A stretch of 64,000 bases of DNA. Origin: a virus (lineage: Duplodnaviria; Heunggongvirae; Uroviricota; Caudoviricetes). This document shows, one piece after another, positions 1-64,000 of this stretch; the first letter of the stretch is position 1; each line of letters starts with the position of its first letter. The position numbers and the translations under genes are program-made. The stretch lies in IMG/VR virus record IMGVR_UViG_2529292920_000018, positions 1 to 64,000 of that record. One strand, given 5' to 3'. The notes beneath the pieces are model-generated. The model made no database searches and was not told the DNA's origin. It worked only from the letters and a program-made list of their open reading frames with translations.

Positions 1-495
1 AAAGACGAAAACGTTGGTTTAGGAGAAGGCTCTGCACTGCCCGTTGGTGTGCCCGTTCCGTGGCCCTTAGCAACACCACCAACGGGCTGGCTGAAATGTA
101 ACGGTGCAGCATTTTCTTCTGAAATGTACCCCAATCTGGCAAAAGCCTACCCCACCAATAAATTACCGGATTTACGGGGCGAATTTATTCGTGGCTGGGA
201 TGATGGGCGAGGAATTGATGCGGCACGCGCTTTATTGAGCATTCAAAACGGGATGTTGGAAAAACATCGCCATATTGTTGTAGCTAACGATGGATATGAC
301 ACAAAAGATGAATGGGAGTTGGCTACGATTTTCAAAAAAACATATACACAAGGCAGGGGGCTTGATGCCACAAATACAGGAGGGAGTTTGATTCCATCAC
401 CAACGCTTCATTCACGAGGAAGTATTGGTAACACAGGTGGTAGTGAAACCCGCCCCCGCAATATTGCATTTAACTATATCGTGAGGGCGGCTTAG
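1..495 (+). CDS. Alternative tail-fibre C-terminal (receptor-binding) segment, silent in this orientation
   Basis: Open frame from position 1; first ~85 aa near-identical to the C-terminal part of the fibre at 1111-2562 then divergent; ends ETRPRNIAFNYIVRAA. Confidence 0.6.
   Translation, partial: KDENVGLGEGSALPVGVPVPWPLATPPTGWLKCNGAAFSSEMYPNLAKAYPTNKLPDLRGEFIRGWDDGRGIDAARALLSIQNGMLEKHRHIVVANDGYDTKDEWELATIFKKTYTQGRGLDATNTGGSLIPSPTLHSRGSIGNTGGSETRPRNIAFNYIVRAA
4..29. other. Din-family (gix/pix-like) invertase crossover site, left boundary of invertible tail-fibre segment
   Basis: gacgaaaacgttggtttaggagaagg; inverted copy of the site at 1559-1584; lies at the constant/variable junction (LGLGE) of the fibre. 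Confidence 0.5.
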
Positions 496-501
496 TTATA
501 T

Positions 502-1111
502 TCAACTGGCTGATGCCAGTGGTATTTCCGGCAAGTTGATATCTGGTGCCATGTTTATATCCATTGCGTTCAGCGCGTCTATATAATCCAGCACGGCATT
601 AAGCCGGGTGGTTTCTGCCTGCGTCAACTTCCGCCCGGCCCGCAACTTCAACTGAATCAGACTTATGGAATCCATTGCCGCATCAGCCAGTGACTGGCGC
701 TTGGTTTCTGCCGCTTCTACTGCGGCACGATGTTGTACCTCAGTATCTGTCACCCATTTTTCACCATCCCATTTATCGTATGGTGTTAACGGGGCGATAG
801 TGGTTGTATTTTCGGGTAGTCACCCAGCGCCGTGATTTCTTCGGTGTTTCCCGTGTCAGTGCTATAGACGGTTTCACCACGATGGTCTGGCGCATACTCC
901 CATGAATTTAAATCCTCCGAACGGCGAATAGCATAGCCAGATTTATGTGCGCCTGGGGCATCTAAACAGGAATTAGCCGGAATACCAACACCCACAGCAA
1001 GATATTCAGTTGATTCGGAAATATATTCCCGTGTCTCACCATCATAGTTATAAACGACGATGTTTCCTGCCTGTACGGCATAAGGTCATCATTTAATATC
1101 GCGTTATTCAT
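502..1111 (-). pseudogene. Tail fibre assembly protein (TfaE-like), disrupted by two frameshifts
   Basis: Homology to the intact Tfa at 43090-43683 is split over three reading frames (ORFs 786-995 and 502-753 plus an 11-codon N-terminal stub overlapping the fibre stop). Confidence 0.55.
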
Positions 1112-2562
1112 TATGCGGTTCTCACAATATAATTGAAGGCAATATTGCGTGGGCGGTTTTCATTCCCATCTGAGGATTCCGTTCTGTATTGACTGGTAAA
1201 TCTACCGTTAATTGCACCTTGCCGGACGGCATTATCTGTCGACAACAGACTATCCCCTCTTTTGTCATTTGGCACCAGTACCGTGTTATCCCACGCATCC
1301 CATGACCGAATATTATGATAATGACTTCCTGTTAACCACCCCTGCATGCTTAAGATGCCCCTTCCGGCATCCACCCCGCGCCCATCATCCCAGCCACGGA
1401 TAAACTCACCGCGTAAATCAGGTAATTTTAACGTTGGGTAAACCTTTGCCAGATTTGGGTACATTTCAGAAGAAAATGCTGCACCGTTACATTTCAGCCA
1501 GCCCGTTGGTGGTGTGGCTGAGGGCCATGGAACAGGCACACCAACGGGCAGTGCAGAGCCTTCCCCCAAACCAAGGTAATTGAGGACTTCTTTTATACTG
1601 CCCATAGCGATAATAGCGCGACCAATAGCTGTAAGGGTTGTCAGTGCTGCGCGGTCTGCTCCGGTAAAATAAGGCAACCGATCTGCTGCAGTGGCAAGTC
1701 CTGCCAGAGCAGTGAGCGTGGCATCTGCCGGTTGTTTTCCGTTTGCCAGATCGTATGCAGCCTTGACCGCTTTCGGTGTGGCGGCCAGTATTTCAGACGT
1801 GCTGTTGATGTCACTGCTCAATTGTACGGTGCCTTTTGCCGTCAGCGAGGCAGCAGGCACTCCCGTTATCTGACTCCACGGGTGAGTGTGGCTGACGGGC
1901 GCCTTGCCGGCTGCAAGGTCGTATGCAGCCTTGACCGCCTTCGGCGTGGCAGCCTCAGTTTCTGATTGACTGTCCGTGGCGCTGCTCAGTTGTACGGTGC
2001 CTTTTGCCGTCAGCGAGGCAGCAGGGACTCCCGTTATCTGACTCCACGGGTGAGTGTGGCTGACGGGCGCCTTGCCGGCTGCAAGGTCGTATGCAGCCTT
2101 GACCGCCTTCGGCGTGGCAGCCTCAGTTTCTGATTGACTGTCCGTGGCGCTGCTCAGTTGTACGGTGCCTTTTGCCGTCAGCGAGGCAGCAGGCACTCCC
2201 GTTATCTGACTCCACGGGTGAGTATGGCTGACGGGGGCCTTGCCGGCAGCCAGGTCATATGCAGCCTTGACGGCCTTTGGTGTGGCGGCCAGCGTTTCAG
2301 AGGTGCTGTTGGTGGCACTGCTCAGTTGGGTGAACCCCTTAGCTGTCAGTGTCGCGTCCGGGTGGTTACGGGAACGTACGTGTTCAGCCAGTGACTGTGC
2401 GGCTTCCTCCGTTTTTTTCTTCAGCCATTTCGTCCTGTTTGCCAGTTGCCGGGGGGCTCGATTTGATATCCCGTCTGCACCACCCAGAACCGGATCTGAT
2501 GTCTCCAGTTGATAGATATTTTCTTCCCACTTTTCTGTTTCATTCAGGTTTCCCATAATCAA
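1111..2562 (-). CDS. Tail fibre protein (Mu S / P2 H-like) with invertible C-terminus
   Basis: 483 aa; 56-aa tandem repeats of the phage tail-fibre repeat type; C-terminus ends NRPRNIAFNYIVRTA. Confidence 0.85.
   Translation of the reverse strand: MIMGNLNETEKWEENIYQLETSDPVLGGADGISNRAPRQLANRTKWLKKKTEEAAQSLAEHVRSRNHPDATLTAKGFTQLSSATNSTSETLAATPKAVKAAYDLAAGKAPVSHTHPWSQITGVPAASLTAKGTVQLSSATDSQSETEAATPKAVKAAYDLAAGKAPVSHTHPWSQITGVPAASLTAKGTVQLSSATDSQSETEAATPKAVKAAYDLAAGKAPVSHTHPWSQITGVPAASLTAKGTVQLSSDINSTSEILAATPKAVKAAYDLANGKQPADATLTALAGLATAADRLPYFTGADRAALTTLTAIGRAIIAMGSIKEVLNYLGLGEGSALPVGVPVPWPSATPPTGWLKCNGAAFSSEMYPNLAKVYPTLKLPDLRGEFIRGWDDGRGVDAGRGILSMQGWLTGSHYHNIRSWDAWDNTVLVPNDKRGDSLLSTDNAVRQGAINGRFTSQYRTESSDGNENRPRNIAFNYIVRTA
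1559..1584. other. Din-family invertase crossover site, right boundary of invertible segment
   Basis: ccttcccccaaaccaaggtaattgag; reverse complement shares core ttggtttgggggaagg with site 4-29. Confidence 0.5.
1700..2350. repeat. 168-bp tandem repeat, about 3.5 copies, inside tail fibre gene
   Basis: Motif tcccgttatctgactccacggg recurs at 1861, 2029 and 2197; encodes the 56-aa unit AKGTVQLSSATDSQSETEAATPKAVKAAYDLAAGKAPVSHTHPWSQITGVPAASLT. Confidence 0.8.
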
Positions 2563-3137
2563 CTGCTCCCGTGGTTATAACTGCCATCATGGATGGCGGT
2601 ATTGTTATAGCGAATGGCCACAGACTGATACTCCAGGCTGGCCAGATGGCAGCGGGCCGGTGCAAATGCAGCCAGCGTCTGACGCAGCATCGCGGCCTGA
2701 TCGTTAGTAATGGGCTGTTTCAGAATAACGCGATAAACTGCCCAGGCGGCTGCATCTCCATGAACAAACAGTCCGTTATAGCTGCGATTGCCGTCGTAAC
2801 TGAGACGACCTGTGCCTTCAATCAGATCCACTTCACCAAAGCCAAAACGGCGGATAACTTCCCGGATTGACCACGGCGTCCCTTTATACCGGTGCAGTTC
2901 GATGGCTGCTTTTATAAGCATGCGGCGAACATCGTCCGATTCCGCCAGCTCCCAGCCATCGCCAGACAGTGAGAACTGCTCGCCCAGCCATGGCAGCGCG
3001 GAACTGTCGACGATATCGACGAGAAAGACCATCAGTACGCTCAGGTCGATGTTATCCAGCCGTCCTGCCAGTCTTCCCAGCGTCCTGAGACTGATATCAC
3101 CCTCAAGCGGTGGCGGGAGTTGTAATGGCTCAGTCAT
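2559..3137 (-). CDS. Tail protein, P2 gpI-like (Mu gp48-like)
   Basis: 192 aa; resembles the gpI-like protein at 45279-45890; position between baseplate J and fibre. Confidence 0.65.
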   Translation of the reverse strand: MTEPLQLPPPLEGDISLRTLGRLAGRLDNIDLSVLMVFLVDIVDSSALPWLGEQFSLSGDGWELAESDDVRRMLIKAAIELHRYKGTPWSIREVIRRFGFGEVDLIEGTGRLSYDGNRSYNGLFVHGDAAAWAVYRVILKQPITNDQAAMLRQTLAAFAPARCHLASLEYQSVAIRYNNTAIHDGSYNHGSS

Positions 3138-4233
3138 CAGACACTCCAGTCATGTTAAGAGTGATTGCCGTACAGTTTGCCCATTCGTTTTCTGCCACCA
3201 CCCGCAGTGCCGGTGTCACCAGTTCAACCTGGTACACCCCGGAAACGGACAATGCACTGATAATCTGGCTGGGGACAATATCGCGCCCCAGCGTGGCGGC
3301 ACGTGATGCCACCCAGTTCTGTATGGCGCTGTTAGCGGCATCTTTTACAGACCTGGCATCCTGATCACGATAGATCGTAATCTTGGCTTCAATGGTGTAA
3401 TCCACCTTCACTGGTGTTTTAGCCCGCACTGTATCAGTGAGTGGCCTGACTTTCTCATCAGAGCAGAAACTCTCTACCAGCGTGAGAACACCGCCGTCCG
3501 GCAGACCGGTACTGAGCAGCGGATACAGATCTACGGTCCCGGGAACCGGGGAAAGCACAGCAACATCGACAATGTTGGGATGGGCCTGCATGGCATGAAA
3601 GCGGTATGCGCCACGGCTTCCGGCATTGGTGAATGACTCCGGGGCCAGCCTGATACGCTCCCGGAGCCTGTCATCGTCTTCCTGTTCTGAACCGCCGGAA
3701 CTGGCCGTCAGATTGCTCACCAGCAGGTCGACGTTATCAATCTCATCGAGTAACTGACTGACCTGCGCAGGTTGCCAGCCGTTACCAGCGGTACCGGGTT
3801 CGGTACAGGTGGACGTGACATTGACCAGCAGCAATCCGGCCTTCAGTACCACATCTGTATCGGTGGCAAAAATAACGCTGTCGGAAGCGCTGACGCGGGT
3901 GCCTGCCGGGATCAGCACATCAATGGCCAGTGCCTCATCTACGGAGAACTGGAGCGTGGTAGTGGCAGGCTGCGCGGCAAGACGGTATACACCGACCAGT
4001 TCACCGAGGTAATCAATCATCGGCTCACGGGCAAAGGCGACCAGATTCTGCTTTGCTGCCTCCTGTACCGCAACCCTGACCAGCATTTCGCGATAGGCCC
4101 ACAGATCAATCAGCAGACGTTCTGCCTGTGCCGGGTACAGCGTTTTGCCGGTATCCGCTTCATACTTCGCAATCATTTCTGCCGTGATTTTGTCGGCATC
4201 GCGTTCAATAAAATCGGGTTCTGTCAGCGCCAT
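3130..4233 (-). CDS. Baseplate J-like protein (Mu gp47-like)
   Basis: 367 aa; synteny and resemblance to the J-like protein at 45883-46791. Confidence 0.75.
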   Translation of the reverse strand: MALTEPDFIERDADKITAEMIAKYEADTGKTLYPAQAERLLIDLWAYREMLVRVAVQEAAKQNLVAFAREPMIDYLGELVGVYRLAAQPATTTLQFSVDEALAIDVLIPAGTRVSASDSVIFATDTDVVLKAGLLLVNVTSTCTEPGTAGNGWQPAQVSQLLDEIDNVDLLVSNLTASSGGSEQEDDDRLRERIRLAPESFTNAGSRGAYRFHAMQAHPNIVDVAVLSPVPGTVDLYPLLSTGLPDGGVLTLVESFCSDEKVRPLTDTVRAKTPVKVDYTIEAKITIYRDQDARSVKDAANSAIQNWVASRAATLGRDIVPSQIISALSVSGVYQVELVTPALRVVAENEWANCTAITLNMTGVSDD

Positions 4234-4571
4234 AGCAGCTCCTGAGTCCGGGTCTGTCCGTCTGAGCCTTTCCAGCTCACCCGGAGCGTAAGATGTTCGC
4301 CGTCGACGGCGGGTTTAACTGACATAAGCTGGCAGCGGGGCTCCCAGCGCCGGATGGCATCGACGGATTCGCGCACCACATGCGGAATGGCCCGGTCTAC
4401 AGGCCAGTCGATATAAAGATGCAGATTGCTGCCGAACTCCGGGCGATGCGGGTCGCTGCCGCGGGGAGTCCGCAGGATAATTTGAATCGCCTGCCGGATA
4501 TCATCCAGCCCCCGGACAATTTCGCCGGGAGCCTGCAGGGTCGGTTGCCAGAATACTGAGGTTGTTTTCAT
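4224..4571 (-). CDS. Baseplate protein, GPW/gp25-like (Mu gp46-like)
   Basis: 115 aa; pattern similar to the gpW-like protein at 46796-47143. Confidence 0.7.
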   Translation of the reverse strand: MKTTSVFWQPTLQAPGEIVRGLDDIRQAIQIILRTPRGSDPHRPEFGSNLHLYIDWPVDRAIPHVVRESVDAIRRWEPRCQLMSVKPAVDGEHLTLRVSWKGSDGQTRTQELLWR

Positions 4572-4625
4572 GGGGGCAGTATTGCCCCCGTGCGGGAACG
4601 CTGATATTAAAGGCGTTTAAAAAGC

Positions 4626-5222
4626 TCAGTGGGAGTGGTGGCTGGAGTTTTCGCCATCAGACAACATACTGCCCGTGGCATGGGCATTCCCTTTAATCTC
4701 GATATTGCCATGGATGGTCGCGGTAACACCTTCACCACCAGAACCCGCCATGCCTCCTTCGTAAATCAGCTTACCCCTGACACGCAGATCTCCGGTAAGT
4801 TCGGTTTCCGGTGCGTCAATCGTGGCTTTCTGTGTTTTCAATACCACATCAGCACCACACTCAATGACAATATGCTCAATGCCGCCCCGGATGGTCAGAG
4901 TGTGCGTCTTCCGGTTGTAGCTGTACTCTGCACCATCAGCAAACCGGGTTCCCCGGATATTTTTGTCACTGAACGGTGGTTTATCGACGTCTGAATACAC
5001 CGCGCCCAGAATAACACCATCCTCGCCGTTGGCATCGAGCAGTACCTCAACCTGCTCCCCCACGTCAGGGAGCCAGTAATCTTTGTTATCCTGGGTATTG
5101 CGCTGCAGCACGTTAAGCCAGTTTGTGCGCAGGTTATCGCATTCAGGCAGACGAACGCGGGCCTGAACCCTGTCGGCATCAACGGCACTGACCGTACCGA
5201 CCTGACGAGTGACACCAGTCAT
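4626..5222 (-). CDS. Baseplate assembly protein V-like (spike)
   Basis: 198 aa; synteny; resembles the V-like protein at 47140-47775. Confidence 0.7.
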   Translation of the reverse strand: MTGVTRQVGTVSAVDADRVQARVRLPECDNLRTNWLNVLQRNTQDNKDYWLPDVGEQVEVLLDANGEDGVILGAVYSDVDKPPFSDKNIRGTRFADGAEYSYNRKTHTLTIRGGIEHIVIECGADVVLKTQKATIDAPETELTGDLRVRGKLIYEGGMAGSGGEGVTATIHGNIEIKGNAHATGSMLSDGENSSHHSH

Positions 5223-6373
5223 TTTTTCTTCTCCTTAATCACCGTCGATGTACTGCCATCCGGGTGATAAACCGTGAGTTTCTGAGTTTTTTGTTTTTTC
5301 CCTCTTGTGACTGGCCCCCGTGCCACTTCCAGCTCTGTGGTGTAGCCGCTGTTACGGTCAAACGCATGGCGGGCAGTGGTTATGAGCCATGGCCCGGATA
5401 ACTGCCCAAAACCCACCAGTTCAATTTTGTTGCCTGCTGTCAGTTGAGGTGTTCCCGTCAGCGTCAGGGAGCCGTTCTGCTGGTATTCGTTATGTCTGGC
5501 CAGTGCTGAATCCGCTTTAATCCGGGCACTGTCCGGGTCGCTGACGCGGCTGTTAACTTTAAGTGAGTCAGCGCTGGTAACCTTACCACCTTTGAGCTTT
5601 TTGTCGCTTTCACGGGTACCACCATCAGCTTCGTAGACGATCAGTTTTTTACTGCTGCTTTTCTGGTGTTTTACCTTTGCAGATTTATAGACCCGGTTGA
5701 TGGTGTCACGCAGGGAAAAGCGGGCCACATCCTGCGGTTTTAACTGCCTGACCGGCTCCTGACTGCGCAGTGTGGCCAGATGAGAAAAAATCAGCTGGTC
5801 ACTGACCACTTTCACTGCATAACCATACTCGCTGGCCAGCCGGCGCAGAAAACCCACGTCGGTTTCAGCATACTGGGTCACCCGGTCGATTCTGATGGAC
5901 TCAATGCTGCCCACCAGTTTCAGTCGGTGCTTTCTGGCAATCCGCCCCGCAACAGCTGCCAGCGTGGTGTTCTCAAAACCACGACTGGTTTTAGTCCGCA
6001 GGGCACTGTTAACCGAGGTGGCCACCCCACGGATAGAAACAACGGAAGCGGGCGAACTCACTTCGATCTCGTCTATAGAGAACGTACCGCAGGACAGCAG
6101 CTTCTCGCCCTGATAGCCCATTTTCAGCGTCAGCGTGTCACCCTTGCCCGGATACCATTTATCCAGCCAGCGGCCATCGGTGTCGTCCAGCTCCACCTCA
6201 ATGGTATCGGACTCATTTTTGATGTTATCGCTCCAGGTCACACGGGTGACATAAGGCGCGATATCAGAGGTGATGTTTTTCTGCAGATACCACAAAGTGA
6301 ACACCGGTGTCAGCACATCGCTGACGCCGGTTAACGCTGATGTGACTTGCGCAGTGCTGTTTATCTCAGCCAT
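5219..6373 (-). CDS. Tail protein, gpD-like (Mu P / gp44-like)
   Basis: 384 aa; N-terminal 230 aa align by eye with the truncated D-like ORF at 35994-36698. Confidence 0.7.
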   Translation of the reverse strand: MAEINSTAQVTSALTGVSDVLTPVFTLWYLQKNITSDIAPYVTRVTWSDNIKNESDTIEVELDDTDGRWLDKWYPGKGDTLTLKMGYQGEKLLSCGTFSIDEIEVSSPASVVSIRGVATSVNSALRTKTSRGFENTTLAAVAGRIARKHRLKLVGSIESIRIDRVTQYAETDVGFLRRLASEYGYAVKVVSDQLIFSHLATLRSQEPVRQLKPQDVARFSLRDTINRVYKSAKVKHQKSSSKKLIVYEADGGTRESDKKLKGGKVTSADSLKVNSRVSDPDSARIKADSALARHNEYQQNGSLTLTGTPQLTAGNKIELVGFGQLSGPWLITTARHAFDRNSGYTTELEVARGPVTRGKKQKTQKLTVYHPDGSTSTVIKEKKK

Positions 6374-6576
6374 GGGGCAATATCCTCTTCTGTACGGGCT
6401 TCTTCAGCCTCAATCACCGGGATCAGTAACAACAGCCCGGAGGGCAGCACCGGCGTGATGGCCACGTGCGGATTGGCGGCAATAATCCGGGGATAGCCCA
6501 GCGGGTCACCGTAGTACTGCCATGCCAGCGAATCCCAGCGCTCTCCGTCACGGGTAACATGTTCAAGAAACATCAC
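6361..6576 (-). CDS. Tail protein X-like (LysM-like)
   Basis: 71 aa; motif WQYYGD...IIAANP resembles the P2 gpX-like protein at 50497-50700. Confidence 0.5.
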   Translation of the reverse strand: MMFLEHVTRDGERWDSLAWQYYGDPLGYPRIIAANPHVAITPVLPSGLLLLIPVIEAEEARTEEDIAPWLR

Positions 6577-7457
6577 ACACTCCTCGTCAGTATTCTGGCG
6601 GCCATTGCACTTAATCCCGGAGACATGCGGTTGAATGCTGTGCCGGCGGCGTTAAGCTGCCCGGAAACGGTATCCAGAGCACCTGCAATATTTCTTTTGT
6701 CCACACCACTCAGCGCAGACTGTGCCTGCTGTACATACGTGGCTGCTTCGCTGGCTGTTCTGGCCAGACTGATGGCATCGGGCATGGATTCAGAGAGTGC
6801 GTTAAACGCCGGAACACTTTTCCCCAGAGCCCCGGAGATATTACCCAGTCCGCTCATCAGCCCCGGCACACGGGTCAGTGCGACAACGGGGTTATCCTTC
6901 ATTTTCTGTGTCACCCGAACGGCGCTGATAGTGGTCTGGAGTACAGACTGCGCCTGTTTCGCATAGTTGACGCCGTTGCGGATGAACTGCGCCACCCCTG
7001 AAGGTGAAGGTATGGCACCGGAGACCGCCCCGACACCCGGGAGCTTCGTGCGTATTGCCGGTGGTTGCAGAGGATTTTTCGGGTCACCGGTGTATTCCCG
7101 GAGAGACACGGTGGCACTGACAGCCAGCACGTTGCCGGTACTGTCAGTCTGCTCGCTGGTTGCAGTCACATCGGTAATCACGAACCAGCCGCGATAGTCA
7201 CCGTTGCCGAAGACCAGCGCCAGTGCCTGATGGGCTTTCATGGCTGTTCGCAGTCTCGCCAGCTCCACATCGGGTACACAATAATGCTGATGGAAAACCA
7301 GAGTTATCTGGATTTCGTCCAGCCTGTCGCCGACGAACTGCAGGCCAGGCTTACCCCCGATGCGGGCATGCTCCGCATAATCGACGCCGAACGTGGCCTC
7401 GAAGCCGTCCCAGTAGGTAATCAGCTCAAACTCAATATCACCCAGTACGGCAAACAT
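6573..7457 (-). CDS. DNA circularisation protein N-like (gpU-like N-terminal domain)
   Basis: 294 aa; N-terminus resembles the gpU-like protein at 36698-37177; located after the tape measure. Confidence 0.6.
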   Translation of the reverse strand: MFAVLGDIEFELITYWDGFEATFGVDYAEHARIGGKPGLQFVGDRLDEIQITLVFHQHYCVPDVELARLRTAMKAHQALALVFGNGDYRGWFVITDVTATSEQTDSTGNVLAVSATVSLREYTGDPKNPLQPPAIRTKLPGVGAVSGAIPSPSGVAQFIRNGVNYAKQAQSVLQTTISAVRVTQKMKDNPVVALTRVPGLMSGLGNISGALGKSVPAFNALSESMPDAISLARTASEAATYVQQAQSALSGVDKRNIAGALDTVSGQLNAAGTAFNRMSPGLSAMAARILTRSV

Positions 7458-10408
7458 CAGCGGTACTCCTTACGTTGTTTCTGAGCCAGCAGACGCTCCA
7501 GCATTTTTTCCAGCTCATGCAGACTCATATTCAGGGCACCAGTCAGTCCTGCAGGCGCTGTGGTTTCCCTGCCATTGAGGAAAAACTGAGGATTAAAGCT
7601 GACCTGGATACCACCAGACGTTCCACCGCCGGTTGCAGCTGCACCACGGCCTGAATATCCGGCAGCCAGGATTTCAGGCGAGGGGATACGGGGAACATCC
7701 GGTGTCATCTCATTTGCCAGACGTTGCCCTGGTAAAATCGATGCCCGGGTGGAGAGCGGAATAGCGGGCATGGAAGACAAACTATTGATTACGGCTCCGA
7801 TCGCATTTTTAGCAGACGACATAAACCCATTGATATCGGGCAACGGCATACTGAAGCGAACACCTGAAGTGTTATCCCGTATTTCTGGCCCCTGGATGCT
7901 CACGGGCATTCTGGGGAGCAGTTCACTGGCCATTCGCTGCCCGGCCAGAGCTGCAAGCGGAGTGGTCCGCTGCAGGCCAATGGCGGCCCCCTGCGCGATA
8001 TTGTCACCAAAGCCCATAAACACGCGGCTCGGCGAATGAATGCCCAGCTTTTCGCTGAACCAGCCACTGATGCTGTCACCCATTCCGGTTACACTGGATT
8101 TGAGCGACTCCCATTTGTTTTTGATACCGTTAATCAGACCATCGACAAGATGGCCACCGAAGTCGGTAAACTTTGCCGGCAGATCAACACCAAGATATTT
8201 CAGCGCAGCTGCAAAGGCTTTATAGAGCAGACCTGCCGGCGACCAGTTAATCAGCAGCTTACCAGTTCCCGCGATACCGCCGTTAAAGGCTTCCTGAATG
8301 TCAGCCCAGCACTGTTTAAACCAGCTACTGATGCTGTCACCCATTCCGGTTACACTGGATTTGAGCGACCCCCATTTGTTTTTGATACCGTTAATCAGAC
8401 CGTCGATAAGATGGCCACCGAAGTCGGTGAACTTTGCCGGCAGAGCAACGCCGAAATATTTCAGCGCAGCCGCAAAGGCTTTATAGAGCAGGCCTGCCGG
8501 CGACCAGTTAATCAGTAACTTACCAATTCCCACAATGCCGCCGTTAAAGGCTTCCTGAATGTCTGCCCAGCGCTGTTTAAACCAGCCACTGACTGCCCCC
8601 CAGTTGCGGTAGATAAGGTAAGCTGCTGCCGCGACAGCGGTGATAACGAGACCGATGGGATTCATCATCAGCGCACGTCCAATCCAGAGAACAGCACGTC
8701 CGGCGAGCATAATTCCGCGAACCAGCCCCCCGGAGAGCACGCCACTCAGTGTTCTGGCTCCTCTGGCGACGGCGCTAAATCCGGTCACCAGCCAGCGGAG
8801 CTTACCGCCTTGCCCCAGTGCGAGCGACAGACGAAGCCAGTTGGCCCGAAGTAAAACAGCATTTTTCCAGACACTTACAAAGGGGGAAATAAGGAGATTC
8901 AGCCCCAGTTTGAGACCAACAGTCGCTATCTTAATCGCAAGGAGCGCACTGATGAGCTTAAAAGCCCCACTGACAAATTGCGGGTGAGTCGCTACCCAGT
9001 GTTTTGCCCCCTGAATGAGTGGAAGCAGTTCCTGAGTCAAAGAAATAAAAGATGGAGCTAATTGATCGCCCAGCGTAATTGCCAGATCGCGACTGCTGAC
9101 CATAAGTGTTTTAGTGGCTTCAAGGGGAGATTTCAGCCGCTGATCATAAGCACTGGCAAGCAAATCGTTATCCGCAGCCCTGAGAGCACCGGCACGGATC
9201 TCTCGATATCTGTCCATGTTGGCCAGCATCGGGCGGATAAATGCCATGACCTGCATATCCGCGAACATATCGCCCAGACCAAAGTTTTTCGCCAGAGCCT
9301 GAAGTGCCTCATCTCTTGCCGTATCATTCTTTATTTTCATGGCTGATTTGAAGCCGGCCAGCGCTTCGGGGCTTTTGGCATTGAGGTAACGTTCTATAAC
9401 ACTCAACATCCCTTCAATCGGAGAGATCCCCGCAGCTTTATAACTCGCAATAGATCCCTGCAAATCAATACCCAGATCAGCAAACTGTTTCTGAGTATCG
9501 CGGGCAAAAATTTTGGTAAGAAAGTTTTTAAAATTATTGGCTGCTTCGTCGGTGGAACCTGCACCGATTTTTGCTATCTGGAGACTGGCCCCTATTTCAG
9601 CAACAGCCTCTTTTCCACTGGCAATACCCGCCATCATTGGGGCCAGGGACTGCATCCACTTGACCTGATCCGGGATTTCAAATGACCCCTGGTCACCGGC
9701 ATAAGCCATAATATTCTGAACGGCACCAAAATCTCTGGCCGCACCTTTCAGGGAGTTTTGCCAGACTGCGGCCACTTTTGCCCAGTCCTGAGCAGACGTG
9801 CGTGTTGCCGTTGCCGCGCGGGCAATATCCGGCATCAGAAAACCGATATCTGACACATTATCAATATTGTCGCTGATGAGTGAACCCACCGCCTCCTGCA
9901 GCTCATCCTGATACTGATTGTATTTAAGCGCCCAGCCTTTTATCTGTCCGGCAAGTGCATCCCGCGTTTTATTGTCATATTTTGCGGTGATCGACATATC
10001 AATCATTTTGTCCTGAAAAGACATGGACTGCTGAACGGCAGGGGAAACCGTATGATAAACAGTCTGTGCCATGCCATACGCTTCAATCCCCTGACCATAC
10101 AGCGCCATGCGGTTAGCTTTCAGCGCATCACTGGTAGCGGATGCCGCTGACAGACGGCGCTGCTGGCGCTCAATTTGCTCCATGGTGCGGCTTACCCGCA
10201 GCAGCTCGCTGTTGAGATGCTGCATCCGGGAAGAACCCAGTTGACCATAACGTTCTGTTGCACGGGTTAAAGCGTTCTGACGTTCCTGCAGGCGGCGTGA
10301 GGTATCGCTCAGGGAATCAAGCGCACGGCGGGTACCGCTCATTGCAGAACGGAATGTGCTACCAATCATCCCGCCGATAACAACGCCGACTGAAAACTGT
10401 CCCGACAT
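7457..10408 (-). CDS. Tail tape measure protein
   Basis: 983 aa, helical Ala/Gly-rich protein between chaperone and baseplate genes; contains an internal 87-aa tandem duplication. Confidence 0.85.
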   Translation of the reverse strand: MSGQFSVGVVIGGMIGSTFRSAMSGTRRALDSLSDTSRRLQERQNALTRATERYGQLGSSRMQHLNSELLRVSRTMEQIERQQRRLSAASATSDALKANRMALYGQGIEAYGMAQTVYHTVSPAVQQSMSFQDKMIDMSITAKYDNKTRDALAGQIKGWALKYNQYQDELQEAVGSLISDNIDNVSDIGFLMPDIARAATATRTSAQDWAKVAAVWQNSLKGAARDFGAVQNIMAYAGDQGSFEIPDQVKWMQSLAPMMAGIASGKEAVAEIGASLQIAKIGAGSTDEAANNFKNFLTKIFARDTQKQFADLGIDLQGSIASYKAAGISPIEGMLSVIERYLNAKSPEALAGFKSAMKIKNDTARDEALQALAKNFGLGDMFADMQVMAFIRPMLANMDRYREIRAGALRAADNDLLASAYDQRLKSPLEATKTLMVSSRDLAITLGDQLAPSFISLTQELLPLIQGAKHWVATHPQFVSGAFKLISALLAIKIATVGLKLGLNLLISPFVSVWKNAVLLRANWLRLSLALGQGGKLRWLVTGFSAVARGARTLSGVLSGGLVRGIMLAGRAVLWIGRALMMNPIGLVITAVAAAAYLIYRNWGAVSGWFKQRWADIQEAFNGGIVGIGKLLINWSPAGLLYKAFAAALKYFGVALPAKFTDFGGHLIDGLINGIKNKWGSLKSSVTGMGDSISSWFKQCWADIQEAFNGGIAGTGKLLINWSPAGLLYKAFAAALKYLGVDLPAKFTDFGGHLVDGLINGIKNKWESLKSSVTGMGDSISGWFSEKLGIHSPSRVFMGFGDNIAQGAAIGLQRTTPLAALAGQRMASELLPRMPVSIQGPEIRDNTSGVRFSMPLPDINGFMSSAKNAIGAVINSLSSMPAIPLSTRASILPGQRLANEMTPDVPRIPSPEILAAGYSGRGAAATGGGTSGGIQVSFNPQFFLNGRETTAPAGLTGALNMSLHELEKMLERLLAQKQRKEYR
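8041..8590. repeat. 261-bp near-identical tandem duplication (2 copies plus about 20 bp) inside tape measure gene
   Basis: tttaaaccagc motif recurs at 8058, 8319 and 8579; protein shows FKQRWADIQEAFNGGI...DSISSW twice. Confidence 0.8.
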
Positions 10409-10483
10409 AGTGGTTAACCTCCGGGGAAGGTGAAAAGACGTGAGGGGATAACGCAGAACAGCCGCTACTGGCGGCTGTCTGTA

Positions 10484-10741
10484 CTATGATTTGTCGCCGT
10501 ACTCGCTTTTTATTTGCTCTTCAGCCTGCTCCAGCCACATCTCCAGATCGTCAGTATCGAGGGCATCAATCTCCCCCGGCTGAAACCGGAACCATCTCGC
10601 CAGCAGCCCCTGCGCCTGCGTCAGCGCCCTGGTTGCTCTCACCCATCCCCGTGATGAGCTGAAATCGTTTCTGTAACTGCAGGTAATCAGCCAGATCCAT
10701 ATTGTCGAGATCTTCCGGGAGAAGACCAGTACTGCGGGCAA
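10484..10741 (-). CDS. Tail assembly chaperone frameshift extension (GT-like), reached by recoding from 10566-10901
   Basis: ORF overlaps the chaperone 3' end in the +1 frame and extends 27 codons beyond its stop. Confidence 0.45.
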   Translation of the reverse strand: MPAVLVFSRKISTIWIWLITCSYRNDFSSSRGWVRATRALTQAQGLLARWFRFQPGEIDALDTDDLEMWLEQAEEQIKSEYGDKS

Positions 10742-10901
10742 TCAGCGGTTCGTCCCAGTCTGCCGGGTTTTTGCTGATTTTGCGCACCTGCTTCAGGTCT
10801 TTTACCGTCAGGCGTTTCAGTTCAACCAGCTCAATTCTGGTGCCTGCAGCAGTGGTGAAGGGATAAGACAATTTAAAAGTATCGGATGGGGTCTGTGACA
10901 T
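10566..10901 (-). CDS. Tail assembly chaperone (lambda G-like / Mu gp41-like), zero-frame product
   Basis: 111 aa acidic protein directly upstream of the tape measure; overlapping second ORF 10484-10741. Confidence 0.6.
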   Translation of the reverse strand: MSQTPSDTFKLSYPFTTAAGTRIELVELKRLTVKDLKQVRKISKNPADWDEPLIARSTGLLPEDLDNMDLADYLQLQKRFQLITGMGESNQGADAGAGAAGEMVPVSAGGD

Positions 10902-10998
10902 GATTGTGCTCCTGTGTAAGTTCAGGGCAGTATGTCGGGAGAAGCGCGTGACGGATATTAAAGGAGATTAAGAAGAAGGGGCCGGAGCCCCTGTGATG

Positions 10999-11280
10999 TC
11001 AGCAAGTGCGAAACCCCTTGCAGTTACGCAGGAAAGCGATGAGAAGCGTCTTTCCCTCAGATTTGCCGATGCCGGAGAACCAGTGGTCGGGAGGCTCCCA
11101 TGCTTCAATCAAATCCGCCAGTTTGCGGGCCTTTGAACGTGTGCAGTCAATCGGGTCATTGGTTTTACGGGTATTAAAAAGGGTTTCCACCCCCGGAATA
11201 TCAAGGAGGGTAAACCACGTACCATTTGACATGCCCAGTGCCGCACATCGTCCTCCTTTATCCGTCAGTTCAACACTCAC
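10999..11280 (-). CDS. Hypothetical protein (extra ORF between tube and chaperone)
   Basis: 93-aa ORF; start overlaps the tube gene stop; no recognised family. Confidence 0.4.
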   Translation of the reverse strand: MSVELTDKGGRCAALGMSNGTWFTLLDIPGVETLFNTRKTNDPIDCTRSKARKLADLIEAWEPPDHWFSGIGKSEGKTLLIAFLRNCKGFRTC

Positions 11281-11282
11281 CG

Positions 11283-11804
11283 TCAGCCCCCGATATTGAT
11301 ACGGTAGTCAGTCAGTTGATCAACACCGCCGACCCGGAAGATGTTGGCCAGATAGTCCAGTTGCAGCAGCTCTTCACCATCCAGTACCTGTCTGATATAC
11401 GTGCAGGTGAAGCTACTGGAGAACTCGGCGTTCTCGTGCTGTTTGAACGTCCCCAGCGGGTTCTTCTTGAACATAATCGTCAGGAAGGTGACCAGCGGGA
11501 TTTCGTCAATCAGCCCCTGCGAGCTGTAGCGCTGGACGCTGGAACGACACTGCAGTGCCAGCGACCTGTACGGGTTCGCGGCAGACAGCATCGCATCGCG
11601 GTAAAAGCTGTTCCATTTGATTTCGCCTTCCAGTTTGTCAAAACCAGCCGGGAGTTCCACCTTACCCACCATCCCCAGCGCCTTGTGTTCCTGCATAATC
11701 ATGGAGACATCGGGGAGTTTAACTTCCTCAGCCCGTCCCAGCAGGTTAGTACCATCCAGATAGATGTTGGCATTCGTGATGCGGTTTATCTCAATCTTTG
11801 ACAT
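11283..11804 (-). CDS. Tail tube protein
   Basis: 173 aa; follows sheath; resembles the tube protein at 40116-40634. Confidence 0.8.
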   Translation of the reverse strand: MSKIEINRITNANIYLDGTNLLGRAEEVKLPDVSMIMQEHKALGMVGKVELPAGFDKLEGEIKWNSFYRDAMLSAANPYRSLALQCRSSVQRYSSQGLIDEIPLVTFLTIMFKKNPLGTFKQHENAEFSSSFTCTYIRQVLDGEELLQLDYLANIFRVGGVDQLTDYRINIGG

Positions 11805-13231
11805 CAGTTGCCCCCTTTCAGGGTTAACAGGTATTCCGAGGTGATCTCAGTCTCAAACGTCAGTCGCTCCAGCGGCGGTGGTGGCGTATATTTGTAGCTC
11901 AGCAACAGGTGCCCGGCGGCCAGCTCCGTCTCCGGATTGCGGGCCGGATCAAACCAGCAACGGAAGCCCAGTACCGCACCATCACCAGTCATTTTGCGAC
12001 CGTAGGCGTTGACCGACTCCGTCAGTGCATCAATCAGCGCCTGAGTAATCGGCATGTCGATGTACTGCTGGCTGAAATAACGAATGGACTCGTTGATCAC
12101 ATCACCGGTGCGGCGAACGTTCTCAAAGTTACGCATATGGGTGACCGTTGGCCATGCTGCCGTCCGGTTACCCCACAGACGAAGGCCGCTGCCGTAACTG
12201 CTGAATACCGTGGTGATCCCCTGTTCGTTAAGCAGGTTCACCTCACTCTGCGGGTCATCAATCATCGCGGACAGCTGGCGCTCCACGCCGGTGATCCCCA
12301 GAATCTCCTGATTGGAGGATGACCACCAGTAGCCCTTGTCCAGATCGACTCTGGCACGCAGACCTGCTGCACGCTGGCTGAGCGGCTCCAGACGCTCTGT
12401 GTTTGTCACCGGGTCATATACCTTCACATGCGGATAGCACAGACGGACGCGGTCGGAGCTGGTATTGAAGTTGATGGTGCCTTCCGGGCCACGACCTGCC
12501 AGAGCCTGTGCAAAGGTGGTACCGACAGGCGCATCAATGTAGGTTACCGCGCCCAGCTTCTCTGCCATGGCGATAAGCTCAACTGCGACACTCTTCTGGG
12601 TGCAGAACACCGGCGCAATCAGAATTTTGGCGAAATAGCCGTACAGGTTGAAGCTGTCGTTAAGCAGCTTCATGCCGGTTCGGTTTCCGGCGCTGTTCAC
12701 CCCGCCGATGATGTCCGCCGCAGTCACCTTCGACGGGTCCGCGTACTCATAGCTCACCTTCACGCTGCCACCGGCCTCAATAGCCTTGCCCAGGTTCGTG
12801 AGCACACCCGCCTGCGCATCAACACGGTAGTCCGTGTTCGCCGTGTGGGTGGTGCTGCCTTCACTGTTTTTCACCACCACATTAGCGACAACCGGATGCG
12901 CCAGTCTGGCCTGCCCTGTCGATTTGTCAAAGGTAACCACCTCATCCTCGATCGCCGTTTTATGTTTCGCCGGGTCGAGGACGTTAATGACCAGAACGGT
13001 GCCTGCACCATGGTCATAAATCGCATCCAGCGCCTGCGGAATGGTAAAGCCGGTGAACTGGCTGCCAAATGCCGCTGCGTCTTTCTCAGACAGGCACTGT
13101 ACCAGCGTATTGACATCCCCCATCGGGGCGGTACCAATCAGGCCAATAACGGCAGATTTCACCGTTTTAACCGGGCGGGCTCCGTTTTCCACCTCAATGG
13201 TTTCGGGACCATGCAGATAGTTAGCTGCCAT
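11804..13231 (-). CDS. Tail sheath protein
   Basis: 475 aa; contractile-tail sheath position and size. Confidence 0.85.
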   Translation of the reverse strand: MAANYLHGPETIEVENGARPVKTVKSAVIGLIGTAPMGDVNTLVQCLSEKDAAAFGSQFTGFTIPQALDAIYDHGAGTVLVINVLDPAKHKTAIEDEVVTFDKSTGQARLAHPVVANVVVKNSEGSTTHTANTDYRVDAQAGVLTNLGKAIEAGGSVKVSYEYADPSKVTAADIIGGVNSAGNRTGMKLLNDSFNLYGYFAKILIAPVFCTQKSVAVELIAMAEKLGAVTYIDAPVGTTFAQALAGRGPEGTINFNTSSDRVRLCYPHVKVYDPVTNTERLEPLSQRAAGLRARVDLDKGYWWSSSNQEILGITGVERQLSAMIDDPQSEVNLLNEQGITTVFSSYGSGLRLWGNRTAAWPTVTHMRNFENVRRTGDVINESIRYFSQQYIDMPITQALIDALTESVNAYGRKMTGDGAVLGFRCWFDPARNPETELAAGHLLLSYKYTPPPPLERLTFETEITSEYLLTLKGGN

Positions 13232-13475
13232 GGGCGTCCTCCGTTTTCACTTCGCTGTCACTGCTGCTTCTGCGCTTTGGTGACTGCACAGCCGGTGTGA
13301 CGGCGGGTTTAGTCTCTTCAGGTACCGGCGTCAGATGTTTCAGCGCCACCAGTACCTTCACGTAGTCATGCTCCTCCGGCAGGGAAACCGTCTTCCCCGG
13401 CCAGAGCAGGATTTCGGTTCCGTCCGACAGCGTGACGCCGCTGGCCGGGCCGGAATAGCGGTATTCTTTCATCAC
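13221..13475 (-). CDS. Hypothetical protein (Mu gp38-like position)
   Basis: 84-aa ORF upstream of sheath. Confidence 0.45.
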   Translation of the reverse strand: MMKEYRYSGPASGVTLSDGTEILLWPGKTVSLPEEHDYVKVLVALKHLTPVPEETKPAVTPAVQSPKRRSSSDSEVKTEDAHGS

Positions 13476-13936
13476 TCGCTTTCCTCATAGTTCACTTCGG
13501 TTAACAGCGGGCCGGACGGTAAATCGCTGTCTTCGATAAAGACGCTTTCAGTCACGAAGTCGAGGGCGTACTGCCACAGCCCCCTGACTTCACCGATAAA
13601 CACCTCGCGGGTCAGCCAGATACGGCGGCGGCAGCCGGGCGGGGTGTGGCCACCGAGAATGCGGCGGACAGCATCCAGGACATTAATCGCCCCTTTTTTA
13701 CCGTTGAGCTGGCGGAAGACCACCGTGACGCAGAGCTGGATAGTCTGAGACTGGATCACCGCACCGGTATCATCCGGCCTGTCAAAGCGCGAACCGGCAT
13801 AGCTCAGCAGCAACGCGCCAACCGGATGGTTCAGGCGATATTCAGCCGGTTTCTCCGGGAAGTACTCCACCTGCAGTTGCGGCAGCTTCTCGCGTAACCG
13901 GGCCAGTACCGCATCAAGGACGGGCAGAACGTTCAT
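13472..13936 (-). CDS. Mu gp37-like tail/neck protein
   Basis: 154 aa; synteny between head completion and sheath genes. Confidence 0.5.
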   Translation of the reverse strand: MNVLPVLDAVLARLREKLPQLQVEYFPEKPAEYRLNHPVGALLLSYAGSRFDRPDDTGAVIQSQTIQLCVTVVFRQLNGKKGAINVLDAVRRILGGHTPPGCRRRIWLTREVFIGEVRGLWQYALDFVTESVFIEDSDLPSGPLLTEVNYEESE

Positions 13937-14382
13937 CAGTATTTCTCCAGTAAACCGTCACGACCGCCGAAAGTGGCCGGGCGACTGCGTACACGAAACT
14001 CGCCAGGCTCAGGCACATCTTTCTGAGTGGACGGCAGCCCCAGCGTGAGCCTGTTATCACGTAACTCCCTGAGTTGCCGCAGCGCTTCTTTGTGGTCATC
14101 CTTCACCGTATCCGGGAGGTCACCTTCCGGGCGGCGGGCGTAGAGCCGGTAACGGACCAGCGTGATGGCAATGTCCCGCAGAACAGTCGGTATCTCTGCC
14201 AGTGGCAGGATATAGCGTCCGCGCAGATGGGCATCAATCAGCTCGTCGGCATAGCGGATACAGCTGTCCACCACACGGGTATTCACTGTTGCAGGCGAGT
14301 CGAAGTCCATCTCTTCACTGGTGAGCTCGATAAGCGTCCGCTCCGGCACCTGCGCAAGCAAATCCTCCAGGGTGCAGTACAT
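13936..14382 (-). CDS. Mu gp36-like head-tail joining protein (DUF1320-like)
   Basis: Start placed at internal Met (MYCTLEDLL) to abut the upstream gene; the longer ORF would overlap it by 160 bp. Confidence 0.55.
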   Translation of the reverse strand: MYCTLEDLLAQVPERTLIELTSEEMDFDSPATVNTRVVDSCIRYADELIDAHLRGRYILPLAEIPTVLRDIAITLVRYRLYARRPEGDLPDTVKDDHKEALRQLRELRDNRLTLGLPSTQKDVPEPGEFRVRSRPATFGGRDGLLEKY

Positions 14383-14383
14383 G

Positions 14384-14722
14384 TCACACCCCGCGCAGGA
14401 TACGAATGACGTCGCCTTCACCCCCGGCTTCATCAAGTGCAATACCACAGGATTTACCGTCGCCGGACTGCGGCACGGCTCTGGCCTGAGCATCTGACTG
14501 AACAGCCACACCACGGCTGACAGCGGCCCCGGCCTCGACAGCAATAATGCCCAGAACGCTCACCGGCGTGCTGTCGCCGGTAACAGCATCCACTTCGGCA
14601 ACCCCGAGCGCTGCGGCACCGGCTTTACAGGGGGTATTATCTGCCCCGACAAAACGCTGCTGTGCCAGTGCTGCCCCTGCCGTTACGGTTGTGATCAGAA
14701 TGACCTGCTGAGTGGTTCCCAT
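14384..14722 (-). CDS. Mu gp35-like small Ala/Gly-rich head protein
   Basis: 112 aa, immediately downstream of the major capsid gene. Confidence 0.5.
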   Translation of the reverse strand: MGTTQQVILITTVTAGAALAQQRFVGADNTPCKAGAAALGVAEVDAVTGDSTPVSVLGIIAVEAGAAVSRGVAVQSDAQARAVPQSGDGKSCGIALDEAGGEGDVIRILRGV

Positions 14723-14731
14723 AACGCCTCC

Positions 14732-15685
14732 TTATTTACTGATACCGGTAATGAGATACCCGGCATCGCCACCAACCACGGCGACTTTGTAGATATCGGT
14801 ATAACGGCAGTACTTCACCTTGCCACCGGCTCCGTCGTATTTGTCGGCAACAGGCATCCCCTTACGCCGCAGGGTGTAGCCGAAGGACGGCTCGTTCTCG
14901 TCCGCGCTGTCCGCCCCCGGCTGCGGTTTGCCGACATAGTGCAGCATCAGATTGTCTCCCCAGATATCCGCCGGCACGCTGTTCTTATCCATTGCCGCTT
15001 TCATGGACGGCAGGGAGACTGGGGCACCGATGACGATCTCTTCGATCTGAAAGAGGTCCTGCAGGATTTCTTTGGTGATGCGCTTGCGTTCGTTGGCTCC
15101 GATGGCGGCCTGAATCGCCGGGTGGAACTTCAGCAGCGCCATCACGCCGGCCCCCATGGTCATCAGGTTAGGACGCAGCCCCGTGGCCGTACGGACCGCT
15201 TCCATACCGGCTTCAATCACCCCGATGGGGTCCCCCTTACCACCGGCCCAGCGATCACTGGCTGTCAGTTTTTTGACGTGCCCGGTACGGTAGACCTTTT
15301 CATCCTGAGCCAGACGGGCAGCGATAAGTTCACGGCGCAGGTTCACGCCATTCGTGGCGCGACGGATGGCCTTGCTCTCTTCGTTAAACATGGACTCCGC
15401 CTGCTCGCGATAGTCCACCGGCGCAGCCAGATCGTGTTCACCCAGCACCAGGTCCAGCGTGCCTGTTTTTTCACGGACCAGAACATTGCTGTCCGCCCCG
15501 ACGGCACGCTCGGTGTCATATTCCACAAAGGCGGTTTTCCCGAAGGTCGGTACACGCACGCCTTCCTTGTCCGTCAGCACGACGGGGAAAATACGTTCGC
15601 CGATGAATGCGGCATTTTTATAGCCACGGGCGATACTGGTCAGTACCGGATCAACGACACGTTTACCTTTTAAGTAATCAGACAT
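14732..15685 (-). CDS. Major capsid protein (Mu T-like)
   Basis: 317 aa; follows protease/scaffold gene. Confidence 0.8.
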   Translation of the reverse strand: MSDYLKGKRVVDPVLTSIARGYKNAAFIGERIFPVVLTDKEGVRVPTFGKTAFVEYDTERAVGADSNVLVREKTGTLDLVLGEHDLAAPVDYREQAESMFNEESKAIRRATNGVNLRRELIAARLAQDEKVYRTGHVKKLTASDRWAGGKGDPIGVIEAGMEAVRTATGLRPNLMTMGAGVMALLKFHPAIQAAIGANERKRITKEILQDLFQIEEIVIGAPVSLPSMKAAMDKNSVPADIWGDNLMLHYVGKPQPGADSADENEPSFGYTLRRKGMPVADKYDGAGGKVKYCRYTDIYKVAVVGGDAGYLITGISK

Positions 15686-15699
15686 GCTCTCTCCTTAAA

Positions 15700-16815
15700 T
15701 TACAGGCAGCGTGCGACAGCAGCCTCATAGCTGATGCCTTCTTTTTTGGACAGGGCCACTGCTTTCTGATGCAGGGCCAGACGCTCAGGATCGGCTTCCG
15801 CAAACTCTGCCACATCCACCTTCACCGTGTCGCCGACACGCTCTTTTGTGGCCTGTTCGGCGAAATTCATCACCGGCTCCCCGTCGGAGAGCAATGAACG
15901 AAAGGCGGTGGCCAGCGGTGTGCGGCTTTCCCCCTCAGCAAACTCCACCGGCTTGTCGCCACCGGCAACGGCATCCAGCAGGGCAACCACCACGGAGGAG
16001 GCGCGGGGAGCCAGACGGCCCTCTGCGACCAGTTTTTCTGCAAAGGCCACATTGTCCTTATGCAGTTGCTCCTGTCTGACCTGTGCATCACGCGCATCGC
16101 GATCAGCAGCCTGCTGCTTCAGGCGGCGGTTCTCCTCCTGAAGGGCTTCAATCTCTTCTTTTGTCATCGATGATTCCTCGTTACTTGCGGAAGACGGCCC
16201 CGGGCCTGTCTCACTGAATTGTGCACCTGCTGCATCCTGCGACAGTGTGTCGCGGTACGCCTCTTCGCGCAGACTGTTGAGCTGCCATTCCGGCAGGACT
16301 TTTTCTGCCTCGTCCAGACTGAAGCGGGCGATCAGAAAATCGCGCAGCTTTCCCCACAGGGAGGCATTCGTGATGGCCTGCCAGTCGGCGAACTCCACCA
16401 CACCTTCTTCCTGCTCACTGAAGGACACCTGTTTCAGCCCCTTGACGGAAGGTGGCTGTGCCCCGAGAAAGCCCACATGGCGAAGGTAGAGCACGCCGGG
16501 CTTCGGATTGGACGGTGAATCCGGGAGGTAGAAAGAGGCGGACACTTTTTTGAATCGTCCGTCGGTGACCATCTCAGCAAACTGCGGGTCCAGCTGGGCA
16601 GGCTCTGCCATCAGATCGACGCCGCTGAGCGACAGGGCTTTCACCCAGCCCCACGCCGGGTCTTCCGTTCTGGGATGACCAATCACGAGTGGTGCTTCAT
16701 GGACGGACGGGTCATAGGCTTTCACGCAGGCGGCAAGATCGTCTGGCGTGAACGGCAGTTTTTTGCCGTGCATATCGGTATGAGTACCGGCTTTAAAAAT
16801 GTGAATGGCTGACAT
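15700..16815 (-). CDS. Head maturation protease / scaffold (Mu I-like)
   Basis: 371 aa; charged coiled-coil C-terminal region typical of a scaffold. Confidence 0.7.
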   Translation of the reverse strand: MSAIHIFKAGTHTDMHGKKLPFTPDDLAACVKAYDPSVHEAPLVIGHPRTEDPAWGWVKALSLSGVDLMAEPAQLDPQFAEMVTDGRFKKVSASFYLPDSPSNPKPGVLYLRHVGFLGAQPPSVKGLKQVSFSEQEEGVVEFADWQAITNASLWGKLRDFLIARFSLDEAEKVLPEWQLNSLREEAYRDTLSQDAAGAQFSETGPGPSSASNEESSMTKEEIEALQEENRRLKQQAADRDARDAQVRQEQLHKDNVAFAEKLVAEGRLAPRASSVVVALLDAVAGGDKPVEFAEGESRTPLATAFRSLLSDGEPVMNFAEQATKERVGDTVKVDVAEFAEADPERLALHQKAVALSKKEGISYEAAVARCL

Positions 16816-17029
16816 TTTGCTGTCCCGCGTTATGTTGTCGGAGACAGTTTGTGAGAAATGCAGGCCCGGCGATTTTAATCTGCTTTAGAAAACATCAGGG
16901 GAGAAGGACAGGGAAAGCAATACGGTGAACCGGAGGCGGTTATAAAACAGAGGCTGTAAAGCCTTTATAAAGGTAATACAGCCCCTCATTCGCTGGCAAT
17001 GATAAATCACCCGCCTGAAGAGAGAAAAC
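16816..17029. promoter_or_regulatory. Intergenic region between G-like and I-like genes: candidate late promoter and/or strong gyrase site
   Basis: The only sizeable non-coding gap in the late module; Mu's strong gyrase site lies between G and I at the genome centre. Confidence 0.3.
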
Positions 17030-17488
17030 TCAGCGACGGGCCGCTGATTCAAGATGGCGGACAATGGTATCGAGGATGGGGATTACCACTTCAGGCTGTA
17101 GTTCTCCATCCCCCGTCACCGGCAGGAACGGGCGGGCCGGAAGTTCAACAGACTCATTACGCCCCGTTTTACCCCCGAACTGGTGAATGGCACCGTAAAC
17201 AACGTTGGTCCCCACAACAGCCTGCCGGTCGTCATGGTCGGTTGATACTGACCCCATCAGACGCCCGGTATCCTGCAGTGTCTGCCCGTCACGTTCTTCC
17301 GCTGCCAGCGAGGGCATCCACCCCGGACGCCCCTCATCAAGAAAGTTAAACTGTGTTTCCGCCAGCAGGGTTCCGGCGATTTTGCGCATCGCGGGCTCCA
17401 GGTCTGTGGCAGCAAGATCCAGCGCACGGAGGCTCCGGCGCAGGGATTTATCGTTAATGGTGATACTGACCAGGTTATCGGAAGCCAT
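17030..17488 (-). CDS. Virion morphogenesis protein (Mu G-like)
   Basis: 152 aa; motif HQFGGKTG...LPARPFL shared with the P2 gpS-like protein at 47842-48294. Confidence 0.7.
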   Translation of the reverse strand: MASDNLVSITINDKSLRRSLRALDLAATDLEPAMRKIAGTLLAETQFNFLDEGRPGWMPSLAAEERDGQTLQDTGRLMGSVSTDHDDRQAVVGTNVVYGAIHQFGGKTGRNESVELPARPFLPVTGDGELQPEVVIPILDTIVRHLESAARR

Positions 17489-17490
17489 TG

Positions 17491-18312
17491 TTATCCTCTC
17501 AGTTCCTGTTGTGCCAGTGGCTGAAGCGTACCCTGATAGCGGGCCAGGTCGGGACGGTATGCTGCCCCCGGTGCATAAGACCAGCCGACGTCGGTGGTCA
17601 CCTTCGTGGTGCCGGTATTAAAGGTGGCCACGTTCCGCATTTCGCCGGTTTTCTCTGAGACCAGTTTCAGTTCCTGGCCCATGGCAGAGCCGGAGCTGAT
17701 AACCTTCAGGCCACGGGCACGTACATCCGCCGCACTCAGGGCAATCACACTACAGCGGCAGCGCCAGCCGTTCGGCGGGTAAAATGCCTGCCAGAACGGG
17801 TCATCCCAGCGCAGCACCAGACCATGCAGCGCCAGATGGCTCCTGCGGGTATGGCTGTCGTTGATGCCGGTATACATCCAGTACGGCCTGTCGTCGACGT
17901 TTTCCATCTGTTCCGCCCAACGACCGGCGCTGTAGAGTACGGACATATTGGTGCGAAAGATGGTATCGAGCCGCCACGGACTGCCCTGCTGAATGGTGAC
18001 CGGCTTACCCGTTACCGGGTCAGTCGTGTCACGTGGTCCCCACCATCCCTTACGCTTCAGCACCGGCTCCAGCTCCTGCCGGAACCAGCGATCGGTTTTT
18101 CCTTCATCGACAGCCTGCTGCAGTGCCCCGCGAATATCTTCCAGGATATCCAGGCGGGTCACTTTAGCAACGGTAAAGGCGCGGGCATGGGCCTCCTGCC
18201 ACATTTCTTCCCAGTCCCAGGTAATCTGATACCCTTTGGACTTCAGGTAACTGACTGCCCGCTTCGGGGGAAGCGTCATGCAGTACGCCAGTTCAGCCGT
18301 TGTCACGCTCAT
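17491..18312 (-). CDS. Head morphogenesis protein (Mu F-like)
   Basis: Downstream of portal; start taken at MSVTTAELAY. Confidence 0.7.
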   Translation of the reverse strand: MSVTTAELAYCMTLPPKRAVSYLKSKGYQITWDWEEMWQEAHARAFTVAKVTRLDILEDIRGALQQAVDEGKTDRWFRQELEPVLKRKGWWGPRDTTDPVTGKPVTIQQGSPWRLDTIFRTNMSVLYSAGRWAEQMENVDDRPYWMYTGINDSHTRRSHLALHGLVLRWDDPFWQAFYPPNGWRCRCSVIALSAADVRARGLKVISSGSAMGQELKLVSEKTGEMRNVATFNTGTTKVTTDVGWSYAPGAAYRPDLARYQGTLQPLAQQELRG

Positions 18313-19789
18313 GCAGACGTCCCCGGATATTTGCCACAAAGAGAATACGGGCCAGCCGTTCCTGCAGATCGTCCGTGTTCATCTGAGGGTAGAGCTCCGC
18401 CAGTTCGCCCAGCAGCTCAGTCGGGTTAACCCCGTTTTCGACCCGCTTAAACAGAGGTGCCAGGACGGGTTCCAGCGTGCCATTTAACACACCTCCGTTC
18501 ATCAGAATGTCCAGCGCGTCGTCAAGCTGCTGCTGAGCCTGAATATCGGCATCAATCGCCTCGGCAAATGACAGCGGCAGCATGTTATTCTGGCGTTCCG
18601 ACGGTGGTGTCTCGTCAATATCGCCGTCCTGCAGCTGGTACTCACGCTTAAAGTATTGCGGGGTCAGACGCAGACCCGCCCGGGTGAGTTTTTCGTCGCG
18701 GGTGGCGCGGGTGTCATCAATGGTCTCCTGTTCCCACATGGCCCAGACCGGACACGGCACATCGCCGAAGTTCAGGGTGACCACCGTTCTGATAACCTGA
18801 TTCACTGCTGCCTGAATGATGTCCGCATCCGCATCGCGGATATCAGCCGTTACCTCCAGCCCGGCCTGTGCAGAGGCCTTGTTACTGTTCGCTTCCGTGG
18901 TCTGATTCTGACCAAGTAATGCAATGGAGATCTCACTGCGTGACAGTGTGATCAGCTCGCGGAATACCTCGCTGCTGTCCGCCTTACCATCCGCGGCTTT
19001 GAGTTCGATGCTGCTGTCATCGGGGATGGCGGCCACCGCGTCCTCCACCATCTGCTCCATGGAGTCCAGCAGTTTTTCAATCTCTGCATCATTTGCACCC
19101 CTCGGGTGCTTACCGATCACCCACGGGGAGCCAAACTTTTCGGCAAAGCGGAGCCAGAATTTCATCCCGCCTTTCTTGAAGGCGACCGGCCAGAAGCACA
19201 TGGACAGGTCCGGGAAACCGTAAGGATTGTCATACGAGGCATCCTGTGCCGGCACCACGAATTTTGACGGTGACAGCAGCTCACCCTCCACACCCGCATC
19301 ACGCGCCCGGAAGCGCAGGCAGTTGTCCGTATCAAACTGAAACCACTCAGGCGGTTTGCCGACAATATCCGTCACTGCCCACGCCCTGACCGAACGGCCC
19401 CACATGATTTCACAGGGCTGATACCCGTAGAGCACGGCATCACTCATCTCACCGATGATGCGGGACAGATCCAGATCGTCGAGCATGTCGCGGATGAAAC
19501 GGAAGACCCGGGCAGAAGCGTGACCGCGCTCCAGTCCACGCTCCAGTGATTTGAGCGCTGCTTTACGTCTGCGGATACAGCCCCCGACCAGCGGGTCGGT
19601 GCGCAGTTCGCGGTAGATACGGATATCCCGTCCCTGAGCCTTGAGAATGGGATCAGGATTGGGCAGATACATGCCCAGTCCGTAAAAGTCGATCGCGCGG
19701 CTGCGGGAGGCAATCTGCGCGGTCAGTGATTTCTGAGGCTCAGAAAAAGCAACAAATTCATCGGGTGAAACCCAGATACCCCTCGCCAT
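18293..19789 (-). CDS. Portal protein (Mu gp29-like)
   Basis: 498 aa, immediately downstream of terminase large subunit. Confidence 0.8.
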   Translation of the reverse strand: MARGIWVSPDEFVAFSEPQKSLTAQIASRSRAIDFYGLGMYLPNPDPILKAQGRDIRIYRELRTDPLVGGCIRRRKAALKSLERGLERGHASARVFRFIRDMLDDLDLSRIIGEMSDAVLYGYQPCEIMWGRSVRAWAVTDIVGKPPEWFQFDTDNCLRFRARDAGVEGELLSPSKFVVPAQDASYDNPYGFPDLSMCFWPVAFKKGGMKFWLRFAEKFGSPWVIGKHPRGANDAEIEKLLDSMEQMVEDAVAAIPDDSSIELKAADGKADSSEVFRELITLSRSEISIALLGQNQTTEANSNKASAQAGLEVTADIRDADADIIQAAVNQVIRTVVTLNFGDVPCPVWAMWEQETIDDTRATRDEKLTRAGLRLTPQYFKREYQLQDGDIDETPPSERQNNMLPLSFAEAIDADIQAQQQLDDALDILMNGGVLNGTLEPVLAPLFKRVENGVNPTELLGELAELYPQMNTDDLQERLARILFVANIRGRLHERDNG

Positions 19790-21384
19790 CAGAATCCCTC
19801 CAGCATACGGGCCGCCTGACGACGACGGCGTGAGCTTGCCTTCACCGGCCCTTTGTTAATTTCACGGCTGGCGAAATACGCCAGCGCCAGTGCGATGGCT
19901 GAATCCCCGTGGCGTTTACCACCGTCAGCCTTTGCTTTTGAGCGTTGCTCCGGTACGCGGGGGACACCGTTCACCACCTGAACGGCCCGCAGGTCATCCA
20001 GTGTGTCTTCATCCTTTGGTAAGTCCACCAGGTTACCGTCTTCCAGTGCAGCTTTGACCGGAGGCATATGCTCCCGGTACCAGCCTTCGGTTGGCATCAC
20101 CTGCTGAACCCGGCCGGAGCCGTAGCGCTGCATGGCGTATTCAGCCAGATAGGCACCATTACCACGGGCATCAAACGCTGCACCCAGCAGACCGGGCAGG
20201 CCATCCATCAGATACCAGGTGATTTGCTCCTGCTGTCTGAACGGCACGTTACGCAGCTCCAGTACGAATGGCACGCGTCGTACCAGGTTCTTCTCCTGCA
20301 GCAGGGGATAGTCCACCGACAAATCACCGCTACGGCCAAAGTCGCGCCCCAGGAAAGAGCGGGCATCAGTGGGGAGTGCCTCCAGCAAGGGTTTCAGATA
20401 CTCATCAAGCCAGTCCTGCGTCTCGCGGAAGCGAACCTCATCAGACAGCAGTTCATAACCTTCCTTGCAGGTCAGACGCAATACCGGCGTATCAGCGGAC
20501 ATGCGGGACTCTATCAGGGCACGGGACAGCCAGGCACCGCCACCGTTGGCCGGAATACAGTCAAGCTCTTCGGATGCGCCGGCACCGTAGAATTTGTACA
20601 CCGATGCCATCCAGGCCTGCTCGGATGCCTCCGACCATTCCTTCCCGGTGCGCAGACAGACGCGCCGGAACAGCCCCTCAGATACGGCTTCCCGGAAAGT
20701 GATGCGATGTATGCTGCCTCCCTGACGTCCGGCACGGATATCCCCGATAAGTGTATTGAACGGATTGTCGTCACCGTCATGGGTGGAGATAACGCGTACC
20801 TTTCCCCCCCAGATAAGCATCGCCAGCGCCGCTTTCAGCAGTTCGTCCAGTTGCTCATGGAACGCCGCTTCGTCGATAACAATAATACCCTGACGGCCAC
20901 GCAGGTTAGACGGGCGGCTGGAGAGCGCAACAATACGAAAGCCGGAGTCAGGAAATTTGATGGTGTAAGTCCTGATGTGTTTGTCGTCGTCGTCCTCTTC
21001 CCAGAATCCTTCTTCAATTTCACTGGCCGCATAGTTGAATGCCCGTGCCCACATCGCACACGCCTGAATGTATTCGACGGTCATGTCCTGGTTATAAGCG
21101 ATGTAATACACATTCATCCCGCCTGCTGGCGCAGAAGAGGCGGCGGTCAGTACGTTATCGGATGCCTCAGCCCATGTAATACCGGTACGACGGCTCTTTT
21201 CTATCACCTTAAGCGGAGAGGTGTCTGCCACCCAGCGCTGCTGGTAAGGCAACAGAACGGGAGGAGCATCCAGCGCCGAGGTATCAGGCAAAACGGGAGC
21301 AAGGTTATTCCTCCCGTCCATGGGACTCATCCCTTCGGGGCCACCGCCAGCGGCGTTTAAAATCACTCCGGATGATTTTGTCAT
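19789..21384 (-). CDS. Terminase large subunit (Mu gp28-like)
   Basis: 531 aa; position and size. Confidence 0.8.
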   Translation of the reverse strand: MTKSSGVILNAAGGGPEGMSPMDGRNNLAPVLPDTSALDAPPVLLPYQQRWVADTSPLKVIEKSRRTGITWAEASDNVLTAASSAPAGGMNVYYIAYNQDMTVEYIQACAMWARAFNYAASEIEEGFWEEDDDDKHIRTYTIKFPDSGFRIVALSSRPSNLRGRQGIIVIDEAAFHEQLDELLKAALAMLIWGGKVRVISTHDGDDNPFNTLIGDIRAGRQGGSIHRITFREAVSEGLFRRVCLRTGKEWSEASEQAWMASVYKFYGAGASEELDCIPANGGGAWLSRALIESRMSADTPVLRLTCKEGYELLSDEVRFRETQDWLDEYLKPLLEALPTDARSFLGRDFGRSGDLSVDYPLLQEKNLVRRVPFVLELRNVPFRQQEQITWYLMDGLPGLLGAAFDARGNGAYLAEYAMQRYGSGRVQQVMPTEGWYREHMPPVKAALEDGNLVDLPKDEDTLDDLRAVQVVNGVPRVPEQRSKAKADGGKRHGDSAIALALAYFASREINKGPVKASSRRRRQAARMLEGF

Positions 21385-21926
21385 GTGGCAATCCCCAGAA
21401 TCTCGCGACGAAGCGCCTGTACTGCGTCGCTTGACAGTCCCCCCTTACGGGCAATTTTCTCGGCGTTGCTGGCTGCCTGCTGCGCTCTGGCCCGTACTTC
21501 AGACTGGAACTTTTTGAGGTTGACGGACGCGCGGGACAGCGTAGCCACATTCTTCGCCACCTTCGACAGCAGGGCCACGCGTTCTTTAGGATCGACTTCG
21601 CCTTCTTCCGCCTCCTGCAACTGGACAATACTCTCGAACAGCTCGGTCTGAATAAGGGCTATCACAGCCTCCGAACGCGCATCCTGATCGTCTGCTGCGC
21701 CTTCGGTCAGCATGCGGGCCGCTTCTGTTGCCGCACGGATAGCACCATAGCGGCGCTCAATCTTCTGTCCATAGCGATGGATAGCGGATTTGCTGATGAC
21801 GTACCCCCGCTCACGCAGCAGGGACTCCAGCTCGTTATACCCGCTGAAGCCGGATTCAGTCAGCGCCCGTTCAAGCCAGCGGCGCACATCTTCCGGCAGC
21901 TTTTCTATTGTGCTGCGTCTGGCCAT
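21381..21926 (-). CDS. Terminase small subunit-like protein (Mu gp27-like)
   Basis: 181 aa, helical and charged, directly upstream of the large subunit. Confidence 0.55.
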   Translation of the reverse strand: MARRSTIEKLPEDVRRWLERALTESGFSGYNELESLLRERGYVISKSAIHRYGQKIERRYGAIRAATEAARMLTEGAADDQDARSEAVIALIQTELFESIVQLQEAEEGEVDPKERVALLSKVAKNVATLSRASVNLKKFQSEVRARAQQAASNAEKIARKGGLSSDAVQALRREILGIAT

Positions 21927-22237
21927 TATTCACTCCAGTACTTTTCCGGGCGGGCAATACCCGGACCACATTCCACGGTGTATTCCACCAGGTCTACGCC
22001 GAGGCGGGTCAGGTCAGCAAACCAGTCGCCAGAAGGTTTTTTCTCCAGATCAACCATTTTACGGTCAGCCAGATAATCCAGTTCGCGGCGCAGTTCCAGC
22101 GGTGTGGTGTCCGGGTAGATGGCACGGGACACATCCAGCAGCAGCGTCTCGCTGGCGGTGTAAGGGCGGGTCTTGTTCAGGGCAACCAGCAGACTCCAGC
22201 GCAGGGATTCGCGGCGTACCCGGGTAATATCGACCAT
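21926..22237 (-). CDS. Hypothetical protein (Mu gp26-like position)
   Basis: 103-aa ORF with translationally coupled boundaries. Confidence 0.45.
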   Translation of the reverse strand: MVDITRVRRESLRWSLLVALNKTRPYTASETLLLDVSRAIYPDTTPLELRRELDYLADRKMVDLEKKPSGDWFADLTRLGVDLVEYTVECGPGIARPEKYWSE

Positions 22238-22563
22238 TATTGACCTCCGGTATTGCGGTACTGCTGTACCACTTCCAGTTTGTTATAAAGCGCGTCCAGT
22301 TTGGCCTCAATGACTGTCTGGCCACGGATATAATCCTCTCGACGGACATAATTCAGCGGTAAATCCGCTTTAAATCGCATAAATTCTTTTTCCAGCTCGC
22401 CCCAGTTGGAGGCGGATTGTTGCAGGGCCTGTTCAAGGGAGGCGAATCGTGCCGCCTGGCGTTCTTCTGTTTTACTGAACAACCATTTGGCGAGCCCTCC
22501 CACAAACCCCATGAAGGTGAGCAGAAAACTCACCACCGTCCAGAATTCAACCTGCAGTGTCAT
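22237..22563 (-). CDS. Small membrane protein (Mu gp25-like position)
   Basis: 108 aa with N-terminal hydrophobic helix. Confidence 0.45.
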   Translation of the reverse strand: MTLQVEFWTVVSFLLTFMGFVGGLAKWLFSKTEERQAARFASLEQALQQSASNWGELEKEFMRFKADLPLNYVRREDYIRGQTVIEAKLDALYNKLEVVQQYRNTGGQ

Positions 22564-23210
22564 TTCTGTAATCCTTCCCGTTCATCCAGTAACGCGTTTA
22601 TCTGGTTCCGCCAGCGACGACATTGTCCTGCGTTGTCGATGATGTTGGCGAGAACGTCACGCTGGGAGACACCCGAATCGCGTAACCGGGTGTCAGTGGT
22701 TTCAGGTTGCCCGGTCGCTGTGCCAGAGCGGGTGCCAGCGGCGGCAACTGAGTCTGAATGACCGGTGTCGACGGATGCGTTGTCATATCCGAGTGCGGCG
22801 TTGTACTGGCGCACGAAACCGCGAGTAAACACGCACTCAATGGGATGGCTCTTACCTTTTTCATCAATCCAGCGCTGTGTGACATCGTTAATTTGCCCCT
22901 GTAGTTGTTTATTCCGGCTCTCCAGTTGAGCAATCTGCTCAAGATAACCGGCTTCAGCCCGCTGCCCGGCGGCCACCTGCTCCTGATACCGTCTGGCCCA
23001 GGCCCGCAGCGCAGCATTCTCAAGCGTTGCCTGCTCCGTTTTGTACGCGTCAAATGCTGACTGCAACTGACTGAGCGCGGTATCACCGTCACGCTTTGCA
23101 GAGTCATGACCACTTCTGTATCCCATGGCATACAGGCCGACCAGAAAGGCATTGATAAGAATGGCCAGCAGAATGCCGCGCCACGGCAGCTTTTTAACCA
23201 GATGCCACAC
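22560..23210 (-). CDS. Inner-membrane spanin (Rz-like)
   Basis: N-terminal TM helix then coiled-coil; follows endolysin; GTG start at 23210 with GGGGAGG upstream. Confidence 0.55.
   Translation of the reverse strand: MWHLVKKLPWRGILLAILINAFLVGLYAMGYRSGHDSAKRDGDTALSQLQSAFDAYKTEQATLENAALRAWARRYQEQVAAGQRAEAGYLEQIAQLESRNKQLQGQINDVTQRWIDEKGKSHPIECVFTRGFVRQYNAALGYDNASVDTGHSDSVAAAGTRSGTATGQPETTDTRLRDSGVSQRDVLANIIDNAGQCRRWRNQINALLDEREGLQK
22598..22864 (-). CDS. Outer-membrane spanin (Rz1-like lipoprotein), embedded in the Rz-like gene in another frame
   Basis: MKKVRAIPLSAC lipobox-like LSAC followed by a Pro-rich sequence. Confidence 0.45.
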   Translation of the reverse strand: MKKVRAIPLSACLLAVSCASTTPHSDMTTHPSTPVIQTQLPPLAPALAQRPGNLKPLTPGYAIRVSPSVTFSPTSSTTQDNVVAGGTR

Positions 23211-23934
23211 AACTGCTGCCTCCCCATGTGAGATATCGCGGTGCCAGTTCGCGCAGGATGCGCTGCGGATAATGGCGGTTCTCCCGCCAGCTGGCCGCAT
23301 TGCGTCCGGCATTCACCGTGGCGACATGTCCGAACCAGCGGGTGCTGTCCAGACCTTTCTGTGATGCAAGCCGCCTGTCCCGTTGTACCCAGCCCAGACC
23401 ACCGTTATAGCCCGACAGTGTCATGGCCATACGCTCGCAGTCACTGGCGGCGCTGACACGCTGCCACAGCCAGCGGTCATAGCTGACCAGCGCCCGGATA
23501 GCCCATGCCGGATTAAACGGCTCACGACTGCTCAGCATCGGTATCAACTGGCTTATCCAGTCGGCAGTGGCAGGCATGAACTGCGCCAGTCCCTGAGCGC
23601 CAGCCGGCGAGATCGCATCAGGTCGCCAGCCGCTTTCCTGATGCAGTTGCGCGGCGAAATCGGCCACCGGCGCAGACAGTCCCCATTCAAGCCGGGCATT
23701 ACGGATCACATCATCGCGATACTGCAGCGCAGCCTGCGGAGGTTGTGCTGCGCATGCCTGGCTGAAAAAGCCGCCACACCAGAGCAACATTGCGACAAAG
23801 AATACCCATGCCACATGAACCAGAAAGGTCCCGGCGCGGACTGACAGGCGTTCGGTTCTGATGAAGACCCGAAAGGCTTCGAAAGCCAGTTTCAGGGACA
23901 TGCATACAATCCAGGTGATCTGCGGCCAGTTCAT
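23194..23934 (-). CDS. Endolysin, soluble lytic transglycosylase (SLT) domain with N-terminal signal-anchor
   Basis: SLT signature AAQLHQESGWRPDAISPAGAQGLAQFMPATA; hydrophobic N-terminus. Confidence 0.75.
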   Translation of the reverse strand: MNWPQITWIVCMSLKLAFEAFRVFIRTERLSVRAGTFLVHVAWVFFVAMLLWCGGFFSQACAAQPPQAALQYRDDVIRNARLEWGLSAPVADFAAQLHQESGWRPDAISPAGAQGLAQFMPATADWISQLIPMLSSREPFNPAWAIRALVSYDRWLWQRVSAASDCERMAMTLSGYNGGLGWVQRDRRLASQKGLDSTRWFGHVATVNAGRNAASWRENRHYPQRILRELAPRYLTWGGSSCVASG

Positions 23935-23936
23935 GA

Positions 23937-24287
23937 TTAAAGCCCCATCGCAACAGCCAGGCAGACCGCTGCAACAATCAGTGCACGGCGGATTAACGCA
24001 GCAGAAAACACCAGGTGAAGGCCGGTCTGTACCGGGAAACGCCCTTCAGCCATCAGCCTGTCGTCATGTTTCAGGTACTGACCGGGACGGGCTTTGGGGA
24101 AGAGCGAACGGTCAAGCCAGTAACCCAGCACTGCTGCCAGCGTGATGAGTGCCAGCTTGTAGATCACAACAGGCAGCTGCTGTGGTGAGACCAGAGCGAT
24201 GGTGCCCAGCAACAGCACTGAGGTCAGCAGCCAGCCGCTGAGGCGAGGTTTTTTAACAGGGGGAATGAATTTTTTCAGGTTTTTCAT
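23937..24287 (-). CDS. Holin-like membrane protein
   Basis: About three TM helices; start at MKNLKKF with AAGGAGA upstream; directly upstream of endolysin. Confidence 0.5.
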   Translation of the reverse strand: MKNLKKFIPPVKKPRLSGWLLTSVLLLGTIALVSPQQLPVVIYKLALITLAAVLGYWLDRSLFPKARPGQYLKHDDRLMAEGRFPVQTGLHLVFSAALIRRALIVAAVCLAVAMGL

Positions 24288-24417
24288 GTGTGTCTCCTTA
24301 TCTGGTGGAGACAGCATCACAAATACAGGGCGCGAAGGATTTTAAAGCGCGTTAAGAGAGCCGGGGATACGGGATGTGCAGGATAAACGATGAATTATTC
24401 ACAGAGGAGAATACGAT

Positions 24418-25146
24418 ATGACGCAGACACTGAATCCGGTCATCACTGTCACCGTGTCCGGTCCTGTGGGCAGCGGTAAAAGTTACATATTGGCGCGAAT
24501 AGAGGAAGTGGTGAAACAGGAATTCGGAAACAGCGTCATTGTCGACGCCGCAGACGTGGACGGTGAGCGCCGTATGAGTGGGGATGATCTGAGCACATGG
24601 CAGAAACCACGGGCTGGCACAGTGATCAGGCTGGAGGAATACACGGGACAGGGCCTGTTGTCATACGGCGAGGAGCGTATCTGTCGGACGAATGAGCTGC
24701 TGGATGTTATATGCCCCACGGGCCGGCAACCCTGGATACTGCCCGATGCACTGCATGCCACCATTGCGGCACTGATGACAGTTTACGATCAGGAGCTGCT
24801 CATGAAGGAGTTACGTAAACTCACTGGTCAGTCAACAGAATGTTGTTCGTCCCCGAAGTACGGCAAACAGGAACACATCCCGATTAACCAGCCTCCCCGG
24901 TTCTTCGACGAATACCTTCTGACACCGGAAAATAAAGCTGAGCATGAAGAGATCAAAGCGGCGTTGTTCCGGGAAATCAGGAAGATTGCTGAAATGCAAC
25001 TGGAGGGCGGGCTGGACAGAGTGATGGCGAGAGGAGAATGGGCATCGCTGTTTGAAAGAGTTTCCCCGGAATTACTTCCCCTCGCACTGGCTATCGGGAT
25101 TATGCAGACAGCGGATAAACCTCACTTACGTTCATTAAACACGTAA
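24418..25146 (+). CDS. P-loop NTPase of unknown function
   Basis: Walker A GPVGSGKS at residues 15-22; no further recognisable family. Confidence 0.5.
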   Translation: MTQTLNPVITVTVSGPVGSGKSYILARIEEVVKQEFGNSVIVDAADVDGERRMSGDDLSTWQKPRAGTVIRLEEYTGQGLLSYGEERICRTNELLDVICPTGRQPWILPDALHATIAALMTVYDQELLMKELRKLTGQSTECCSSPKYGKQEHIPINQPPRFFDEYLLTPENKAEHEEIKAALFREIRKIAEMQLEGGLDRVMARGEWASLFERVSPELLPLALAIGIMQTADKPHLRSLNT

Positions 25147-25526
25147 CGCATAATCCGGGATACGCATTCAGCGATGACTGCATTTTCACCGGTTTTTACT
25201 GCATCCAGAAGTGACTCTTTAAATGGTACGGGCCGGGGCTGCAGAAAGGTCGGCATGGCATTGAGCAGACAGAGCGTTTTTTCCGTGAGGACGACATCAG
25301 CCGCTCCCACAGCCAGCAACTGAGAGTAACGAATATAGCTGTTATCCCGAAGCCATATCAGCGTATCAATAAAACACCGGCACTTTTTCTGGTCGTGATC
25401 AACCTGGTCCGGGATATCGAAAAAACCAGAATAAATCAAAACCTGAGGTGCCGGATGCGTGTTCAGTAATCGGCAGAATATTTTGCCGGTGAGTACATAA
25501 AAATCATCATTTAAGGAGTGCATCAT
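25122..25526 (-). CDS. Hypothetical protein
   Basis: 134-aa ORF convergent with the P-loop gene; start codon overlaps that of the divergent ORF at 25525. Confidence 0.35.
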   Translation of the reverse strand: MMHSLNDDFYVLTGKIFCRLLNTHPAPQVLIYSGFFDIPDQVDHDQKKCRCFIDTLIWLRDNSYIRYSQLLAVGAADVVLTEKTLCLLNAMPTFLQPRPVPFKESLLDAVKTGENAVIAECVSRIMRYVFNERK

Positions 25527-25740
25527 GAATCCCCGATTAACGTTAACAGAACATCAGCGCCGTGCTGAAGCAGTGAACAATGTTCTGGAAGATATTATCC
25601 GGTTATACCGCGGAGAACTGAGTGTCTGTCGTGCCGCTTTTCATTTTCAGGGAATACAAAAGCAGTTTGATACTTCTGTTTTTGCAGAAGGTATTACTTA
25701 TGCCCTGGACCGGATAAGGTCAGAAAATCGCCCCGGATAA
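25525..25740 (+). CDS. Hypothetical small protein
   Basis: 71-aa ORF with AAGGAG 6 nt upstream of ATG. Confidence 0.4.
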   Translation: MNPRLTLTEHQRRAEAVNNVLEDIIRLYRGELSVCRAAFHFQGIQKQFDTSVFAEGITYALDRIRSENRPG

Positions 25741-25794
25741 TCCCTAAACCACATTAACAGAAATCCCGCCATCCCTGCCGCATCATGAAAGAAC

Positions 25795-25826
25795 GACCAG
25801 CCCGGCACCCGAAAGCCGGGCTGGTC
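25795..25826. other. Perfect 12-bp stem-loop (stem gaccagcccggc, loop acccgaaa)
   Basis: Read directly; no U-tract on either strand, so function (terminator, RNA stability or other) is unclear. Confidence 0.35.
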
Positions 25827-25930
25827 ATCGCCCCACAGGAATGCGCTGTGAGCCGACCAAGGTTCAGTCAGTCTCGCGAGACCTGACCAGACTGCCATAT
25901 TTTTTAATAATTGTAAAAGGCTTACAGATT

Positions 25931-26695
25931 ATGAAAATGCAGACATTACCCATCGTGCCGTGGATTGGTGGCAAACGCCGCCTTGCAAAACACATTCTGC
26001 CGCTGTTTCCGGCGCATGAATGTTATGTGGAGCCGTTTTGTGGGGCAGCAGCGCTCTATTTTCTTAAGACACCCGGCAAGATCGAAGTCATCAATGATAT
26101 CAACGGTGAACTGGTGAATCTGTACCGGGTGGTAAAGCATCACCTGGAAGAATTTGTCCGCCAGTTCAAATGGGCGCTGGTCAGCCGTCAGATCTACAAA
26201 TGGCTGCAGATCACCCCGGAAGAAACACTGACGGATATCCAGCGTGCGGCACGGTTCTACTACCTTCAGAAGCAGGCGTTTGGCGGCAAGGTGGCAGAGC
26301 ACAGCTTCGGTACCTCCACCACATCCCCGCCACGCTTCAACCTGCTACGTATTGAAGAAGAACTGTCAGCGGCACACCTGCGGCTTTCCAGAACAGTCAT
26401 AGAACACATGGACTGGCAACAGTGCATTGAGCGTTATGATCGTCCGCACACGCTGTTCTACTGCGACCCACCGTACCTGGGTACGGAAGGCTATGGTGTG
26501 GATTTTCCTGAAGGGAACTACTCGCGGCTGGCAGAGCTGGCCCGGTGCATCAGAGGAAAAATGATAATTTCGGTGAACGACATCCCGCAGATGCGCGAGG
26601 TGTTCACTGGACTGAACATACAGACAGTGAATATCAACTACAGTCTGGCGGGTAAACCCACGCCGCGCCGTGAACTGCTAATCTGCAACTTCTGA
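25931..26695 (+). CDS. dam: DNA adenine methyltransferase (Dam family)
   Basis: N-terminal WIGGKRR and catalytic DPPY motifs. Confidence 0.8.
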   Translation: MKMQTLPIVPWIGGKRRLAKHILPLFPAHECYVEPFCGAAALYFLKTPGKIEVINDINGELVNLYRVVKHHLEEFVRQFKWALVSRQIYKWLQITPEETLTDIQRAARFYYLQKQAFGGKVAEHSFGTSTTSPPRFNLLRIEEELSAAHLRLSRTVIEHMDWQQCIERYDRPHTLFYCDPPYLGTEGYGVDFPEGNYSRLAELARCIRGKMIISVNDIPQMREVFTGLNIQTVNINYSLAGKPTPRRELLICNF

Positions 26696-26700
26696 AACAA

Positions 26701-26727
26701 AACCGGAAAGCACAATGCTTTCCGGTA
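26701..26727 (-). terminator. Rho-independent terminator downstream of the repressor gene
   Basis: 10-bp stem ccggaaagca/tgctttccgg followed on the minus strand by TTTTGTTT. Confidence 0.5.
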
Positions 26728-26811
26728 AACCAAACAACTTCCACTATGTCACTGGCGATGTTTTCTGAAAGCATCCAGATCAACCACCTGTCCTTTGTGT
26801 CCGGGTCAGTA

Positions 26812-27168
26812 TCAGCCTGCGATTTTTCCTGGTTTTGGCTGAGTATAGAATCGCCCAATCTCAAGAAATGAGCGTTGTTGGTCTGGTGTCATGTCGTCAA
26901 AAGTATCTATTAGTTTTTGTTTTTCTGGGGAAATTTGATTCTGGTTTCTAGTCATACCATCTGTGCTCATTCCAGTGAGCAACCAATTTACATCAACATT
27001 AAACTCTTGATGCATCTTTAACAGAAACTCCCCTCCAGGCATCGCCTTTCCATTTTCAATCTGACTGATACCACCATTAGAAATACCTAAACGAGCTGCA
27101 AATTCTCTCTGGTTCAACCCTGCTTTCTTCCTCACAGAAATAACGCGCTCTCCTATATCTTTGCTCAT
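26812..27168 (-). CDS. Phage repressor, XRE-family helix-turn-helix
   Basis: HTH motif LNQREFAARLGISNGGISQIENGK; divergent from the ner-like gene. Confidence 0.7.
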   Translation of the reverse strand: MSKDIGERVISVRKKAGLNQREFAARLGISNGGISQIENGKAMPGGEFLLKMHQEFNVDVNWLLTGMSTDGMTRNQNQISPEKQKLIDTFDDMTPDQQRSFLEIGRFYTQPKPGKIAG

Positions 27169-27191
27169 AAAAGTGAATCTCTATCTTGATA

Positions 27192-27209
27192 TGCTCATAA
27201 TTATGAGCA
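27192..27209. promoter_or_regulatory. Operator-like 18-bp perfect palindrome in the divergent repressor/ner promoter region
   Basis: tgctcataattatgagca is its own reverse complement; 24 bp from the repressor start, 53 bp from the ner start. Confidence 0.5.
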
Positions 27210-27261
27210 ATAATCTAACACATATAAGGCAAACATCATTGCATCAACAAAGGAGACAACG

Positions 27262-27450
27262 ATGACTGCAGAACAAGTCAAAGCTCTCTTCCGCCAGCGC
27301 GGGATCACTTTCACCCGCTGGGCAGAAGAAAACGGCTACAACCGCAATGAGGTATACCGCGTTCTCAACGGGCAGACCAAAGCCCGTTACGGTAAATCCC
27401 ATGAAATCGCCGTGAAGTTGGGACTGAAATCAACAGCTCAGGCGGCCTAA
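27262..27450 (+). CDS. ner: Ner-like DNA-binding protein
   Basis: 62 aa; first gene of the early operon; RBS AAGGAG. Confidence 0.7.
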   Translation: MTAEQVKALFRQRGITFTRWAEENGYNRNEVYRVLNGQTKARYGKSHEIAVKLGLKSTAQAA

Positions 27451-27496
27451 ATATTTTGAGTCTTTGTAAAAGGTTATCACATATCGCAAAAGAGGT

Positions 27497-27811
27497 ATGC
27501 AGATGAGTAAGACGAATGTTTCAAGCTCCGGCAGTCGCATCCTCCGGGTACTCAAAGCGCTGCGCGGTCATGCCCTGAACGGTATTTCTAACGGTGAACT
27601 GGCGACAGCACTGCACGAGTCACCGGCAAACATCAACCGGGCACTCAACACCCTCATTGAAGAAGGGCTGGCTCTGAAACTGGAGAACGGACGTTTTGCA
27701 CCGGGCATCCAGTTACTGCAGATCGCCATGGCCCACAGTAACGAGATGGCACGTGCACAGGATCGTATTAACGAAATTAACCAACGTGTCATTTCAGGTA
27801 GTCGTTTGTAA
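27497..27811 (+). CDS. Winged-helix DNA-binding protein
   Basis: 104 aa with wHTH-like region RILRVLKALRGHALNGISNGELATALHESPANINRALNTLIEEG. Confidence 0.4.
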   Translation: MQMSKTNVSSSGSRILRVLKALRGHALNGISNGELATALHESPANINRALNTLIEEGLALKLENGRFAPGIQLLQIAMAHSNEMARAQDRINEINQRVISGSRL

Positions 27812-27821
27812 GGAGTAATCA

Positions 27822-28742
27822 ATGGGACGTACCAAATCACCGATTAACACTGAACTGAACGCCGATGTACCGCTGTCGGATGATCTCAACGTCAGCCTGA
27901 ATGCCATGACACAGCATCGCATGGAGATCATGCAGCAGTTTGGTGATGGACTGCCTTATGAACGTGAACGCATCGTTCACGAAGCACGTTTTTATATGGC
28001 GCAGAGTGCTGAATCTATGTTGGAAGCGGGTAAGCGGCTGATCATCTTAAAAGAAAATGAACCGCATGGTGATTTCACAAATATTCTGGAAAACGACCTC
28101 GGATTAGCACCACAGGTAGCTCGTCGCATGATGCAGGCCAGCGTGAAATTTCTCGGCAATGGAGATGAACAGCCAAAACGCTCAGCGCTGAGCGTTTTGG
28201 GAAAAACCAAGTTATATGAACTGATGGTTCTGGATGACGAAGAACTCGACGCATTAGCTGATGGTGGAACCGTCGCCGGTGCAACGCTTGATGATATTGA
28301 TCGCATGACCAGCCGCGAACTGAAGGCCGCCCTGCGTGAAGCGCGCGAAACCAACGCAGCTCAGCAACAGGTGCTTGCCGGAAAGGACGAAAAAATCAAC
28401 GAACTGGCCACAAAACTGGAGAAGAAATCGCGCCTGCAACCTCCGCCGCCAGACGAAGAACTGAAAAAATTGCGGGCGGAAGTGACGGCATTAGCGGTTG
28501 AGGCCGAATCGGCTATCGCCGTCCGGCTGTCCAGTGTTTTTGAGACCCTGTGTGAATACTGCACCAAAAACATGATCGATACCCCCAGAGATTTCATGGC
28601 CGGTCTGGTCTGCCAGATTGAACGCAGTGTTCATGCATTACGTGAGACGTTTGACCTTGAGGCCGCTCCATCGGGTAACGATGCCCCCGCCTGGCTGACC
28701 GAACCGGAACCTGAAATCAACCGACCGGAGGATATGCAGTAA
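27822..28742 (+). CDS. Hypothetical early protein (possibly DUF3102-like)
   Basis: 306-aa helical, charged protein between ner and the transposase. Confidence 0.4.
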   Translation: MGRTKSPINTELNADVPLSDDLNVSLNAMTQHRMEIMQQFGDGLPYERERIVHEARFYMAQSAESMLEAGKRLIILKENEPHGDFTNILENDLGLAPQVARRMMQASVKFLGNGDEQPKRSALSVLGKTKLYELMVLDDEELDALADGGTVAGATLDDIDRMTSRELKAALREARETNAAQQQVLAGKDEKINELATKLEKKSRLQPPPPDEELKKLRAEVTALAVEAESAIAVRLSSVFETLCEYCTKNMIDTPRDFMAGLVCQIERSVHALRETFDLEAAPSGNDAPAWLTEPEPEINRPEDMQ

Positions 28743-29059
28743 TGAATACGAATAACACACAAAATACCCTGATGGACAGCCCGGAGGCACTGGGGCACGC
28801 ACTGTGTAATCTGCTGCCGGAGATGGTGCAGGGTTTCCGCGTGGTGACCCCTTCCGGTGAAATCTGCGTACCCGCACAGGAGACGCACCCGTTTGTACTG
28901 ACGATGGAGGTGATGCTGATGCAGCAGATAAGACGTCTGCAGAATCAGTCAGCATTACGCCCGGTAGTTGCACCGCAACCGGTAAATACCGTGGTGAAAA
29001 CCTGCGATGGCGAAACACTGTGCGACCTCGCCAGAAAAATTGCCGCCAGAATCGGATAA
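28742..29059 (+). CDS. Hypothetical protein
   Basis: 105-aa ORF translationally coupled to neighbours. Confidence 0.4.
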   Translation: MNTNNTQNTLMDSPEALGHALCNLLPEMVQGFRVVTPSGEICVPAQETHPFVLTMEVMLMQQIRRLQNQSALRPVVAPQPVNTVVKTCDGETLCDLARKIAARIG

Positions 29060-29074
29060 CAGGGAAGACAAGCT

Positions 29075-30844
29075 ATGACCCCGGCACTGACTGAAAAACT
29101 GGTTGAAACAGCCCGCGCGGCACGTGACGCGGGGCATGGTAAACGCGGTGCAATATACGACGCTGCCTGTGCTGAACTTGGCATGTCCCGCGCCACTCTG
29201 CTGCGCAGGCTGAAGGAGGTATCTGTGACTGATAAACGCAAAAAACGCGCCGATGCCGGGCGCAGCGCCCTGACCCGCGACGAAGCCGCGCTGATATCTG
29301 CCACACTGCGTGAGGCCACCCGCAAGAACGGTAAGCGTCTCTATTCCATCGCAGATGCAGTGGAAACCCTGCGGGCTAACGGCTTTATCACCGCAGGCAG
29401 AACAGATGAAACCACCGGTGAGTTTTTCCCGTTGTCTGAAGATGCCATCAGCCGTGCTCTGCGTAACTATGGCCTGCACCCGGAACAACTGGATGCCCCT
29501 GCACCACATACCGAAGTGGCCAGTCTGCATCCCAATCATGTCTGGCAGATTGACGCCTCACTCTGCACGCTTTACTACCTGAGCAATGGACATAAAGGGC
29601 TGCAGGTGATGGACAGCGCGAAGTTCTACAAGAACAAGCCCGCTAACCTTGCCCGTATCGCCAGTGACCGCGTGTGGAGTTACGAGATTACCGACCATGC
29701 CAGCGGCTGGATTTACGTTGAGTATGTGACGGGCGCGGAATCAGGTGAGAACCTGTGTTCTGTGCTTATCAACGCCATGCAGGAGCGTGGCGGCGCAGAC
29801 GTGCTGCACGGCGTGCCGAAAATACTCTATCTCGACCCCGGCTCGGCAAACACCGCGGGTATGACGAAAAACATGTGCCGCTCACTGGGCATCGACCTGA
29901 TAGCGCACAAGCCGCATAACGCCCGCGCCACCGGACAGGTGGAAAAGGCGCGTGACATTATCGAACGCAAGCTGGAGCCGGGTCTGAAGTTCCGGCCGGT
30001 TCACAGTCTGGAAGAACTCAACGCGCTGGCCGCGAAATGGCGCAGCCACTTTAACGCCACGGCTGTTCACAGCCGCCACGGTAAAACCCGCACGGATATC
30101 TGGCTGAAGATTACTGCTGAGCAGCTGAAAAAAGCGCCTTCCGTTAAGGTATGTCGTGAACTGGCTGTGGCGGCACCAGAACTCCGCAAAGTCACGCCAA
30201 AACTTCGTGTCTCGTTCCGGGGCACTGAATTTGACGTATCAACGGTACCGGGCGTACTGGTTGGTGAAAAACTGATGATTACCCGTAACCCATGGCGCAG
30301 CGATGTGGCACAGGTGGTTCTGACTGGTGAGGACGGCCACGAGACGTTCTTCCTGGTCGAAGAGGTCAGAAAGAACGAGTTTGGCTTTGCTGAAGGCGCG
30401 GCGGTATTTGGCGAAAGTTACAAAGCCCTGCCGGAAACCCCGGCACAGATGGCGGCAAAAGAAACCGAAGCGCTGGTTACCGGTACAGACAACGCCGCAG
30501 ATGCAGCCGCCGCACGCAAGGCGAAGGCGCTGCCGTTCGGCGGGCGGCTTGACCCGTATAAACATATCGACGACACCACACTTCCGGCCTATATGCCGAA
30601 GCGTGGTCAGGCCTCTGACGTACGCGGGCCGCGCACTGAACAACGTCCCATGACTCATGTGGAGGCCGCGAAAGCCCTGCGCGATAAGTTCAGCACCGAC
30701 GGCCTTACCTGGACGCCGGAACATTACCGCCAGTTAACGGCACAGTACCCGGACGGCGTACCGGAAGCCGCACTGGATGAAGTCATGGCCACGCTGACCA
30801 CACCGGCCCGCAGCAGTGTTATCAGCATTGTTAACGGCAACTGA
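29075..30844 (+). CDS. DDE transposase (transposable-phage A protein)
   Basis: 589 aa; candidate DDE residues at HVWQIDAS, YLDPGSANT and ATGQVEK; followed by a MuB-like ATPase. Confidence 0.75.
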   Translation: MTPALTEKLVETARAARDAGHGKRGAIYDAACAELGMSRATLLRRLKEVSVTDKRKKRADAGRSALTRDEAALISATLREATRKNGKRLYSIADAVETLRANGFITAGRTDETTGEFFPLSEDAISRALRNYGLHPEQLDAPAPHTEVASLHPNHVWQIDASLCTLYYLSNGHKGLQVMDSAKFYKNKPANLARIASDRVWSYEITDHASGWIYVEYVTGAESGENLCSVLINAMQERGGADVLHGVPKILYLDPGSANTAGMTKNMCRSLGIDLIAHKPHNARATGQVEKARDIIERKLEPGLKFRPVHSLEELNALAAKWRSHFNATAVHSRHGKTRTDIWLKITAEQLKKAPSVKVCRELAVAAPELRKVTPKLRVSFRGTEFDVSTVPGVLVGEKLMITRNPWRSDVAQVVLTGEDGHETFFLVEEVRKNEFGFAEGAAVFGESYKALPETPAQMAAKETEALVTGTDNAADAAAARKAKALPFGGRLDPYKHIDDTTLPAYMPKRGQASDVRGPRTEQRPMTHVEAAKALRDKFSTDGLTWTPEHYRQLTAQYPDGVPEAALDEVMATLTTPARSSVISIVNGN

Positions 30845-30854
30845 GGAGGGAAAC

Positions 30855-32021
30855 ATGCTGGTACTGAAGCAGCAACTGAAAGAGGCCCGTATTCCACAGG
30901 CGGTGGTGGCGAGAGCTGTCGATGTTTCTGAGGCCACGCTGGCCCAGATTGTGAATCATAACGCGTGGCCCCGCACCAGCCCCGGAGAAGTGCGCCGGCG
31001 TCTTGCGTCCTGGCTGGAAAGTCAGGGGATTGATACAACGAAGAGTTTTGATGCTGTACAGGGCGCGGCCACGCCCCGTACAGCGGGTACCACAGATAAA
31101 ACGAGCCTCAGTGAGGAAGAGAATATGTTACTCAAAAAACAGGTGTTATTTCCAGCAACCAAAAAAGCGTTTGGTCTTTTCCGTGACCCGTTCGCCGACG
31201 AAGCCATGCAGGGTTCTGATGATGTGTTCACCACCCCGGATATTCGCTACGTGCGTGAGGCGTTGTACCAGACAGCCCGTCATGGTGGGTTTATGGCCGT
31301 CATCGGTGAGTCCGGTGCGGGTAAATCCACGCTGCGCCGCGACCTGACTGAACGTATCAACCGCGAGAATGCGCCGGTAATTGTTATCGAGCCATACATC
31401 ATCGCTATGGAAGACAACGATGTGAAAGGGAAAACCCTGAAGGCAGCAGCGATTGCCGAAGCCATTATCAGTACCATCGCACCACTGGAAAGCATCAGAC
31501 GCAGTCAGGACGCCCGCTTTCGCCAGTTGCATCGCGTCCTGAAAGACAGCAGCCAGGCGGGGTTCAGCCACGTTCTGGTGATTGAGGAGGCCCACAGTCT
31601 GCCCATTCCGACACTGAAACACCTCAAACGCTTTTTTGAGCTGGAGTCCGGTTTCAAAAAACTGCTGTCCATCGTGCTGATTGGCCAGCCGGAACTGGCG
31701 ACAAAACTGTCTGAACGCAATATGGAAGTCCGTGAAGTCGTTCAGCGCTGTGAGGTGGTCGAACTTCTGCCTCTGGACAATAACCTTGAAGAGTTTCTGA
31801 CGTTCAAACTGCAACGGGCCGGTAAACAACTGACGGACATTATGGACGCCAGCGCAGTGGATGCCATACGTGCCCGCCTGAGCAATCCGGGAAGTCATCG
31901 TAAAAATATGGTCAGCCTGCTGTATCCGCTGGCCGTCAGTAACCTGGTAATAGCCGCCATGAATCTGGCCGCTGAAATCGGGGTTCCACAGGTCAACGCT
32001 GACGTTGTCAAAGGGGTTTAA
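30855..32021 (+). CDS. Transposition ATPase (MuB-like, AAA+)
   Basis: Walker A GESGAGKST; start at MLVLKQQ with GGAGGG upstream. Confidence 0.75.
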   Translation: MLVLKQQLKEARIPQAVVARAVDVSEATLAQIVNHNAWPRTSPGEVRRRLASWLESQGIDTTKSFDAVQGAATPRTAGTTDKTSLSEEENMLLKKQVLFPATKKAFGLFRDPFADEAMQGSDDVFTTPDIRYVREALYQTARHGGFMAVIGESGAGKSTLRRDLTERINRENAPVIVIEPYIIAMEDNDVKGKTLKAAAIAEAIISTIAPLESIRRSQDARFRQLHRVLKDSSQAGFSHVLVIEEAHSLPIPTLKHLKRFFELESGFKKLLSIVLIGQPELATKLSERNMEVREVVQRCEVVELLPLDNNLEEFLTFKLQRAGKQLTDIMDASAVDAIRARLSNPGSHRKNMVSLLYPLAVSNLVIAAMNLAAEIGVPQVNADVVKGV

Positions 32022-32023
32022 TA

Positions 32024-32293
32024 ATGAAATCCACCACAGGTATCAACCAGCAAATCAGCAAAGTGCAGTCAGCCATTATGGCGCTTAAGGCGACGAACAC
32101 GGATGTACAAAGCATCACCATCAGGGGTAACAAACCTGTCATCCGCGTTTCCCGGAGTGCGCATTGCATGCGCATGCTTGAGCAGGGAAAGGCCTGTTAT
32201 CTGTATACCGGTCATGACCACAGGGGACATTTCCGTCAGGGCGTTTTCGAACTGCACGGCTGTCGCGTCGTGTGGCCGGAATCTTTGTGGTAA
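32024..32293 (+). CDS. Hypothetical protein
   Basis: 89-aa ORF in the early accessory region. Confidence 0.4.
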   Translation: MKSTTGINQQISKVQSAIMALKATNTDVQSITIRGNKPVIRVSRSAHCMRMLEQGKACYLYTGHDHRGHFRQGVFELHGCRVVWPESLW

Positions 32294-32320
32294 TCAGCAC
32301 AACAGGAGGAGTCATAAAAT

Positions 32321-32851
32321 ATGGCAAAAAGTACAAAAGGGGCAAAACGTATCAAAGCCGCAGCAGCACTCTGGGTGCCGGGGACACGCGAAGAGGTCAT
32401 TGAGGGAATCAGACTGCTTGGTGACGCGCAACGTGAACTGGTCAGGGCTGAAACAGAAATGAATGACACCATTGGCGACATCACTGCACGTTATGCCCCG
32501 CTCACCGAGAGCCTGAAAAAACGCATGGCCGAACTGCAGTCCGGTATCCAGACATGGTGTGAGGCGCACCGTGATGAACTGACCGGCAACGGGAAGGTGA
32601 AGTTCGCTAACCTCACCACCGGCGAGGTGCAGTGGCGAAACCGTCCGCCGTCAGTCAGCATTCGCGGGGCGGATAATGTCATTGAACTGCTGAGACGTCT
32701 GGGGCTTGAGCGCTTTATTCGTGTAAAGGAGGAAATAAATAAAGATGCCATTCTGAATGAAAAAGAGGCTGTGAAAAATATTCCCGGTATTACCATAAAA
32801 AGTGATATTGAGGATTTTTCAATAATTCCTTTTGAGCAGGATGTGCAGTAA
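32321..32851 (+). CDS. gam: Host-nuclease inhibitor Gam-like protein
   Basis: 176 aa; Mu Gam-like size and position after the B-like gene. Confidence 0.55.
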   Translation: MAKSTKGAKRIKAAAALWVPGTREEVIEGIRLLGDAQRELVRAETEMNDTIGDITARYAPLTESLKKRMAELQSGIQTWCEAHRDELTGNGKVKFANLTTGEVQWRNRPPSVSIRGADNVIELLRRLGLERFIRVKEEINKDAILNEKEAVKNIPGITIKSDIEDFSIIPFEQDVQ

Positions 32852-32948
32852 ACACACCACGTTAATTATTTAATAAAAACATTTTCTTTTTTATTCCGGC
32901 GTCAGCGCCGCGGGCTTCTGCACGCCGGAAACAGAGGAGAATTAAATT

Positions 32949-33143
32949 ATGATATTTAAATGTATTCAGTGCGAGAGGGATATAACAGCCCTGCGTTTTC
33001 ACAGCGCCATCGCCGTGATGTCCGGTAAGTATCACATACCTGCAGTACGTGTCACCCTGGTCTGCCCGTACTGCAGCCAGCATTTTTCGGCGGACGTGCC
33101 CGTCATGGAATTCTCCCGCCCTGACAGGGAGGACGCGCAATGA
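32949..33143 (+). CDS. Small zinc-ribbon protein
   Basis: 64 aa with two CxxC pairs (CIQC, CPYC). Confidence 0.4.
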   Translation: MIFKCIQCERDITALRFHSAIAVMSGKYHIPAVRVTLVCPYCSQHFSADVPVMEFSRPDREDAQ

Positions 33144-33412
33144 TTACCCCACAGGAAGCACGACAGCGCACCCGAACTCTTGTTGAACACTATGTCAACG
33201 AGTGTGAATGCCGCGACCTCACCGATGTGAAGCACGTCCTGACGGCGCTAATCAGCATGGTCACACAGGCCATTGTGGCGACCAACGGAAAGGAGGCTGC
33301 CCTGCAGGTACTGATGAACACACTCACCCACACGGCAGAGCATGAGGTGCCGTACCGGATGGAAACCACTGCAGAAGGCGGCCTGCACATCACCGTCAGC
33401 CGGAAGCACTGA
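33140..33412 (+). CDS. Hypothetical protein
   Basis: 90-aa ORF translationally coupled to neighbours. Confidence 0.4.
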   Translation: MITPQEARQRTRTLVEHYVNECECRDLTDVKHVLTALISMVTQAIVATNGKEAALQVLMNTLTHTAEHEVPYRMETTAEGGLHITVSRKH

Positions 33413-33421
33413 GGGCGCGGC

Positions 33422-33718
33422 ATGACACGAAACACCGAACTCACCCGCACCGCCCTCTACCGTCTGGCCCTGCAGCGTTTCGGGCCGGACGCACAGGCCC
33501 TGAAACTGGCAGAAGAGGCCGCTGAACTGGCGGCCAGTGCCGCCCGCAACCTGAACGGACAGGGCAGCGAAAGTGACCTCGCGGCAGAGCTGGCAGACGT
33601 GGAAATCATGACAGAGCAACTGCGCCTTCAGGGGATGGACCGGCTGATTGACTTCCACAAACAGAAAAAACTGGAACGTCTGGCTGCACGACTGGGCGTG
33701 ATTTACACGAACGAGTAA
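33422..33718 (+). CDS. MazG-like nucleotide pyrophosphohydrolase (small, tentative)
   Basis: 98 aa, acidic helical EAAELAA...ELADVEIMTEQL pattern. Confidence 0.4.
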   Translation: MTRNTELTRTALYRLALQRFGPDAQALKLAEEAAELAASAARNLNGQGSESDLAAELADVEIMTEQLRLQGMDRLIDFHKQKKLERLAARLGVIYTNE

Positions 33719-33732
33719 CCGGGAGGCATTCA

Positions 33733-33948
33733 ATGGCTGACATACTCAGGGAAATCACCGCATGGACACTGATTCTTACTGGCCTGGCGACATGCCTCAG
33801 TGCGGGGGCAGCCCTGGCTGCCCTGCTGATGCACATAACAACACAGTGGTTATGGGAAAAGCTTAAAGCAGCATACAGCCTGAAAGAGCTGTCCGACGCT
33901 GTCCGGGCATGGAAACGGCAGAAAAATACCGGAGATACAGAACAATGA
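33733..33948 (+). CDS. Small membrane protein
   Basis: 71 aa with one hydrophobic helix. Confidence 0.35.
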   Translation: MADILREITAWTLILTGLATCLSAGAALAALLMHITTQWLWEKLKAAYSLKELSDAVRAWKRQKNTGDTEQ

Positions 33949-34628
33949 CAGACCAGAATAAACACATTGAGAAACTGAAAAAGTTGCTGGCGCTGGCCGC
34001 ATCCGGCAACCCGCACGAGGCCGCTCTGGCACTGCGCCGAGCCCGTAAACTGATGGATGTTCACGGCATCACACATTCCGACATTGCTATGAGTGATATT
34101 GATGAAACCATCAGTCACTACTGGCCGACAGGCAGTCTCCGTCCACCGCGCTACATGCTGGGCCTGATGAACATCATCCGCGAGGTATTTGGTGTTAACT
34201 CCATCATTCACCCCGGCACGCATCCGTCTGTGGGGTTCTACGGCAACCGGGAACGTGCGGCACTGGCTGCATACACCTGGGAAGTGCTGGCCCGTCAGCT
34301 GAAAAAGGCGCGTCAGCAGTATATCAGTGCACAGAACAAAAGAATAAAAACCGCCACCCGCACCAGCCGTGGAGACCAGTTTGCCGAAGGCTGGGTGCTG
34401 GCCGTTATCAGTGAAATACAGTCCTTTGCCCTGACCGATGATGAGCGTGAACTGATGCAGCAGTGGCTGGAACATAAATACCCGCAGACGCAAACCACCA
34501 GGGCGCGTAAACCGGGAAGAAGCCGCAATGGCGACGCCTCGCGCTATGCGGGGTTTCGTGAAGGGCAGAACGTCAGACTGCACCGCCCGGTCAGTGGGCA
34601 GGAACAACAGAAACTGGAGGCCAGATGA
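33945..34628 (+). CDS. DUF2786-like protein
   Basis: N-terminal KLLALAASGNPHEAALALRRARKLM motif; start at MTDQNKH. Confidence 0.45.
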   Translation: MTDQNKHIEKLKKLLALAASGNPHEAALALRRARKLMDVHGITHSDIAMSDIDETISHYWPTGSLRPPRYMLGLMNIIREVFGVNSIIHPGTHPSVGFYGNRERAALAAYTWEVLARQLKKARQQYISAQNKRIKTATRTSRGDQFAEGWVLAVISEIQSFALTDDERELMQQWLEHKYPQTQTTRARKPGRSRNGDASRYAGFREGQNVRLHRPVSGQEQQKLEAR

Positions 34629-34855
34629 TTACGCTATCAGGTAAAAGCCGGAAATTAAAAGCCTGCCGAATATCTGCCAGATACCTTTTTGCCCGCGCCT
34701 TTTTTAAGAACGTCAGGCCGGGGATCACAATTGGTGTTATTGCCGGACGCGAACAGGTTGAAAAATACATGTCAGGTGCATGGTGGAATAACGACCCTGT
34801 CATTGCTGCCCGTAATATTCATATCGAATGGGGAGGTATTCAGAATGACTACTGA
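34625..34855 (+). CDS. Hypothetical protein
   Basis: 76-aa ORF. Confidence 0.35.
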   Translation: MITLSGKSRKLKACRISARYLFARAFFKNVRPGITIGVIAGREQVEKYMSGAWWNNDPVIAARNIHIEWGGIQNDY

Positions 34856-35051
34856 AACCATTGTCTGTTTTCTTTTCTGGTATATGTACGCAGGATCATG
34901 CAGCGCAAGACTTCATCGTTCCCTGGGCTATGGCAGGCACTACGACACCGCGCATTACATCCTGTACATGACCGCCGTCATGTTGTTCTGGCCAGTCACC
35001 CTGCCAGCTGCAACCGACATTGTTGCCGACAGACTGAAAAAAAGGAGATGA
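34845..35051 (+). CDS. Small membrane protein
   Basis: 68 aa, two hydrophobic helices; GGGAGG 8 nt upstream of ATG. Confidence 0.35.
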   Translation: MTTETIVCFLFWYMYAGSCSARLHRSLGYGRHYDTAHYILYMTAVMLFWPVTLPAATDIVADRLKKRR

Positions 35052-35052
35052 T

Positions 35053-35502
35053 ATGCAGAAAAAACGCCTGATACAGCTTATCCATATTGCCCGTAATGAA
35101 CTGGGTATGGATGAAGACACCTACCGCCAGATGTTACAGGGGCTGACCGGTAAAGCCTCAACCAAAGGAATGGATACCACACAACTAAACTGCGTGCTGG
35201 AATCCATGAAAAAGAAAGGCTTTCGCGTTAAACCAGCCAGAAAAGCCAGCTCCGGTTTACCGCTGGATAACCATCCGCAGTCCAGGAAAATTCGTGCGCT
35301 ATGGCTTGAAATGGCTGCTGCCGGCATTGTTCGTGACCGTTCAGAAAATGCATTAGCGAGGTGGATCAAGCGGGAAACGGGCATCAGCGCCCTGCGCTGG
35401 CTCAGTACTGAACAGGCAAGCAGTGTTATTGAGAAACTGAAGAAGTGGCAGCGCAGAGCTGCGGGAGTCAAACATGAGCGACCTGAATCAGTTTCGAAGT
35501 AA
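35053..35502 (+). CDS. gemA: GemA-like protein (Mu gp16-like)
   Basis: 149 aa; immediately upstream of the Mor-like gene as in Mu. Confidence 0.6.
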   Translation: MQKKRLIQLIHIARNELGMDEDTYRQMLQGLTGKASTKGMDTTQLNCVLESMKKKGFRVKPARKASSGLPLDNHPQSRKIRALWLEMAAAGIVRDRSENALARWIKRETGISALRWLSTEQASSVIEKLKKWQRRAAGVKHERPESVSK

Positions 35503-35863
35503 GGGGCCGGAACTCCTGGTGGAACTGGCACAGCATACCTCTGAGACCGTTCGCGAGATTATTGATATTGAGCCCGAAGTTGCCGACCAGATTGGTCAGG
35601 CCGTCGCGAACCGAATGATGCAGGTCTGGGGCGGGCAAAACGTTTATTTCCCGATGGGCATGGTATGGAAGGTCAGTCAGCGCGACCGGGAAATCTTCAG
35701 GGAGTTTAACGGACGCAACCACCACGAACTGGCCCGCAAATTTGGTGTTTCGCTTCAGTGGGTCTACAGCGTGGTTAAGCGGGTAAGAAAAGAAGAACTG
35801 GATCGGATGCAGGGCAAGCTATTTGCTGATGAACCCGATGCAGATACGGAGAAAAAAGAGTAA
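35474..35863 (+). CDS. mor: Mor/C-family transcription activator
   Basis: 129 aa; C-terminal HTH region REIFREFNGRNHHELARKFGVSLQWVYSVVKRV. Confidence 0.7.
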   Translation: MSDLNQFRSKGPELLVELAQHTSETVREIIDIEPEVADQIGQAVANRMMQVWGGQNVYFPMGMVWKVSQRDREIFREFNGRNHHELARKFGVSLQWVYSVVKRVRKEELDRMQGKLFADEPDADTEKKE

Positions 35864-36697
<834 letters not shown>

Positions 36698-36698
<1 letters not shown>

Positions 36699-37177
36699 TA
36701 TCCCGCCCCCGTCATACCCGTGAATTTAGTCGCCATACTGCCAGCCTTACCGATGAGCGATTCCGCCTGTTTACCGATATCGCCATAAAGCGCGGCCAGT
36801 GATTCATCAACGCGGGTGAGCGACAGCGTAAAATCAATTTTCCGGGGTGTGCCATCTGCAAAGAAAATACTCCCTGTTTCACTCACCTTGCTGATGACAT
36901 ACATGCCGTAAATCATGCCGGTGCCATCCAGCAACGGCCACGCCCGCCCCTCCTCTGCCATCAGCCTGAGCGTGGTCATCGTCAGCTTGCCGCCGGTCAG
37001 TTCGGGATAAAGCACACCGGCAAGCGTGATGTTTTCCTCACCCACACCGAGAAACTGAAAAGCGTCCCGTTTACCGATACGGGAATTTGACGGCCAGCGA
37101 TAATCTGATTCACGCTGCATGGTCTGGTGTGGCAGCGTCTGGCGCATAAAAACAAACATACCTAACGCGAGCATCAT
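36698..37177 (-). CDS. U: Tail protein gpU-like
   Basis: 159 aa; P2 order between T and D. Confidence 0.75.
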
Positions 37178-37191
37178 TTTTCGTCACCTCC

Positions 37192-39639
37192 TTAACCGTC
37201 ATGCATCATGCTGGCACGGGCGCGCGCACGTTTATCCCGCTCGTATTTTTCGAGCGCATCCTGTAACTGGCGGTCGAGCTGTGTCCCCGGCGCAGTACCA
37301 CCCGTCAGGCTGATGTGATATTCGTTTTTACTCTGGTCTACATAAGAGCGGCCAGCCGGTGCCGTGACCGGCTGATAAGCCTGATAACCTGCATAAGAGC
37401 TGGTCGCCGGAATATAACCACCGCTGCCATACGTGGCGGCTTGAGTTCTGGCGGCGGTCTGGTCAAGTGTGTCTGACTCTTTGTTGATAACACCGAGTTT
37501 TTCCAGTACCCAGTCAATACCACTGCGCAGTTTGTTGAACGCATTAAGCGGCAGCATCAGCGCGTCAGCCAGTGCCTGCCCAAACATGACGCCCGTGTCA
37601 CGGCAACGGTTCAGGGTGTCCTGGGTGGCTTTGACCGGGGCAATCAGGTTTTTAAACCACTGCCACGCGGCCTGTAACTTTTCACCCAGCCAGTCAAACA
37701 CCGGTTTAAGTGGCGTGAACAGTTCCCCCACCGGCGCAAATGCCGCTTTCAGCCCTTCCACCACACCGCCAAAGAATGCGCTGACAGGCTCCCAGTATTT
37801 ACGGATAAGCAACGCCCCGGCGACAATTGCAGCCACCACGGCCACAACCGGCCAGCTAATCGCCCCGATGGCGGTTATAACAGCACTGCCAACCGTCGTG
37901 AAGATTGCCCCCATTGCGCCTGCTGCCGCGATGATGGCATTGATGCCGGTGATAACCGGCCAGGCTACGAGGCCAATGGCACCGATGACACCAATCAGTG
38001 CCAGTGCACCACCGACAATGATGCCGATGGTTGACGCCAGTGATTTGTTTTTCTGGATCCAGCCGTCGAGTTTTAACACATACTTTGTGGCCGTCTGCGT
38101 GAGATTACGCAGTGCGCCTTCCTGCTGGTCAAACAGGTCAGTCCCCACCGCCTCATAAGCGGACTGAAACTCCTTAAAGTCACCGCCGAGGTTGTCCTGC
38201 ATGATATTTACCAGCTCTGCGGTCTTCCCGTCTGAGGCTTTAAACGCAGCGGTCAGTTTGTCCAGCTTTCCGGTTGAGGCGGCAGTCATCAGCACAGCGG
38301 CGGCTGAGCTGGCCTCCTCCCCGAAAATGGTTTTCATGTATTCAGCCTGCTGGGCAGTACCGAGCCGGTTTTTCTCAAAACTGGCCTGCATTTCTTTCAG
38401 AATGGTAAATATTGGCCGGGTGTTTCCCTTGCTGTCTGAGGTTTTCACTCCAAGCTCTTTGAGTGCATCCCATGCTTTTCCCGTCGGTGCCTGCAGGCGG
38501 CTTAACACGGCACGGCTTCCCGTCCCCGCCATTGAGCCTGTGATTTTTGCATCATGCAGCGCCCCGACCATTGCGGCAGTTTCTTCAATGCTGACACCGG
38601 CATTTTTTGCCACAGGTGCGGCATAGGTCAGCGCATCGCTCATGCCGTCAAAATCGGCGGCGGTTTTGTTCATCGTCATGGAGAGAACATCCCCGATATG
38701 AGCGACCTTATCGTTTGAAAGCTGAAAGGCGGATTTCATCCCCATCAGCAGGGCGGCGTTTTCTTCCATCGTGCGGCGGTTCGCCAGCGCCATATTCAGC
38801 GTGACCGGCGTTGCCGCCTGAATGGCATCAACATCCCCACCCGCTTTCGCGATGATTATCTGTGCACCGGCCGCATCATCCGCCGAGGCGGCGGTATTGT
38901 CGCCGAGCTGGCGCGCCTGTTTGCGTAGTGCGGTCATTTCGGCGGAGTCTTTTGCCACTCCGAGCACGGCCTGCAATTCTGAGTTTTTCTGCGCAAACTC
39001 ATAACCGGGCATCAGCAACTTAACTCCGGTCATCGTTCCCGCCGCCGCAATCCCCACACCGGCAGCGCCTACTGAGGCCATATTTCCGGCCAGTTCCTTT
39101 CCGGCCTGATAACGCTGTTTGACTGCGTTAAGTTTTGCCTGTTGCGCACTGACACGCGCCAGCGCGTCGCGCTGACGGTTAAGCTGTGCGGTGGTTTCAC
39201 TGATACGGTTTTTCAGTCCCTGCTCATCATGTGCAAGATTGCGGGTATTAATTCCCACAGCGGCCAGTTCCCGCTGCTGGCGTTTAACGGAATCTGTCAG
39301 GCGGTTATATTTCGCCTGTAAGTCCTCCGCCGCACGCTTTGCGGATTCCAGCACTTTCGCCTGACCACGGGTCGGACGTTCGGTGTTTTTAAACTGTGTG
39401 GCAAGGGCTTCGGCCTCCTGCCGTGCCTTTTCAAGTGCATGACCAGTCACGGCGAGCTGTGCACTGGTCTTGCGGAATCCCTCAATACGGGATGCCTGAC
39501 CGTTCAGCTCGCGCAGTGATTTTTGTGTTTCCCGGATATCCCCCGACAGCGATTTGCTCGCTGTGCGGATGGATTTAAACGGACGGGATGCCTGGTCAAC
39601 AGCCCTGAGCAATACCTGTAATTTTACATTGTTACTCAT
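37192..39639 (-). CDS. T: Tail tape measure protein (gpT-like)
   Basis: 815 aa; follows the E/E' chaperone. Confidence 0.85.
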   Translation of the reverse strand: MSNNVKLQVLLRAVDQASRPFKSIRTASKSLSGDIRETQKSLRELNGQASRIEGFRKTSAQLAVTGHALEKARQEAEALATQFKNTERPTRGQAKVLESAKRAAEDLQAKYNRLTDSVKRQQRELAAVGINTRNLAHDEQGLKNRISETTAQLNRQRDALARVSAQQAKLNAVKQRYQAGKELAGNMASVGAAGVGIAAAGTMTGVKLLMPGYEFAQKNSELQAVLGVAKDSAEMTALRKQARQLGDNTAASADDAAGAQIIIAKAGGDVDAIQAATPVTLNMALANRRTMEENAALLMGMKSAFQLSNDKVAHIGDVLSMTMNKTAADFDGMSDALTYAAPVAKNAGVSIEETAAMVGALHDAKITGSMAGTGSRAVLSRLQAPTGKAWDALKELGVKTSDSKGNTRPIFTILKEMQASFEKNRLGTAQQAEYMKTIFGEEASSAAAVLMTAASTGKLDKLTAAFKASDGKTAELVNIMQDNLGGDFKEFQSAYEAVGTDLFDQQEGALRNLTQTATKYVLKLDGWIQKNKSLASTIGIIVGGALALIGVIGAIGLVAWPVITGINAIIAAAGAMGAIFTTVGSAVITAIGAISWPVVAVVAAIVAGALLIRKYWEPVSAFFGGVVEGLKAAFAPVGELFTPLKPVFDWLGEKLQAAWQWFKNLIAPVKATQDTLNRCRDTGVMFGQALADALMLPLNAFNKLRSGIDWVLEKLGVINKESDTLDQTAARTQAATYGSGGYIPATSSYAGYQAYQPVTAPAGRSYVDQSKNEYHISLTGGTAPGTQLDRQLQDALEKYERDKRARARASMMHDG

Positions 39640-40059
39640 TCGTGTTTCCGCTTCGCCGGAGCGCCTTTTCGTGCCATGTGATGAGTTCGGTCAGGCTCAT
39701 GGGATACAGTTCTGATGGCGGCCAGTGAAATATCACTGCCACATCCGCCATCAGGTCATCGACCGAGAGATTTTTCGGAAACGTCACTGCACCGAGTTCG
39801 GCGACAAAAAACCGACCACCTTACCGGCCAGCGCCACAAGGTCAGGCAGTTCCAGCGCGGCGACTTCCTGCTCGGTCAGCATCGGTGCCGTCATGCGCGG
39901 CAGCACTTTAATCAGTGCATCGACTTCGGAGTTCGCGACTGCAGCCAGACTGACACCGCGCAGCGTCCCGGCATTGGGTTTCATCAGCGTGACCTGTTCG
40001 ATAACCTGCTCACCACGTTTGACCGGATTGTCCAGGGTAATGACGTTTTCTTTGTTCAT
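39632..40059 (-). CDS. E: Tail assembly chaperone E and E+E' (programmed -1 frameshift)
   Basis: E is ORF 39784-40059; slippery T7G (ggttttttg) at 39805-39813; the -1 frame runs to a stop at 39632 overlapping the T start. Confidence 0.7.
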
Positions 40060-40115
40060 GGTTTTCTCACTTCTGAATCGGGGTTAACCGGTCAGCCAGG
40101 CTGACCGGATGAAAA

Positions 40116-40634
40116 TCACAGGCCGATATTGCGGCGGTGTTGCTCCAGCCGGTCGACGCCGTTCACCTTCTCAATCATGTTGATGGTGTCGATTTCGACC
40201 AGCTCCTTACCGTCTATCGTCAGCCGGAAATAGGTGCAGACCACGGAGATTTTCGACTCGGTGTCTTCTCCCTGTTTACCCTCGCCGGTGTCGATTTCTT
40301 TCTGACGTCCACGCATGACCACTTCAACGGCCACCGTTTCGCCGGTATCGTCACGCTGGTAAGAGCCTGCAAAACGAATCGGCACAGCATCCACACCGGT
40401 TGCGGCGTAAAGCTCCCAGATAACCGAATCCGGGAAACCACCGAGCGACCACTCCATTGACAGCGCATCGTCATCAAGGCCGAGGTCTACCGGTGCGCTG
40501 CCGTTCATCCCCGCACCGCGATAGTTTTCGAGCTTACGGGTCAGTTTTGGCAGCGTGACGGACTTCGCGACGCCCTGATAGCTGTAGCCGTTCAGAAAGA
40601 CGTTCATTAACTTGAGTTTGCGCGGCATTGCCAT
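40116..40634 (-). CDS. FII: Tail tube protein (FII-like)
   Basis: 172 aa; P2 order. Confidence 0.85.
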   Translation of the reverse strand: MAMPRKLKLMNVFLNGYSYQGVAKSVTLPKLTRKLENYRGAGMNGSAPVDLGLDDDALSMEWSLGGFPDSVIWELYAATGVDAVPIRFAGSYQRDDTGETVAVEVVMRGRQKEIDTGEGKQGEDTESKISVVCTYFRLTIDGKELVEIDTINMIEKVNGVDRLEQHRRNIGL

Positions 40635-40646
40635 CGGTCAGGCTCC

Positions 40647-41837
40647 TTAATTGCTGTTAACCGAGGTGACCAGATTTGCCAGGTATTTATCAGTAATACG
40701 CTGGCGCAGGGTCAGGTTTTCAAGAGGAGGCACCGGTGTATAGTCGTAGTCGATATACAGTTTTCCGGCCTTGAGGGTTTCCGCATCGTTGGATTCTTCG
40801 CTGAACCAGCAGGTCGCATCCACGATATAGCCGTTTGTTTTCAGCTCACGGAATTTGGCATTGATGCCGTCAACGATGTCGCGAATCAGCGTTGCGGTGA
40901 TGGGCTTGTCCACCGCCCACATGTGCGCCTCAGCCATCGTGTCGGCCAGCACCTGCGCGGTGCGGGTGTAGTTTTCAAAGAGGAACAGCGGGTCATCAGA
41001 GCAGGTACGGTTACCCCAGAATCGGAAACCGTCGCGGCGAATCAGCGTAGTGACACCTGACTCGTTAAGCAGGTCAGCATCGGTGCCGGACTCCTGCAAA
41101 TCCCAGAATACAGATGCGCTGATGCCGGTAACACCGTTTACCCCGACGTTGGACAGCGTTTTATGCCAGCCCTGCTCCTGGTCGATTTTAGCGCGCAGAC
41201 CCAGCGCACGGGCGGTGGCATACGCGGTGGCGGTGGTACTGGTGACCGTATCCCATGCGAGGAAATCCGGCCAGATGACCATCAGCTCACGCTGGCTGAA
41301 ATTCTGGCGGTAGGCTTTCACCTCGGAAATGGTCTTACAGCCCCATGCGCTGATATATCCGAAAGCACGCAGCTTCTGACAGACTGATGCCAGTGCAACA
41401 GCCACCTCTTTGGTATCCAGTCCCGGCACGCCGAGAATACGCGGTTTAACACCGGTTACCGACTCCGCCGCCAGCAGGGCTTTCAGTCCGGTGTACTGAC
41501 CGTTTTCGTCGGTGGTGCCGATGATATTGGAAACGGTCTGCGCGAGTTTCGTTTCCTCGTCGTCGCCGGTGCCGTCTTCCACACGTACGACAACGGTGAC
41601 CGGTTTTGACTGGTCGGCGATGGCCTGCAACGATGCCGCCAGCGTGCCTTTTTTACCGGCCTTTGCAATTGCACTCTGCACATTGGTAATCAGCACCGGT
41701 TTATTGAGGGGGAAGGTTTCCGCATCCGCATCGCTGGCCGTGCAGACCATGCCGACAATGGCAGTGGATACGGTGGAAATGACGCGGGTGCCGTCGTTAA
41801 TCTCCAGCACCTGCACGCCGTGATGATAGTCACTCAT
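40647..41837 (-). CDS. FI: Tail sheath protein (FI-like)
   Basis: 396 aa; P2 order. Confidence 0.85.
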   Translation of the reverse strand: MSDYHHGVQVLEINDGTRVISTVSTAIVGMVCTASDADAETFPLNKPVLITNVQSAIAKAGKKGTLAASLQAIADQSKPVTVVVRVEDGTGDDEETKLAQTVSNIIGTTDENGQYTGLKALLAAESVTGVKPRILGVPGLDTKEVAVALASVCQKLRAFGYISAWGCKTISEVKAYRQNFSQRELMVIWPDFLAWDTVTSTTATAYATARALGLRAKIDQEQGWHKTLSNVGVNGVTGISASVFWDLQESGTDADLLNESGVTTLIRRDGFRFWGNRTCSDDPLFLFENYTRTAQVLADTMAEAHMWAVDKPITATLIRDIVDGINAKFRELKTNGYIVDATCWFSEESNDAETLKAGKLYIDYDYTPVPPLENLTLRQRITDKYLANLVTSVNSN

Positions 41838-41896
41838 CCGTTTAACTCCGTGGTTAATGGGTGAGTGGTATTTTCAGTTGTGCCGGAGATGTCAGG

Positions 41897-42496
41897 CTAT
41901 TTGTCCCGGTTGGCTAAGGGATGACACAATTTATTCTTTGTCGCTGATGAGGGAAATTTTTTATAGAGCGTGGACAGGCCAATATCAAAAATCAGTGCCA
42001 CGCGTTGACGTGACTCCCCTGCAGCCAGCAAACGCCCGGCCTGCTCCCACTCACTCGCGGTGAGTTTCGGTCGTCTGCCACCAATACGACCTTTGGCTCT
42101 GGCCGCTTCCAGTCCGGCGCGTGTCCGCTCGACAATGAGTTCTCGCTCCATTTCAGCCAGGGCACCCATCACATGAAAGAAAAAACGCCCCATCGGTGTG
42201 CTGGTATCAATAGCATCCGTCAGGCTGCGAAAATTAACGCCGCGTTCGCGCAGTTCCTCAACCAGAATGACCAGATGCCGCATACTACGCCCCAGCCGGT
42301 CCAGCTTCCAGACCACCAGTGTATCCCCCTCCGATAATGTCCTGAGCAGTTTTTTCAGTCCCGGTCGGTCGGACTTCGTGCCGCTGATTTTATCCTCAAA
42401 AATCAGCTCACATCCTGCGCACTCCAGCGCGTTACGCTGCAATTCCGTATTCTGGTCATTTGTTGACACGCGTACATAGCCAATAAGCATGAGCAT
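41897..42496 (-). CDS. Serine DNA invertase (Gin/Pin/Hin/Cin family)
   Basis: N-terminal catalytic motif IGYVRVSTNDQ and C-terminal HTH; adjacent to the invertible fibre segment. Confidence 0.9.
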   Translation of the reverse strand: MLMLIGYVRVSTNDQNTELQRNALECAGCELIFEDKISGTKSDRPGLKKLLRTLSEGDTLVVWKLDRLGRSMRHLVILVEELRERGVNFRSLTDAIDTSTPMGRFFFHVMGALAEMERELIVERTRAGLEAARAKGRIGGRRPKLTASEWEQAGRLLAAGESRQRVALIFDIGLSTLYKKFPSSATKNKLCHPLANRDK

Positions 42497-42547
42497 CCCC
42501 CTGAATAAAAACCGGAGATGATGCCAGTTAGCCGTAATCTCTGCATT

Positions 42548-42573
42548 TTCTTAAACGTTGGTTTGGGAGAAGG
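42548..42573. other. Din-family invertase crossover site, left boundary of P2-type invertible segment
   Basis: ttcttaaacgttggtttgggagaagg; core is the inverted copy of the site at 44441-44468. Confidence 0.55.
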
Positions 42574-43090
42574 TGCTCCAGCTATTGGCGTTCCGTTCTT
42601 CTGGCCGTCCGCAGCAATGCCAGATACCGTAATCGATAGCTGGTCCAGCATGGTGTTTTTGAAGTTCAACGGCGCGAAATTCTCTGCCACTGATTACCCT
42701 GTGCTGGCGAAAGTGTTTCCGGCGCTGGCATTACCTGACGCACGCGGTGATTTCATTCGTATCTGGGATGACGGGCGCGGGATTGATGTCGGACGTACCC
42801 TACTTTCAGGGCAATCACACACAATTATGGATCATGCGCACAATATGGAATTGTGGACGGGGGACGGGCTTGCCGCAGGAAGTGCACGGGAAGGAGTAAA
42901 CCCAGGAATACTGGCTACATATGGTGACGGGGGAATAGTTAAAACGGACGAACCCGGTCTTAGGGTGCCTTCCTCACTACGAGCTCTTAGCTCTCGTAGT
43001 GTTAAACGTTATGGTGAAATTAGTGGAAATGTAGGTACAGAAACCCGTCCACGAAATATTGCATTTAACTTTCTGGTGAGGGCTAAATAA
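42553..43090 (+). CDS. Alternative tail-fibre C-terminal segment, silent in this orientation
   Basis: Begins at the LGLGE crossover; contains DDGRGID and ends ETRPRNIAFNFLVRAK, like the Mu-like fibre tips. Confidence 0.65.
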
Positions 43091-43683
43091 TGAAACCTGT
43101 TTTTGATGAAAATGGGCTGGCTACAGTACCGGGTAATATGCGTTGTTTTTATTATGATGCTGAAACATCTGAGTATACGGGCTGGTCTGATGAATATATT
43201 AATACTGGTGTAAGTATGCCCGACTGTTCCACTGGTATTGACCCTGGCGAATACATTCCGGGGAAAGTGGCAGTATTTACGGGTAAGGGATGGAGCCATG
43301 AAGAAGACCACCGCAATGAGACTGTTTACTCAATCGAAAATGGCGCAGCTGTTACAGTGGATTATATCGGTGCCATCAAAGACGGTTATGTCACGCTTTC
43401 ACCGTTAACGCCATACGATAAATGGGATGGTGAGAAATGGGTGACGGATACCGAGGCACAGCATAGCGCCGCACTAGACGCGGCAGAAGTAAAGCGCCAG
43501 TCGCTGATTGATGCTGCAATGGCTTCCATCAGTCTGATTCAACTGAAATTACAGGCCGGGCGGAAGCTGACGCAGCCAGAAAACACCCGACTTAACGCTG
43601 TGCTGGATTATATTGACGCGGTGACGGCAACAGATACCAGCACCGCACCGGATGTCATCTGGCCTGAACTGCCGGAGGCGTAG
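43090..43683 (+). CDS. Tail fibre assembly protein (TfaE-like), partner of the alternative fibre tip
   Basis: 197 aa; C-terminus TSTAPDVIWPELP. Confidence 0.8.
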   Translation: MKPVFDENGLATVPGNMRCFYYDAETSEYTGWSDEYINTGVSMPDCSTGIDPGEYIPGKVAVFTGKGWSHEEDHRNETVYSIENGAAVTVDYIGAIKDGYVTLSPLTPYDKWDGEKWVTDTEAQHSAALDAAEVKRQSLIDAAMASISLIQLKLQAGRKLTQPENTRLNAVLDYIDAVTATDTSTAPDVIWPELPEA

Positions 43684-44095
43684 GCCATTCAATATCTGGC
43701 GCACCGGAAGTATCGACCAGTTCCAGTGCGTCCAGATAATCCAGCCACAAATTATATTGCACCAGTTCCTCACCTTTCAGGCGACCAATCGCCGCTTTAC
43801 CAGGCCATTGCTTACTGTTTATGTATTCGTTGACCTGATTAATCAATTGCTGCTTTTTCAGTTCGGCTGCGGCAATTTGTTCCTCATGAGTTGGCGGTGG
43901 AATATCAATCCATGCAGGCATTCCGTCGATGACACCTCTGTATTTTCCTTCTGGTGCTTCCTTCATAAATTCGGCAGCAACAGTGTCGTCAATTTCGATT
44001 CCATCATCGGGCCATTCGCCGGATTCCTGATAAGCGATTTTAAGCTCCACAGGGAAAAACGCATTTTTATCGGCACTGAAAATATATTTCTGCAT
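43655..44095 (-). CDS. G: Tail fibre assembly protein (gpG-like), partner of the expressed fibre tip
   Basis: 146 aa; C-terminus TSGAPDIEWPTPP; immediately after the H-like gene. Confidence 0.75.
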   Translation of the reverse strand: MQKYIFSADKNAFFPVELKIAYQESGEWPDDGIEIDDTVAAEFMKEAPEGKYRGVIDGMPAWIDIPPPTHEEQIAAAELKKQQLINQVNEYINSKQWPGKAAIGRLKGEELVQYNLWLDYLDALELVDTSGAPDIEWPTPPAVQAR

Positions 44096-44097
44096 TT

Positions 44098-45282
44098 CTA
44101 CCGTCCTATCGAAATATAACTGAATCTGTATTGCTGTGAGATATCACTGGTTGCCACACGCCACGCTGAATTACTGATATGTTCAAAATTTACAGACAAA
44201 ACCTGCGGGGCAGGAATCGACGGGTCTGACTGAACGGCATCAGACATAACACTGACTGAAACCATCGGCTGATTAGGGAATGGTATAGGGAAGTGTCCAC
44301 TGATAAAGCGGGTCGTGTTTCCTGCAAAAGTGCCAAACTGAACAATATATCCACCTGGTAGCCTGAACCATCCCGAACCAGAAGCGAATGCTCCCATATC
44401 CGGTATCTGATTATCTCCTGTGCCCACATTCCGTTTTGCCGCTTCTCCCAAACCAAGGTATGCGAGAAGACCGGCAACATCCTTTCCACTCAAATGAGTC
44501 AGCGTATTGTCCAGCGGTTGTTTACCTGCCAGCGCATTGTTAATGGTAGTGCTGAATTTCGGGTCATTGTTAATGGCCGCGGCAATTTCTTTCAGTGTGT
44601 CCAGCGTGGCTGGCGCGCCGTTAATCAGAGCGGTAATAGCAGCCTGAACAAACTCAGTGGTCGCAATCCGCGTGGTGTTATTTCCTGCGGCAGGCGTCGG
44701 CGCTTTTGGTTCTCCGGTAAATGTCGGATTATGTTTCTGTGCATACTGGGTATGAGGATCCTGTGCGGCAATGTGGTTTCTCATCTGGTCATCCACATAC
44801 AGCTTTAATTCCAGGACTTTATCATCCACGTATTTACGGGTCGCCAGTACCACCGACGGGTCGATTTTCAGCGTGATGGCTTCGGTATTCGTGACAACCA
44901 GAATCATGCGGATAGTCTGGGTACGACCACTGCCTTCCTGCAACTGCGGTTTGTACGTTTCCGGGCAGTTCGCCACCGCAATGAGTACGCCTTCATCATC
45001 ATAAAGCCCAATCTCACGGATCCAGAATCCGCCCTCGTTCTCAGGGATGATTTGCTCCGCAATAATCTGGCTCTGGTTGTTCGGGTCAACACTCAGAAGA
45101 TTCAGCGGCGCGATGCGTTTCTGGTTAATCAGTTTTGTCTGTGCCGGGTCTGGTGTCGGCAAGACACCATTCGCATCACCAACGGCCATTTGCGTCAGAT
45201 TCAGCTTACTGCCGAGCATCGTCGCGTTAGCCAGCCGTGCTGCGCCCTGATTAGTCAGAATGGCGTAGTATTTCACTGTCAT
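44098..45282 (-). CDS. H: Tail fibre protein (gpH-like) with invertible C-terminus
   Basis: 394 aa; conserved H-like N-terminus; crossover site at codons LAYLGLGE. Confidence 0.85.
   Translation of the reverse strand: MTVKYYAILTNQGAARLANATMLGSKLNLTQMAVGDANGVLPTPDPAQTKLINQKRIAPLNLLSVDPNNQSQIIAEQIIPENEGGFWIREIGLYDDEGVLIAVANCPETYKPQLQEGSGRTQTIRMILVVTNTEAITLKIDPSVVLATRKYVDDKVLELKLYVDDQMRNHIAAQDPHTQYAQKHNPTFTGEPKAPTPAAGNNTTRIATTEFVQAAITALINGAPATLDTLKEIAAAINNDPKFSTTINNALAGKQPLDNTLTHLSGKDVAGLLAYLGLGEAAKRNVGTGDNQIPDMGAFASGSGWFRLPGGYIVQFGTFAGNTTRFISGHFPIPFPNQPMVSVSVMSDAVQSDPSIPAPQVLSVNFEHISNSAWRVATSDISQQYRFSYISIGR
44441..44468. other. Din-family invertase crossover site, right boundary of P2-type invertible segment
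   Basis: gcttctcccaaaccaaggtatgcgagaa; reverse complement shares core ttggtttgggagaag with site 42548-42573. Confidence 0.55.
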
Positions 45283-45890
45283 GCGTTTACTCTCAGGTTA
45301 TCAATTAAATGAATGGCCGAGGCCGGGAAATAATCCCCTCCGACAATAATGGCCTCCGGGGTGTAGGGATAAACCGTCAGGGCGTCGCCGTGATAGCATC
45401 CCGCACCGGCAAAAATGTTGCCGTTTGTACTTAAACTGATAGCCAGTCCCGTCAGATGGCGGCTTGCCGGTTTTGCATCAGCAACGAGGCGCTCCAGCTC
45501 CTGATACATTTCTTCGGTAATACCCTGCTCAAGCACGCCAACAACGATACGGAACGTCCCCGGCTCCTCGTTGAGCTGCCACCACTCCCTTACCTCAATC
45601 AGATAGCCGAGCGGCTCCACCACACGCCGGATTGCGCCTATAGTGCCCTTATGGCAGTGAATGAAATACGCATCGCGGATAACAGCGCGTTTTGTCGCTT
45701 CCGGCCACTTATCATCCCAGCGGTCAACCGAAAATGACCACGCCAGCCACGGCAGCAGATTTGCCGGGCAGGTGTCCGGGTTCCACAGTTCACGAATACT
45801 GACCGGTGTTTTTTCAATTTCCGCACAGGCTTTTGCGGCGGCAACTTCAAGCGGTGATGAGCCGGTCGGCAGCAGTCGCGAATCACTCAT
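45279..45890 (-). CDS. I: Tail protein gpI-like
   Basis: 203 aa; P2 order. Confidence 0.75.
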   Translation of the reverse strand: MSDSRLLPTGSSPLEVAAAKACAEIEKTPVSIRELWNPDTCPANLLPWLAWSFSVDRWDDKWPEATKRAVIRDAYFIHCHKGTIGAIRRVVEPLGYLIEVREWWQLNEEPGTFRIVVGVLEQGITEEMYQELERLVADAKPASRHLTGLAISLSTNGNIFAGAGCYHGDALTVYPYTPEAIIVGGDYFPASAIHLIDNLRVNA

Positions 45891-46791
45891 CCGAGCCTCC
45901 GGTCACGACGCGGTATTCGGTACAGAAAGACGCCTGCGTACTGTTGAGCACGATGTCGGCCAGTGGTGCTGCCAGCTCGACACGCTGCACGCCTTCCACA
46001 TGCAAAGCGGCATAAATGGCAGACAGACGGATGTCGCGCCCCAGCCGGTGCTGTGCCGTGATGTACGCTTCCAGCTTTTTCACGGCGGCGGCGCGAATGG
46101 GTTCGCTTTCGGGACCAGGGTAAAGATACAGCGTGGCGTTTATCTGGTATTCAACGATGGCGGCAGACTGCACGGTCACGCGGTCGGCCACCGGCCTGAC
46201 GTCCTCGCCATTAAGGGCGTTACGCACCACGGCCAGCAGGTCTTCGGATGCGACGCCGTTATTTTCACGTGACAGCACGGAGATGGTGACGCAGGCCGGA
46301 GACGGACTGGTGACAGAGATATCCGCGACACGCCCGTCAGCACTGCGACCATGATACTGATAGGCCCCCACCGACCCGGCGACGCTTAAGCCCTCAAACG
46401 CCTGCTGAATACGCAGACGATAATCGGTGTCAGACTCCATCACTGCCGGTGTCGGCGGGATAGTCGAATCATCTGCCGGGGTGATAATCAGGCGCGTGGT
46501 GTTGTAATTGGCACCAATCACATCAAGGTCATTACCGGCGGCACAAGCCAGCATCACCGCCCGTGCGGCCTCATTCACACGCTGACGCCAGATAAGCTCA
46601 CGATAAGCATTTTCCTCCAGCAGTTTGACGAGAGGCTCAGATTCCAGCGTCAGGGTACGGGCGACCGCCTCCTGCTGGTCTTCCGGGTAAAGGGAAATCA
46701 GTGTCGCCTTGCGTTCGGCAAGAATGGTTTCAAAGTCCAGCTCCTCGACCACATCCGGTGCGGGTAGCTGGTTCAGGTCGATAATCGGCAT
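45883..46791 (-). CDS. J: Baseplate protein gpJ-like
   Basis: 302 aa; P2 order. Confidence 0.85.
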   Translation of the reverse strand: MPIIDLNQLPAPDVVEELDFETILAERKATLISLYPEDQQEAVARTLTLESEPLVKLLEENAYRELIWRQRVNEAARAVMLACAAGNDLDVIGANYNTTRLIITPADDSTIPPTPAVMESDTDYRLRIQQAFEGLSVAGSVGAYQYHGRSADGRVADISVTSPSPACVTISVLSRENNGVASEDLLAVVRNALNGEDVRPVADRVTVQSAAIVEYQINATLYLYPGPESEPIRAAAVKKLEAYITAQHRLGRDIRLSAIYAALHVEGVQRVELAAPLADIVLNSTQASFCTEYRVVTGGSDE

Positions 46792-46795
46792 GGTT

Positions 46796-47143
46796 TCAAC
46801 TCACAGGGATGATTAACGAAAGTAGCTGGCCGGTGTCGTTGTGCTGACCGGTTAACGTGACCGTCATTCGCCCGTCAAAACTGCGCGCCGTGGTGACGGA
46901 TGACAGGGTGACGCGGGGTTCCCATTTCAGCACTGCCATGTAACAGGCGACCTTAATCTGCAACTCAAGCGCCGGAGTCTGCGGCTGGTCAATCATTGAC
47001 GCCAGCAACGAGCCGTAATCACGACGCATCACCCGTGAGCCGACCGGTGTGCGCAGGATATCGCCGATACTCTGGCTGATATGCTCAAGGTCAGTGACCG
47101 TCAGGCCATCACTGCGATTCATTCCGAGATAACGCGCTGTCAT
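46796..47143 (-). CDS. W: Baseplate protein gpW-like
   Basis: 115 aa; P2 order. Confidence 0.8.
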   Translation of the reverse strand: MTARYLGMNRSDGLTVTDLEHISQSIGDILRTPVGSRVMRRDYGSLLASMIDQPQTPALELQIKVACYMAVLKWEPRVTLSSVTTARSFDGRMTVTLTGQHNDTGQLLSLIIPVS

Positions 47144-47775
47144 AAAGGACTCCCGGTTGTGCCGCCGCTGTCGCCGGGGTGTTTGTGGGTATGCAGTACC
47201 TTACCGTTTGATGAGAGTTCACCGCCGGTGTGTTCAATGTTGCCGCGCATCGTCCCGCCCTTCTGCACTTCCAGCGTGCCGGTAGTCAGTTTGTTAGTGC
47301 AGACCACTTCCGGTGTGTCCAGGGTGACACGGGTTGACGCTTTCACCATGACCACCGGTACCGTGGCAGTAACAGAATCAGAAGCCGTCACGCTGGCCGT
47401 TTTAATTCCGCTTACCGTGAGTGCACTGGTTTCGGGTTCATACTCAATCACCGCCCCGTCAGGGAAACGGATATGCAGGGCATCCGCCGACGCAGACGGC
47501 GCGCGGTTATCGCCGGAATAAATCCCCGGCAGAACGAACGCCGTGTCGAGTTCACCGCCCACGGCCAGAATCAGCACCTGTTCCCCCACGGAAGGTGCCC
47601 ACCATGTGCGCGAACGTCCGGCGCGATGGGTCAGCCACTGAAGCCAGTCGGTGCACATGCCGCCGGTCTGCACACGGCAGCGACCGGCGTTAAGGTCGGT
47701 TTCGACGATAATGCCGGTGCGGATCATGTTGCGCAGTGCGCGCGCGAGTTCCTGAATATTTGCGAGAGTGTTCAT
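47140..47775 (-). CDS. V: Baseplate spike gpV-like
   Basis: 211 aa; P2 order. Confidence 0.8.
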   Translation of the reverse strand: MNTLANIQELARALRNMIRTGIIVETDLNAGRCRVQTGGMCTDWLQWLTHRAGRSRTWWAPSVGEQVLILAVGGELDTAFVLPGIYSGDNRAPSASADALHIRFPDGAVIEYEPETSALTVSGIKTASVTASDSVTATVPVVMVKASTRVTLDTPEVVCTNKLTTGTLEVQKGGTMRGNIEHTGGELSSNGKVLHTHKHPGDSGGTTGSPL

Positions 47776-47841
47776 AACGGGAAGGATGCCGCCGGGTCAT
47801 ACCGGCGGCAATGTGACGATGAGGTGTCGGGAATGGCACAA

Positions 47842-48294
47842 CTAACGGTCGAGGTGAGCCAGGATAATCTCTTCAATCATCTGCACATCCTCACAGGTAA
47901 AGCCGAGCAGAGGACGCGCCGGATAATCAATTTTCTTACCGTCTTTCCGGTTTTCTTCCGACAGACCGAACTGATGCACACTGGCGATTTTCGGCGACTT
48001 CCCGCCGTAAAATTCCATTGATGCCTGCTCCGGGCTGGCACGGATATGCAAAAAACGACTGGTGATAAGTTTCGCAAACATTTTTCGCTTAACACGACCG
48101 GTCTTTTTTCTGGCGCTCTGCTGCTGGCGTGGCGCGTAGGGTGTGCCGTCCGGGGCTTTCTGAGCCATCACCCGACGCTGCTGACTCTGCCGCAGACGTT
48201 TCGCCAGTTCGGCGCTCAGTCGCCGACGCCCTGACGGTGACAGCGATTCAATCAGTCCGGTCAGCCGGTCTTCAAAACGCTTAAACTCATTCAT
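47842..48294 (-). CDS. S: Tail completion protein gpS-like
   Basis: 150 aa; P2 order. Confidence 0.7.
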   Translation of the reverse strand: MNEFKRFEDRLTGLIESLSPSGRRRLSAELAKRLRQSQQRRVMAQKAPDGTPYAPRQQQSARKKTGRVKRKMFAKLITSRFLHIRASPEQASMEFYGGKSPKIASVHQFGLSEENRKDGKKIDYPARPLLGFTCEDVQMIEEIILAHLDR

Positions 48295-48754
48295 CCCACT
48301 TGCTCACCAGTTCGCCATTGATATAAAGCTCCACCGGGCGGGTGACCGGCTCCGGCGGCGTGGGTTCCGGGATATTCTTCACATGCAGTGCGCCGTCCAC
48401 CTCACTGACCAGCGTGCGCTCGGTCAGCATCAGGCTGATGCTGATATCAAAGCTGCTGTCATTGTTGATGTCTGCATAAAACGTGAAGCCCTTTTTCTGG
48501 CCTGCGTCGGTGGTCATGATGTCGGGCTGATTTTCCCGCAGCCACGCCAGCACCGGCACGATGAGCAGGTCAAAATCACCGGTAAAGTCGGTCACAATCA
48601 CATTGAGCGTGTAACGCTTTTCGAATGACAACGACGTCGCCAGCGTGGAGGCAATACTCCCGTTATCAACGAATATCCGCAGCATCTCGGGACTGGTTTT
48701 CAGCACCGTGACGGCATCAGTCAGCGCCCTGCGCAGGCTGTCGGGTTTGAGCAT
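48287..48754 (-). CDS. R: Tail completion protein gpR-like
   Basis: 155 aa; P2 order. Confidence 0.7.
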   Translation of the reverse strand: MLKPDSLRRALTDAVTVLKTSPEMLRIFVDNGSIASTLATSLSFEKRYTLNVIVTDFTGDFDLLIVPVLAWLRENQPDIMTTDAGQKKGFTFYADINNDSSFDISISLMLTERTLVSEVDGALHVKNIPEPTPPEPVTRPVELYINGELVSKWDE

Positions 48755-49007
48755 CGTTTTCGTCCTGACAGTGTTTAATCATTTTTACCTGGCTGGCACA
48801 GCGTGCCAGCGCGTTCTCAAGCTGCCGGATATCGGCACTTAAATCGCCGTTCGTCTCCGGGTCACTGCCCGGCATCGGGCAAAGACTCACTTTCGGGCAG
48901 GCGTTGTGGACAATCACTGGCGTCAGTGCAGGCCGGGCGCTGGTGCAACCGGCGCACAGCATCAGGCAGGTCAGCACCGTACCAGCGGCGAAAATCCTCG
49001 TTTTCAT
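48717..49007 (-). CDS. lysC: Outer-membrane spanin (LysC-like lipoprotein), overlapping the LysB 3' end
   Basis: MKTRIFAAGTVLTCLMLCAGC signal/lipobox-like N-terminus, Pro- and Cys-rich. Confidence 0.45.
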   Translation of the reverse strand: MKTRIFAAGTVLTCLMLCAGCTSARPALTPVIVHNACPKVSLCPMPGSDPETNGDLSADIRQLENALARCASQVKMIKHCQDENDAQTRQPAQGAD

Positions 49008-49287
49008 TAAGTAACCTCGTGATGGTTTTCTCGCGCTGTGCTTCACGTTTCGCGGCGTTCTCCAGTTCCTGACGCAGTGCCACCTGCGCCAGCTCGTTTT
49101 TGTCTGCCCTGGTGAGGGCAACATGAAGCTGATTTTTCAGCATGGTGATGGTCGTCTGCTGTTCACTGGCGACGTTATTCGCCCTGTCCAGCGAGGCGCG
49201 CAGGCTGGCATTTTTGTGTTTCACCAGAAACAGACCGGCCACCGCCAGTGATAACAACACAACCAGCACAGTCATCAGCTTTGACAT
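48862..49287 (-). CDS. lysB: Inner-membrane spanin (LysB-like)
   Basis: N-terminal TM helix then coiled-coil; P2 lysis cassette order. Confidence 0.6.
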   Translation of the reverse strand: MSKLMTVLVVLLSLAVAGLFLVKHKNASLRASLDRANNVASEQQTTITMLKNQLHVALTRADKNELAQVALRQELENAAKREAQREKTITRLLNENEDFRRWYGADLPDAVRRLHQRPACTDASDCPQRLPESESLPDAGQ

Positions 49288-49700
49288 GGTTCCCGCCCCT
49301 CAAAACGCTGACGGCAGGCCGTACGTATCAGCCGGAAAAACAGCGACGCCACAAGATAAATCAGCGCAGTAAAAATCCACCCGGCAGCGACCAGCGAGAT
49401 AAACGTCACCACCATCACCACCAGAGCCGCCGCCCGTCTGCGCCACGGCACCGGCTGCAAAAACAGCGACGTGACAATCTTCACGGCCAGCGATTCCGGC
49501 GGCAGCTCCCGCCCGTAGCGTTCCAGTACATACTCCGTGGCATACACGCCGACACCACCGGCAACCACACAGATAACCGTCGCCAGAATCGCCCAGGTGG
49601 CGACAAAACTGACGGCCACGCTCTGCGGGTAAGTCAGGGACAGTGCCAGCATCAGCGTCAGCGACACGTTCAGCATCAGTGAAAGGGATAATTTCTTCAT
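49275..49700 (-). CDS. lysA: LysA-like membrane protein
   Basis: 141 aa, multiple TM helices; between lysozyme and spanins. Confidence 0.5.
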   Translation of the reverse strand: MKKLSLSLMLNVSLTLMLALSLTYPQSVAVSFVATWAILATVICVVAGGVGVYATEYVLERYGRELPPESLAVKIVTSLFLQPVPWRRRAAALVVMVVTFISLVAAGWIFTALIYLVASLFFRLIRTACRQRFEGREPCQS

Positions 49701-49714
49701 GGTGTTTACTCCGT

Positions 49715-50212
49715 TTAAGCCGGTACGCCGCCAGCGGTACGCCAGACGGTGACCAGTTTTTCCAGTGAATGCTCACGCTGACCGTAACCGGCACCCGGCA
49801 GGGACGCCCAGATATTGCGACAGCGTGAAATGGCGCGCTCAATGCGTCCCGCCCGGATGTCGTCCAGTGCACCGCGTTCGCGGATCAACTGAATGGCGAG
49901 CCTGTCCTGTGACAGCGGACTGAAATCCGGCAGGGCAAGCTGTTTGCGGTAGTGCGGCCAGAACAGGTAAAGCTGCTGATAGCGACCGGAGGCCGTGGAT
50001 TTTTCACCGCGACGGTTAAACACCTTCGCCGGTCGGCCATGCGCGAACGGGTGGTCACTGTAGTCAGTGAAGATTTCCGGCTTTCCGTCCAGTCCGGTGA
50101 CTATCACGTCATAGCCCCGGTTTTTCGTCAGCGGATGGTTCGCCGTCCCTTCGGACACGGCCAGCATGTCGAGAAAGGCCGCGATATTCTGGTGCGTGTT
50201 AATTACCGGCAT
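49715..50212 (-). CDS. K: Endolysin (lysozyme, gpK-like)
   Basis: 165 aa; follows holin. Confidence 0.8.
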   Translation of the reverse strand: MPVINTHQNIAAFLDMLAVSEGTANHPLTKNRGYDVIVTGLDGKPEIFTDYSDHPFAHGRPAKVFNRRGEKSTASGRYQQLYLFWPHYRKQLALPDFSPLSQDRLAIQLIRERGALDDIRAGRIERAISRCRNIWASLPGAGYGQREHSLEKLVTVWRTAGGVPA

Positions 50213-50493
50213 TACTGTTTCCCCCTGCCCTTAAAACGGCGCTGAATGGCAATCTCAATCACCTGATAACCGGCGATACCCAGCATGGAGCCGATGCCGC
50301 ACACCGCAGGCAGTGACAGGTCAGGAAACTGCACCAGAACAACACCGGCGACCATCGAGACAAAACCACCGAGCAACATGCGCCCGATAAACAGACGCGG
50401 GGTGATGGGTTCACCACCGGCAAGCACCTTGCCGACAACAATCAGCACCCCAATCATGAAAAGCGACAGGACGCTTTTTTCTTCTGCTGTCAT
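50212..50493 (-). CDS. Y: Holin (gpY-like)
   Basis: 93 aa with three hydrophobic helices and charged C-terminus. Confidence 0.7.
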   Translation of the reverse strand: MTAEEKSVLSLFMIGVLIVVGKVLAGGEPITPRLFIGRMLLGGFVSMVAGVVLVQFPDLSLPAVCGIGSMLGIAGYQVIEIAIQRRFKGRGKQ

Positions 50494-50496
50494 GCG

Positions 50497-50700
50497 TTAC
50501 TCCCACAGATTGACAGTTTCAGCCACGGGCGCGGTCTGAACGTCGGGCAGTTCGACGGCGGTGCCGTGTGGCAGCACCGCACCCAGTTCAGCCAGTCCCG
50601 GATTTGCGGCGAGCACGGTTTCAACCACGCCCTCAGTGCGCCCGTAATACCGGACACAAATGGCGTCGAGCGTGTCGCCCTGTAGCGCAAAGGTCTTCAT
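50497..50700 (-). CDS. X: Tail protein X
   Basis: Start at MKTFALQGDTLDAICVRYYG; LysM-like. Confidence 0.7.
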   Translation of the reverse strand: MKTFALQGDTLDAICVRYYGRTEGVVETVLAANPGLAELGAVLPHGTAVELPDVQTAPVAETVNLWE

Positions 50701-51209
50701 CAGATTTGACTCACGATGCAGCGCGGCTTGTCCTGGATGCGCGCCACTGCCCAGCGCATATCCCGCCACAGTTCATCAATGGTGCTGTCAATGCTGTCGG
50801 CCTTCTTGTCGCCTTTCGCACTGGCATCCACGCCGCGATAACGCTCATAAAGCGATGCGGTCGCCATCGCACACACGGCGCGCTCGTAGTAAAAAACTTT
50901 GATGCTTTCACCGTCGATGTCGTCCGCCGGGACGTCAGCCAGACGCGTAAAACCGGCGGCAATTTTCTGTTCGCGGTACTCGTACAGCTCCGCATTCGTT
51001 TCAGCCATGCCTGACTTGATGGCCTCACGCAGACGGGCGGGGGCGACGGTCTGCTCAAGGCGCATACGTTCCCGGACGCGCTTCGGGTCGATATTGGGAA
51101 AAAAGAACGTGTTTTTAATCACCGGCTCGTCGCCTGCCGGTTGCGGGATGACCACCGTACCCTCACCGGATACGGGAGCCTCCTTTCGCGGAATAATCAG
51201 CGTCATCAT
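50700..51209 (-). CDS. L: Head completion protein gpL-like
   Basis: Start at MMTLIIPRKE; P2 order. Confidence 0.75.
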   Translation of the reverse strand: MMTLIIPRKEAPVSGEGTVVIPQPAGDEPVIKNTFFFPNIDPKRVRERMRLEQTVAPARLREAIKSGMAETNAELYEYREQKIAAGFTRLADVPADDIDGESIKVFYYERAVCAMATASLYERYRGVDASAKGDKKADSIDSTIDELWRDMRWAVARIQDKPRCIVSQI

Positions 51210-51308
51210 GACTACCTCTGAAAAGTCGGGCGGTGGACGCCGGTGCAGTGTCAGATGATTCACCCTCACTGACCGGCGTGCCGCCCTGGCGCGGGGCGCA
51301 TTCGGTTG

Positions 51309-52052
51309 TTAACTGGCTTTCTTTTTCGGGCGTCCACGTTTTGCCGGTGTCGCACTCCGGGTCTTACGCGGGGCGCGGGTGGCCGCTTTGGGCTGCGGCT
51401 CCGGCTTCGGTTTCAGCTCCCGCTCCAGTCGTTCAATCTCTTTTTTGACGCCTGCCTGACAGTCGAGCTGTGTCGCACGTTGCAGGTGAGCCAGCGCACC
51501 GGCGGCATCACCAGCGTCACGCAGAAACAGACCGGTGATTTTGTGCAGCTTTGCGCGCACTTCATCAGGCATGTCAGCCGTGGCGGTCAGTTCAAGGGTG
51601 TCCGTCAGCAGGCGGGTATCCACAGACTCACCGGCAGCGTGGGCACGCATGGCCGCGAGTGCCACCTCCTCGGTGAACATGTACGGCGGGGTACGGCGGT
51701 GTTTGCCCGGCATGGTCAGACCGTACTTCAGGGCATAACGGGCAATCTCCAGCGCACCGGCAATATCGCCGGTATCCAGACGCCACAGCATGACCGTCAT
51801 CAGAATGTCATCCTGTGCACCTTTGCCCTGCTCCAGCACGCCGTTCACCCACGGCAACCAGAACGGCAGCAGTTCGCGCTTTTTCGCGGCCTTAAGCTCT
51901 TTTGAATAAATCGCTTTCAGTGTGCGCTGGTCTGCGGCCAGCTTGACCAGCATCTGCTCATAGACAGTTGCATGTCGCAGCGGGGCGGCTTCCCGCTGCG
52001 CGGTCATCGCTGCCGAGACCCGCATCATGTGGCGCTGTGCGGGACTCGTCAT
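51309..52052 (-). CDS. M: Terminase small (endonuclease) subunit gpM-like
   Basis: 247 aa with basic C-terminus; P2 order. Confidence 0.8.
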   Translation of the reverse strand: MTSPAQRHMMRVSAAMTAQREAAPLRHATVYEQMLVKLAADQRTLKAIYSKELKAAKKRELLPFWLPWVNGVLEQGKGAQDDILMTVMLWRLDTGDIAGALEIARYALKYGLTMPGKHRRTPPYMFTEEVALAAMRAHAAGESVDTRLLTDTLELTATADMPDEVRAKLHKITGLFLRDAGDAAGALAHLQRATQLDCQAGVKKEIERLERELKPKPEPQPKAATRAPRKTRSATPAKRGRPKKKAS

Positions 52053-52055
52053 CGG

Positions 52056-53129
52056 TTACGCTCCCGGCTCTGCGGTCGCCTTAGCCGGTGTGGAGAAATC
52101 ACCGACCTTGATTTTTTCCACCAGACAACCGGCGGCGTAGTCTTCCACCACATAATCAATGTTCATTGACTCGTAGTTCTCCACGCGGTCGAGTTTCGGG
52201 TTTTCCTCAATCACGCGGCGATGGCTGTCATCCATGTAGTAGATGGACAGGTTTTCCAGCTTCGTGATGAGCATCGCATCCGCCGGGAAGTACGGGACGC
52301 GTACCGCCGGCAGGTTACCGATGCGTTTCTGGCTGATGATGACGTCAGCGGCCAGCATTTCGCTGTTGTCCTGCTCCCTGTTGACGATGGGGAAATACTT
52401 GTCCGCCAGTAGCTGACGTCCCACAATCACCACAAGGTCATGGTCTTCCTGATACCACGGCTCAATCAGGTTATTGGTCGCATCCATCACCAGTGCGTCA
52501 AGGCTGGCATAATCACCGCCCTTGCCCACGCGGATGACCTCAGAGGTCGTGTGCCCTTCCTCGTCAGTGACCTTGCTCATCACGCGCGCCGGTGCTTCAT
52601 TGCGGTATTTCTGCAGCCAGCCGACCGCCACATCCTGCAGCATCGGATTACTGCTGCGGTCAGAGGTTTCGGCACGCCTCACGCCGTTAAAACCGGCCAT
52701 GATTAAATCAAGGGACTGGCGTTTGATAATGGCGTTACGGACACGGAGCTGGAAATCCTGATAACGCGCCCACAGGTCCAGCGTTTTGTAGCGGATATAA
52801 AAATCGAAGTTAATCTGGTCGCATTCGTACTTGTTTGACGCCAGCTTCGAGAAGTCCTTCGGCTGACGCTCGGTGCCACCGGCGGTGTCGGTGGTGCTGG
52901 CGATGGAGCCGGTGACACCGATGCCAATTTTTTCCCCTTTCATTTCGCTGACCGGCACAATGTTGATGCGGGTCAGAAAGTCAGAAGACTCCTGCATAGT
53001 GTTCATCAGGGTCTGGGTGACCGACGGTTCAACGGTGAATTTTTTCGACACATCACCGGCGTCGATGCCGTTCAGTTCGGCAACACGGGACAGGTAGGCA
53101 TTAAATTTAAAGCGGGTTTCCTGGCGCAT
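52056..53129 (-). CDS. N: Major capsid protein gpN-like
   Basis: 357 aa; P2 order. Confidence 0.85.
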   Translation of the reverse strand: MRQETRFKFNAYLSRVAELNGIDAGDVSKKFTVEPSVTQTLMNTMQESSDFLTRINIVPVSEMKGEKIGIGVTGSIASTTDTAGGTERQPKDFSKLASNKYECDQINFDFYIRYKTLDLWARYQDFQLRVRNAIIKRQSLDLIMAGFNGVRRAETSDRSSNPMLQDVAVGWLQKYRNEAPARVMSKVTDEEGHTTSEVIRVGKGGDYASLDALVMDATNNLIEPWYQEDHDLVVIVGRQLLADKYFPIVNREQDNSEMLAADVIISQKRIGNLPAVRVPYFPADAMLITKLENLSIYYMDDSHRRVIEENPKLDRVENYESMNIDYVVEDYAAGCLVEKIKVGDFSTPAKATAEPGA

Positions 53130-53187
53130 AGTTTTTCCTGAAATTAAGGGTTAATCGTGAAGGTTTTCCCGGACTGACTGACGCCGG

Positions 53188-54042
53188 TCAGCAGTTCGTC
53201 ATCAGGGCGTCACCGCCACCGCCGGTGGCCTTGCTGCGGCGCTGCTGGGTCAGACTTTCGGTGTGGTCGAGACTGTTTTTCAGGCGGGTGAATGCCTGAC
53301 TGGTTTCATCCGCCCTGTCAGTCACCTCCTGCTTAAGTGCGGAAAAGGCGGTTTCCATCTCAGCAAGGCGCTGCTCAGTAGCGCTCAGTTTTTCCTGCAC
53401 ATGCTCAGCGACAGCGGTCACCGCTTCATGCACGTCATTCAGACGGGCGTCATCGCTGGCCTGTTTGCGGCCAAAAATGGATTTCACCTTTTCGGTCAGG
53501 GCTGTGAACACGGTTTCAGGCAGGTCTTCAAATTCCAGCTCAACAGGCGTTGCCACTGAAATCAGGTTTTCAGGGCTTAATTTGAAGCGATTCAGGGGGT
53601 TGTGTTTTGCCGTGCGGCAGAATTCCAGGTATTCCGTGCCGAGGCTTGCCGGGTCATCGGTGACGGCCAGCCCCACCAGATAACATTTGCCGGTGTTGGC
53701 AAAGTTCGGCTCAATTTCCATTGAGGTGTAGACCTTCTGCGCGGCCTTGTTCATCGCGATAAGGTCATCGGTCGGGGTGATTTTCGCAAACAGCGCCCAT
53801 TTGCCTTTCAGCGCCGAATCATCGTCAATCTTTTCGGCCTTCAGTTCGGCCACATCGCCATAACGTTTAAAAATACCGTCAGGCAGGATGCCGCGCAGAT
53901 GTTCCAGGTTAATGCGGCAACCATAGACGCGCGGGTCAAAGGTTTCGGCCATTTCCTGAATATCCTGCGCACTGATGACACGCCCGTCACAGGTGTCACC
54001 CTCAACGCCGATACGAAAGAATTTTGAGACTTTTTTTGCCAT
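53188..54042 (-). CDS. O: Capsid scaffold protein gpO-like
   Basis: Start at MAKKVSKFFRIGVEG; P2 order. Confidence 0.8.
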   Translation of the reverse strand: MAKKVSKFFRIGVEGDTCDGRVISAQDIQEMAETFDPRVYGCRINLEHLRGILPDGIFKRYGDVAELKAEKIDDDSALKGKWALFAKITPTDDLIAMNKAAQKVYTSMEIEPNFANTGKCYLVGLAVTDDPASLGTEYLEFCRTAKHNPLNRFKLSPENLISVATPVELEFEDLPETVFTALTEKVKSIFGRKQASDDARLNDVHEAVTAVAEHVQEKLSATEQRLAEMETAFSALKQEVTDRADETSQAFTRLKNSLDHTESLTQQRRSKATGGGGDALMTNC

Positions 54043-54215
54043 TGTCAGGAGTCCTGAATAGTGATTAGAGGAGTCACATGTCGGCATCAGTTTCCCGACG
54101 ATGCGCATCCTCCGCCATCAGTCCCGGATGGCTTATCACTGACACAACAGCACCTTAGCGAATCGCGTGGCGCGACTCAGTAGCCTTGCCGTGTATTCAT
54201 CACGGCGAGGTATTC

Positions 54216-55988
54216 ATGACCATCACCACAGACACCACTCTTTTACACGACCCGCGTCGTCAGGCGGCGCTGCTGTACTGGCAGGGATTTTCCGTGCCGC
54301 AGATTGCCGCCATGTTGCAGATGAAACGCCCGACGGTGCAGAGCTGGAAACAGCGCGACGGCTGGGACAGCGTTGCCCCCATCAGCCGTGTCGAAATGAG
54401 TCTGGAAGCGCGGCTGACCCAGCTCATCATCAAACCGCAGAAAACCGGCGGTGACTTCAAGGAAATTGACCTGCTCGGACGCCAGATTGAACGACTGGCA
54501 CGGGTCAACCGTTACAGTCAGACCGGCAACGAGGCAGACCTTAATCCGAACGTCGCTAACCGCAACAAAGGCGGGCGTCGCAAACCGAAAAAGAATTTTT
54601 TCAGTGACGAGGCCATCGAAAAGCTGGAGCAGATTTTCTTTGAGCAGTCTTTCGACTATCAGTTGCACTGGTATCGCGCAGGGCTTGAGCACCGCATCCG
54701 CGATATCCTGAAATCCCGCCAGATTGGCGCGACGTTTTATTTTTCCCGCGAGGCGCTGCTGCGCGCCCTGAAAACCGGTCATAACCAGATTTTTCTGTCG
54801 GCCAGTAAAACGCAGGCGTATGTGTTCCGCGAATACATCATCGCCTTTGCCCGGCTGGTTGACGTTGACCTGACCGGTGACCCGATTGTCCTGGGCAATA
54901 ACGGCGCAAAACTGATTTTTCTCGGCACCAACTCCAACACCGCGCAGAGCCATAACGGCGACCTGTACGTCGACGAGATTTTCTGGATCCCGAATTTTCA
55001 GGTACTGCGTAAGGTGGCATCAGGTATGGCCTCACAGAGTCACCTGCGCTCGACCTATTTCTCCACCCCGTCCACACTGGCGCACGACGCCTACCCGTTC
55101 TGGTCGGGTGAACTGTTTAACCGGGGACGCGCCAGCGCCGCCGAACGCGTGGAAATCGACGTCAGTCATAACGCCCTTGCCGGTGGGCTTCTCTGTGCGG
55201 ACGGCCAGTGGCGGCAGATTGTCACCATTGAGGACGCCCTGAAAGGCGGCTGCACGCTGTTCGACATTGAGCAGCTCAAACGTGAAAACAGCGCCGACGA
55301 TTTTAAAAACCTGTTCATGTGTGAATTTGTTGACGACAAGGCGTCGGTGTTCCCGTTCGAGGAGCTGCAACGCTGCATGGTCGACACGCTGGAAGAATGG
55401 GAAGACTATGCGCCGTTTGCCACGAATCCGTTCGGCTCCCGCCCGGTCTGGATTGGTTACGACCCGTCACACCGTGGCGACAGTGCCGGATGCGTGGTGC
55501 TGGCACCGCCGGTGGTGGCCGGTGGCAAATTCAGAATACTTGAGCGTCACCAGTGGAAAGGCATGGACTTTGCCACCCAGGCAGAATCCATCCGCAAACT
55601 CACCGAAAAATACAACGTCGAATACATCGGAATTGATGCCACCGGCCTCGGTGTCGGCGTGTTCCAGCTCGTTCGCTCGTTCTATCCCGCCGCGCGCGAT
55701 ATCCGCTACACGCCGGAAATGAAAACCGCAATGGTGCTCAAGGCAAAAGACGTTATTCGCCGTGGCTGTCTGGAATATGACGTCAGCGCCACCGACATCA
55801 CCAGCTCGTTCATGGCTATCCGCAAGACCATGACCAGCAGCGGACGCAGCGCCACCTATGAGGCCAGCCGCAGCGAGGAAGCCAGCCACGCCGACCTCGC
55901 CTGGGCGACCATGCACGCCCTGTTAAATGAGCCACTCACCGCCGGTATCAGCACTCCGCTGACATCCACCATTCTGGAGTTTTACTGA
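54216..55988 (+). CDS. P: Terminase large (ATPase) subunit gpP-like
   Basis: Start at MTITTDTTLL; divergent from O as in P2. Confidence 0.85.
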   Translation: MTITTDTTLLHDPRRQAALLYWQGFSVPQIAAMLQMKRPTVQSWKQRDGWDSVAPISRVEMSLEARLTQLIIKPQKTGGDFKEIDLLGRQIERLARVNRYSQTGNEADLNPNVANRNKGGRRKPKKNFFSDEAIEKLEQIFFEQSFDYQLHWYRAGLEHRIRDILKSRQIGATFYFSREALLRALKTGHNQIFLSASKTQAYVFREYIIAFARLVDVDLTGDPIVLGNNGAKLIFLGTNSNTAQSHNGDLYVDEIFWIPNFQVLRKVASGMASQSHLRSTYFSTPSTLAHDAYPFWSGELFNRGRASAAERVEIDVSHNALAGGLLCADGQWRQIVTIEDALKGGCTLFDIEQLKRENSADDFKNLFMCEFVDDKASVFPFEELQRCMVDTLEEWEDYAPFATNPFGSRPVWIGYDPSHRGDSAGCVVLAPPVVAGGKFRILERHQWKGMDFATQAESIRKLTEKYNVEYIGIDATGLGVGVFQLVRSFYPAARDIRYTPEMKTAMVLKAKDVIRRGCLEYDVSATDITSSFMAIRKTMTSSGRSATYEASRSEEASHADLAWATMHALLNEPLTAGISTPLTSTILEFY

Positions 55989-57022
55989 TGAGTAAGAAAA
56001 AAGGGAAAACACCGCAGCCAGCGGTGAAAACAATGACTGCCAGCGCCCCGAAAATGGAGGCATTCACCTTTGGTGAGCCGGTGCCGGTACTCGACCGCCG
56101 TGATATTCTGGATTACGTCGAGTGCATCAGTAACGGCAGATGGTATGAGCCACCGGTCAGCTTTACCGGTCTGGCAAAAAGCCTGCGTGCTGCCGTGCAT
56201 CACAGCTCACCGATTTACGTCAAACGTAATATTCTGGCCTCAACGTTTATCCCGCACCCGTGGCTTTCCCAGCAGGATTTCAGCCGCTTTGTGCTGGATT
56301 TTCTGGTGTTCGGTAATGCGTTTCTGGAAAAGCGCTACAGCACTACCGGTAAGGTCATCAGACTGGAAACCTCACCTGCAAAATATACCCGCCGTGGCGT
56401 GGAGGAGGATGTTTACTGGTGGGTGCCATCCTTCAACGAGCCGACACCTTTCGCGCCCGGCTCCGTGTTTCACCTGCTGGAGCCGGATATCAATCAGGAG
56501 CTGTACGGCCTGCCGGAATATCTCAGCGCCCTTAACTCTGCCTGGCTGAATGAGTCAGCCACACTGTTCCGCCGCAAGTATTACGAAAACGGCGCGCATG
56601 CCGGATATATCATGTACGTCACCGATGCCGTGCAGGATCGCAACGATATCGAAATGCTTCGCGAAAACATGGTGAAGTCGAAAGGCCGCAACAACTTTAA
56701 AAATCTGTTTCTCTATGCCCCACAGGGAAAAGCCGACGGCATTAAAATTATCCCGCTCAGTGAAGTGGCGACGAAGGACGATTTTTTTAATATCAAAAAA
56801 GCCAGTGCCGCAGACCTGCTGGACGCGCACCGCATCCCCTTTCAGTTGATGGGCGGCAAGCCGGAGAACGTCGGGTCGCTGGGTGATATTGAGAAAGTGG
56901 CAAAGGTCTTTGTCCGCAATGAGCTTATCCCGTTACAGGACAGGATCCGCGAGATAAACGGCTGGCTCGGTCAGGAGGTCATCCGCTTTAAAAACTACTC
57001 ACTGGACACTGACAACGGCTGA
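55988..57022 (+). CDS. Q: Portal protein gpQ-like
   Basis: 344 aa; downstream of P, next to cos. Confidence 0.85.
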   Translation: MSKKKGKTPQPAVKTMTASAPKMEAFTFGEPVPVLDRRDILDYVECISNGRWYEPPVSFTGLAKSLRAAVHHSSPIYVKRNILASTFIPHPWLSQQDFSRFVLDFLVFGNAFLEKRYSTTGKVIRLETSPAKYTRRGVEEDVYWWVPSFNEPTPFAPGSVFHLLEPDINQELYGLPEYLSALNSAWLNESATLFRRKYYENGAHAGYIMYVTDAVQDRNDIEMLRENMVKSKGRNNFKNLFLYAPQGKADGIKIIPLSEVATKDDFFNIKKASAADLLDAHRIPFQLMGGKPENVGSLGDIEKVAKVFVRNELIPLQDRIREINGWLGQEVIRFKNYSLDTDNG

Positions 57023-57027
57023 ACATC

Positions 57028-57049
57028 GCCGCCTGCGGGCGGCTTTTTT
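57028..57049 (+). terminator. Rho-independent terminator after the portal gene
   Basis: gccgcc-tgcg-ggcggc hairpin followed by tttttt. Confidence 0.6.
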
Positions 57050-57191
57050 ATACCCCGTCATCACGCCCTCACACGCTCACCACCGCACAAAACAGCCCGC
57101 ATACACACCAACGCCCCGGCGGACAATCTAAACGCCATCACGACGCGCTCAGACGCTGAAAAAATAAAATCAGCACCACCGCCAGCGCGCA

Positions 57192-57210
57192 GTGCTTTCC
57201 CCGCCTCGCC
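57192..57210. other. P2-type cos site (19-nt cohesive-end sequence)
   Basis: gtgctttccccgcctcgcc is the reverse complement of GGCGAGGCGGGGAAAGCAC, the P2 cohesive end as I recall it. Confidence 0.6.
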
Positions 57211-57370
57211 CGCCCGCTTCATGGGGCGGTTTTAATGCAGTTGCATTACCATACAGAAGTACTGCCACGTCTGACAATTCATAGCTAGAATGTATAGCAT
57301 ATGTTGCATGCAAAATAATGCATATAAAGAATGCTTTTCACTCAATACTTCATCATACGATTTTGTTGGC

Positions 57371-58153
57371 TCATTTTAGAAGCCCTATTATAGCTGCAAT
57401 CATACTTCCTACGCCGCCGACTGCTGCGAAAAAAGTAGCCCAAAACATTTTCTTCTGAGTACTCAAATTCTCTCTGTACCGCACCTCATCTTTATTGAAT
57501 GTAGATATTGTGTTCAGTGCCTTTCCTGTTGGCCTAAATCCACTACTTGTTTCAACAAGATCTCCATTCTGAACAAGAGAATTCAGGCATAAACGAAGCT
57601 CTTTACGCATCCTGTTTTTATCGTCATGGTATACCCATAAACTACCAGCGACTTCGGTCATTATTGAAAACTCACTAAACACAGTTTGAGCATCCCATTC
57701 ACGATACATTCTTATAATCGTTGAGAGAACAAACATCACATCAGTTATTTCTTTTTTTTGCTGTCGATAAATATATTTTTCACGACTAAATTTTATATTT
57801 TCATAATTAGACCTTACTCTAAAGAACAACTCCCTTAAAAATGTTAAATCATTTAAAGAGTTAAATCGCAACTCATGCGCACGGTAGTAGTAAACACCAA
57901 AAAAAGAATCAGGCGTAACCTCAGAAATATCCAAGCATGAACTTATATGAAATCTACGCTCCTCATCATCCCATTTAAAAGCCTTTATCTTCCCATCAAC
58001 CAAACAGTCAAAGAGGTATTCTGTATCATTTTTATCTTTAATATATACAGAGTACATATCATACTTAATCGCGTTTTCATATAACAAACTAATACGGCCA
58101 TCATCTGGCGTTCTTTTCTTATCAAACTTCTTAAGTTGGTTTATAACTTTCAT
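57371..58153 (-). CDS. Hypothetical tail-anchored membrane protein (cargo gene B at tin/old hotspot)
   Basis: 260 aa; single C-terminal TM helix MFWATFFAAVGGVGSMIAAIIGLL; AT-rich codon usage; no recognised family. Confidence 0.5.
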   Translation of the reverse strand: MKVINQLKKFDKKRTPDDGRISLLYENAIKYDMYSVYIKDKNDTEYLFDCLVDGKIKAFKWDDEERRFHISSCLDISEVTPDSFFGVYYYRAHELRFNSLNDLTFLRELFFRVRSNYENIKFSREKYIYRQQKKEITDVMFVLSTIIRMYREWDAQTVFSEFSIMTEVAGSLWVYHDDKNRMRKELRLCLNSLVQNGDLVETSSGFRPTGKALNTISTFNKDEVRYRENLSTQKKMFWATFFAAVGGVGSMIAAIIGLLK

Positions 58154-58212
58154 AACATTCTCGCAGTGCTAATCTCATACGCAACAAATCTCGGCTCTGC
58201 CGCTCTAATAGT

Positions 58213-58253
58213 CAAAAAATGCCGACACCCAATTAAATATTCAGCGTCGGCAT
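58213..58253 (-). terminator. Possible terminator between the two cargo genes
   Basis: Stem atgccgac/gtcggcat with long loop, followed on the minus strand by TTTTTT. Confidence 0.35.
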
Positions 58254-58262
58254 TGTAAGATA

Positions 58263-58994
58263 TCAATTATCTATGATTGATATCACCTTACCAGTTTTTA
58301 TATCAACACGCGCAGCAATCGTCTGTTTCACCACTCCGCCATAAGCATTTTTTCCGCGAAACGTGGTTTTCACAATGGCATGAGGGTCTTTATTCAAAAC
58401 CAGATGATATACCGTTGACACATGTTTATAAGATGAATCATCGTTCATATTATCTTTAATTAGTTTTTCCAATGGACGATAAGAACCATCCCAACCACTA
58501 AAATTACTCTGAAATGTATCAAGATTGATTTTATTGTTTAGTGAATTCGGGTCATTTTCATAATCATTAAAGCACCACCCAAGAACATCACCGAGTTTCA
58601 ACTCATCATCTTTGGTAAATGTATATTCACTCATGCAGGCATAAAACGCATCTGACGCGGTGGCTGGAACTTCCTTAAAATCAATGTAACTATTCACAAT
58701 ATCGTGTCGTGTTTTCTTTGACTCGTTCCGATATTCCTTGAGTGTTTTTTTACCATATTTGAATGTTTTTTGGACTTTATGTTCTGCAACGGTTGATGTT
58801 TCAGTTTTATCAACTGGCTGGCTTTTTTCTGTTGGATAGAGTATTGAACCAATTATGCTCAATACAAAACCTCCTCCGAGATAAACCGCACTTGCACGTT
58901 TGCGGTTTGGCATTCGCACCAGTGATGGCTTGATTAACCCGATGAAGAAAGCAACGAAAAAAGCGAGTGATAGAAAAGCGATTATAGTATCCAT
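58263..58994 (-). CDS. Hypothetical membrane protein with two N-terminal TM helices (cargo gene A at tin/old hotspot)
   Basis: Start at MDTIIAFLSL with AAGGA 7 nt upstream; about 170-aa C-terminal soluble domain; AT-rich; no recognised family. Confidence 0.5.
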   Translation of the reverse strand: MDTIIAFLSLAFFVAFFIGLIKPSLVRMPNRKRASAVYLGGGFVLSIIGSILYPTEKSQPVDKTETSTVAEHKVQKTFKYGKKTLKEYRNESKKTRHDIVNSYIDFKEVPATASDAFYACMSEYTFTKDDELKLGDVLGWCFNDYENDPNSLNNKINLDTFQSNFSGWDGSYRPLEKLIKDNMNDDSSYKHVSTVYHLVLNKDPHAIVKTTFRGKNAYGGVVKQTIAARVDIKTGKVISIIDN

Positions 58995-59217
58995 AGCTAT
59001 CCTTTTTGCATCATCCACATAAAAAATCGACCTCATGTTAGCAACAGGATGCTTACTTTTGAATATTTGTAAGTTGTTAGCTCTCCAACCTAACTCCTTT
59101 CAACCGTCAAAAACCGGCACCAACGCAGTAAAAATATGTCTGTCAACTAACGCCTCGCTACGCTCGTTGTTCAACCCCGCCAGCCCTGAAAACAAGTTTC
59201 ACGACTGGCGGCGTTCT

Positions 59218-59436
59218 CTATCGTCTTCGTGGTGGTGGCGCAACTCTGGACTGACCGATATAGTTAAGCCGCCCGTAATTATCCCGAACTATTTCGGCAC
59301 ACCCGACCAGCTCATCGGGCGTCAGATTTTCGTTGACCATAATCCGCTGTAAACGCTGAACAATAGCCATCAGCTTGATATTTTTAGTTTTATGGTGCGG
59401 TATCTCGCCTGGTATTCTGTGCATTATCCAAGCCAC
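59218..59436 (-). CDS. Hypothetical small protein
   Basis: 72-aa ORF between the cargo island and the ASCH-like gene. Confidence 0.3.
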   Translation of the reverse strand: MAWIMHRIPGEIPHHKTKNIKLMAIVQRLQRIMVNENLTPDELVGCAEIVRDNYGRLNYIGQSRVAPPPRRR

Positions 59437-59879
59437 CCGTTTTGCTTTGCACGCTCCACCTGTTCATCTGAATAGTTCCATATCCCATCCGCAGCAACCA
59501 CTGCCCCGCCAGACAGCCCCGTCTCTGGTTCATACATAACAGCAAGGCCGAGCTGATGCATAATTTCATGATTAATTCTGAATACCAGACCACGTTCACT
59601 AAGTTCTTTCCAGTTCACAATCTTATATGCGCCCGTATTAAGCAGCTCAATACTTAGCAAGACATAATCTTCCAGCCAGTCTGACAGGTCAGTAACATCT
59701 GTTATCCGGGCTTCAACCTTTCGCCCCGTAAACACACCCTGCACCCATTCATGCAAAATCAACGTGTCCCCGCGCTCATAATTACGGTCATTTTTCCGAA
59801 ACTCTGCGCGTTTTTTTCCTTCCAGTACAAGGTCGAAATATTTTGCGTGCAGCTTTACCTCGTGAATTTTTGCCATCAT
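59424..59879 (-). CDS. ASCH-domain (DUF3850-like) protein
   Basis: N-terminal KIHEVKLHAKYFDLVLEGKKRAEFRKNDR pattern; start overlaps the A stop. Confidence 0.5.
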   Translation of the reverse strand: MMAKIHEVKLHAKYFDLVLEGKKRAEFRKNDRNYERGDTLILHEWVQGVFTGRKVEARITDVTDLSDWLEDYVLLSIELLNTGAYKIVNWKELSERGLVFRINHEIMHQLGLAVMYEPETGLSGGAVVAADGIWNYSDEQVERAKQNGWLG

Positions 59880-62203
59880 GTCCACTCCATTACTGTTGAG
59901 AATCCCGGCCACTCATCAGCGACCGGATACGTGAATTTTTTCCCGTCATAATTTACGGTTGCCCCACGCGCCAGCGCCTCAAGCTCCCATCGCTGCGGCC
60001 TGATACCGTTCTGAGCAAGGTCAACGCGGATACGGGTAATTTGCATTCGTTCCGACCGGGTCAGTCTGGCCGATGGTGCCATTTCATGCGGTTTTAACGG
60101 GCTTCCGTTTCTTTGCTGGCGATTTGGTGTTCTCAGGCCATGTTTTAATGCACCTCTGAGCGCCCTCACGACCTCCGGGTCATTCCATTCGATGACACCG
60201 TCATCAACCAGATTAAGCACTGCTGCGGCGTGCTCAGAAGGTGTGGGAGCTGGTAACGAAGTATCACCACCGGTGAGCTTTCCACAGTTATTGACAGGAC
60301 TCCGAGGCGCGGCGATGCCGCTTTTTAAAGTCAAAGGCTCAACGACCGGAACTTTCGGCACAATGCGCCAGTCCGTCGTTCTGGTGATATGAATATGACG
60401 CGCGCCGAGATGCGGCGCGTAAATGCCGACCACTCTCTCGACTTCTTCCTCGTACTCGTTAACGTCATCCGACGGGCTACGGGCAACCCTGACAGTCTGA
60501 CAATCGCGCGGGACATTTGCCCCACCCTGCGCGCTGATATACAACGCAAAATCACCACTGTCTGCGGCAGCGCGAGCAGCCTCGACGCGTTCGTCAAACT
60601 CATCAGCAATACTGACGCCGCGAGGCAATTTGCGTAGTTCACGGTAAGCCCCCATTGTCGGCAGTCCAACCGTTTTAAATTGCGGGATGCGCCACGTTGA
60701 CGCCCATGCGGTAACAGCCGCGGCAGTATCTTTAAGCGGCTTACCGGTATCGTTATCGAGCTGACCATCCAGTGCATAGCCGTCGATATTTTTTGAAATG
60801 TATTTCGCGATATATCCCGCAGCACCGCCCCGGTTAAGGTGCTTTGCCTGAAAACGGTTTCGCGCTGCTCCTCTTTCGTCGCCATCCTCTTTGAGCGCAT
60901 AGCGACGCATGATTTCAATAATCTGGTTACGCTGGCGTGGATTACAAAAAAGCATCATATGCCAGTGCGGCGTTCCGTCGTGGTGTGGCTCAACGACACG
61001 CAAACCGTAGGCCTGTAAATCATTATCCTTGAATGCCGTGCGCATCAGGCTCCAGATACGGCAGAGATAACGCTGCGCATCCTTTGGATTAAATGCCTCA
61101 TGGTTCCAGCCGTGATTAAGCTGGACGGTTTTACTTTCGCCTTTTCCGACCTGACGTGTCGGGTGATACTTTGACGGCGCGGTCAGCGTGATAAACATCC
61201 CCACATCACCCTCTGCGGCGGCGTAACGCTCAATTCCGGCGATGGTGTTCATCAGCTCCATCCGGCGAATTTCTGGATTAGAAATACTGCCCATCACCTT
61301 ACTGATAAGGTCGATGCGTTCGCCGGTTTCCCTGTTTTCAAGGTCACACGATTTAAGAAATTCCAGATTTGCCTGGCGGCGCGCACGCACATCACGAATA
61401 GCATGTTTACTGGCATAAGGTGAACGGTCTTTATTGACCTCCCCGACAGCAATCAGTAACGCCTCATGCCAACGCATACGCTGGCCTTTAAGCTGATGAG
61501 TCCACCACTCATCGTTAAACAGACGGGCAATGGCAGAATATGCCTGCCTCGTGGTCATCTGCCCTTTACGGTATTTTTTCCAGTAGAGAGGGGAAATATT
61601 GAAAGCACGTGCAGCGCCAGCAACATGACCATACAGGTGAGCCTGCGCCTCATCCGTAAACAGCGATTCTTTTTCGCCATGCGCATCCACCCAGGCATCG
61701 CAGAGTTCCTCATACATCATGAAAAGCTGCGATGAGATACGGGCGGCAAACTTTTTCAGCTCCTTGTCATTCATTCCCGGCAGGCGTGCATAGTGGTCAC
61801 GCTCTGCCAAAAACAGCAACGACGCGTCGGTGTTCATTTCATGGCGCTGATTCACACGCTCAATACGCGGCCATAAACGACGCTGAAAAGTGGATGTGAG
61901 GAAATAAAACCCGTGCACCGGGCTTTTATTGCGCCGGATGTAGTCATAGCGTGAAGTAAACAGCGAGCGCAAAAAATAAGGCAGGCGATTTATCGTGGAT
62001 AAAACACCTTGCACCTGACGCATCTCGTCACGTGTAAGGGGTCTTTCGCGCCCGACGGCCTCGCGTGGCGCGTTCCATGCATAAGCACCGGTAAACGCCT
62101 TACCGGTGCCTGCAGCAAATGCTGAAGGAGGGACAAAACGCCCGGAGGCTTTAACGGCCATATGAGCCAAAAGCCTCTGAACAACGCCTGCTGAGTTGCT
62201 CAA
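59876..62203 (-). CDS. A: Replication initiation endonuclease gpA-like
   Basis: 775-aa ORF containing GYIAKYISKN active-site-like motif; true start may be the internal Met at 62161. Confidence 0.85.
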   Translation of the reverse strand: MSNSAGVVQRLLAHMAVKASGRFVPPSAFAAGTGKAFTGAYAWNAPREAVGRERPLTRDEMRQVQGVLSTINRLPYFLRSLFTSRYDYIRRNKSPVHGFYFLTSTFQRRLWPRIERVNQRHEMNTDASLLFLAERDHYARLPGMNDKELKKFAARISSQLFMMYEELCDAWVDAHGEKESLFTDEAQAHLYGHVAGAARAFNISPLYWKKYRKGQMTTRQAYSAIARLFNDEWWTHQLKGQRMRWHEALLIAVGEVNKDRSPYASKHAIRDVRARRQANLEFLKSCDLENRETGERIDLISKVMGSISNPEIRRMELMNTIAGIERYAAAEGDVGMFITLTAPSKYHPTRQVGKGESKTVQLNHGWNHEAFNPKDAQRYLCRIWSLMRTAFKDNDLQAYGLRVVEPHHDGTPHWHMMLFCNPRQRNQIIEIMRRYALKEDGDERGAARNRFQAKHLNRGGAAGYIAKYISKNIDGYALDGQLDNDTGKPLKDTAAAVTAWASTWRIPQFKTVGLPTMGAYRELRKLPRGVSIADEFDERVEAARAAADSGDFALYISAQGGANVPRDCQTVRVARSPSDDVNEYEEEVERVVGIYAPHLGARHIHITRTTDWRIVPKVPVVEPLTLKSGIAAPRSPVNNCGKLTGGDTSLPAPTPSEHAAAVLNLVDDGVIEWNDPEVVRALRGALKHGLRTPNRQQRNGSPLKPHEMAPSARLTRSERMQITRIRVDLAQNGIRPQRWELEALARGATVNYDGKKFTYPVADEWPGFSTVMEWT

Positions 62204-62426
62204 CCTGCGCGTTTAAATCAGCAAAAGACTTTGCGCTTCCGGTCAGAATATCGTGATGCATCAGGCCGGAAACGAGCTGGCTTAATTTCGGATAATAACC
62301 AACCACTGCCAGCCATTCCTGACCGGCGTTTTTACCGCTTTCCGCTCTCTTTTTCTCGTGGAGAATAAACTGAAAGCTGTCACTGGTAACGACATAACGT
62401 TCGCCAATTTCAATACGAATACTCAT
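62151..62426 (-). CDS. Hypothetical protein (P2 orf83 position)
   Basis: 91-aa ORF. Confidence 0.4.
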   Translation of the reverse strand: MSIRIEIGERYVVTSDSFQFILHEKKRAESGKNAGQEWLAVVGYYPKLSQLVSGLMHHDILTGSAKSFADLNAQVEQLSRRCSEAFGSYGR

Positions 62427-62647
62427 GCCGTTCTCCGGTAATGTTTGTTTTTTGCTTCAAAGACTGACTGGCAGGAAACACAACGCGTGGCTGACGGATA
62501 AGCCGCACGACGGGCAGCAGGTATTGGCGCGTCACACTCTTCGCAAACCAGCGCAGAAGCACCGCAATGTTTTACCCTTGCCGCGTTAATCTGACGCTCC
62601 AGTAATTCAGCCTGTTGTTCCTGAATAAAATCTACGTTGTCCGGCAT
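62423..62647 (-). CDS. TraR/DksA-family zinc-finger protein
   Basis: 74 aa with C-x2-C...C-x2-C (CEEC, CVSC). Confidence 0.6.
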   Translation of the reverse strand: MPDNVDFIQEQQAELLERQINAARVKHCGASALVCEECDAPIPAARRAAYPSATRCVSCQSVFEAKNKHYRRTA

Positions 62648-62952
62648 TACCAGCTCCTTTTGTCGTTAAGTTTTTTAAATTCATCAGCGCAATAGCTGGC
62701 AATTTCTGTCGTTAATTTCGTCAGTTCATCCACGGAGGAGATTTGCTTGTGAAATACAGCGCGTTTAACAAGTAAATTGACCACATCAGACAGGAGGTTT
62801 AATTCATTCTGATAAATCGCGATAACAGATTCAGTGATGTCGCGTTTTTCTTTATCAAGACAAAGTTGAATAAGAGACAAATCGCCATTTTTCATAACGG
62901 CGATTTTTAAGGCGTTATTCAGTAATACAACTGAATGAGAACAGGACATCAA
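62647..62952 (-). CDS. Hypothetical protein
   Basis: 101-aa ORF in the P2 early operon. Confidence 0.4.
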
Positions 62953-63173
62953 AGCACCTCCCCGCGAGACAATCCGATATTGTGAAATTTTTCCGACTCC
63001 TGACTGAGCAGCTCGACTATCTCCACGCGGGATAACTCCGCCTTTGTGATGTGGCGAATCATGGTGTCAAGATGAGAAGAAAAGCGCGTCGCAGCGTCAG
63101 CCTGTGCTTCGGTTCTGGCCTGTTGCAGCAGTAATGCGTATTTACCGCACTGATTTTCAGAAACTGTATGCAT
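62949..63173 (-). CDS. Hypothetical protein
   Basis: 74-aa ORF in the P2 early operon. Confidence 0.4.
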
Positions 63174-63236
63174 GACTTTCTCCAGGCAAAAAGAAGCCCC
63201 GCACGATTAAGTGCGTTAAAAACTCTGGTTAATTAT

Positions 63237-63737
63237 TTAATGCAGATATTGCTCTGGTTTTACCGACGTCAGAATTGTCGGTGCATACTCAAACAGGCTG
63301 AATAATTCACGTAATGCACGGAATAAAGCATCACGCCAGTAACATGATTCTTCATTAATTCGCCAGTATGGCTGGTTGAATTCTTTTTCAGTCAATCCGG
63401 CATGCATAAATAAAGTACGACGCTGACTGACTGTTAAAAAACTAATATATGCATACTCACTTGCGCCAACCTGACGGCGTTTTGAGAATGCCCCACGCAA
63501 TTCATCAATTGCACAAACCAGCCGTTCACGTTCGACGTCGTTCATTTCTTCAAAACGCATCGTTGCGTGACGCTGTTTTAACTGCGCATGGAAGCAAACC
63601 GTTAACCGTTCGCGCTCCATCATCTGATTATAATAATCACATGTATCCTGCCAGCGAGGAACGGCAAGATGCTTACCAATTATCCGGCGCATAGCTGCTG
63701 GCTGTTTTTCAACGAGATTGAGCGTCATCACTGTCAT
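63237..63737 (-). CDS. B: Replication protein gpB-like
   Basis: 166 aa; position upstream of A. Confidence 0.6.
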   Translation of the reverse strand: MTVMTLNLVEKQPAAMRRIIGKHLAVPRWQDTCDYYNQMMERERLTVCFHAQLKQRHATMRFEEMNDVERERLVCAIDELRGAFSKRRQVGASEYAYISFLTVSQRRTLFMHAGLTEKEFNQPYWRINEESCYWRDALFRALRELFSLFEYAPTILTSVKPEQYLH

Positions 63738-63928
63738 TTCCAGACCCTCCGGCTTTTCAGAAAGGTCAGAGCCTTTTTTAACGGACTCTGTTTTTTGGTG
63801 CGGATAATGATTCCCTTACGCCCCTTACCGTGGGTGATGGTGAAGTCAATCGCCCTGGGGCTTTCGTTACGCAATAACTGAGCAATACAACGAGGCTCAT
63901 TCATACGGTTCTCCTTAACGTGGTTCAC
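63734..63928 (-). CDS. Hypothetical small basic protein
   Basis: 64-aa ORF upstream of the B-like gene. Confidence 0.35.
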   Translation of the reverse strand: MNHVKENRMNEPRCIAQLLRNESPRAIDFTITHGKGRKGIIIRTKKQSPLKKALTFLKSRRVWK

Positions 63929-64000
63929 CGAGACCTAACCACATCAACCAGCCGTCACGAATCTCTTTAGGACGGCTTTCATAAGCCAGTTTTAGTCCGT

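What the first reader, a model, noticed from the sequence alone, without database searches (positions are those of the whole stretch)
1..1584. Mu-like invertible fibre segment is degenerate, with long internal inverted repeats
Sites at 4-29 and 1559-1584 bound a segment of only about 1.55 kb. Inside, about 250 bp adjoining each site are near-identical in inverted orientation (the first 85 codons of both tips match). The silent tip (1-495) has no cognate Tfa, and the single Tfa (502-1111) is frameshifted. The invertase for this segment must lie upstream of the window.
Basis: seen in the sequence. Interest (0 to 1): 0.45.

Follow-up and report, generated by a model that had tools for sequence, protein, structure and literature searches.

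The report
Phage tail-fibre tip-switching segment, chaperone gene broken
This is an ordinary, well-known kind of phage DNA switch that flips a segment to swap the tip of the tail fibre; it sits at the end of a Mu-like prophage in an E. coli draft genome, and its only oddity is two single-base deletions in the fibre-chaperone gene.

Summary
Two 26-bp crossover sites (window 2-27 and 1561-1586) bracket 1557 bp. They sit in inverted 235-nt repeats (85% identity). The segment holds an expressed fibre tip, one tfa gene and a silent tip.

The tfa gene carries two 1-nt deletions not seen in the eight intact relatives aligned. Repairing them restores a Tfa 100% identical to that of near-identical prophages.

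The reading "degenerate" is only partly right. One tfa serving several collar-type tips is the normal design of this module in every related Mu-like and P2-like E. coli prophage examined. These include the E2348/69 prophage that is very likely the locus where inversion was shown experimentally. A sequenced isomer (strain cS51a) has exactly the predicted flipped junction.

The sites match the Min sites of plasmid p15B at 23 of 26 positions. The silent tip is 95% identical to an e14-type StfE tip, and the tfa is TfaE-like.

The window begins 2 nt inside a draft contig (AIEZ01000020.1), so the invertase cannot be reached. In relatives a Gin-like invertase, usually preceded by one more silent tip, lies just upstream.

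Whether the frameshifts are real or an assembly artefact is unresolved. This is a new member of a known kind, of low interest.

The parts
2..27 (.). Crossover site B (26 bp, core TT at 14-15). Read on the other strand it is TTCTCCTAAACC AA CGTTTTCGTCTT.
   Evidence: It matches p15B mixMI''L' at 23 of 26 positions (site table from PMC3241671). Its inner half encodes GLGE, as does the site in the fibre gene.
16..495 (+). Silent tail-fibre tip cassette (Sv2', StfE type, 159 codons plus stop). It has no start codon of its own.
   Evidence: Pfam Collar E = 9e-15. It is 95% identical in protein to the e14-type tip of LP50-1. It fuses in frame to the constant part after a modelled inversion. It is found fused in this way in cS51a and GF66.2.
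502..1111 (-). Tail-fibre assembly (chaperone) gene tfa, TfaE type, 610 bp instead of 612. It is broken into three ORFs (962-1111, 786-995, 502-753).
   Evidence: Alignments to intact copies. The repaired product is 203 aa, 100% identical to the L005 Tfa, and matches Caudo_TAP. It is 77% identical to the TfaE of an e14-type segment.
809..812 (.). First 1-nt deletion: a T4 run where relatives have T5 or GTTTT.
1080..1080 (.). Second 1-nt deletion: a single A where all relatives have AA.
1111..1572 (-). Expressed tip (Sv1) of the tail-fibre gene. Its stop overlaps the tfa start (TAATG).
   Evidence: Collar domain.
1561..1586 (.). Crossover site A (26 bp, core AA at 1573-1574), inside the fibre gene at the boundary between constant and variable parts.
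   Evidence: It matches p15B mixQ''R' at 23 of 26 positions.
1111..2556 (-). Tail-fibre gene S (481 aa) with Phage_fiber_2 repeats and a Collar-domain tip.
   Evidence: Pfam. The exact protein is found on 10 public contigs.
11..245 (.). Left arm of the long inverted repeat (the conserved 5' part of the tips). Its partner is 1343-1577.
   Evidence: 235 nt at 85% complementarity. BLAST E = 2e-73.
1343..1577 (.). Right arm of the long inverted repeat.
434..494 (.). Left arm of the short inverted repeat (the conserved 3' end of the tips, encoding ...RPRNIAFNYIVR..). Its partner is 1112-1172. The two arms flank tfa.
1..221 (.). Stretch that is of P2-prophage type (CH4793 / GF66.2) rather than of the type of the otherwise identical Mu-like prophage. 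The mosaic junction lies between 190 and 221.
   Evidence: (difference lists).
41897..42496 (-). Intact Din-family invertase of the neighbouring P2-like prophage. It is not part of this segment but is a possible trans-acting enzyme.
   Evidence: Resolvase + HTH_7. It is 76% identical to the invertase of the Mu-like relatives. Its own sites share the inner half-site and the AA core.

Best explanation
Window 1-1586 is the fibre-proximal part of a Din-family (Gin / Pin / Min-type) tail-fibre tip switch at the invertase end of a Mu-like transposable prophage.

How it works. A serine invertase cuts at the 2-bp core of 26-bp sites. One site lies inside the fibre gene, where the constant shaft meets the variable tip. 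One lies in front of each promoterless tip cassette on the opposite strand. Inverting the DNA between two sites replaces the last ~153 codons of the fibre in frame, and so changes receptor specificity. This module carries one TfaE-type chaperone gene for several collar-type tips, which share conserved N- and C-terminal ends.

What is shown: the sites, the repeats, the in-frame fusion, the flipped isomer in another genome, the Gin-like invertase in relatives, and the two deletions in tfa.

What is inferred:
- The invertase, and probably one more cassette, lie beyond the contig end.
- The single Tfa serves all the tips.
- If the deletions are real, this prophage can still flip its tips but cannot make its own chaperone, so its fibres would be defective unless another prophage supplies a Tfa.
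For: Sites and frame: (23 of 26 matches to p15B mix sites; table from PMC3241671).

Repeats.

Domains: (Collar, Phage_fiber_2, Caudo_TAP, Resolvase + HTH_7).

Near-identical prophages. L005-L007 encode the same 481-aa fibre. They are identical to window 190-12555 apart from 0-2 substitutions and the two deletions. They carry an intact tfa, two silent tips and a 190-aa recombinase, at three different insertion sites. The recombinase matches Mu Gin at E = 2e-93.

Flipped isomer. The predicted junction is present at 98.5% identity over 740 nt in cS51a. There tfa and the former tip are turned round exactly as modelled.

Same architecture elsewhere. One tfa with several tips is found in FDAARGOS_1267 and in P2-like prophages of GF66.2, CH4793, E2348/69 and Res13.

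Experiment. The three-repeat, four-variant switch of E2348/69 is described in PMC4272514.

Selection. All 8 differences from L005-L007 in 1-189, and 5 of the 6 from CH4793 / E2348/69 in 222-348, are at third codon positions.

StfE / TfaE relationship.
Against: - The invertase and any further cassette cannot be seen for this genome. The contig starts 2 nt before the window.
- The first 8 contig bases (ATAAAGAC) match the invertase-proximal site context of P2-like prophages. They do not match the tip-to-tip junction of the closest Mu-like relatives. So this copy might have only one silent tip, or the contig start may be chimeric.
- In two of the four isomers of the three-site module, and always when the StfE-type tip is expressed, tfa lies antisense to the late operon. 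How the chaperone would then be made is unexplained. A consensus scan found no excess of promoter-like sites.
- Inversion was not demonstrated for this strain.
Confidence: 0.8

Rival explanations
1. One reading: a decayed two-site G-segment remnant. It would have lost the second chaperone gene and be losing the first, and would no longer be a working host-range switch.
For: - There are two frameshifts in the only tfa.
- Single-base indels are rare elsewhere in the prophage. None is seen in 12 kb against L007. At most two are seen in about 30 kb against FDAARGOS_1267, and one of those lies in a gene annotated as frameshifted in that genome. A random-error explanation is therefore unlikely.
- The contig's first 8 bases look like an invertase-proximal site, which would mean only one silent tip.
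Against: - The single-tfa layout is shared by all intact relatives and flips in nature and in the laboratory.
- The silent tip is intact, and its differences from relatives are almost all synonymous-position changes.
- tfa has no substitution at all relative to intact copies, so any decay is extremely recent.
- The sites are intact and Min-like.
Confidence: 0.3
2. The two frameshifts are assembly or sequencing artefacts of a 2012 draft genome. They would be confined to a repeated, invertible and possibly multi-copy module, and the switch would be fully intact.
For: - Both changes are losses of one base from a run of identical bases (T5 to T4, AA to A).
- The repaired gene is 100% identical to intact copies.
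- The contig breaks at the crossover site, and its first 189-221 nt come from a different (P2-type) copy of the module. This suggests the assembler mixed paralogous copies here.
- Two unrelated read-set assemblies of the same module (L010, L011) show other one-base losses in runs at 334, 356 and 757.
- No other public contig reproduces the double-frameshift allele.
Against: - The rest of the contig is clean: no other indel in 12.5 kb against L007.
- Loss from a 2-base run is not a typical homopolymer error.
- No mixed substitutions are seen inside tfa.
Confidence: 0.4
3. The start of the window records a real recombination between this Mu-like prophage and a P2-like prophage of the same cell. 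It would have occurred within the conserved 5' part of the tip cassettes, so that a P2-type invertase now flanks the segment.
For: - Window 1-221 is identical (apart from one base) to CH4793 / GF66.2 P2-type cassettes.
- Window 190-12555 is identical to the Mu-like L007.
- The shared interval is 190-221.
- The ATAAAGAC context is invertase-proximal in every P2-like prophage inspected.
Against: A path switch by the assembler within a shared stretch would give the same pattern. The contig ends immediately afterwards.
Confidence: 0.35

Closest known systems
Min multiple-inversion system of plasmid p15B (Din-family invertase Min, mix sites)
   Same: The 26-bp sites are nearly the same: 23 of 26 to mixQ''R' for the site in the fibre gene and 23 of 26 to mixMI''L' for the distal site, with an AA core. 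In relatives the tip cassettes lie in tandem and the stop codon of one overlaps the next site (CGTTTTCATGCG against the mix sequence CGTTTTTATGCC). Both switch fibre C-termini.
   Different: The element here is a chromosomal Mu-like transposable prophage, not a P1-related plasmid. Relatives have three sites rather than six. Only two sites are visible in this window, and the invertase is not visible.
Three-repeat, four-variant tail-fibre 'shufflon' of a P2-like prophage in EPEC E2348/69 (Goldberg et al. 2014, PMC4272514)
   Same: The module order is the same: invertase, two silent collar tips, one convergent tfa, fibre gene (L013). It is about 96% identical to window 7-1559. Inversion and coexistence of all variants were shown by sequencing and PCR.
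   Different: The host element is P2-like and the constant part of the fibre differs. Its tfa is intact.
G segment of phage Mu with Gin (and the C segment of P1 with Cin)
   Same: A Mu-type phage with the fibre gene split into constant and variable parts, 26-bp inverted sites, and a Gin-like invertase at the end of the genome (about 75% identity to Gin in relatives).
   Different: Mu has two tip-plus-chaperone pairs (Sv-U and Sv'-U') in a 3-kb segment, with short inverted repeats and a GA core. Here there is one chaperone, the inverted repeats are 235 nt of coding sequence, the core is AA, and relatives have more than two tips.
P segment of the e14 element with Pin (stfE-tfaE / stfP-tfaP)
   Same: The silent tip is 95% identical to the StfE-type tip, and the tfa is 77% identical to the TfaE that follows it in an e14-type segment.
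   Different: In e14 each tip has its own co-oriented tfa. Here the TfaE-type gene follows the other tip and converges on the StfE-type tip.

Membership tests
Din-family (Gin/Cin/Pin/Hin/Min) invertible tail-fibre segment | Two or more 26-bp imperfectly palindromic crossover sites in inverted orientation with identical 2-bp cores. | tested here: met
   Sites at 2-27 and 1561-1586, cores TT / AA (reverse complements). They match published mix sites at 23 of 26 positions and pix sites at 19-20 of 26.
Din-family (Gin/Cin/Pin/Hin/Min) invertible tail-fibre segment | The sites lie at the constant / variable boundary of the fibre ORF, so that inversion gives an in-frame alternative C-terminus. | tested here: met
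   The modelled inversion gives ...NYLGLGEGSALPVG... continuing into the silent tip as far as its stop. This junction exists in cS51a.
Din-family (Gin/Cin/Pin/Hin/Min) invertible tail-fibre segment | An adjacent serine invertase (resolvase catalytic domain plus HTH_7). | not testable with these tools
   The contig ends 2 nt upstream of the window. The invertase is present in all 7 Mu-like and 5 P2-like relatives inspected. It is Gin-like.
Din-family (Gin/Cin/Pin/Hin/Min) invertible tail-fibre segment | A Fis-dependent recombinational enhancer in cis. | not tested
   In known systems it lies in or near the invertase gene (established knowledge). That DNA is absent from the window.
Din-family (Gin/Cin/Pin/Hin/Min) invertible tail-fibre segment | Both orientations are actually observed. 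| tested here: met
   At population level, window / L005-type and cS51a-type isomers of the same prophage both exist. Experimentally, this was shown for the E2348/69 homologue (PMC4272514). It was not tested for this strain.
Mu G-segment architecture in the strict sense | Two tip-plus-chaperone gene pairs (Sv-U and U'-Sv') between two sites. | tested here: not met
   There is only one tfa (502-1111). No second Caudo_TAP ORF lies in 1-1586.
Multiple-inversion ('shufflon-like') fibre systems such as Min of p15B | More than two sites, with tandem promoterless 3' cassettes. | tested here: inconclusive
   Only two sites are visible in the window. The closest relatives have three sites, and some P2-like relatives have up to six or more cassettes.
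Caudo_TAP tail-fibre assembly proteins (TfaE type) | An intact ORF with Caudo_TAP_N and Caudo_TAP domains, co-transcribed after a fibre tip. | tested here: not met
   The domains are present, and the start overlaps the fibre stop (TAATG). However, the ORF is interrupted by two 1-nt deletions.

The most novel reading that the evidence does not exclude
This module family would run several receptor-binding tips on one generalist TfaE-type chaperone whose gene flips together with the cassettes. Whenever the StfE-type tip is expressed, the chaperone gene lies antisense to the late operon. That would require one of three things: expression of tfa that does not depend on its orientation, folding of some tips without a chaperone, or supply of Tfa from co-resident prophages. 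If the frameshifts are real, a strain with a broken tfa and a second prophage carrying TfaE-like genes (43090-43683) would be a natural test case.
Probability: 0.15. Interest if true: 0.4.

Novelty: new member of a known kind. Interest (0 to 1): 0.15.

Why it matters
It matters little beyond correct annotation. The locus is one more copy of a widespread and already characterised host-range switch of E. coli prophages.

It has three practical lessons:
- Short invertible fibre segments with a single chaperone gene should not be scored as decayed.
- Draft contigs tend to end exactly at such sites, so apparent truncation or mosaicism there needs read-level confirmation.
- The convergent position of the single tfa raises a small and testable question: how is the chaperone supplied in the flipped states?

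Tried and rejected
- An exact 41-nt search for the window start in one-genome-per-species contigs found nothing.
- A look-up of the 49-aa frameshift ORF found no record. The 83-aa and 69-aa ORFs did lead to the source contig.
- The idea that tfa alone might flip between the short 61-nt repeats that flank it, and so give the silent tip a co-oriented chaperone, was tested with a chimeric query. The only co-oriented cases were e14-type stfE-tfaE pairs at about 84% identity and an elongated fused fibre gene in SCU-101. No flipped-tfa isomer of this module turned up, so the idea was dropped.
- An internal promoter for tfa was sought. The consensus scan gave 2 promoter-like sites against 2.9 expected, so there is no support.
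- The frameshift shared with L010 / L011 proved false. Those contigs share the 83-aa ORF only because they have a different deletion at 757, and they are intact at 809-812 and 1080.
- The DECA genome paper, which would give the sequencing method, was not in the searchable library.
Full report
**What is in the sequence**

The minus strand of window 1111-2556 encodes a 481-aa tail fibre with Phage_fiber_2 repeats and a C-terminal Collar domain. It lies downstream of Mu / P2-type baseplate genes, in the order gpD-like, V, W, J, I.

- The fibre stop overlaps the start of a tfa gene (TAATG at 1109-1113) that runs down to 502.
- Six bases further on, a second Collar-domain tip ends on the plus strand, at 493-495. 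It is open from window base 1.
- The two tips begin with inverted copies of the same sequence: arms 11-245 and 1343-1577, 235 nt at 85%, BLAST E = 2e-73.
- They end with a second, shorter inverted repeat, 434-494 / 1112-1172.
- At protein level, 65 of the first 70 residues are identical, and the last 16 are again conserved (ENRPRNIAFNYIVRTA against ETRPRNIAFNYIVRAA).

**The crossover sites**

At the outer edge of each long repeat lies a 26-bp site. Site A is TTCCCCCAAACC AA GGTAATTGAGGA (1561-1586). Site B is the reverse complement of 2-27, TTCTCCTAAACC AA CGTTTTCGTCTT.

- Compared with the published table of Din-family sites (PMC3241671), the sites match p15B mixQ''R' and mixMI''L' at 23 of 26 positions each. 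They match pix sites at 19-20 of 26.
- A loose version of the core motif occurs only four times in the 64 kb. All four are fibre sites: these two, plus the two of a second prophage.
- Inverting 16-1572 in silico joins ...NYLGLGEG of the constant part in frame to the silent tip.

'Near-identical' and '85 codons match' are somewhat generous.

**The frameshifts**

Two E. coli genomes at 97-98% identity (HSP60, DLI.5a) have an intact 612-bp tfa, whereas the window has 610 bp.

- The exact fibre protein is encoded on 10 public contigs. Three of them (L005-L007) were read.
- From base 190 to 12555 the window differs from these only at 0-2 substitutions (none against L007) and by the loss of one T from a T5 run (809-812) and one A from AA (1080).
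- Restoring the two bases gives a 203-aa Caudo_TAP protein identical to theirs.
- All nine intact comparators have the extra bases.
- Elsewhere the assembly is clean. There is no other indel in 12.5 kb against L007. About 30 kb against FDAARGOS_1267 shows only two single-base indels, and one of those lies in a gene annotated as frameshifted in that genome.
- Two random errors falling in 610 bp would therefore be unlikely.
- On the other hand, two real indels in a gene with no substitution at all, in a prophage otherwise identical to intact copies, is also odd.

**Where the window comes from**

The frameshift ORFs led to the source: contig AIEZ01000020.1 of GCA_000249135.2, an E. coli DECA-collection draft.

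- The contig starts with AT followed by window base 1. The sequence therefore stops at the crossover site, as draft assemblies typically do at repeated or invertible DNA.
- The invertase cannot be reached by 'extending the window'.
- Window 1-221 is identical (one base aside) to the invertase-proximal cassette of P2-like prophages (CH4793, GF66.2). From 190 onward it is identical to the Mu-like L007, so there is a switch of ancestry within 190-221.
- The contig's first 8 bases (ATAAAGAC) are the context found next to the invertase in every P2-like prophage inspected. They are not the tip-to-tip junction of L005-L007.

This is either a real recombination between two prophages or a path switch by the assembler between paralogous copies. 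If it is the latter, it weakens trust in the nearby frameshifts. Two unrelated read-set assemblies of the same module show other one-base losses in runs. I put 'real' at slightly better than even.

**What the relatives show**

The prophage is Mu-like. It has a Mu-type portal, Mu Gam, a DDE transposase, an AAA ATPase and a Mor-family activator in relatives. Relatives lie at six different chromosomal positions.

- In all seven Mu-like relatives the order is: host DNA, 190-aa recombinase, silent tip, silent tip, one tfa, fibre gene.
- The recombinase has Resolvase + HTH_7 domains and matches Mu Gin structures 4m6f / 3uj3 at E = 2e-93.
- A single tfa for three tips is thus the standard design, not a remnant.
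- The same module, with one tfa and two to five or more extra tips, sits in P2-like prophages of GF66.2, CH4793, E2348/69 and Res13.

**Evidence that it flips**

A chimeric query modelling the A x B inversion product (silent tip joined to the constant part) matched strain cS51a over all 740 nt at 98.5%.

- There the annotation shows exactly the predicted isomer: recombinase, tip 3, the former expressed tip and tfa now on the other strand, and the fibre gene ending in the StfE-type tip.
- GF66.2 has this tip in the expression site of a P2-like fibre.
- For E2348/69, Goldberg et al. reported a P2-like prophage locus with three partly homologous inverted repeats and two overlapping inversions of about 2.2 and 1.8 kb. 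Four variants coexist in one culture and give three alternative C-termini (PMC4272514).
- The E2348/69 locus L013 has this architecture and is about 96% identical to window 7-1559, so it is very likely that locus.

**The 'missing' chaperone**

The silent tip is 95% identical to the StfE-type tip of an e14-like element. There it is followed directly by a co-oriented TfaE, and the window's Tfa is 77% identical to that TfaE.

- The single tfa is therefore of the kind that normally partners the silent tip. The shared N- and C-terminal ends of all these tips make one generalist chaperone plausible (inference).
- Substitutions in the silent tip fall almost only at third codon positions. This holds for all 8 differences from L005-L007 and for 5 of the 6 differences from CH4793 / E2348/69, so the cassette is under purifying selection.
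- What remains unexplained is orientation. tfa always converges on the StfE-type tip. Enumerating the four isomers of the three-site module shows that tfa is co-oriented with the fibre gene in only two of them (inference).
- A consensus scan gave no hint of an internal promoter.
- No isomer with tfa alone flipped was found.

**Comparison with known systems**

The locus works like Mu G / Gin, P1 C / Cin, e14 P / Pin and especially p15B Min.

- It is not a strict Mu G segment: there is one chaperone, the repeats are long and coding, the core is AA, and relatives have more than two tips.
- Its sites and its tandem-cassette layout are Min-like.
- Its experimentally studied twin is the E2348/69 module.
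- An intact Din-family invertase of the neighbouring P2-like prophage lies in the window (41897-42496, 76% identical). Its sites share the same inner half-site and core.
- Cross-action among Din invertases is established knowledge, so it could act in trans. Whether a cis enhancer would be available was not tested.

**Verdict**

The locus is a new member of a known kind and of low interest. The only strain-specific feature, the doubly frameshifted tfa, needs read-level confirmation.

Noticed in passing
window 41897-44468: A second, complete invertible tail-fibre segment in a P2-like prophage. It comprises an intact 199-aa invertase (41897-42496, minus strand) and two sites: 42546-42571 (25 of 26 to pixR) and 44443-44468 (23 of 26 to pixL). 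It also has two convergent, overlapping tfa genes (43090-43683 plus strand, 43655-44095 minus strand). The expressed tip is gp53-like. The silent tip's ending (RPRNIAFNFLVRAK) and its similarity to the tip-3 cassette of L005 look collar-type, but Pfam found no domain in it.
   Followed up: partly
window 35994-36698 and about 36025: Similarity to the Mu-like prophage of FDAARGOS_1267 ends at about 36025. This lies inside a 234-aa ORF that matches only positions 11-190 of the 305-position Phage_GPD profile. The Mu-like phage therefore appears to have transposed into the gpD gene of the neighbouring P2-like prophage. The missing part of gpD should lie beyond the invertase end, upstream of the window.
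   Followed up: partly
window 1-221: The ancestry of the sequence switches within 190-221. Bases 1-221 are of P2-prophage cassette type, and 190 onward is identical to Mu-like relatives. This is either real inter-prophage recombination or a chimeric contig start.
   Followed up: partly
window 1736-2362: The constant part of the fibre gene contains tandem 168-bp (56-codon) repeats with three overlapping 291-nt copies at 80-91% identity. Fibre length differs among otherwise near-identical prophages: 481 aa here, 537 in HSP60 and 543 in cS51a. In DLI.5a the gene is split. This is consistent with gain and loss of repeat units.
   Followed up: no
L015 3153-5141 (E. coli SCU-101): A P2-like fibre gene of 662 aa, about 130 aa longer than its relatives. 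It contains the variable part of the StfE-type tip about 380 bp upstream of the normal tip end and tfa. It looks like an in-frame fusion of two tip cassettes.
   Followed up: no
L010 and L011 (Logan assemblies ERR4859651, SRR15989561): These are short contigs of 1.3-1.4 kb that span only the unique interior of the same invertible module. They carry one-base losses in runs of identical bases at window-equivalent 334, 356 and 757. They show both that assemblies break at the inverted repeats and that such indels arise as artefacts in this module.
   Followed up: partly
L004 911-3994 (E. coli GF66.2): A P2-like prophage with five tandem silent tip cassettes followed by one tfa, all on one strand next to the invertase. 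It is a much larger cassette array of the same module.
   Followed up: no

Follow-up and report, generated by a model that had tools for sequence, protein, structure and literature searches.

Tail-fibre switching by DNA invertases of the Gin/Pin type is known already. Din systems require supercoiling and a Fis-bound enhancer in cis (PMC3798978). In strain EC958 about half of the PacBio reads of prophage segment Phi1 were flipped, and contigs in alternate orientation were also obtained for Phi2 and Phi4 (PMC4134206). Action in trans on the sites of another prophage was proposed for EC958 (PMC4134206), and such action of Din invertases on another prophage's segment is documented (PMC12529663, PMC4134206). 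A search of the literature for Din inversions between prophages retrieved none; in the papers covered, only local flips and action in trans are described.

Here we analysed a window of 64,000 nt (positions 3-64002 of contig AIEZ01000020.1, NCBI assembly GCA_000249135.2). It harbours two prophages, and a Din-type invertible fibre segment is present in both, as the sequence-only reading had suggested. The less ordinary feature is that the nesting of one prophage in the other brings two compatible switches into cis. The components are known and their nested arrangement is unusual, and a long inversion between them is plausible but rare.

Four crossover sites in the window

The pattern TTGGTTTRGGRGAAGG, with at most 2 mismatches, matches the window four times compared with 0.10 matches expected from shuffles, and none of 100 shuffles reached four. 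The matches are located at 14-29 (+), 1559-1574 (-), 42558-42573 (+) and 44441-44456 (-, one mismatch). Written in the order variable half, centre and outside half, the respective 26-bp sites are TTCTCCTAAACC AA CGTTTTCGTCTT (site A, 2-27), TTCCCCCAAACC AA GGTAATTGAGGA (site B, 1561-1586), TTCTCCCAAACC AA CGTTTAAGAAAA (site C, 42546-42571) and TTCTCCCAAACC AA GGTATGCGAGAA (site D, 44443-44468). All four show a 12-2-12 architecture, the centre dinucleotide AA and one common codon phase, and their variable halves are near-identical.

Sites A and C share one orientation, B and D the opposite one. The pairs A/B and C/D are thus inverted and flank their respective segments. The same holds for A/D and B/C, whose centres are 44,441 bp and 40,985 bp apart, respectively. 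The sites and orientations given in the sequence-only reading are thereby confirmed, with coordinates not more than 2 bp off the 26-bp sites, and so is its claim that A/D and B/C are mutually inverted. The number of four counts the sites inside the window only; close relatives of the Mu-like phage exhibit 3-4 sites per invertible region.

A Mu-like prophage nested in a P2-like prophage

Positions 1-36025 represent a transposable BcepMu-like prophage which interrupts gene D of a P2-like prophage. Its assignment to the transposable phages (Mu-like, BcepMu/phiE255-type) is based on gene content, a right end in ...CA and insertion at unrelated sites, with the left end located outside the window. 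The Pfam families rve, AAA_22, Mor, GemA and Phage_Mu_Gam are present, and the part downstream of the fibre gene (2559-36025) comprises a P2-type tail, a Mu-type head, Mor, GemA, Gam, a MuB-like ATPase and a DDE transposase. The right end is position 36025, exactly where the identity to the JJ2434 prophage stops. Four different insertion contexts of this phage were found (L007-L009 and JJ2434). A shared origin of the nested arrangement and the ST131 Mu-like prophage near the P2 attachment region was considered and rejected, as the prophage in JJ2434 is an independent insertion between aroA and ycaL.

Similarity to P2-like prophages begins at 36026, inside D. The P2-like prophage (36026-64000) runs off the window. 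Its genes are arranged as Q P O N M L X ... V W J I H ... FI FII E T U D and belong to the corresponding Pfam families, as in Peduoviridae. It is 98.4% identical to the prophage of strain KL53 over 10.5 kb. Gene D (35994-36698, minus strand) is cut to 234 aa by the Mu-like insertion, whereas the intact D of KL53 has 1164 bp. The C-terminal remainder of D (~490 bp), ogr and the left end of the Mu-like prophage would be located on another contig of the assembly. Precisely this truncated product was found in 3 assemblies. The tail genes U, T, E/E', FII and FI follow at 36698-41837 (minus strand), while baseplate, lysis, head, terminase and portal genes as well as replication gene A are found at 45279-64000. 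Both the nesting and the coincidence of the window's start with the end of a contig were overlooked in the sequence-only reading.

The segment of the Mu-like prophage

The contig ends 2 bp beyond the window, left of site A, so that the window holds no sequence from there on, including the Mu-like invertase. Site A (2-27, plus strand) bounds the Mu-like segment distally and is probably the site proximal to the invertase. In IMG/VR only one contig (L012) has an exact match to the initial 29 nt of the window, the 13-nt outside flank of A among them, and an invertase gene follows there within ~70 bp. Moreover the invertase is found directly beside the segment in the relatives L007, JJ2434 and L012. 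From the 13-nt flank and these relatives we infer that the Mu-like invertase is situated just left of site A.

Tip A (28-495, plus strand) is a silent alternative tail-fibre C-terminus of the tail-collar type. Joined at the site, it would be in frame with the Mu-like as well as the P2-like fibre. P2-type fibres carrying such a tip (435 aa, 96-98% identity overall) are common natural alleles. The tail-fibre assembly gene of this segment (497-1111, minus strand) is disrupted by two indels. Its region is 99.4% identical to L007 with 2 gap openings, where the gene is intact and encodes a 203-aa Caudo_TAP protein. The two indels may indicate a decaying prophage or may be errors of the draft assembly.

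The expressed Mu-like fibre gene (1111-2556, minus strand, 481 aa) consists of a constant part (1587-2556) and tip B (1111-1560), with site B (1561-1586, minus strand) in between. Exactly this 481-aa protein is encoded by 10 other contigs, located at differing chromosomal positions. Its exact form with a TTG start is not on record, the ATG-start form only in other strains. The outside half of site B, TCCTCAATTACC, is that of the EC958 Phi2 site shown to invert (PMC4134206). A flip of the A-B segment was not seen in this lineage.

The segment of the P2-like prophage

A Din-family serine DNA invertase of 197 aa, starting with MLIGYVRVSTNDQ, is encoded at 41897-42490 (minus strand) in the P2-like prophage. 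It matches Mu Gin (PDB 3UJ3) with E = 1.7e-94 over residues 1-182, including the motif YVRVSTNDQ, and contains the Pfam domains Resolvase and HTH_7. No invertase-specific NCBIfam family scored above cut-off for this protein, and its assignment relies on the PDB and Pfam matches. It is ~76% identical to the Mu-like invertase of a relative. The start codon is located 56 bp from site C. In an alignment of four sequences that covers the site, the 5' region of the invertase gene and the gin region, mean column identity is 79%, a value that could be due to coding constraint alone. A Fis-dependent enhancer presumably lies in this 5' region.

Site C (42546-42571, plus strand) adjoins the invertase gene. 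It is followed by tip C (42572-43090, plus strand), a silent alternative C-terminus of the P2-like fibre, and by the respective tail-fibre assembly gene (43090-43683, plus strand, 197 aa, Caudo_TAP). The assembly gene for tip D (43655-44095, minus strand, 146 aa, Caudo_TAP) faces it. The expressed fibre gene H (44098-45282, minus strand, 394 aa) is built of the constant part 44469-45282 and tip D (44098-44442) with site D (44443-44468, minus strand) inside.

A sister assembly (NJJB01000093.1) is 100% identical to the window except that the C-D segment is reversed, with a 15-bp overlap at the site cores. Hence C and D are the breakpoints of a local flip, and the invertase system of the P2-like prophage is active.

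Two conventional segments probably brought together by transposition

Taken together, it is likely that the window contains two conventional segments of the Din family (Gin/Pin/Cin-type) which became neighbours by the Mu-like insertion, and in which local flips dominate while inversion across the prophages is allowed but rarer. Only the transposition of the Mu-like phage into the P2-like gene D, at 36025/36026, made the two switches neighbours. The first segment would comprise sites A and B of the BcepMu-like prophage (~1.56 kb) with its invertase just off the left edge, the second one sites C and D of the P2-like prophage (~1.9 kb) with the invertase at 41897-42490. Each invertase would flip its own segment, fuse the constant part of the fibre to one of two tips and thereby change the host range.

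The near-identical variable halves, the same AA centre, the common phase and ~76% identity of the invertases suggest that either enzyme should bind all four sites. As A/D and B/C are inverted with AA centres and the same codon phase, an exchange is chemically allowed and would result in fibres in frame; all four tips share one phase. An inversion between A and D (44.4 kb) or between B and C (41.0 kb) would therefore be mechanistically allowed and would swap tips between the phages. It would also place the two ends of the Mu-like prophage in direct orientation. Such events are expected to be much rarer than local flips, as an invertasome forms only when the enhancer and the two sites meet at a single branch of supercoiled DNA.

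Recombination of A and D would yield GCCGGTCTTCTCGCATACCTT|GGTTTAGGAGAAGGCTCTGCACTG and AAAGACGAAAACGTT|GGTTTGGGAGAAGCGGCAAAACGG, that of B and C AAGAAGTCCTCAATTACCTT|GGTTTGGGAGAAGGTGCTCCAGC and TTTTCTTAAACGTT|GGTTTGGGGGAAGGCTCTGCACTG. The predicted fibre junctions are ...CTTCTCGCATACCTT|GGTTTAGGAGAAGGCTCTGC for the P2 fibre with tip A and ...GTCCTCAATTACCTT|GGTTTGGGAGAAGGTGCTCC for the Mu fibre with tip C.

A precedent in E. coli strain 4/0

Strain 4/0 (NZ_CP023849.1) carries a clean reciprocal inversion of 43,647 bp between the fibre site of a P2-like prophage and the invertase-proximal site of a Mu-like prophage. It is the only case among 5,426 complete genomes. The junctions, at 957.77 kb and 1001.41 kb, read Sc-segment-Sc and inv-segment-inv. 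As far as the centre dinucleotide the flanks do not differ from those of the parental prophages, and the P2-like prophage is cut in two.

It is possible, though we doubt it, that the inversion in 4/0 was not made by an invertase but by homologous recombination or misassembly, in which case it would be uninformative on long Din-mediated inversions. Starting at the centre, the tips b and R share 124 identical bp, so the exchange point can be narrowed no finer than from the centre to +124, and a 1.2-kb repeat common to both loci could confuse an assembler; moreover the precedent is a single genome. However, the genome contains the two reciprocal junctions, and each of the four flanks is exactly parental up to the centre. 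The nearby 1.2-kb inverted repeat (98.4% identity), a ~10x larger target for homologous recombination than the 124 bp, is not the exchange point: in that case tip b would be found next to the Mu-like invertase and tip R on the P2 fibre, whereas 4/0 shows the opposite. For a misassembly, two precise mis-joins would have to occur at 124-bp repeats separated by 43.6 kb. As the 124 bp of perfect identity beside the exchanged sites have no comparable counterpart in the window, 4/0 is no proof that bare 26-bp sites suffice over 40 kb.

Inversion between the prophages in this lineage

The sequence-only reading had proposed that an invertase acting between the prophages could invert the whole intervening region. 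Compatible sites, products in frame and the precedent of 4/0 favour this capacity, but the inversion was not observed in this lineage. The Mu-in-D junction is common to three assemblies. Within their overlaps these are collinear apart from the local C-D flip, and none contains an inverted junction. The Mu-in-D junction also occurs in SRR094159.

The exact 34-nt junction k-mers of both B x C products and of the P2 fibre with tip A are absent from IMG/VR. The fourth k-mer (outside half of site A with tip D) was found there, yet it stems from a related Mu-like phage in which this cassette is naturally present, and is not an inversion product. The combination of P2 fibre and tip A occurs in 24 complete genomes, only at ~90% nucleotide identity. 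As a sign of exchange in situ it was discarded as uninformative, since it corresponds to the common 435-aa allele (96-98%, never 100%). A chimera of the Mu fibre with tip C was not detected at ≥80% coverage. Moreover, a screen of ~2,200 genomes for a segment between the fibre genes of two P2-like prophages revealed none.

That a Din invertase recombines the sites of both prophages at a detectable rate, such that the population is a mixture of collinear and 41-44 kb inverted forms with exchanged tips, seems unlikely to us. The same AA centre, near-identical variable halves and common phase speak for it, as do the position of both elements in cis within 45 kb, the active system of the P2-like prophage, the documented action in trans between prophages (PMC12529663, PMC4134206) and the conservative 43.6-kb inversion of the same type in 4/0. 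The contig break exactly at site A would also be expected if the reads hold more than one continuation; however, an ordinary local flip explains a break at an invertible segment equally well. Against such a rate stand the absence of the inverted junction from the three assemblies of the lineage and from IMG/VR, and the rarity of the arrangement (1 of 5,426 complete genomes, and 0 of ~2,200 in the P2 x P2 screen). Likewise, only local flips were reported from deep-sequencing scans of EPEC E2348/69 and from the PacBio data of EC958 (PMC4272514, PMC4134206). Since invertasome assembly brings the enhancer and the two sites together at a single supercoil branch (PMC3798978), a spacing of 40 kb is probably disfavoured.

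Homologous recombination between the similar fibre tips, the second route considered in the sequence-only reading, is not supported. A RecA-dependent event in fibre-tip or assembly-gene sequences would have at its disposal, as the best similarity between the prophages, an inverted stretch of 295 bp of the two assembly genes (498-792 and 43402-43695) at 81% identity. However, the longest exact runs are 23 bp (inverted) and 16 bp (direct). The minimal processing segment of RecBCD/RecA recombination in E. coli is ~23-27 bp. Since the shared exact runs are at or below this size the route is unlikely, and the 19% divergence would also trigger anti-recombination by mismatch repair. In 4/0 a far better substrate (1.2 kb, 98.4%, inverted) was available and was not used. 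We consequently rejected this route for the fibre tips and regard it as highly improbable in general.

Finally, it is scarcely credible that the four matches are conserved coding motifs (LGLGE) devoid of recombination function: all four do lie inside fibre-tip reading frames encoding (Y)LGLGE, but C and D are the exact breakpoints of the flip between two otherwise 100% identical assemblies, the outside half of B is the same as in the inverting EC958 site (PMC4134206), the outside halves of A and C are non-coding and adjoin an invertase gene (for A, in a relative), and the 12-2-12 architecture is present in each site.

Implications

With the inversion in 4/0, at least one complete genome is known to possess such an arrangement, and the general idea thus becomes testable. 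This idea, which we put forward tentatively and consider doubtful so far, is that Din invertases can recombine compatible sites of different co-resident prophages tens of kb apart and thereby swap fibre tips between unrelated phages. If true, a single event would invert the whole interval and disable a prophage by splitting it, as seen for the P2-like prophage in 4/0. Recombination of B and C followed by A and D would exchange entire tip cassettes with collinearity restored. This would offer a route inside the cell by which Mu-like and P2-like phages come to share fibre cassettes, a phenomenon noted long ago, and the nested pair with its four AA-centred sites in phase would be an ideal natural substrate.

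If the enzymes cross-react, prophages of one lysogen could trade host-range modules with no need for homologous recombination. Moreover, a prophage could be toggled between a competent and a disabled layout by a reversible 40-kb inversion, and a phage enzyme could flip the core chromosome situated between prophages. Without cross-reaction, the locus is simply a well-annotated example of two known systems.

Comparison with known invertible systems

Both segments resemble the G segment of phage Mu with Gin, sharing 26-bp sites of 12-2-12 architecture in inverted orientation and two alternative fibre C-termini with assembly genes; the P2-like one also shares a very similar serine invertase, whose gene adjoins one site. 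In contrast to Mu, the centre is AA instead of GA as in gixR, the segments span 1.56 and 1.9 kb instead of 3 kb, and the hosts are a P2-like and a BcepMu-like phage and not Mu itself.

Similarities extend to the P segment of e14 with Pin and to the prophage segments Phi1, Phi2 and Phi4 of EC958 (ST131) (PMC4134206). The Mu-like prophage is of the phage type of EC958 Phi2 and the JJ2434 prophage (98.8% identity over 23 kb), and shares with Phi2 the outside half TCCTCAATTACC and the centre (TT/AA); inversion of these same Phi2 sites is published (PMC4134206). In EC958, however, the neighbouring P2-like Phi1 at ~45 kb distance has the centre TC, mismatching the TT of Phi2, while in the window both prophages have AA/TT and one is nested in the other.

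Min of plasmid p15B and the "shufflon-like" locus with three repeats in EPEC E2348/69 (PMC4272514) likewise combine more than two compatible sites with one enzyme class. More than two arrangements are possible there, and relatives of the Mu-like phage possess 3-4 sites per region. Nevertheless all sites of p15B and E2348/69 lie within a few kb of one element, whereas the pairs in the window are 41-44 kb apart and belong to two prophages.

Strain 4/0 combines a P2-like prophage with the ST131 BcepMu-like prophage, the same site type (centre TT) and an exchange between the fibre site of one element and the invertase-proximal site of the other over ~43.6 kb. Its prophages are separate, though, flank ~20 kb of core genes (dmsA to aroA) and share 124 bp of identity adjoining the exchanged sites. 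In the window, where the inversion is not seen, the cross-pairs share the site cores only and the two prophages are nested.

Four mutually compatible crossover sites

With up to two mismatches allowed, the motif TTGGTTTRGGRGAAGG has four matches in the window (14-29 (+), 1559-1574 (-), 42558-42573 (+) and 44441-44456 (-)) against 0.10 expected, and none of the shuffles reached four. Read as 26 bp, i.e. two 12-bp halves around a 2-bp centre, they correspond to site A (2-27, TTCTCCTAAACC AA CGTTTTCGTCTT), site B (1561-1586, TTCCCCCAAACC AA GGTAATTGAGGA), site C (42546-42571, TTCTCCCAAACC AA CGTTTAAGAAAA) and site D (44443-44468, TTCTCCCAAACC AA GGTATGCGAGAA). The four Din-type sites of the sequence-only reading are thus confirmed. 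A and C point in the same direction, B and D in the opposite one. Hence the cross-pairs A/D and B/C are indeed mutually inverted, at spacings of 44,441 bp and 40,985 bp, respectively. All four sites share the centre dinucleotide AA, the codon position of the centre and a centre-to-stop distance of 2 modulo 3. Therefore any of the alternative fibre C-termini adjoining the sites (tips A-D) is in frame behind either fibre gene.

Two switches in nested prophages

Sites A and B belong to a transposable BcepMu-like prophage (1-36025) with P2-type tail, Mu-type head (DUF935 portal), Mor, GemA, Gam, an AAA ATPase and a DDE (rve) transposase. Over 23 kb it shares 98.8-99% identity with a prophage that 461 complete E. 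coli genomes carry, ST131 strains among them, and its insertion positions in other genomes are unrelated. The right end is located at 36025 (...CA), exactly where the identity to the copy in strain JJ2434 ends. From 36026 on a P2-like prophage follows, which shows 98.4% identity over 10.5 kb to a prophage of strain KL53. The join 36025/36026 falls within P2 gene D, leaving D as 234 aa (35994-36698, -). The Mu-like phage has therefore inserted into the P2-like prophage, and this nesting is why the two fibre switches lie ~42 kb apart. Three assemblies contain the same junction and the truncated D protein. Owing to the loss of intact D the P2-like prophage is already defective.

The Mu-like switch consists, from left to right, of site A, tip A (28-495, +), the only assembly gene of the segment (497-1111, -), tip B, site B and the fibre constant part, the latter forming the fibre gene together with tip B (1111-2556, -). 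The assembly gene differs by two indels from the intact 203-aa gene of a relative (L007; 99.4% identity, 2 gap openings), which makes it a pseudogene unless a draft-sequencing error is the cause. The constant part contains ~168-bp tandem direct repeats (1736-2328, -; 89% identity between neighbouring copies) encoding 'TAKGTVQLSSAT...ATPKAVKAAYD' units (Phage_fibre_2).

The Mu-like invertase lies outside the window, which begins at site A. In relatives with the identical 481-aa fibre a 190-aa invertase, 76% identical to the P2-like one, adjoins the segment. Moreover, the only IMG/VR contig exactly matching the first 29 nt of the window has an invertase gene ~70 bp past the site. From these relatives we infer that the Mu-like invertase of this strain probably lies left of site A. 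The window represents positions 3-64002 of contig AIEZ01000020.1 (GCA_000249135.2) and its left edge is the contig end. The assembly break is located exactly at site A (window 1-3, within contig positions 1-5; 2 bp inside the contig), and the contig of a sister assembly also breaks, inside the P2-like segment. Breaks of this kind are typically seen where the reads contain repeats or both orientations.

The P2-like switch comprises the invertase (41897-42490, -), site C, tip C (+, between site C and the adjacent assembly gene), two assembly genes (43090-43683, + on the tip C side; 43655-44095, - on the tip D side), tip D, site D and the constant part of fibre gene H (44098-45282, -). Mu Gin (PDB 3UJ3) is a strong match to this invertase (E = 1.7e-94, residues 1-182), which also has the catalytic-serine motif. 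A sister assembly (NJJB01000093.1) is 100% identical to the window with the C-D segment reversed, the site cores overlapping by 15 bp. In this lineage the P2-like switch has therefore inverted.

Potential for recombination between the prophages

The sequence-only reading proposed a 42-44 kb inversion, either by an invertase or by homologous recombination between the fibre tips. The second route is not supported. Since the best inter-prophage similarity is 295 bp at 81%, located in the two assembly genes, with a longest identical run of 23 bp, homologous recombination between the prophages appears unlikely from the sequence. Site-specific recombination is allowed, the variable half-sites of A-D being near-identical and the centres identical. 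Din invertases act in trans on sites of other prophages, as described for PinQ on e14 (PMC12529663) and proposed for Phi1/Phi4 of strain EC958 (PMC4134206). The significance of the centre in partner choice is the subject of work on Cin, here as cited in PMC4134206. Three points speak against a high rate. Wild-type invertases work only in an invertasome, in which a branch of supercoiled DNA brings both sites together with a Fis-bound enhancer (PMC3798978). Natural site spacings are 1-4 kb, and the efficiency at 41-44 kb would presumably be much lower. Whole-genome scans of E. coli with Mu-like and P2-like switches reported local flips only (PMC4272514, PMC4134206).

Recombination of A with D would join tip A to the P2 fibre, a naturally existing combination, and bring tip D next to the Mu-like invertase; recombination of B with C would join tip C to the Mu-like fibre. 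Either event would turn the Mu-like right end relative to the left end and thereby presumably disable transposition until reversal.

Search for the long inversion

The P2 fibre with tip A was found in 24 genomes at ~90% nucleotide identity and in many 435-aa proteins at 96-98%. It is hence a common natural allele and uninformative on a recent event. A search for the chimera of Mu fibre and tip C gave no hit at 80% coverage or more, and exact junction k-mers of the predicted inversion products are absent from IMG/VR. The structural signature of either long inversion is one segment between two fibre genes and another between two invertase genes. We screened 5,426 complete genomes for a Mu-like fibre side joined to a P2-like fibre side. 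None was found at a coverage of at least 80%; E. coli strain 4/0 (NZ_CP023849.1) alone reached 66%, in a single place. A corresponding P2 x P2 screen, over about 2,200 genomes, yielded no case. In the lineage of the window the long inversion was not seen: the three assemblies that contain the Mu-in-D junction run collinear throughout their overlaps, and the heterogeneity found is the local C-D flip. The proposed invertase inversion stands as plausible, with strain 4/0 as one natural precedent, and was not seen in this strain.

A 43,647-bp inversion in strain 4/0

Across one segment of the strain 4/0 genome, Mu-like baseplate and fibre genes stand opposite a P2-like H-I-J-W-V...capsid block. 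At a distance of 43.6 kb another segment lies between a P2-like invertase and the Mu-like one, whose protein accession is that of the JJ2434 copy. Past the Mu-like invertase follow aroA, serC, ycaP, ycaO, focA, pflB, pflA, dmsCBA and the P2-like int end, all reversed compared to JJ2434. The centres are located at 957,766/7 and 1,001,412/3 (L013 and L014), defining an inverted stretch of 43,647 bp. The P2 fibre side matches the intact prophage of JBEHAAB-19-0176 over 3,114 bp with 0 mismatches, the P2 segment and invertase side over 2,769 bp with 2 mismatches. The Mu-like side is 100% identical to many ST131 genomes over 4,492 bp, and 833 bp of the Mu-like invertase side are identical to JJ2434. 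At the centre dinucleotide the two P2 halves adjoin directly, and the predicted parental P2 fibre junction exists with 100% identity in two other genomes. It is a clean reciprocal inversion, with the P2-like fibre-gene site at one end and the invertase-proximal site of the ST131 Mu-like prophage at the other, by which the P2-like prophage is split and aroA through dmsA reversed. Among the 5,426 complete genomes it is the only such case.

From the centre on, the exchanged tips share 124 identical bp. The crossover can thus have occurred anywhere between the centre and +124 bp, and homologous recombination within this identity would be compatible with it. However, the exchange did not take place in a nearby 1.2-kb inverted repeat (98.4% identity), where it would have kept each tip with its original partner; the opposite is observed. 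Because this repeat was left unused, we favour an invertase-made inversion and consider homologous recombination or misassembly less likely.

Typical ST131 strains (JJ2434, L015 and L002; EC958) likewise have a P2-like prophage ~45 kb from the Mu-like one, their relative orientation being the same. The P2-like and Mu-like sites there differ in the centre (TC vs TT; comparison with EC958 Table 3, PMC4134206), which should block cross-recombination. The P2-like prophage of strain 4/0 is a different one, and its sites are TT-centred.

Shared cassettes and comparison with known switches

The cassette of tip C, two assembly genes and tip D, P2-like in the window, belongs to a Mu-like phage of the same family in L023 (10710-13195, IMGVR_UViG_638341085_000008; 92-93% identical). 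There an invertase follows, and the half-site adjoining it is that of site A. At the end of a true Mu-type prophage with gp45-gp48 baseplate (L018 5177-7407, GCA_001265975.1 JHSM01000008.1) stand a fibre and this cassette too, with an assembly protein of 197 aa that is 100% identical. In this prophage no invertase follows the cassette, and host genes begin directly past tip D. The P2-like prophage of strain 4/0 has 1.2 kb at ~98.5% in common with the ST131 Mu-like segment. Such sharing agrees with the long-held idea of fibre modules passing between unrelated phages. From two successive inversions between the elements we would expect exchanged cassettes in a restored gene order.

Mu-like relatives have three or four crossover sites per invertible region. 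L007 (10983-13059) and L002 (5153-7196) combine three sites with three alternative tips, L012 (542-3162) has four sites; these regions are small multiple-inversion systems. Phi2 of the ST131 strain EC958 is the same phage type as the Mu-like prophage of the window. For Phi2, 26-bp sites with the centre TT were described, and PacBio assembly gave an alternate-orientation contig for its segment (PMC4134206). The window is built from ordinary, already described kinds of phage DNA switches; what is unusual is that they are nested and have four mutually compatible sites.

What the first reader, a model, noticed from the sequence alone, without database searches (positions are those of the whole stretch)
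10484..10901. Tail chaperone recoding appears to be +1 rather than the usual -1
The chaperone ORF (10566-10901) is overlapped by a second ORF (10484-10741) in the +1 frame that extends 27 codons past its stop. The -1 frame would add only about 20 residues. No canonical XXXYYYZ slippery heptamer was seen in the overlap.
Basis: seen in the sequence. Interest (0 to 1): 0.4.

Follow-up and report, generated by a model that had tools for sequence, protein, structure and literature searches.

The report
Tail chaperone +1 frameshift site
A prophage tail-assembly chaperone gene must be joined to its second domain by a +1 reading-frame change instead of the usual -1, most likely a slip of the phenylalanine tRNA on CGA_UUU_C; about 150 related phages keep this motif, but nobody has yet detected the fused protein.

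Summary
On the minus strand, the chaperone ORF (10566-10901, 111 aa, Pfam Phage_TAC_7) is overlapped by a +1-frame ORF (10484-10741). It lies between the tail tube and tape-measure genes of a BcepMu-like prophage with P2-type tail genes.

- **What the +1 frame encodes:** the counterpart of P2 E' (GpE-like, ...LLARWFRFQPGEIDALD...). It is under purifying selection and sits in the +1 frame in 62 of 62 diverse bacterial loci. It was never found fused in frame among the best 150 hits from a library of 1.84 billion representative proteins.
- **G runs rejected:** many relatives, and a common E. coli allele, end frame 0 upstream of the G runs near the ORF end. +1-frame selection also starts upstream of them.
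- **Allowed window:** stop codons across the clade leave about 8 codons for the shift.
- **Conserved motif:** the only conserved nucleotides in that window are frame-0 YUU_C, here CGA_UUU_C at 10667-10661. The codon is TTT in 115 distinct contexts, CTT in 2 and TTC in 0. The preceding Arg codon is CGA in 90 of 90.
- **Best model:** a low-level +1 P-site slip of tRNA-Phe (UUU to UUC), giving a 138-aa fusion.

This is inferred, not shown. It differs from P2 (-1 at T6G) and Mu (-2 at a G5 run), so I rate it a new variant of a known kind.

The parts
10566..10901 (-). Frame-0 tail assembly chaperone ORF (111 aa; P2 gpE / lambda gpG analogue)
   Evidence: Pfam PF10109 Phage_TAC_7, E=5.5e-21, 74.8 bits against a cut-off of 25, residues 8-81. 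phrog_166 'tail protein', E=2.8e-32. RefSeq names it 'phage tail assembly protein'.
10661..10667 (-). Proposed +1 shift site CGA_UUU_C: Arg79 and Phe80 codons plus the first base of codon 81. tRNA-Phe would slip from UUU (10664-10662) to UUC (10663-10661).
   Evidence: Frame-0 YTT_C lies at the end of the TAC domain in 155 of 156 loci. Across 117 distinct contexts the codon is TTT 115, CTT 2, TTC 0. When the preceding residue is Arg, its codon is CGA in 90 of 90, against CGA in 31 of 466 other Arg codons. Gene nt 235-242 are invariant in the enterobacterial alignment. It is the only conserved motif inside the ~8-codon window allowed by stop codons.
10484..10660 (-). +1-frame segment read after the shift: 58 codons (10660-10487) plus TAG stop (10486-10484). 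Predicted fusion is 80 + 58 = 138 aa.
   Evidence: Frame arithmetic and translation. +1-frame amino acids are invariant while their codons vary from gene nt ~289. The +1 product length after the Phe is 54-61 aa in most relatives.
10505..10603 (-). E'/GpE-like domain (LARWFRFQPGEIDALDTDDLEMWLEQAEEQIKS) in the +1 frame
   Evidence: Pfam PF06528 Phage_P2_GpE, E=0.0016, 18.4 bits, below the cut-off of 23; fusion residues 100-132. phrog_8286, E=1.3e-32. Aligns with P2 E' and BcepMu gp42. PGAP names the same ORF 'GpE family phage tail protein' in an 87%-identical E. coli prophage.
10573..10577 (-). G5 run (GCC GGG GGA GAT TGA) just before the frame-0 stop. It looks like the obvious shift site but is rejected.
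   Evidence: About half of the relatives stop frame 0 at GTT TAG, upstream of this run. It encodes the P-G-E of the conserved E' motif QPGE and becomes CCG AGT in relatives with QPSE. It is a hot spot for assembly indels that create false 138-aa fusions.
10607..10610 (-). G4 run (GCA GGG G), candidate +1 site 2; rejected
   Evidence: Invariant CAGGG among close relatives, but replaced by AGC or GGC in Pectobacterium and other genera. +1-frame selection already acts upstream of it. The common 90-aa allele stops frame 0 upstream of it.
10647..10650 (-). G4 run (ACG GGG A), candidate +1 site 1; kept as a minor lineage-specific alternative
   Evidence: Frame-0 GGG with a 4-fold variable next base among enterobacterial relatives. 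Replaced by GGA in Photorhabdus, GGT in Ralstonia and Pandoraea, and absent where frame 0 stops 5-9 codons after the Phe. By hhalign it aligns with the position of the P2 -1 site.
7457..10408 (-). Tape measure protein gene (983 aa), immediately downstream
   Evidence: Pfam PF10145 PhageMin_Tail, E=2e-20. RefSeq and PhiKM annotate it as tape measure.
11283..11804 (-). Tail tube gene (173 aa), upstream context
   Evidence: Pfam PF04985 Phage_tube, E=2.9e-53.
11804..13231 (-). Tail sheath gene (475 aa), upstream context
   Evidence: Pfam PF04984 and PF17482.

Best explanation
This is the chaperone pair of a contractile-tail prophage: Bcepmuvirus-like, with P2-type tail genes.

- Most ribosomes read frame 0 and make the 111-aa chaperone, a Phage_TAC_7 protein analogous to lambda gpG and P2 gpE.
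- A small fraction shift +1 at CGA_UUU_C (window 10667-10661, minus strand). Peptidyl-tRNA-Phe sits on UUU, where its GAA anticodon makes a G.U wobble, and re-pairs one base downstream on UUC, a full Watson-Crick match.
- The weakly paired CGA codon in the E site (I.A wobble) may help.
- Translation then continues in the +1 frame for 58 codons to TAG at 10486-10484.
- The result is a 138-aa fusion: chaperone residues 1-80, a variable linker, and the conserved E'/GpE-like domain (...LLARWFRFQPGEIDALDTDDLEMWLEQAEEQIK...).
- By analogy with lambda G/GT and P2 E/E+E', the shared N-terminal part coats the tape measure protein and the E' domain recruits the tail tube protein. The low shift rate would set the ratio of the two products.

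Shown here: the gene order, the family assignment, the +1 frame relation and its conservation, purifying selection on the +1 frame, and nucleotide-level conservation of YUU_C and CGA.

Inferred: that the shift happens at UUU_C, that it is +1 and not -2, its efficiency, and the roles of the two proteins.
For: 1. **Identity and context.** The ORF is TAC_7 at 74.8 bits and sits between the tube (PF04985) and tape measure (PF10145) genes. The region is 99.7% identical to Escherichia phage PhiKM, a Bcepmuvirus.

2. **The +1 frame encodes E'.** It matches phrog_8286 at E=1.3e-32 and PF06528 weakly. It aligns with P2 E' and BcepMu gp42.

3. **The frame relation is conserved.** E' is +1 relative to the chaperone in 62 of 62 genome loci from Gamma- and Betaproteobacteria and other groups. 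The same holds in BcepMu, Ralstonia phage YO107_2 and Pseudomonas phage Komp_PAO1_1.

4. **No in-frame fusions.** Among the best 150 of 199 hits in 1.84 billion representatives, proteins match either the chaperone part or the E' part. The only exceptions are error-containing sequences; the two-stretch proteins whose sequences I read are tandem double chaperones.

5. **Where selection switches.** Frame-0 constraint ends at I-T-G (gene nt 250-255). +1 constraint is unambiguous from nt ~289 and visible from about nt 278. A wider +1 motif, L-W-x-A-x-x-L-L-A-R-W-F, is shared across genera.

6. **Stop codons bound the site.** The last +1-frame stop lies 4 codons before the Phe in 8 contexts. The first frame-0 stop lies 5 codons after it in L156 and L160, and 6-9 codons after it in 8 more loci.

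7. **One conserved motif in that window.** Frame-0 YTT_C occurs in 155 of 156 loci. The codon is TTT 115, CTT 2, TTC 0. Other Phe codons in the same chaperone domains are TTC 108 and TTT 89, and a conserved N-terminal Phe is TTC 50 and TTT 3. In loci above 58% G+C the site is TTT 30 and CTT 1, while other Phe codons are TTC 36 and TTT 15.

8. **Flanking codons.** The residue after Phe varies (Q, L, R, H), but its codon always starts with C. The preceding Arg codon is CGA in 90 of 90.

9. **Pairing logic (inference).** The tRNAs reading UUU and CUU can re-pair on UUC in +1. A tRNA on UUC could not re-pair on UCC, which predicts the observed absence of TTC. -2 re-pairing from UUU would land on GAU, which is impossible.

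10. **Precedent.** Influenza PA-X shifts +1 on UCC_UUU_CGU (PMC3498833), and BcepMu has TCC_TTT_CGC. From memory, UUU-pyrimidine sites are +1-prone in E. coli; I confirmed only that Fu and Parker 1994 is in the reference list of PMC5009743.

11. **Within the window's own lineage.** A 90-aa allele with a stop at codon 91, seen on at least 914 contigs, ends frame 0 upstream of two of the three G runs.
Against: - There is no protein, ribosome-profiling or reporter evidence. Both the site and the direction are comparative inferences.
- The frame-0 A-site codon (CAG here) is common. No SD-like sequence lies upstream, and the downstream RNA fold is not significant (z = -0.98). Any shift would therefore be unstimulated and low.
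- The 8-codon window assumes that all lineages shift at the same position. Individual lineages could use their own sites. Examples are GGG_A at 10649-10646 here and a Mu-like CGG_GGG_C in L156.
- Between the Phe and nt ~278, the +1 frame shows no clear constraint, while frame 0 still does (ACN is 4-fold synonymous at nt 252). This fits dual coding but does not prove +1 reading there.
- The loci are phylogenetically related, so the raw figure of log10 P = -44.5 overstates independence.
- By hhalign, the P2 -1 site aligns 2-4 codons downstream of this Phe, not at the same codon.
Confidence: 0.6

Rival explanations
1. The shift is a +1 slip of tRNA-Gly on a frame-0 GGG_N within the linker. Candidates are ACG_GGG_A (10649-10646) and GCA_GGG_G (10610-10607). 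This would apply at least in the enterobacterial lineage that includes the window.
For: Both sites have a near-invariant frame-0 GGG followed by a 4-fold variable base that keeps GGN in the +1 frame among 53 enterobacterial sequences. Site 1 aligns with the position of the P2 -1 site and lies upstream of the codon-91 stop of the common 90-aa allele.
Against: Site 2 becomes AGC or GGC in Pectobacterium and other genera. Site 1 becomes GGA in Photorhabdus and GGT in Ralstonia and Pandoraea. Both lie beyond the frame-0 stop in 10 loci. +1-frame selection (L, A, Q codons at nt 278-292) already acts upstream of site 2. Site 2 is downstream of the codon-91 stop in the 90-aa allele.
Confidence: 0.15
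2. The shift is a Mu-type -2 slip (or a +1 slip) on the G5 run GCC_GGG_GGA_GAU_UGA next to the frame-0 stop (10580-10566). This would add only the last 27 codons.
For: Mu's verified -2 site is also a G5 run near the end of gp41, CGG_GGG_CGA. A tRNA-Gly on GGA could re-pair -2 on GGG, or one on GGG could re-pair +1 on GGG. The adjacent stop codon could slow the ribosome.
Against: Roughly half of the relatives stop frame 0 at GTT TAG, 4 codons before the run. The run lies inside the conserved E' motif, and relatives with QPSE lack it. The conserved LLARWFRFQ part of E' would be left out of the product. The run's phase differs from Mu: GGG_GGx here, xGG_GGG in Mu. The 90-aa allele stops far upstream.
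Confidence: 0.05
3. There is no recoding. The +1 ORF is translated on its own as a small GpE-like protein, as some annotations imply, or it is a non-functional remnant.
For: PGAP annotates a separate 46-aa 'GpE family phage tail protein' from an ATG in an 87%-identical prophage. Gene callers have produced many E'-only small proteins. RefSeq and PhiKM annotate nothing here for the window's lineage.
Against: The window has ACG where those relatives have the ATG, and Pectobacterium and other genera also lack a start there, so no start codon is conserved. The +1 frame is open and constrained well upstream of any candidate start. In P2 the homologous E' is annotated as made only as the E+E' fusion, which is listed as an essential tail protein. 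Strong purifying selection rules out a remnant.
Confidence: 0.07
4. The frame relationship is an artefact of a sequencing or assembly indel in a G run, and the true gene is a single in-frame ORF.
For: Public assemblies do contain 138-aa in-frame versions with junctions at G runs (P0007-P0011, P0023, P0060).
Against: Those junctions sit at different homopolymers and come mostly from read-archive assemblies. The two-frame arrangement is identical in 584 complete E. coli genomes at >=99% identity. It is also kept across genera with many substitutions.
Confidence: 0.01

Closest known systems
Bacteriophage P2 gpE / gpE+E' (-1 programmed frameshift at GGU_UUU_UUG; Christie et al. 2002, cited in PMC3931495)
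   Same: Same protein families: TAC_7 N-terminal part and a GpE-type C-terminal domain. Same gene order, FI-FII-E/E'-T. The shift lies at the C-terminal edge of the TAC_7 domain, within 2-4 codons in the hhalign alignment. The extension has a similar size, 57 aa in P2 and 58 aa here.
   Different: E' lies in the +1 frame, not -1. There is no T6G or any X_XXY_YYZ heptamer. The proposed slip is a single P-site tRNA moving forward on UUU_C, not a tandem backward slip.
Bacteriophage Mu gp41 / Mu_56 (-2 frameshift, CGG_GGG_CGA; Xu, Hendrix and Duda 2004)
   Same: Contractile tail of a transposable phage. The chaperone lies between the tube and tape measure genes. The second ORF is in the +1/-2 frame.
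   Different: Mu gp41 belongs to PF23746 Gp41_Mu and reaches TAC_7 only weakly (23.8 bits, below the cut-off of 25). Its extension has no GpE match. Mu's site is a G5 run 8 codons before the stop, in a phase that allows -2 re-pairing. The conserved motif here cannot re-pair in -2.
Lambda gpG / gpGT (-1 frameshift, ratio about 30:1)
   Same: Same functional logic and genome position: two products with a shared N terminus, one abundant and one rare, needed for tail assembly on the tape measure protein (PMC5009743).
   Different: No sequence similarity, the opposite shift direction, and a non-contractile tail.
Influenza A PA-X +1 frameshift on UCC_UUU_CGU (Firth et al. 2012, PMC3498833)
   Same: Same core motif, NNN_UUU_C, with tRNA-Phe re-pairing on UUC. 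BcepMu and 15 other distinct contexts have UCC/GCC_UUU_CGC.
   Different: Eukaryotic ribosomes and a rare A-site codon (CGU) as the proposed stimulator. Here the A-site codons (CAG, CUG, CGC) are common in the hosts.
E. coli prfB (RF2) +1 frameshift, CUU_UGA_C
   Same: P-site +1 slip with re-pairing. The two non-TTT exceptions in this clade use CUU_C, the prfB shift codon.
   Different: No stop codon in the A site, no upstream SD-like stimulator, and no autoregulatory logic. The expected efficiency is a few percent, not tens of percent.

Membership tests
Pfam PF10109 Phage_TAC_7 (P2 E, Mu 41, gp14 chaperones) | HMM score above the curated gathering cut-off | tested here: met
   74.8 bits against a cut-off of 25, E=5.5e-21, residues 8-81.
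Tail assembly chaperone frameshift pair (lambda G/GT paradigm) | Located between the major tail (tube) gene and the tape measure gene | tested here: met
   Tube at 11283-11804, chaperone at 10566-10901, tape measure at 7457-10408, all on the minus strand.
Tail assembly chaperone frameshift pair (lambda G/GT paradigm) | A second ORF overlaps the 3' part of the first in another frame, has no conserved start of its own, and ends just before the tape measure gene | tested here: met
   The +1 ORF is open from 10741 to 10487. The ATG seen in some relatives is ACG here. The ORF ends 76 nt before the tape measure start.
Tail assembly chaperone frameshift pair (lambda G/GT paradigm) | Two proteins share an N terminus in a fixed low ratio, and both are required for tail assembly | not testable with these tools
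   Needs proteomics and genetics.
P2-type E/E+E' recoding | C-terminal extension carries the Phage_P2_GpE domain (PF06528) | tested here: inconclusive
   18.4 bits, E=0.0016, below the cut-off of 23. P2 itself scores 76 bits. Supporting evidence: phrog_8286 at E=1.3e-32, the PGAP name in a relative and the alignment.
P2-type E/E+E' recoding | E' in the -1 frame, reached at a U_UUU_UUG (T6G/T7G) heptamer | tested here: not met
   E' is in the +1 frame. No T6G or X_XXY_YYZ lies in the overlap.
Mu-type -2 chaperone frameshift | Gp41_Mu family protein (PF23746) | tested here: not met
   Only TAC_7 was reported for the window protein at E<=0.01. Mu gp41 hits PF23746 at 116 bits.
Mu-type -2 chaperone frameshift | Conserved G run in the phase xGG_GGG, which allows perfect -2 re-pairing of tRNA-Gly | tested here: not met
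   The window's G runs are in the phases ACG_GGG_A, GCA_GGG_G and GCC_GGG_GGA. None is conserved across the clade.
+1 P-site slippage sites (UUU_Y, CUU_N; PA-X, prfB) | Frame-0 codon whose tRNA can re-pair on the codon one base downstream | tested here: met
   UUU_C here. YUU_C is present in 155 of 156 loci, with TTC never used.
+1 P-site slippage sites (UUU_Y, CUU_N; PA-X, prfB) | Slowly decoded A-site codon (a stop or a rare codon) and/or an upstream SD-like stimulator | tested here: not met
   The A-site codon is CAG, CUG or CGC. By inspection, no SD-like sequence lies upstream. No significant downstream structure. The conserved CGA in the E site is a possible substitute, but this is untested.
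+1 P-site slippage sites (UUU_Y, CUU_N; PA-X, prfB) | Trans-frame protein with the predicted junction | not testable with these tools
   No fused sequence with the junction ...KRF|SSS... appeared among the sequences longer than 111 aa that I read from the first protein search.

The most novel reading that the evidence does not exclude
A whole clade of P2-type tail chaperones (BcepMu-like phages and prophages of Gamma- and Betaproteobacteria) uses a dedicated, stimulator-free +1 programmed frameshift on NNN_UUU_C, usually CGA_UUU_C. A weak I.A-paired E-site codon would promote forward slippage of tRNA-Phe. Within one protein family the recoding direction would then have switched from -1 (T6G in P2) to +1, at nearly the same place in the protein. 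It would also be a bacterial counterpart of the influenza PA-X site.
Probability: 0.5. Interest if true: 0.6.

Novelty: new variant of a known kind. Interest (0 to 1): 0.45.

Why it matters
Tail-chaperone frameshifting is one of the most conserved recoding events in phages, but verified cases are almost all -1. Mu is the single verified -2 case.

- **Mechanism.** A clade-wide +1 site with a simple, mutable motif (TTT against TTC, CGA against CGT) would be a clean natural system. It could test how an unstimulated P-site slip and the identity of the E-site codon set a low, fixed product ratio in bacteria.
- **Annotation.** RefSeq lists either only the 111-aa chaperone or two separate genes. PhiKM lists only 'tail protein E'. 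BcepMu pairs gp42 with gp43 by a presumed slippage that ignores the real chaperone, gp41. More than 600 complete E. coli genomes carry this prophage module.

Tried and rejected
- **G5 run as the site.** This was my first guess, from the Mu analogy. I rejected it once relatives showed frame-0 stops upstream of the run and E' coding across it.
- **GGG_N sites 1 and 2.** They looked good in enterobacterial relatives but are not conserved in the wider set.
- **Shift at the frame-0 stop (prfB-like).** In the BcepMu group the stop GGA_TGA sits just before the E' domain. However, L092 and L093 have earlier frame-0 stops, and the P-site codons cannot re-pair.
- **-2 slip on GC dinucleotide repeats (GGC_GCU, GGC_GCA).** Not conserved.
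- **Downstream RNA structure.** z = -0.98, not significant.
- **'Same codon as P2'.** My hand alignment from the DL motif put P2 F84 on window F80. hhalign and the Pfam coordinates put the P2 site 2-4 codons further downstream, so I withdrew the claim.
- **BLASTP of the window chaperone against P2 gpE.** No alignment.
- **Viral-contig scan with P2 gpE.** It returned only 99-100% identical copies and was useless for a profile.
- **Other database searches.** NCBIfam gave no hit. PDB sequence search gave no hit. The first E' alignment, with 8 sequences, was too diverse for the locus search.
- **Literature.** Six searches and several papers gave no description of a +1 site in BcepMu-like or P2-type chaperones. 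Xu et al. 2004, Baranov et al. 2006, Christie et al. 2002 and Summer et al. 2004 are not held in the library, so prior mention there cannot be excluded.
Full report
**1. The observation**

The genes lie on the minus strand. In order they are:
- sheath (11804-13231)
- tube (11283-11804)
- a small ORF (10999-11280)
- the chaperone ORF (10566-10901, 111 aa)
- the tape measure gene (7457-10408, 983 aa)

A second frame is open from the stop at 10744-10742 to TAG at 10486-10484. It is listed as ORF 10484-10741. Codon-phase arithmetic and a three-frame translation show that it is +1 (equivalently -2) relative to the chaperone. It overlaps the chaperone by 176 nt and runs 27 codons past its stop.

The -1 frame is blocked by stops at 10623 and 10512. 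It would add about 18 codons, and its length is erratic among relatives. No X_XXY_YYZ heptamer lies in the overlap.

**2. What the two ORFs are**

The 111-aa protein is a Phage_TAC_7 chaperone (74.8 bits against a cut-off of 25). The region is 99.7% identical to Escherichia phage PhiKM, a Bcepmuvirus, where only 'tail protein E' is annotated. It is >=99% identical in 584 complete E. coli genomes.

The +1 peptide matches phrog_8286 at E=1.3e-32. It matches Pfam Phage_P2_GpE weakly (18.4 bits, cut-off 23), from '...LARWFRFQPGEIDALD...' onward. P2's own E+E' product carries that domain at 76 bits. PGAP names the same +1 ORF 'GpE family phage tail protein' in an 87%-identical E. coli prophage, but annotates nothing in the window's lineage.

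BcepMu itself has the same layout. gp41 is the TAC_7 chaperone, and gp42 in the +1 frame carries '...LLLVLKIQPSEIAELDMDDYWHW...'. Its authors instead paired gp42 with gp43 by a presumed slippage.

**3. Is the +1 relationship meaningful?**

- Seventy-eight viral contigs related to the chaperone, at 54-100% identity, all keep the +1 ORF except two broken ones.
- A genome-collection scan seeded with the E' peptide returned 65 loci, from Enterobacterales, Burkholderiales, Neisseriales and various MAGs. In all 62 loci with a detectable chaperone, E' is +1 to it.
- From gene nt ~289, substitutions fall almost only on +1-frame third positions. The peptide QGLLARWFRFQPGEID is invariant while its codons vary.
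- A search of 1.84 billion representative proteins with an artefactually fused 138-aa sequence found chaperone-only and E'-only proteins. It found no genuine in-frame fusion; the two-stretch proteins whose sequences I read are tandem double chaperones.
- The 138-aa 'fusions' in public data have junctions at different G runs and come mostly from read-archive assemblies, so they are homopolymer indel errors.

An indel artefact in the window is therefore excluded. Net +1 recoding is the only way to attach E' to the chaperone. No start codon for E' is conserved: the ATG used by PGAP is ACG in the window and is absent in Pectobacterium and other genera.

**4. Where is the shift?**

My first candidate was the G5 run GCC_GGG_GGA_GAU_UGA (10580-10566). 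I chose it because Mu's verified -2 site is CGG_GGG_CGA. It fails for three reasons:
- About half of the relatives end frame 0 at GTT TAG, upstream of the run.
- The run encodes the P-G-E of the conserved E' motif.
- The conserved LLARWFRFQ would be left out of the product.

Two GGG_N sites (10649-10646 and 10610-10607) looked conserved among enterobacterial sequences. They are replaced in Photorhabdus, Pectobacterium, Ralstonia and Pandoraea.

Ten loci end frame 0 only 5-9 codons after a conserved Phe at the edge of the TAC_7 domain. Eight contexts have a +1-frame stop 4 codons before that Phe. If the site is shared, it lies in a window of about 8 codons. A common E. coli allele of this same prophage (90 aa, stop at codon 91, at least 914 contigs) also ends frame 0 upstream of two of the three G runs.

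**5. The conserved motif**

Inside that window the only conserved nucleotides are frame-0 YUU_C. It is present in 155 of 156 loci, and the exception is a broken gene. The counts over 117 distinct contexts are:

| Position | Count |
|---|---|
| Phe codon at the site | TTT 115, CTT 2, TTC 0 |
| Other Phe codons in the same chaperone domains | TTC 108, TTT 89 |
| A conserved N-terminal Phe | TTC 50, TTT 3 |
| Site, loci above 58% G+C | TTT 30, CTT 1 |
| Other Phe codons, loci above 58% G+C | TTC 36, TTT 15 |
| Arg codon before the Phe | CGA 90 of 90 |
| Other Arg codons in these domains | CGA 31 of 466 |

The residue after the Phe varies (Q, L, R, H), but its codon always starts with C. In the enterobacterial alignment CGATTTCA is invariant, while flanking synonymous sites vary.

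In the window the motif is CGA_UUU_C at 10667-10661.

**6. Mechanism**

- tRNA-Phe (anticodon GAA) reads UUU with a G.U wobble and can re-pair perfectly on UUC one base downstream.
- From UUC it could not re-pair on UCC. This predicts exactly the observed absence of TTC.
- The two exceptions use CUU_C, the prfB-type shift codon, whose tRNA can also re-pair on UUC.
- -2 re-pairing from UUU would land on GAU, which is impossible.

These points are inference from codon-anticodon rules. The same core, UCC_UUU_CGU, is the influenza PA-X +1 site (PMC3498833), and BcepMu has TCC_TTT_CGC. From memory, UUU-pyrimidine sites are +1-prone in E. coli. I could confirm only that Fu and Parker 1994 appears in the reference list of PMC5009743.

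I found no SD-like stimulator, no rare A-site codon and no significant downstream structure (z = -0.98). The shift is therefore expected to be low, which is what a G:GT-type ratio needs. Published ratios are about 30:1 for lambda and 2.2% for Mu. The invariant CGA, which pairs by an I.A wobble, may weaken E-site pairing. This is speculation.

The predicted product is 138 aa: M1...R79-F80, then SSSRGWVRATRALTQAQGLLARWFRFQPGEIDALDTDDLEMWLEQAEEQIKSEYGDKS.

**7. Comparison with known systems**

The system works like lambda G/GT and P2 E/E+E'. It is a member of the TAC_7 family and a likely member of the GpE family.

It is not a P2-type recoding site, because the frame is +1 and there is no T6G. 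It is not a Mu-type site either. Mu gp41 is a different Pfam family, and no conserved G run here has the -2-compatible phase. By hhalign, the P2 -1 site aligns 2-4 codons downstream of this Phe, so the shift is in the same region of the protein but not at the same codon.

A review states that -1, -2 or +1 is used in different tailed phages for this function (PMC5009743), so the kind is known. I found no description of this clade's +1 site. Several key papers are not in the library, however.

**8. Verdict**

- Confidence that net +1 recoding joins the chaperone to E' is about 0.9.
- Confidence that the site is CGA_UUU_C with a true +1 slip is about 0.6.
- Novelty: new variant of a known kind.
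- Interest: moderate.

Noticed in passing
window 8058-8592 (minus-strand tape measure gene 7457-10408): A 261-bp tandem duplication (2.0 copies, 92% match) encodes an 87-aa repeat inside the tape measure protein. The homologue in E. coli 510016 is 1070 aa against 983 aa here, a difference of one unit. The PhiKM record has a sequencing gap at this spot. Copy-number variation could change tail length.
   Followed up: partly
window 10992-10977, minus strand: A terminator-like hairpin, AGGGGCTCCGGCCCCT followed by TCTTCTT, lies between the small ORF downstream of the tube gene and the chaperone gene. It could act as an attenuator that lowers chaperone and tape measure expression relative to sheath and tube.
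   Followed up: no
window ~10479-10459, minus strand: The inverted repeat ACAGCCGC-CAGT-AGCGGCTGT lies between the E' stop (10486-10484) and the tape measure ribosome-binding site (GGAGG). The CAGCCGC arm recurs in relatives. Its function is unknown.
   Followed up: no
window 10999-11280, minus strand: A 93-aa ORF sits between the tube and chaperone genes. It has a weak DUF7739 match (E=3.5e-5, below the cut-off) and is conserved as 'hypothetical protein' in RefSeq prophages and PhiKM. P2 has no gene at this position.
   Followed up: no
L083 (BcepMu AY539836) 6603-7364: The published annotation pairs gp42 with gp43 as the frameshift pair and leaves gp41 as a 'conserved protein'. The sequence shows that gp41 is the TAC_7 chaperone and gp42 is its +1-frame E' part. 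gp43 overlaps the tape measure start and is probably not real.
   Followed up: partly
proteins P0007-P0011, P0023, P0028, P0060: Public assemblies contain 138-aa to 144-aa 'fused' chaperones whose junctions sit at the G4 and G5 runs. These appear to be homopolymer indel errors, and they could mislead anyone looking for natural fusions or for the shift site.
   Followed up: partly
proteins P0125, P0129, P0133, P0187, P0225, P0243: Some relatives encode tandem double chaperones, with two TAC_7 domains in one 177-221-aa protein. Two of them (P0125, P0129) end in the frame-0 tail ...GEVVPVPAE or ...SEVVSHSAE, so they probably still need the +1 shift.
   Followed up: no
L156 (Gallionellaceae MAG), ~1430-1466: Right after its CUU_C this locus has CGG_GGG_C, the same octamer type as Mu's -2 site, 3 codons before the frame-0 stop. 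Some lineages may have two usable routes into the same frame.
   Followed up: no
L101 (NZ_PJIO01000028.1, 'Arthrobacter sp. GMC3', 8.2-kb contig, coverage 6.9): This contig matches the window's E' peptide at 100% and its chaperone-linker DNA is identical to a window-type viral contig (L016). It is most likely E. coli contamination in an actinobacterial assembly.
   Followed up: no
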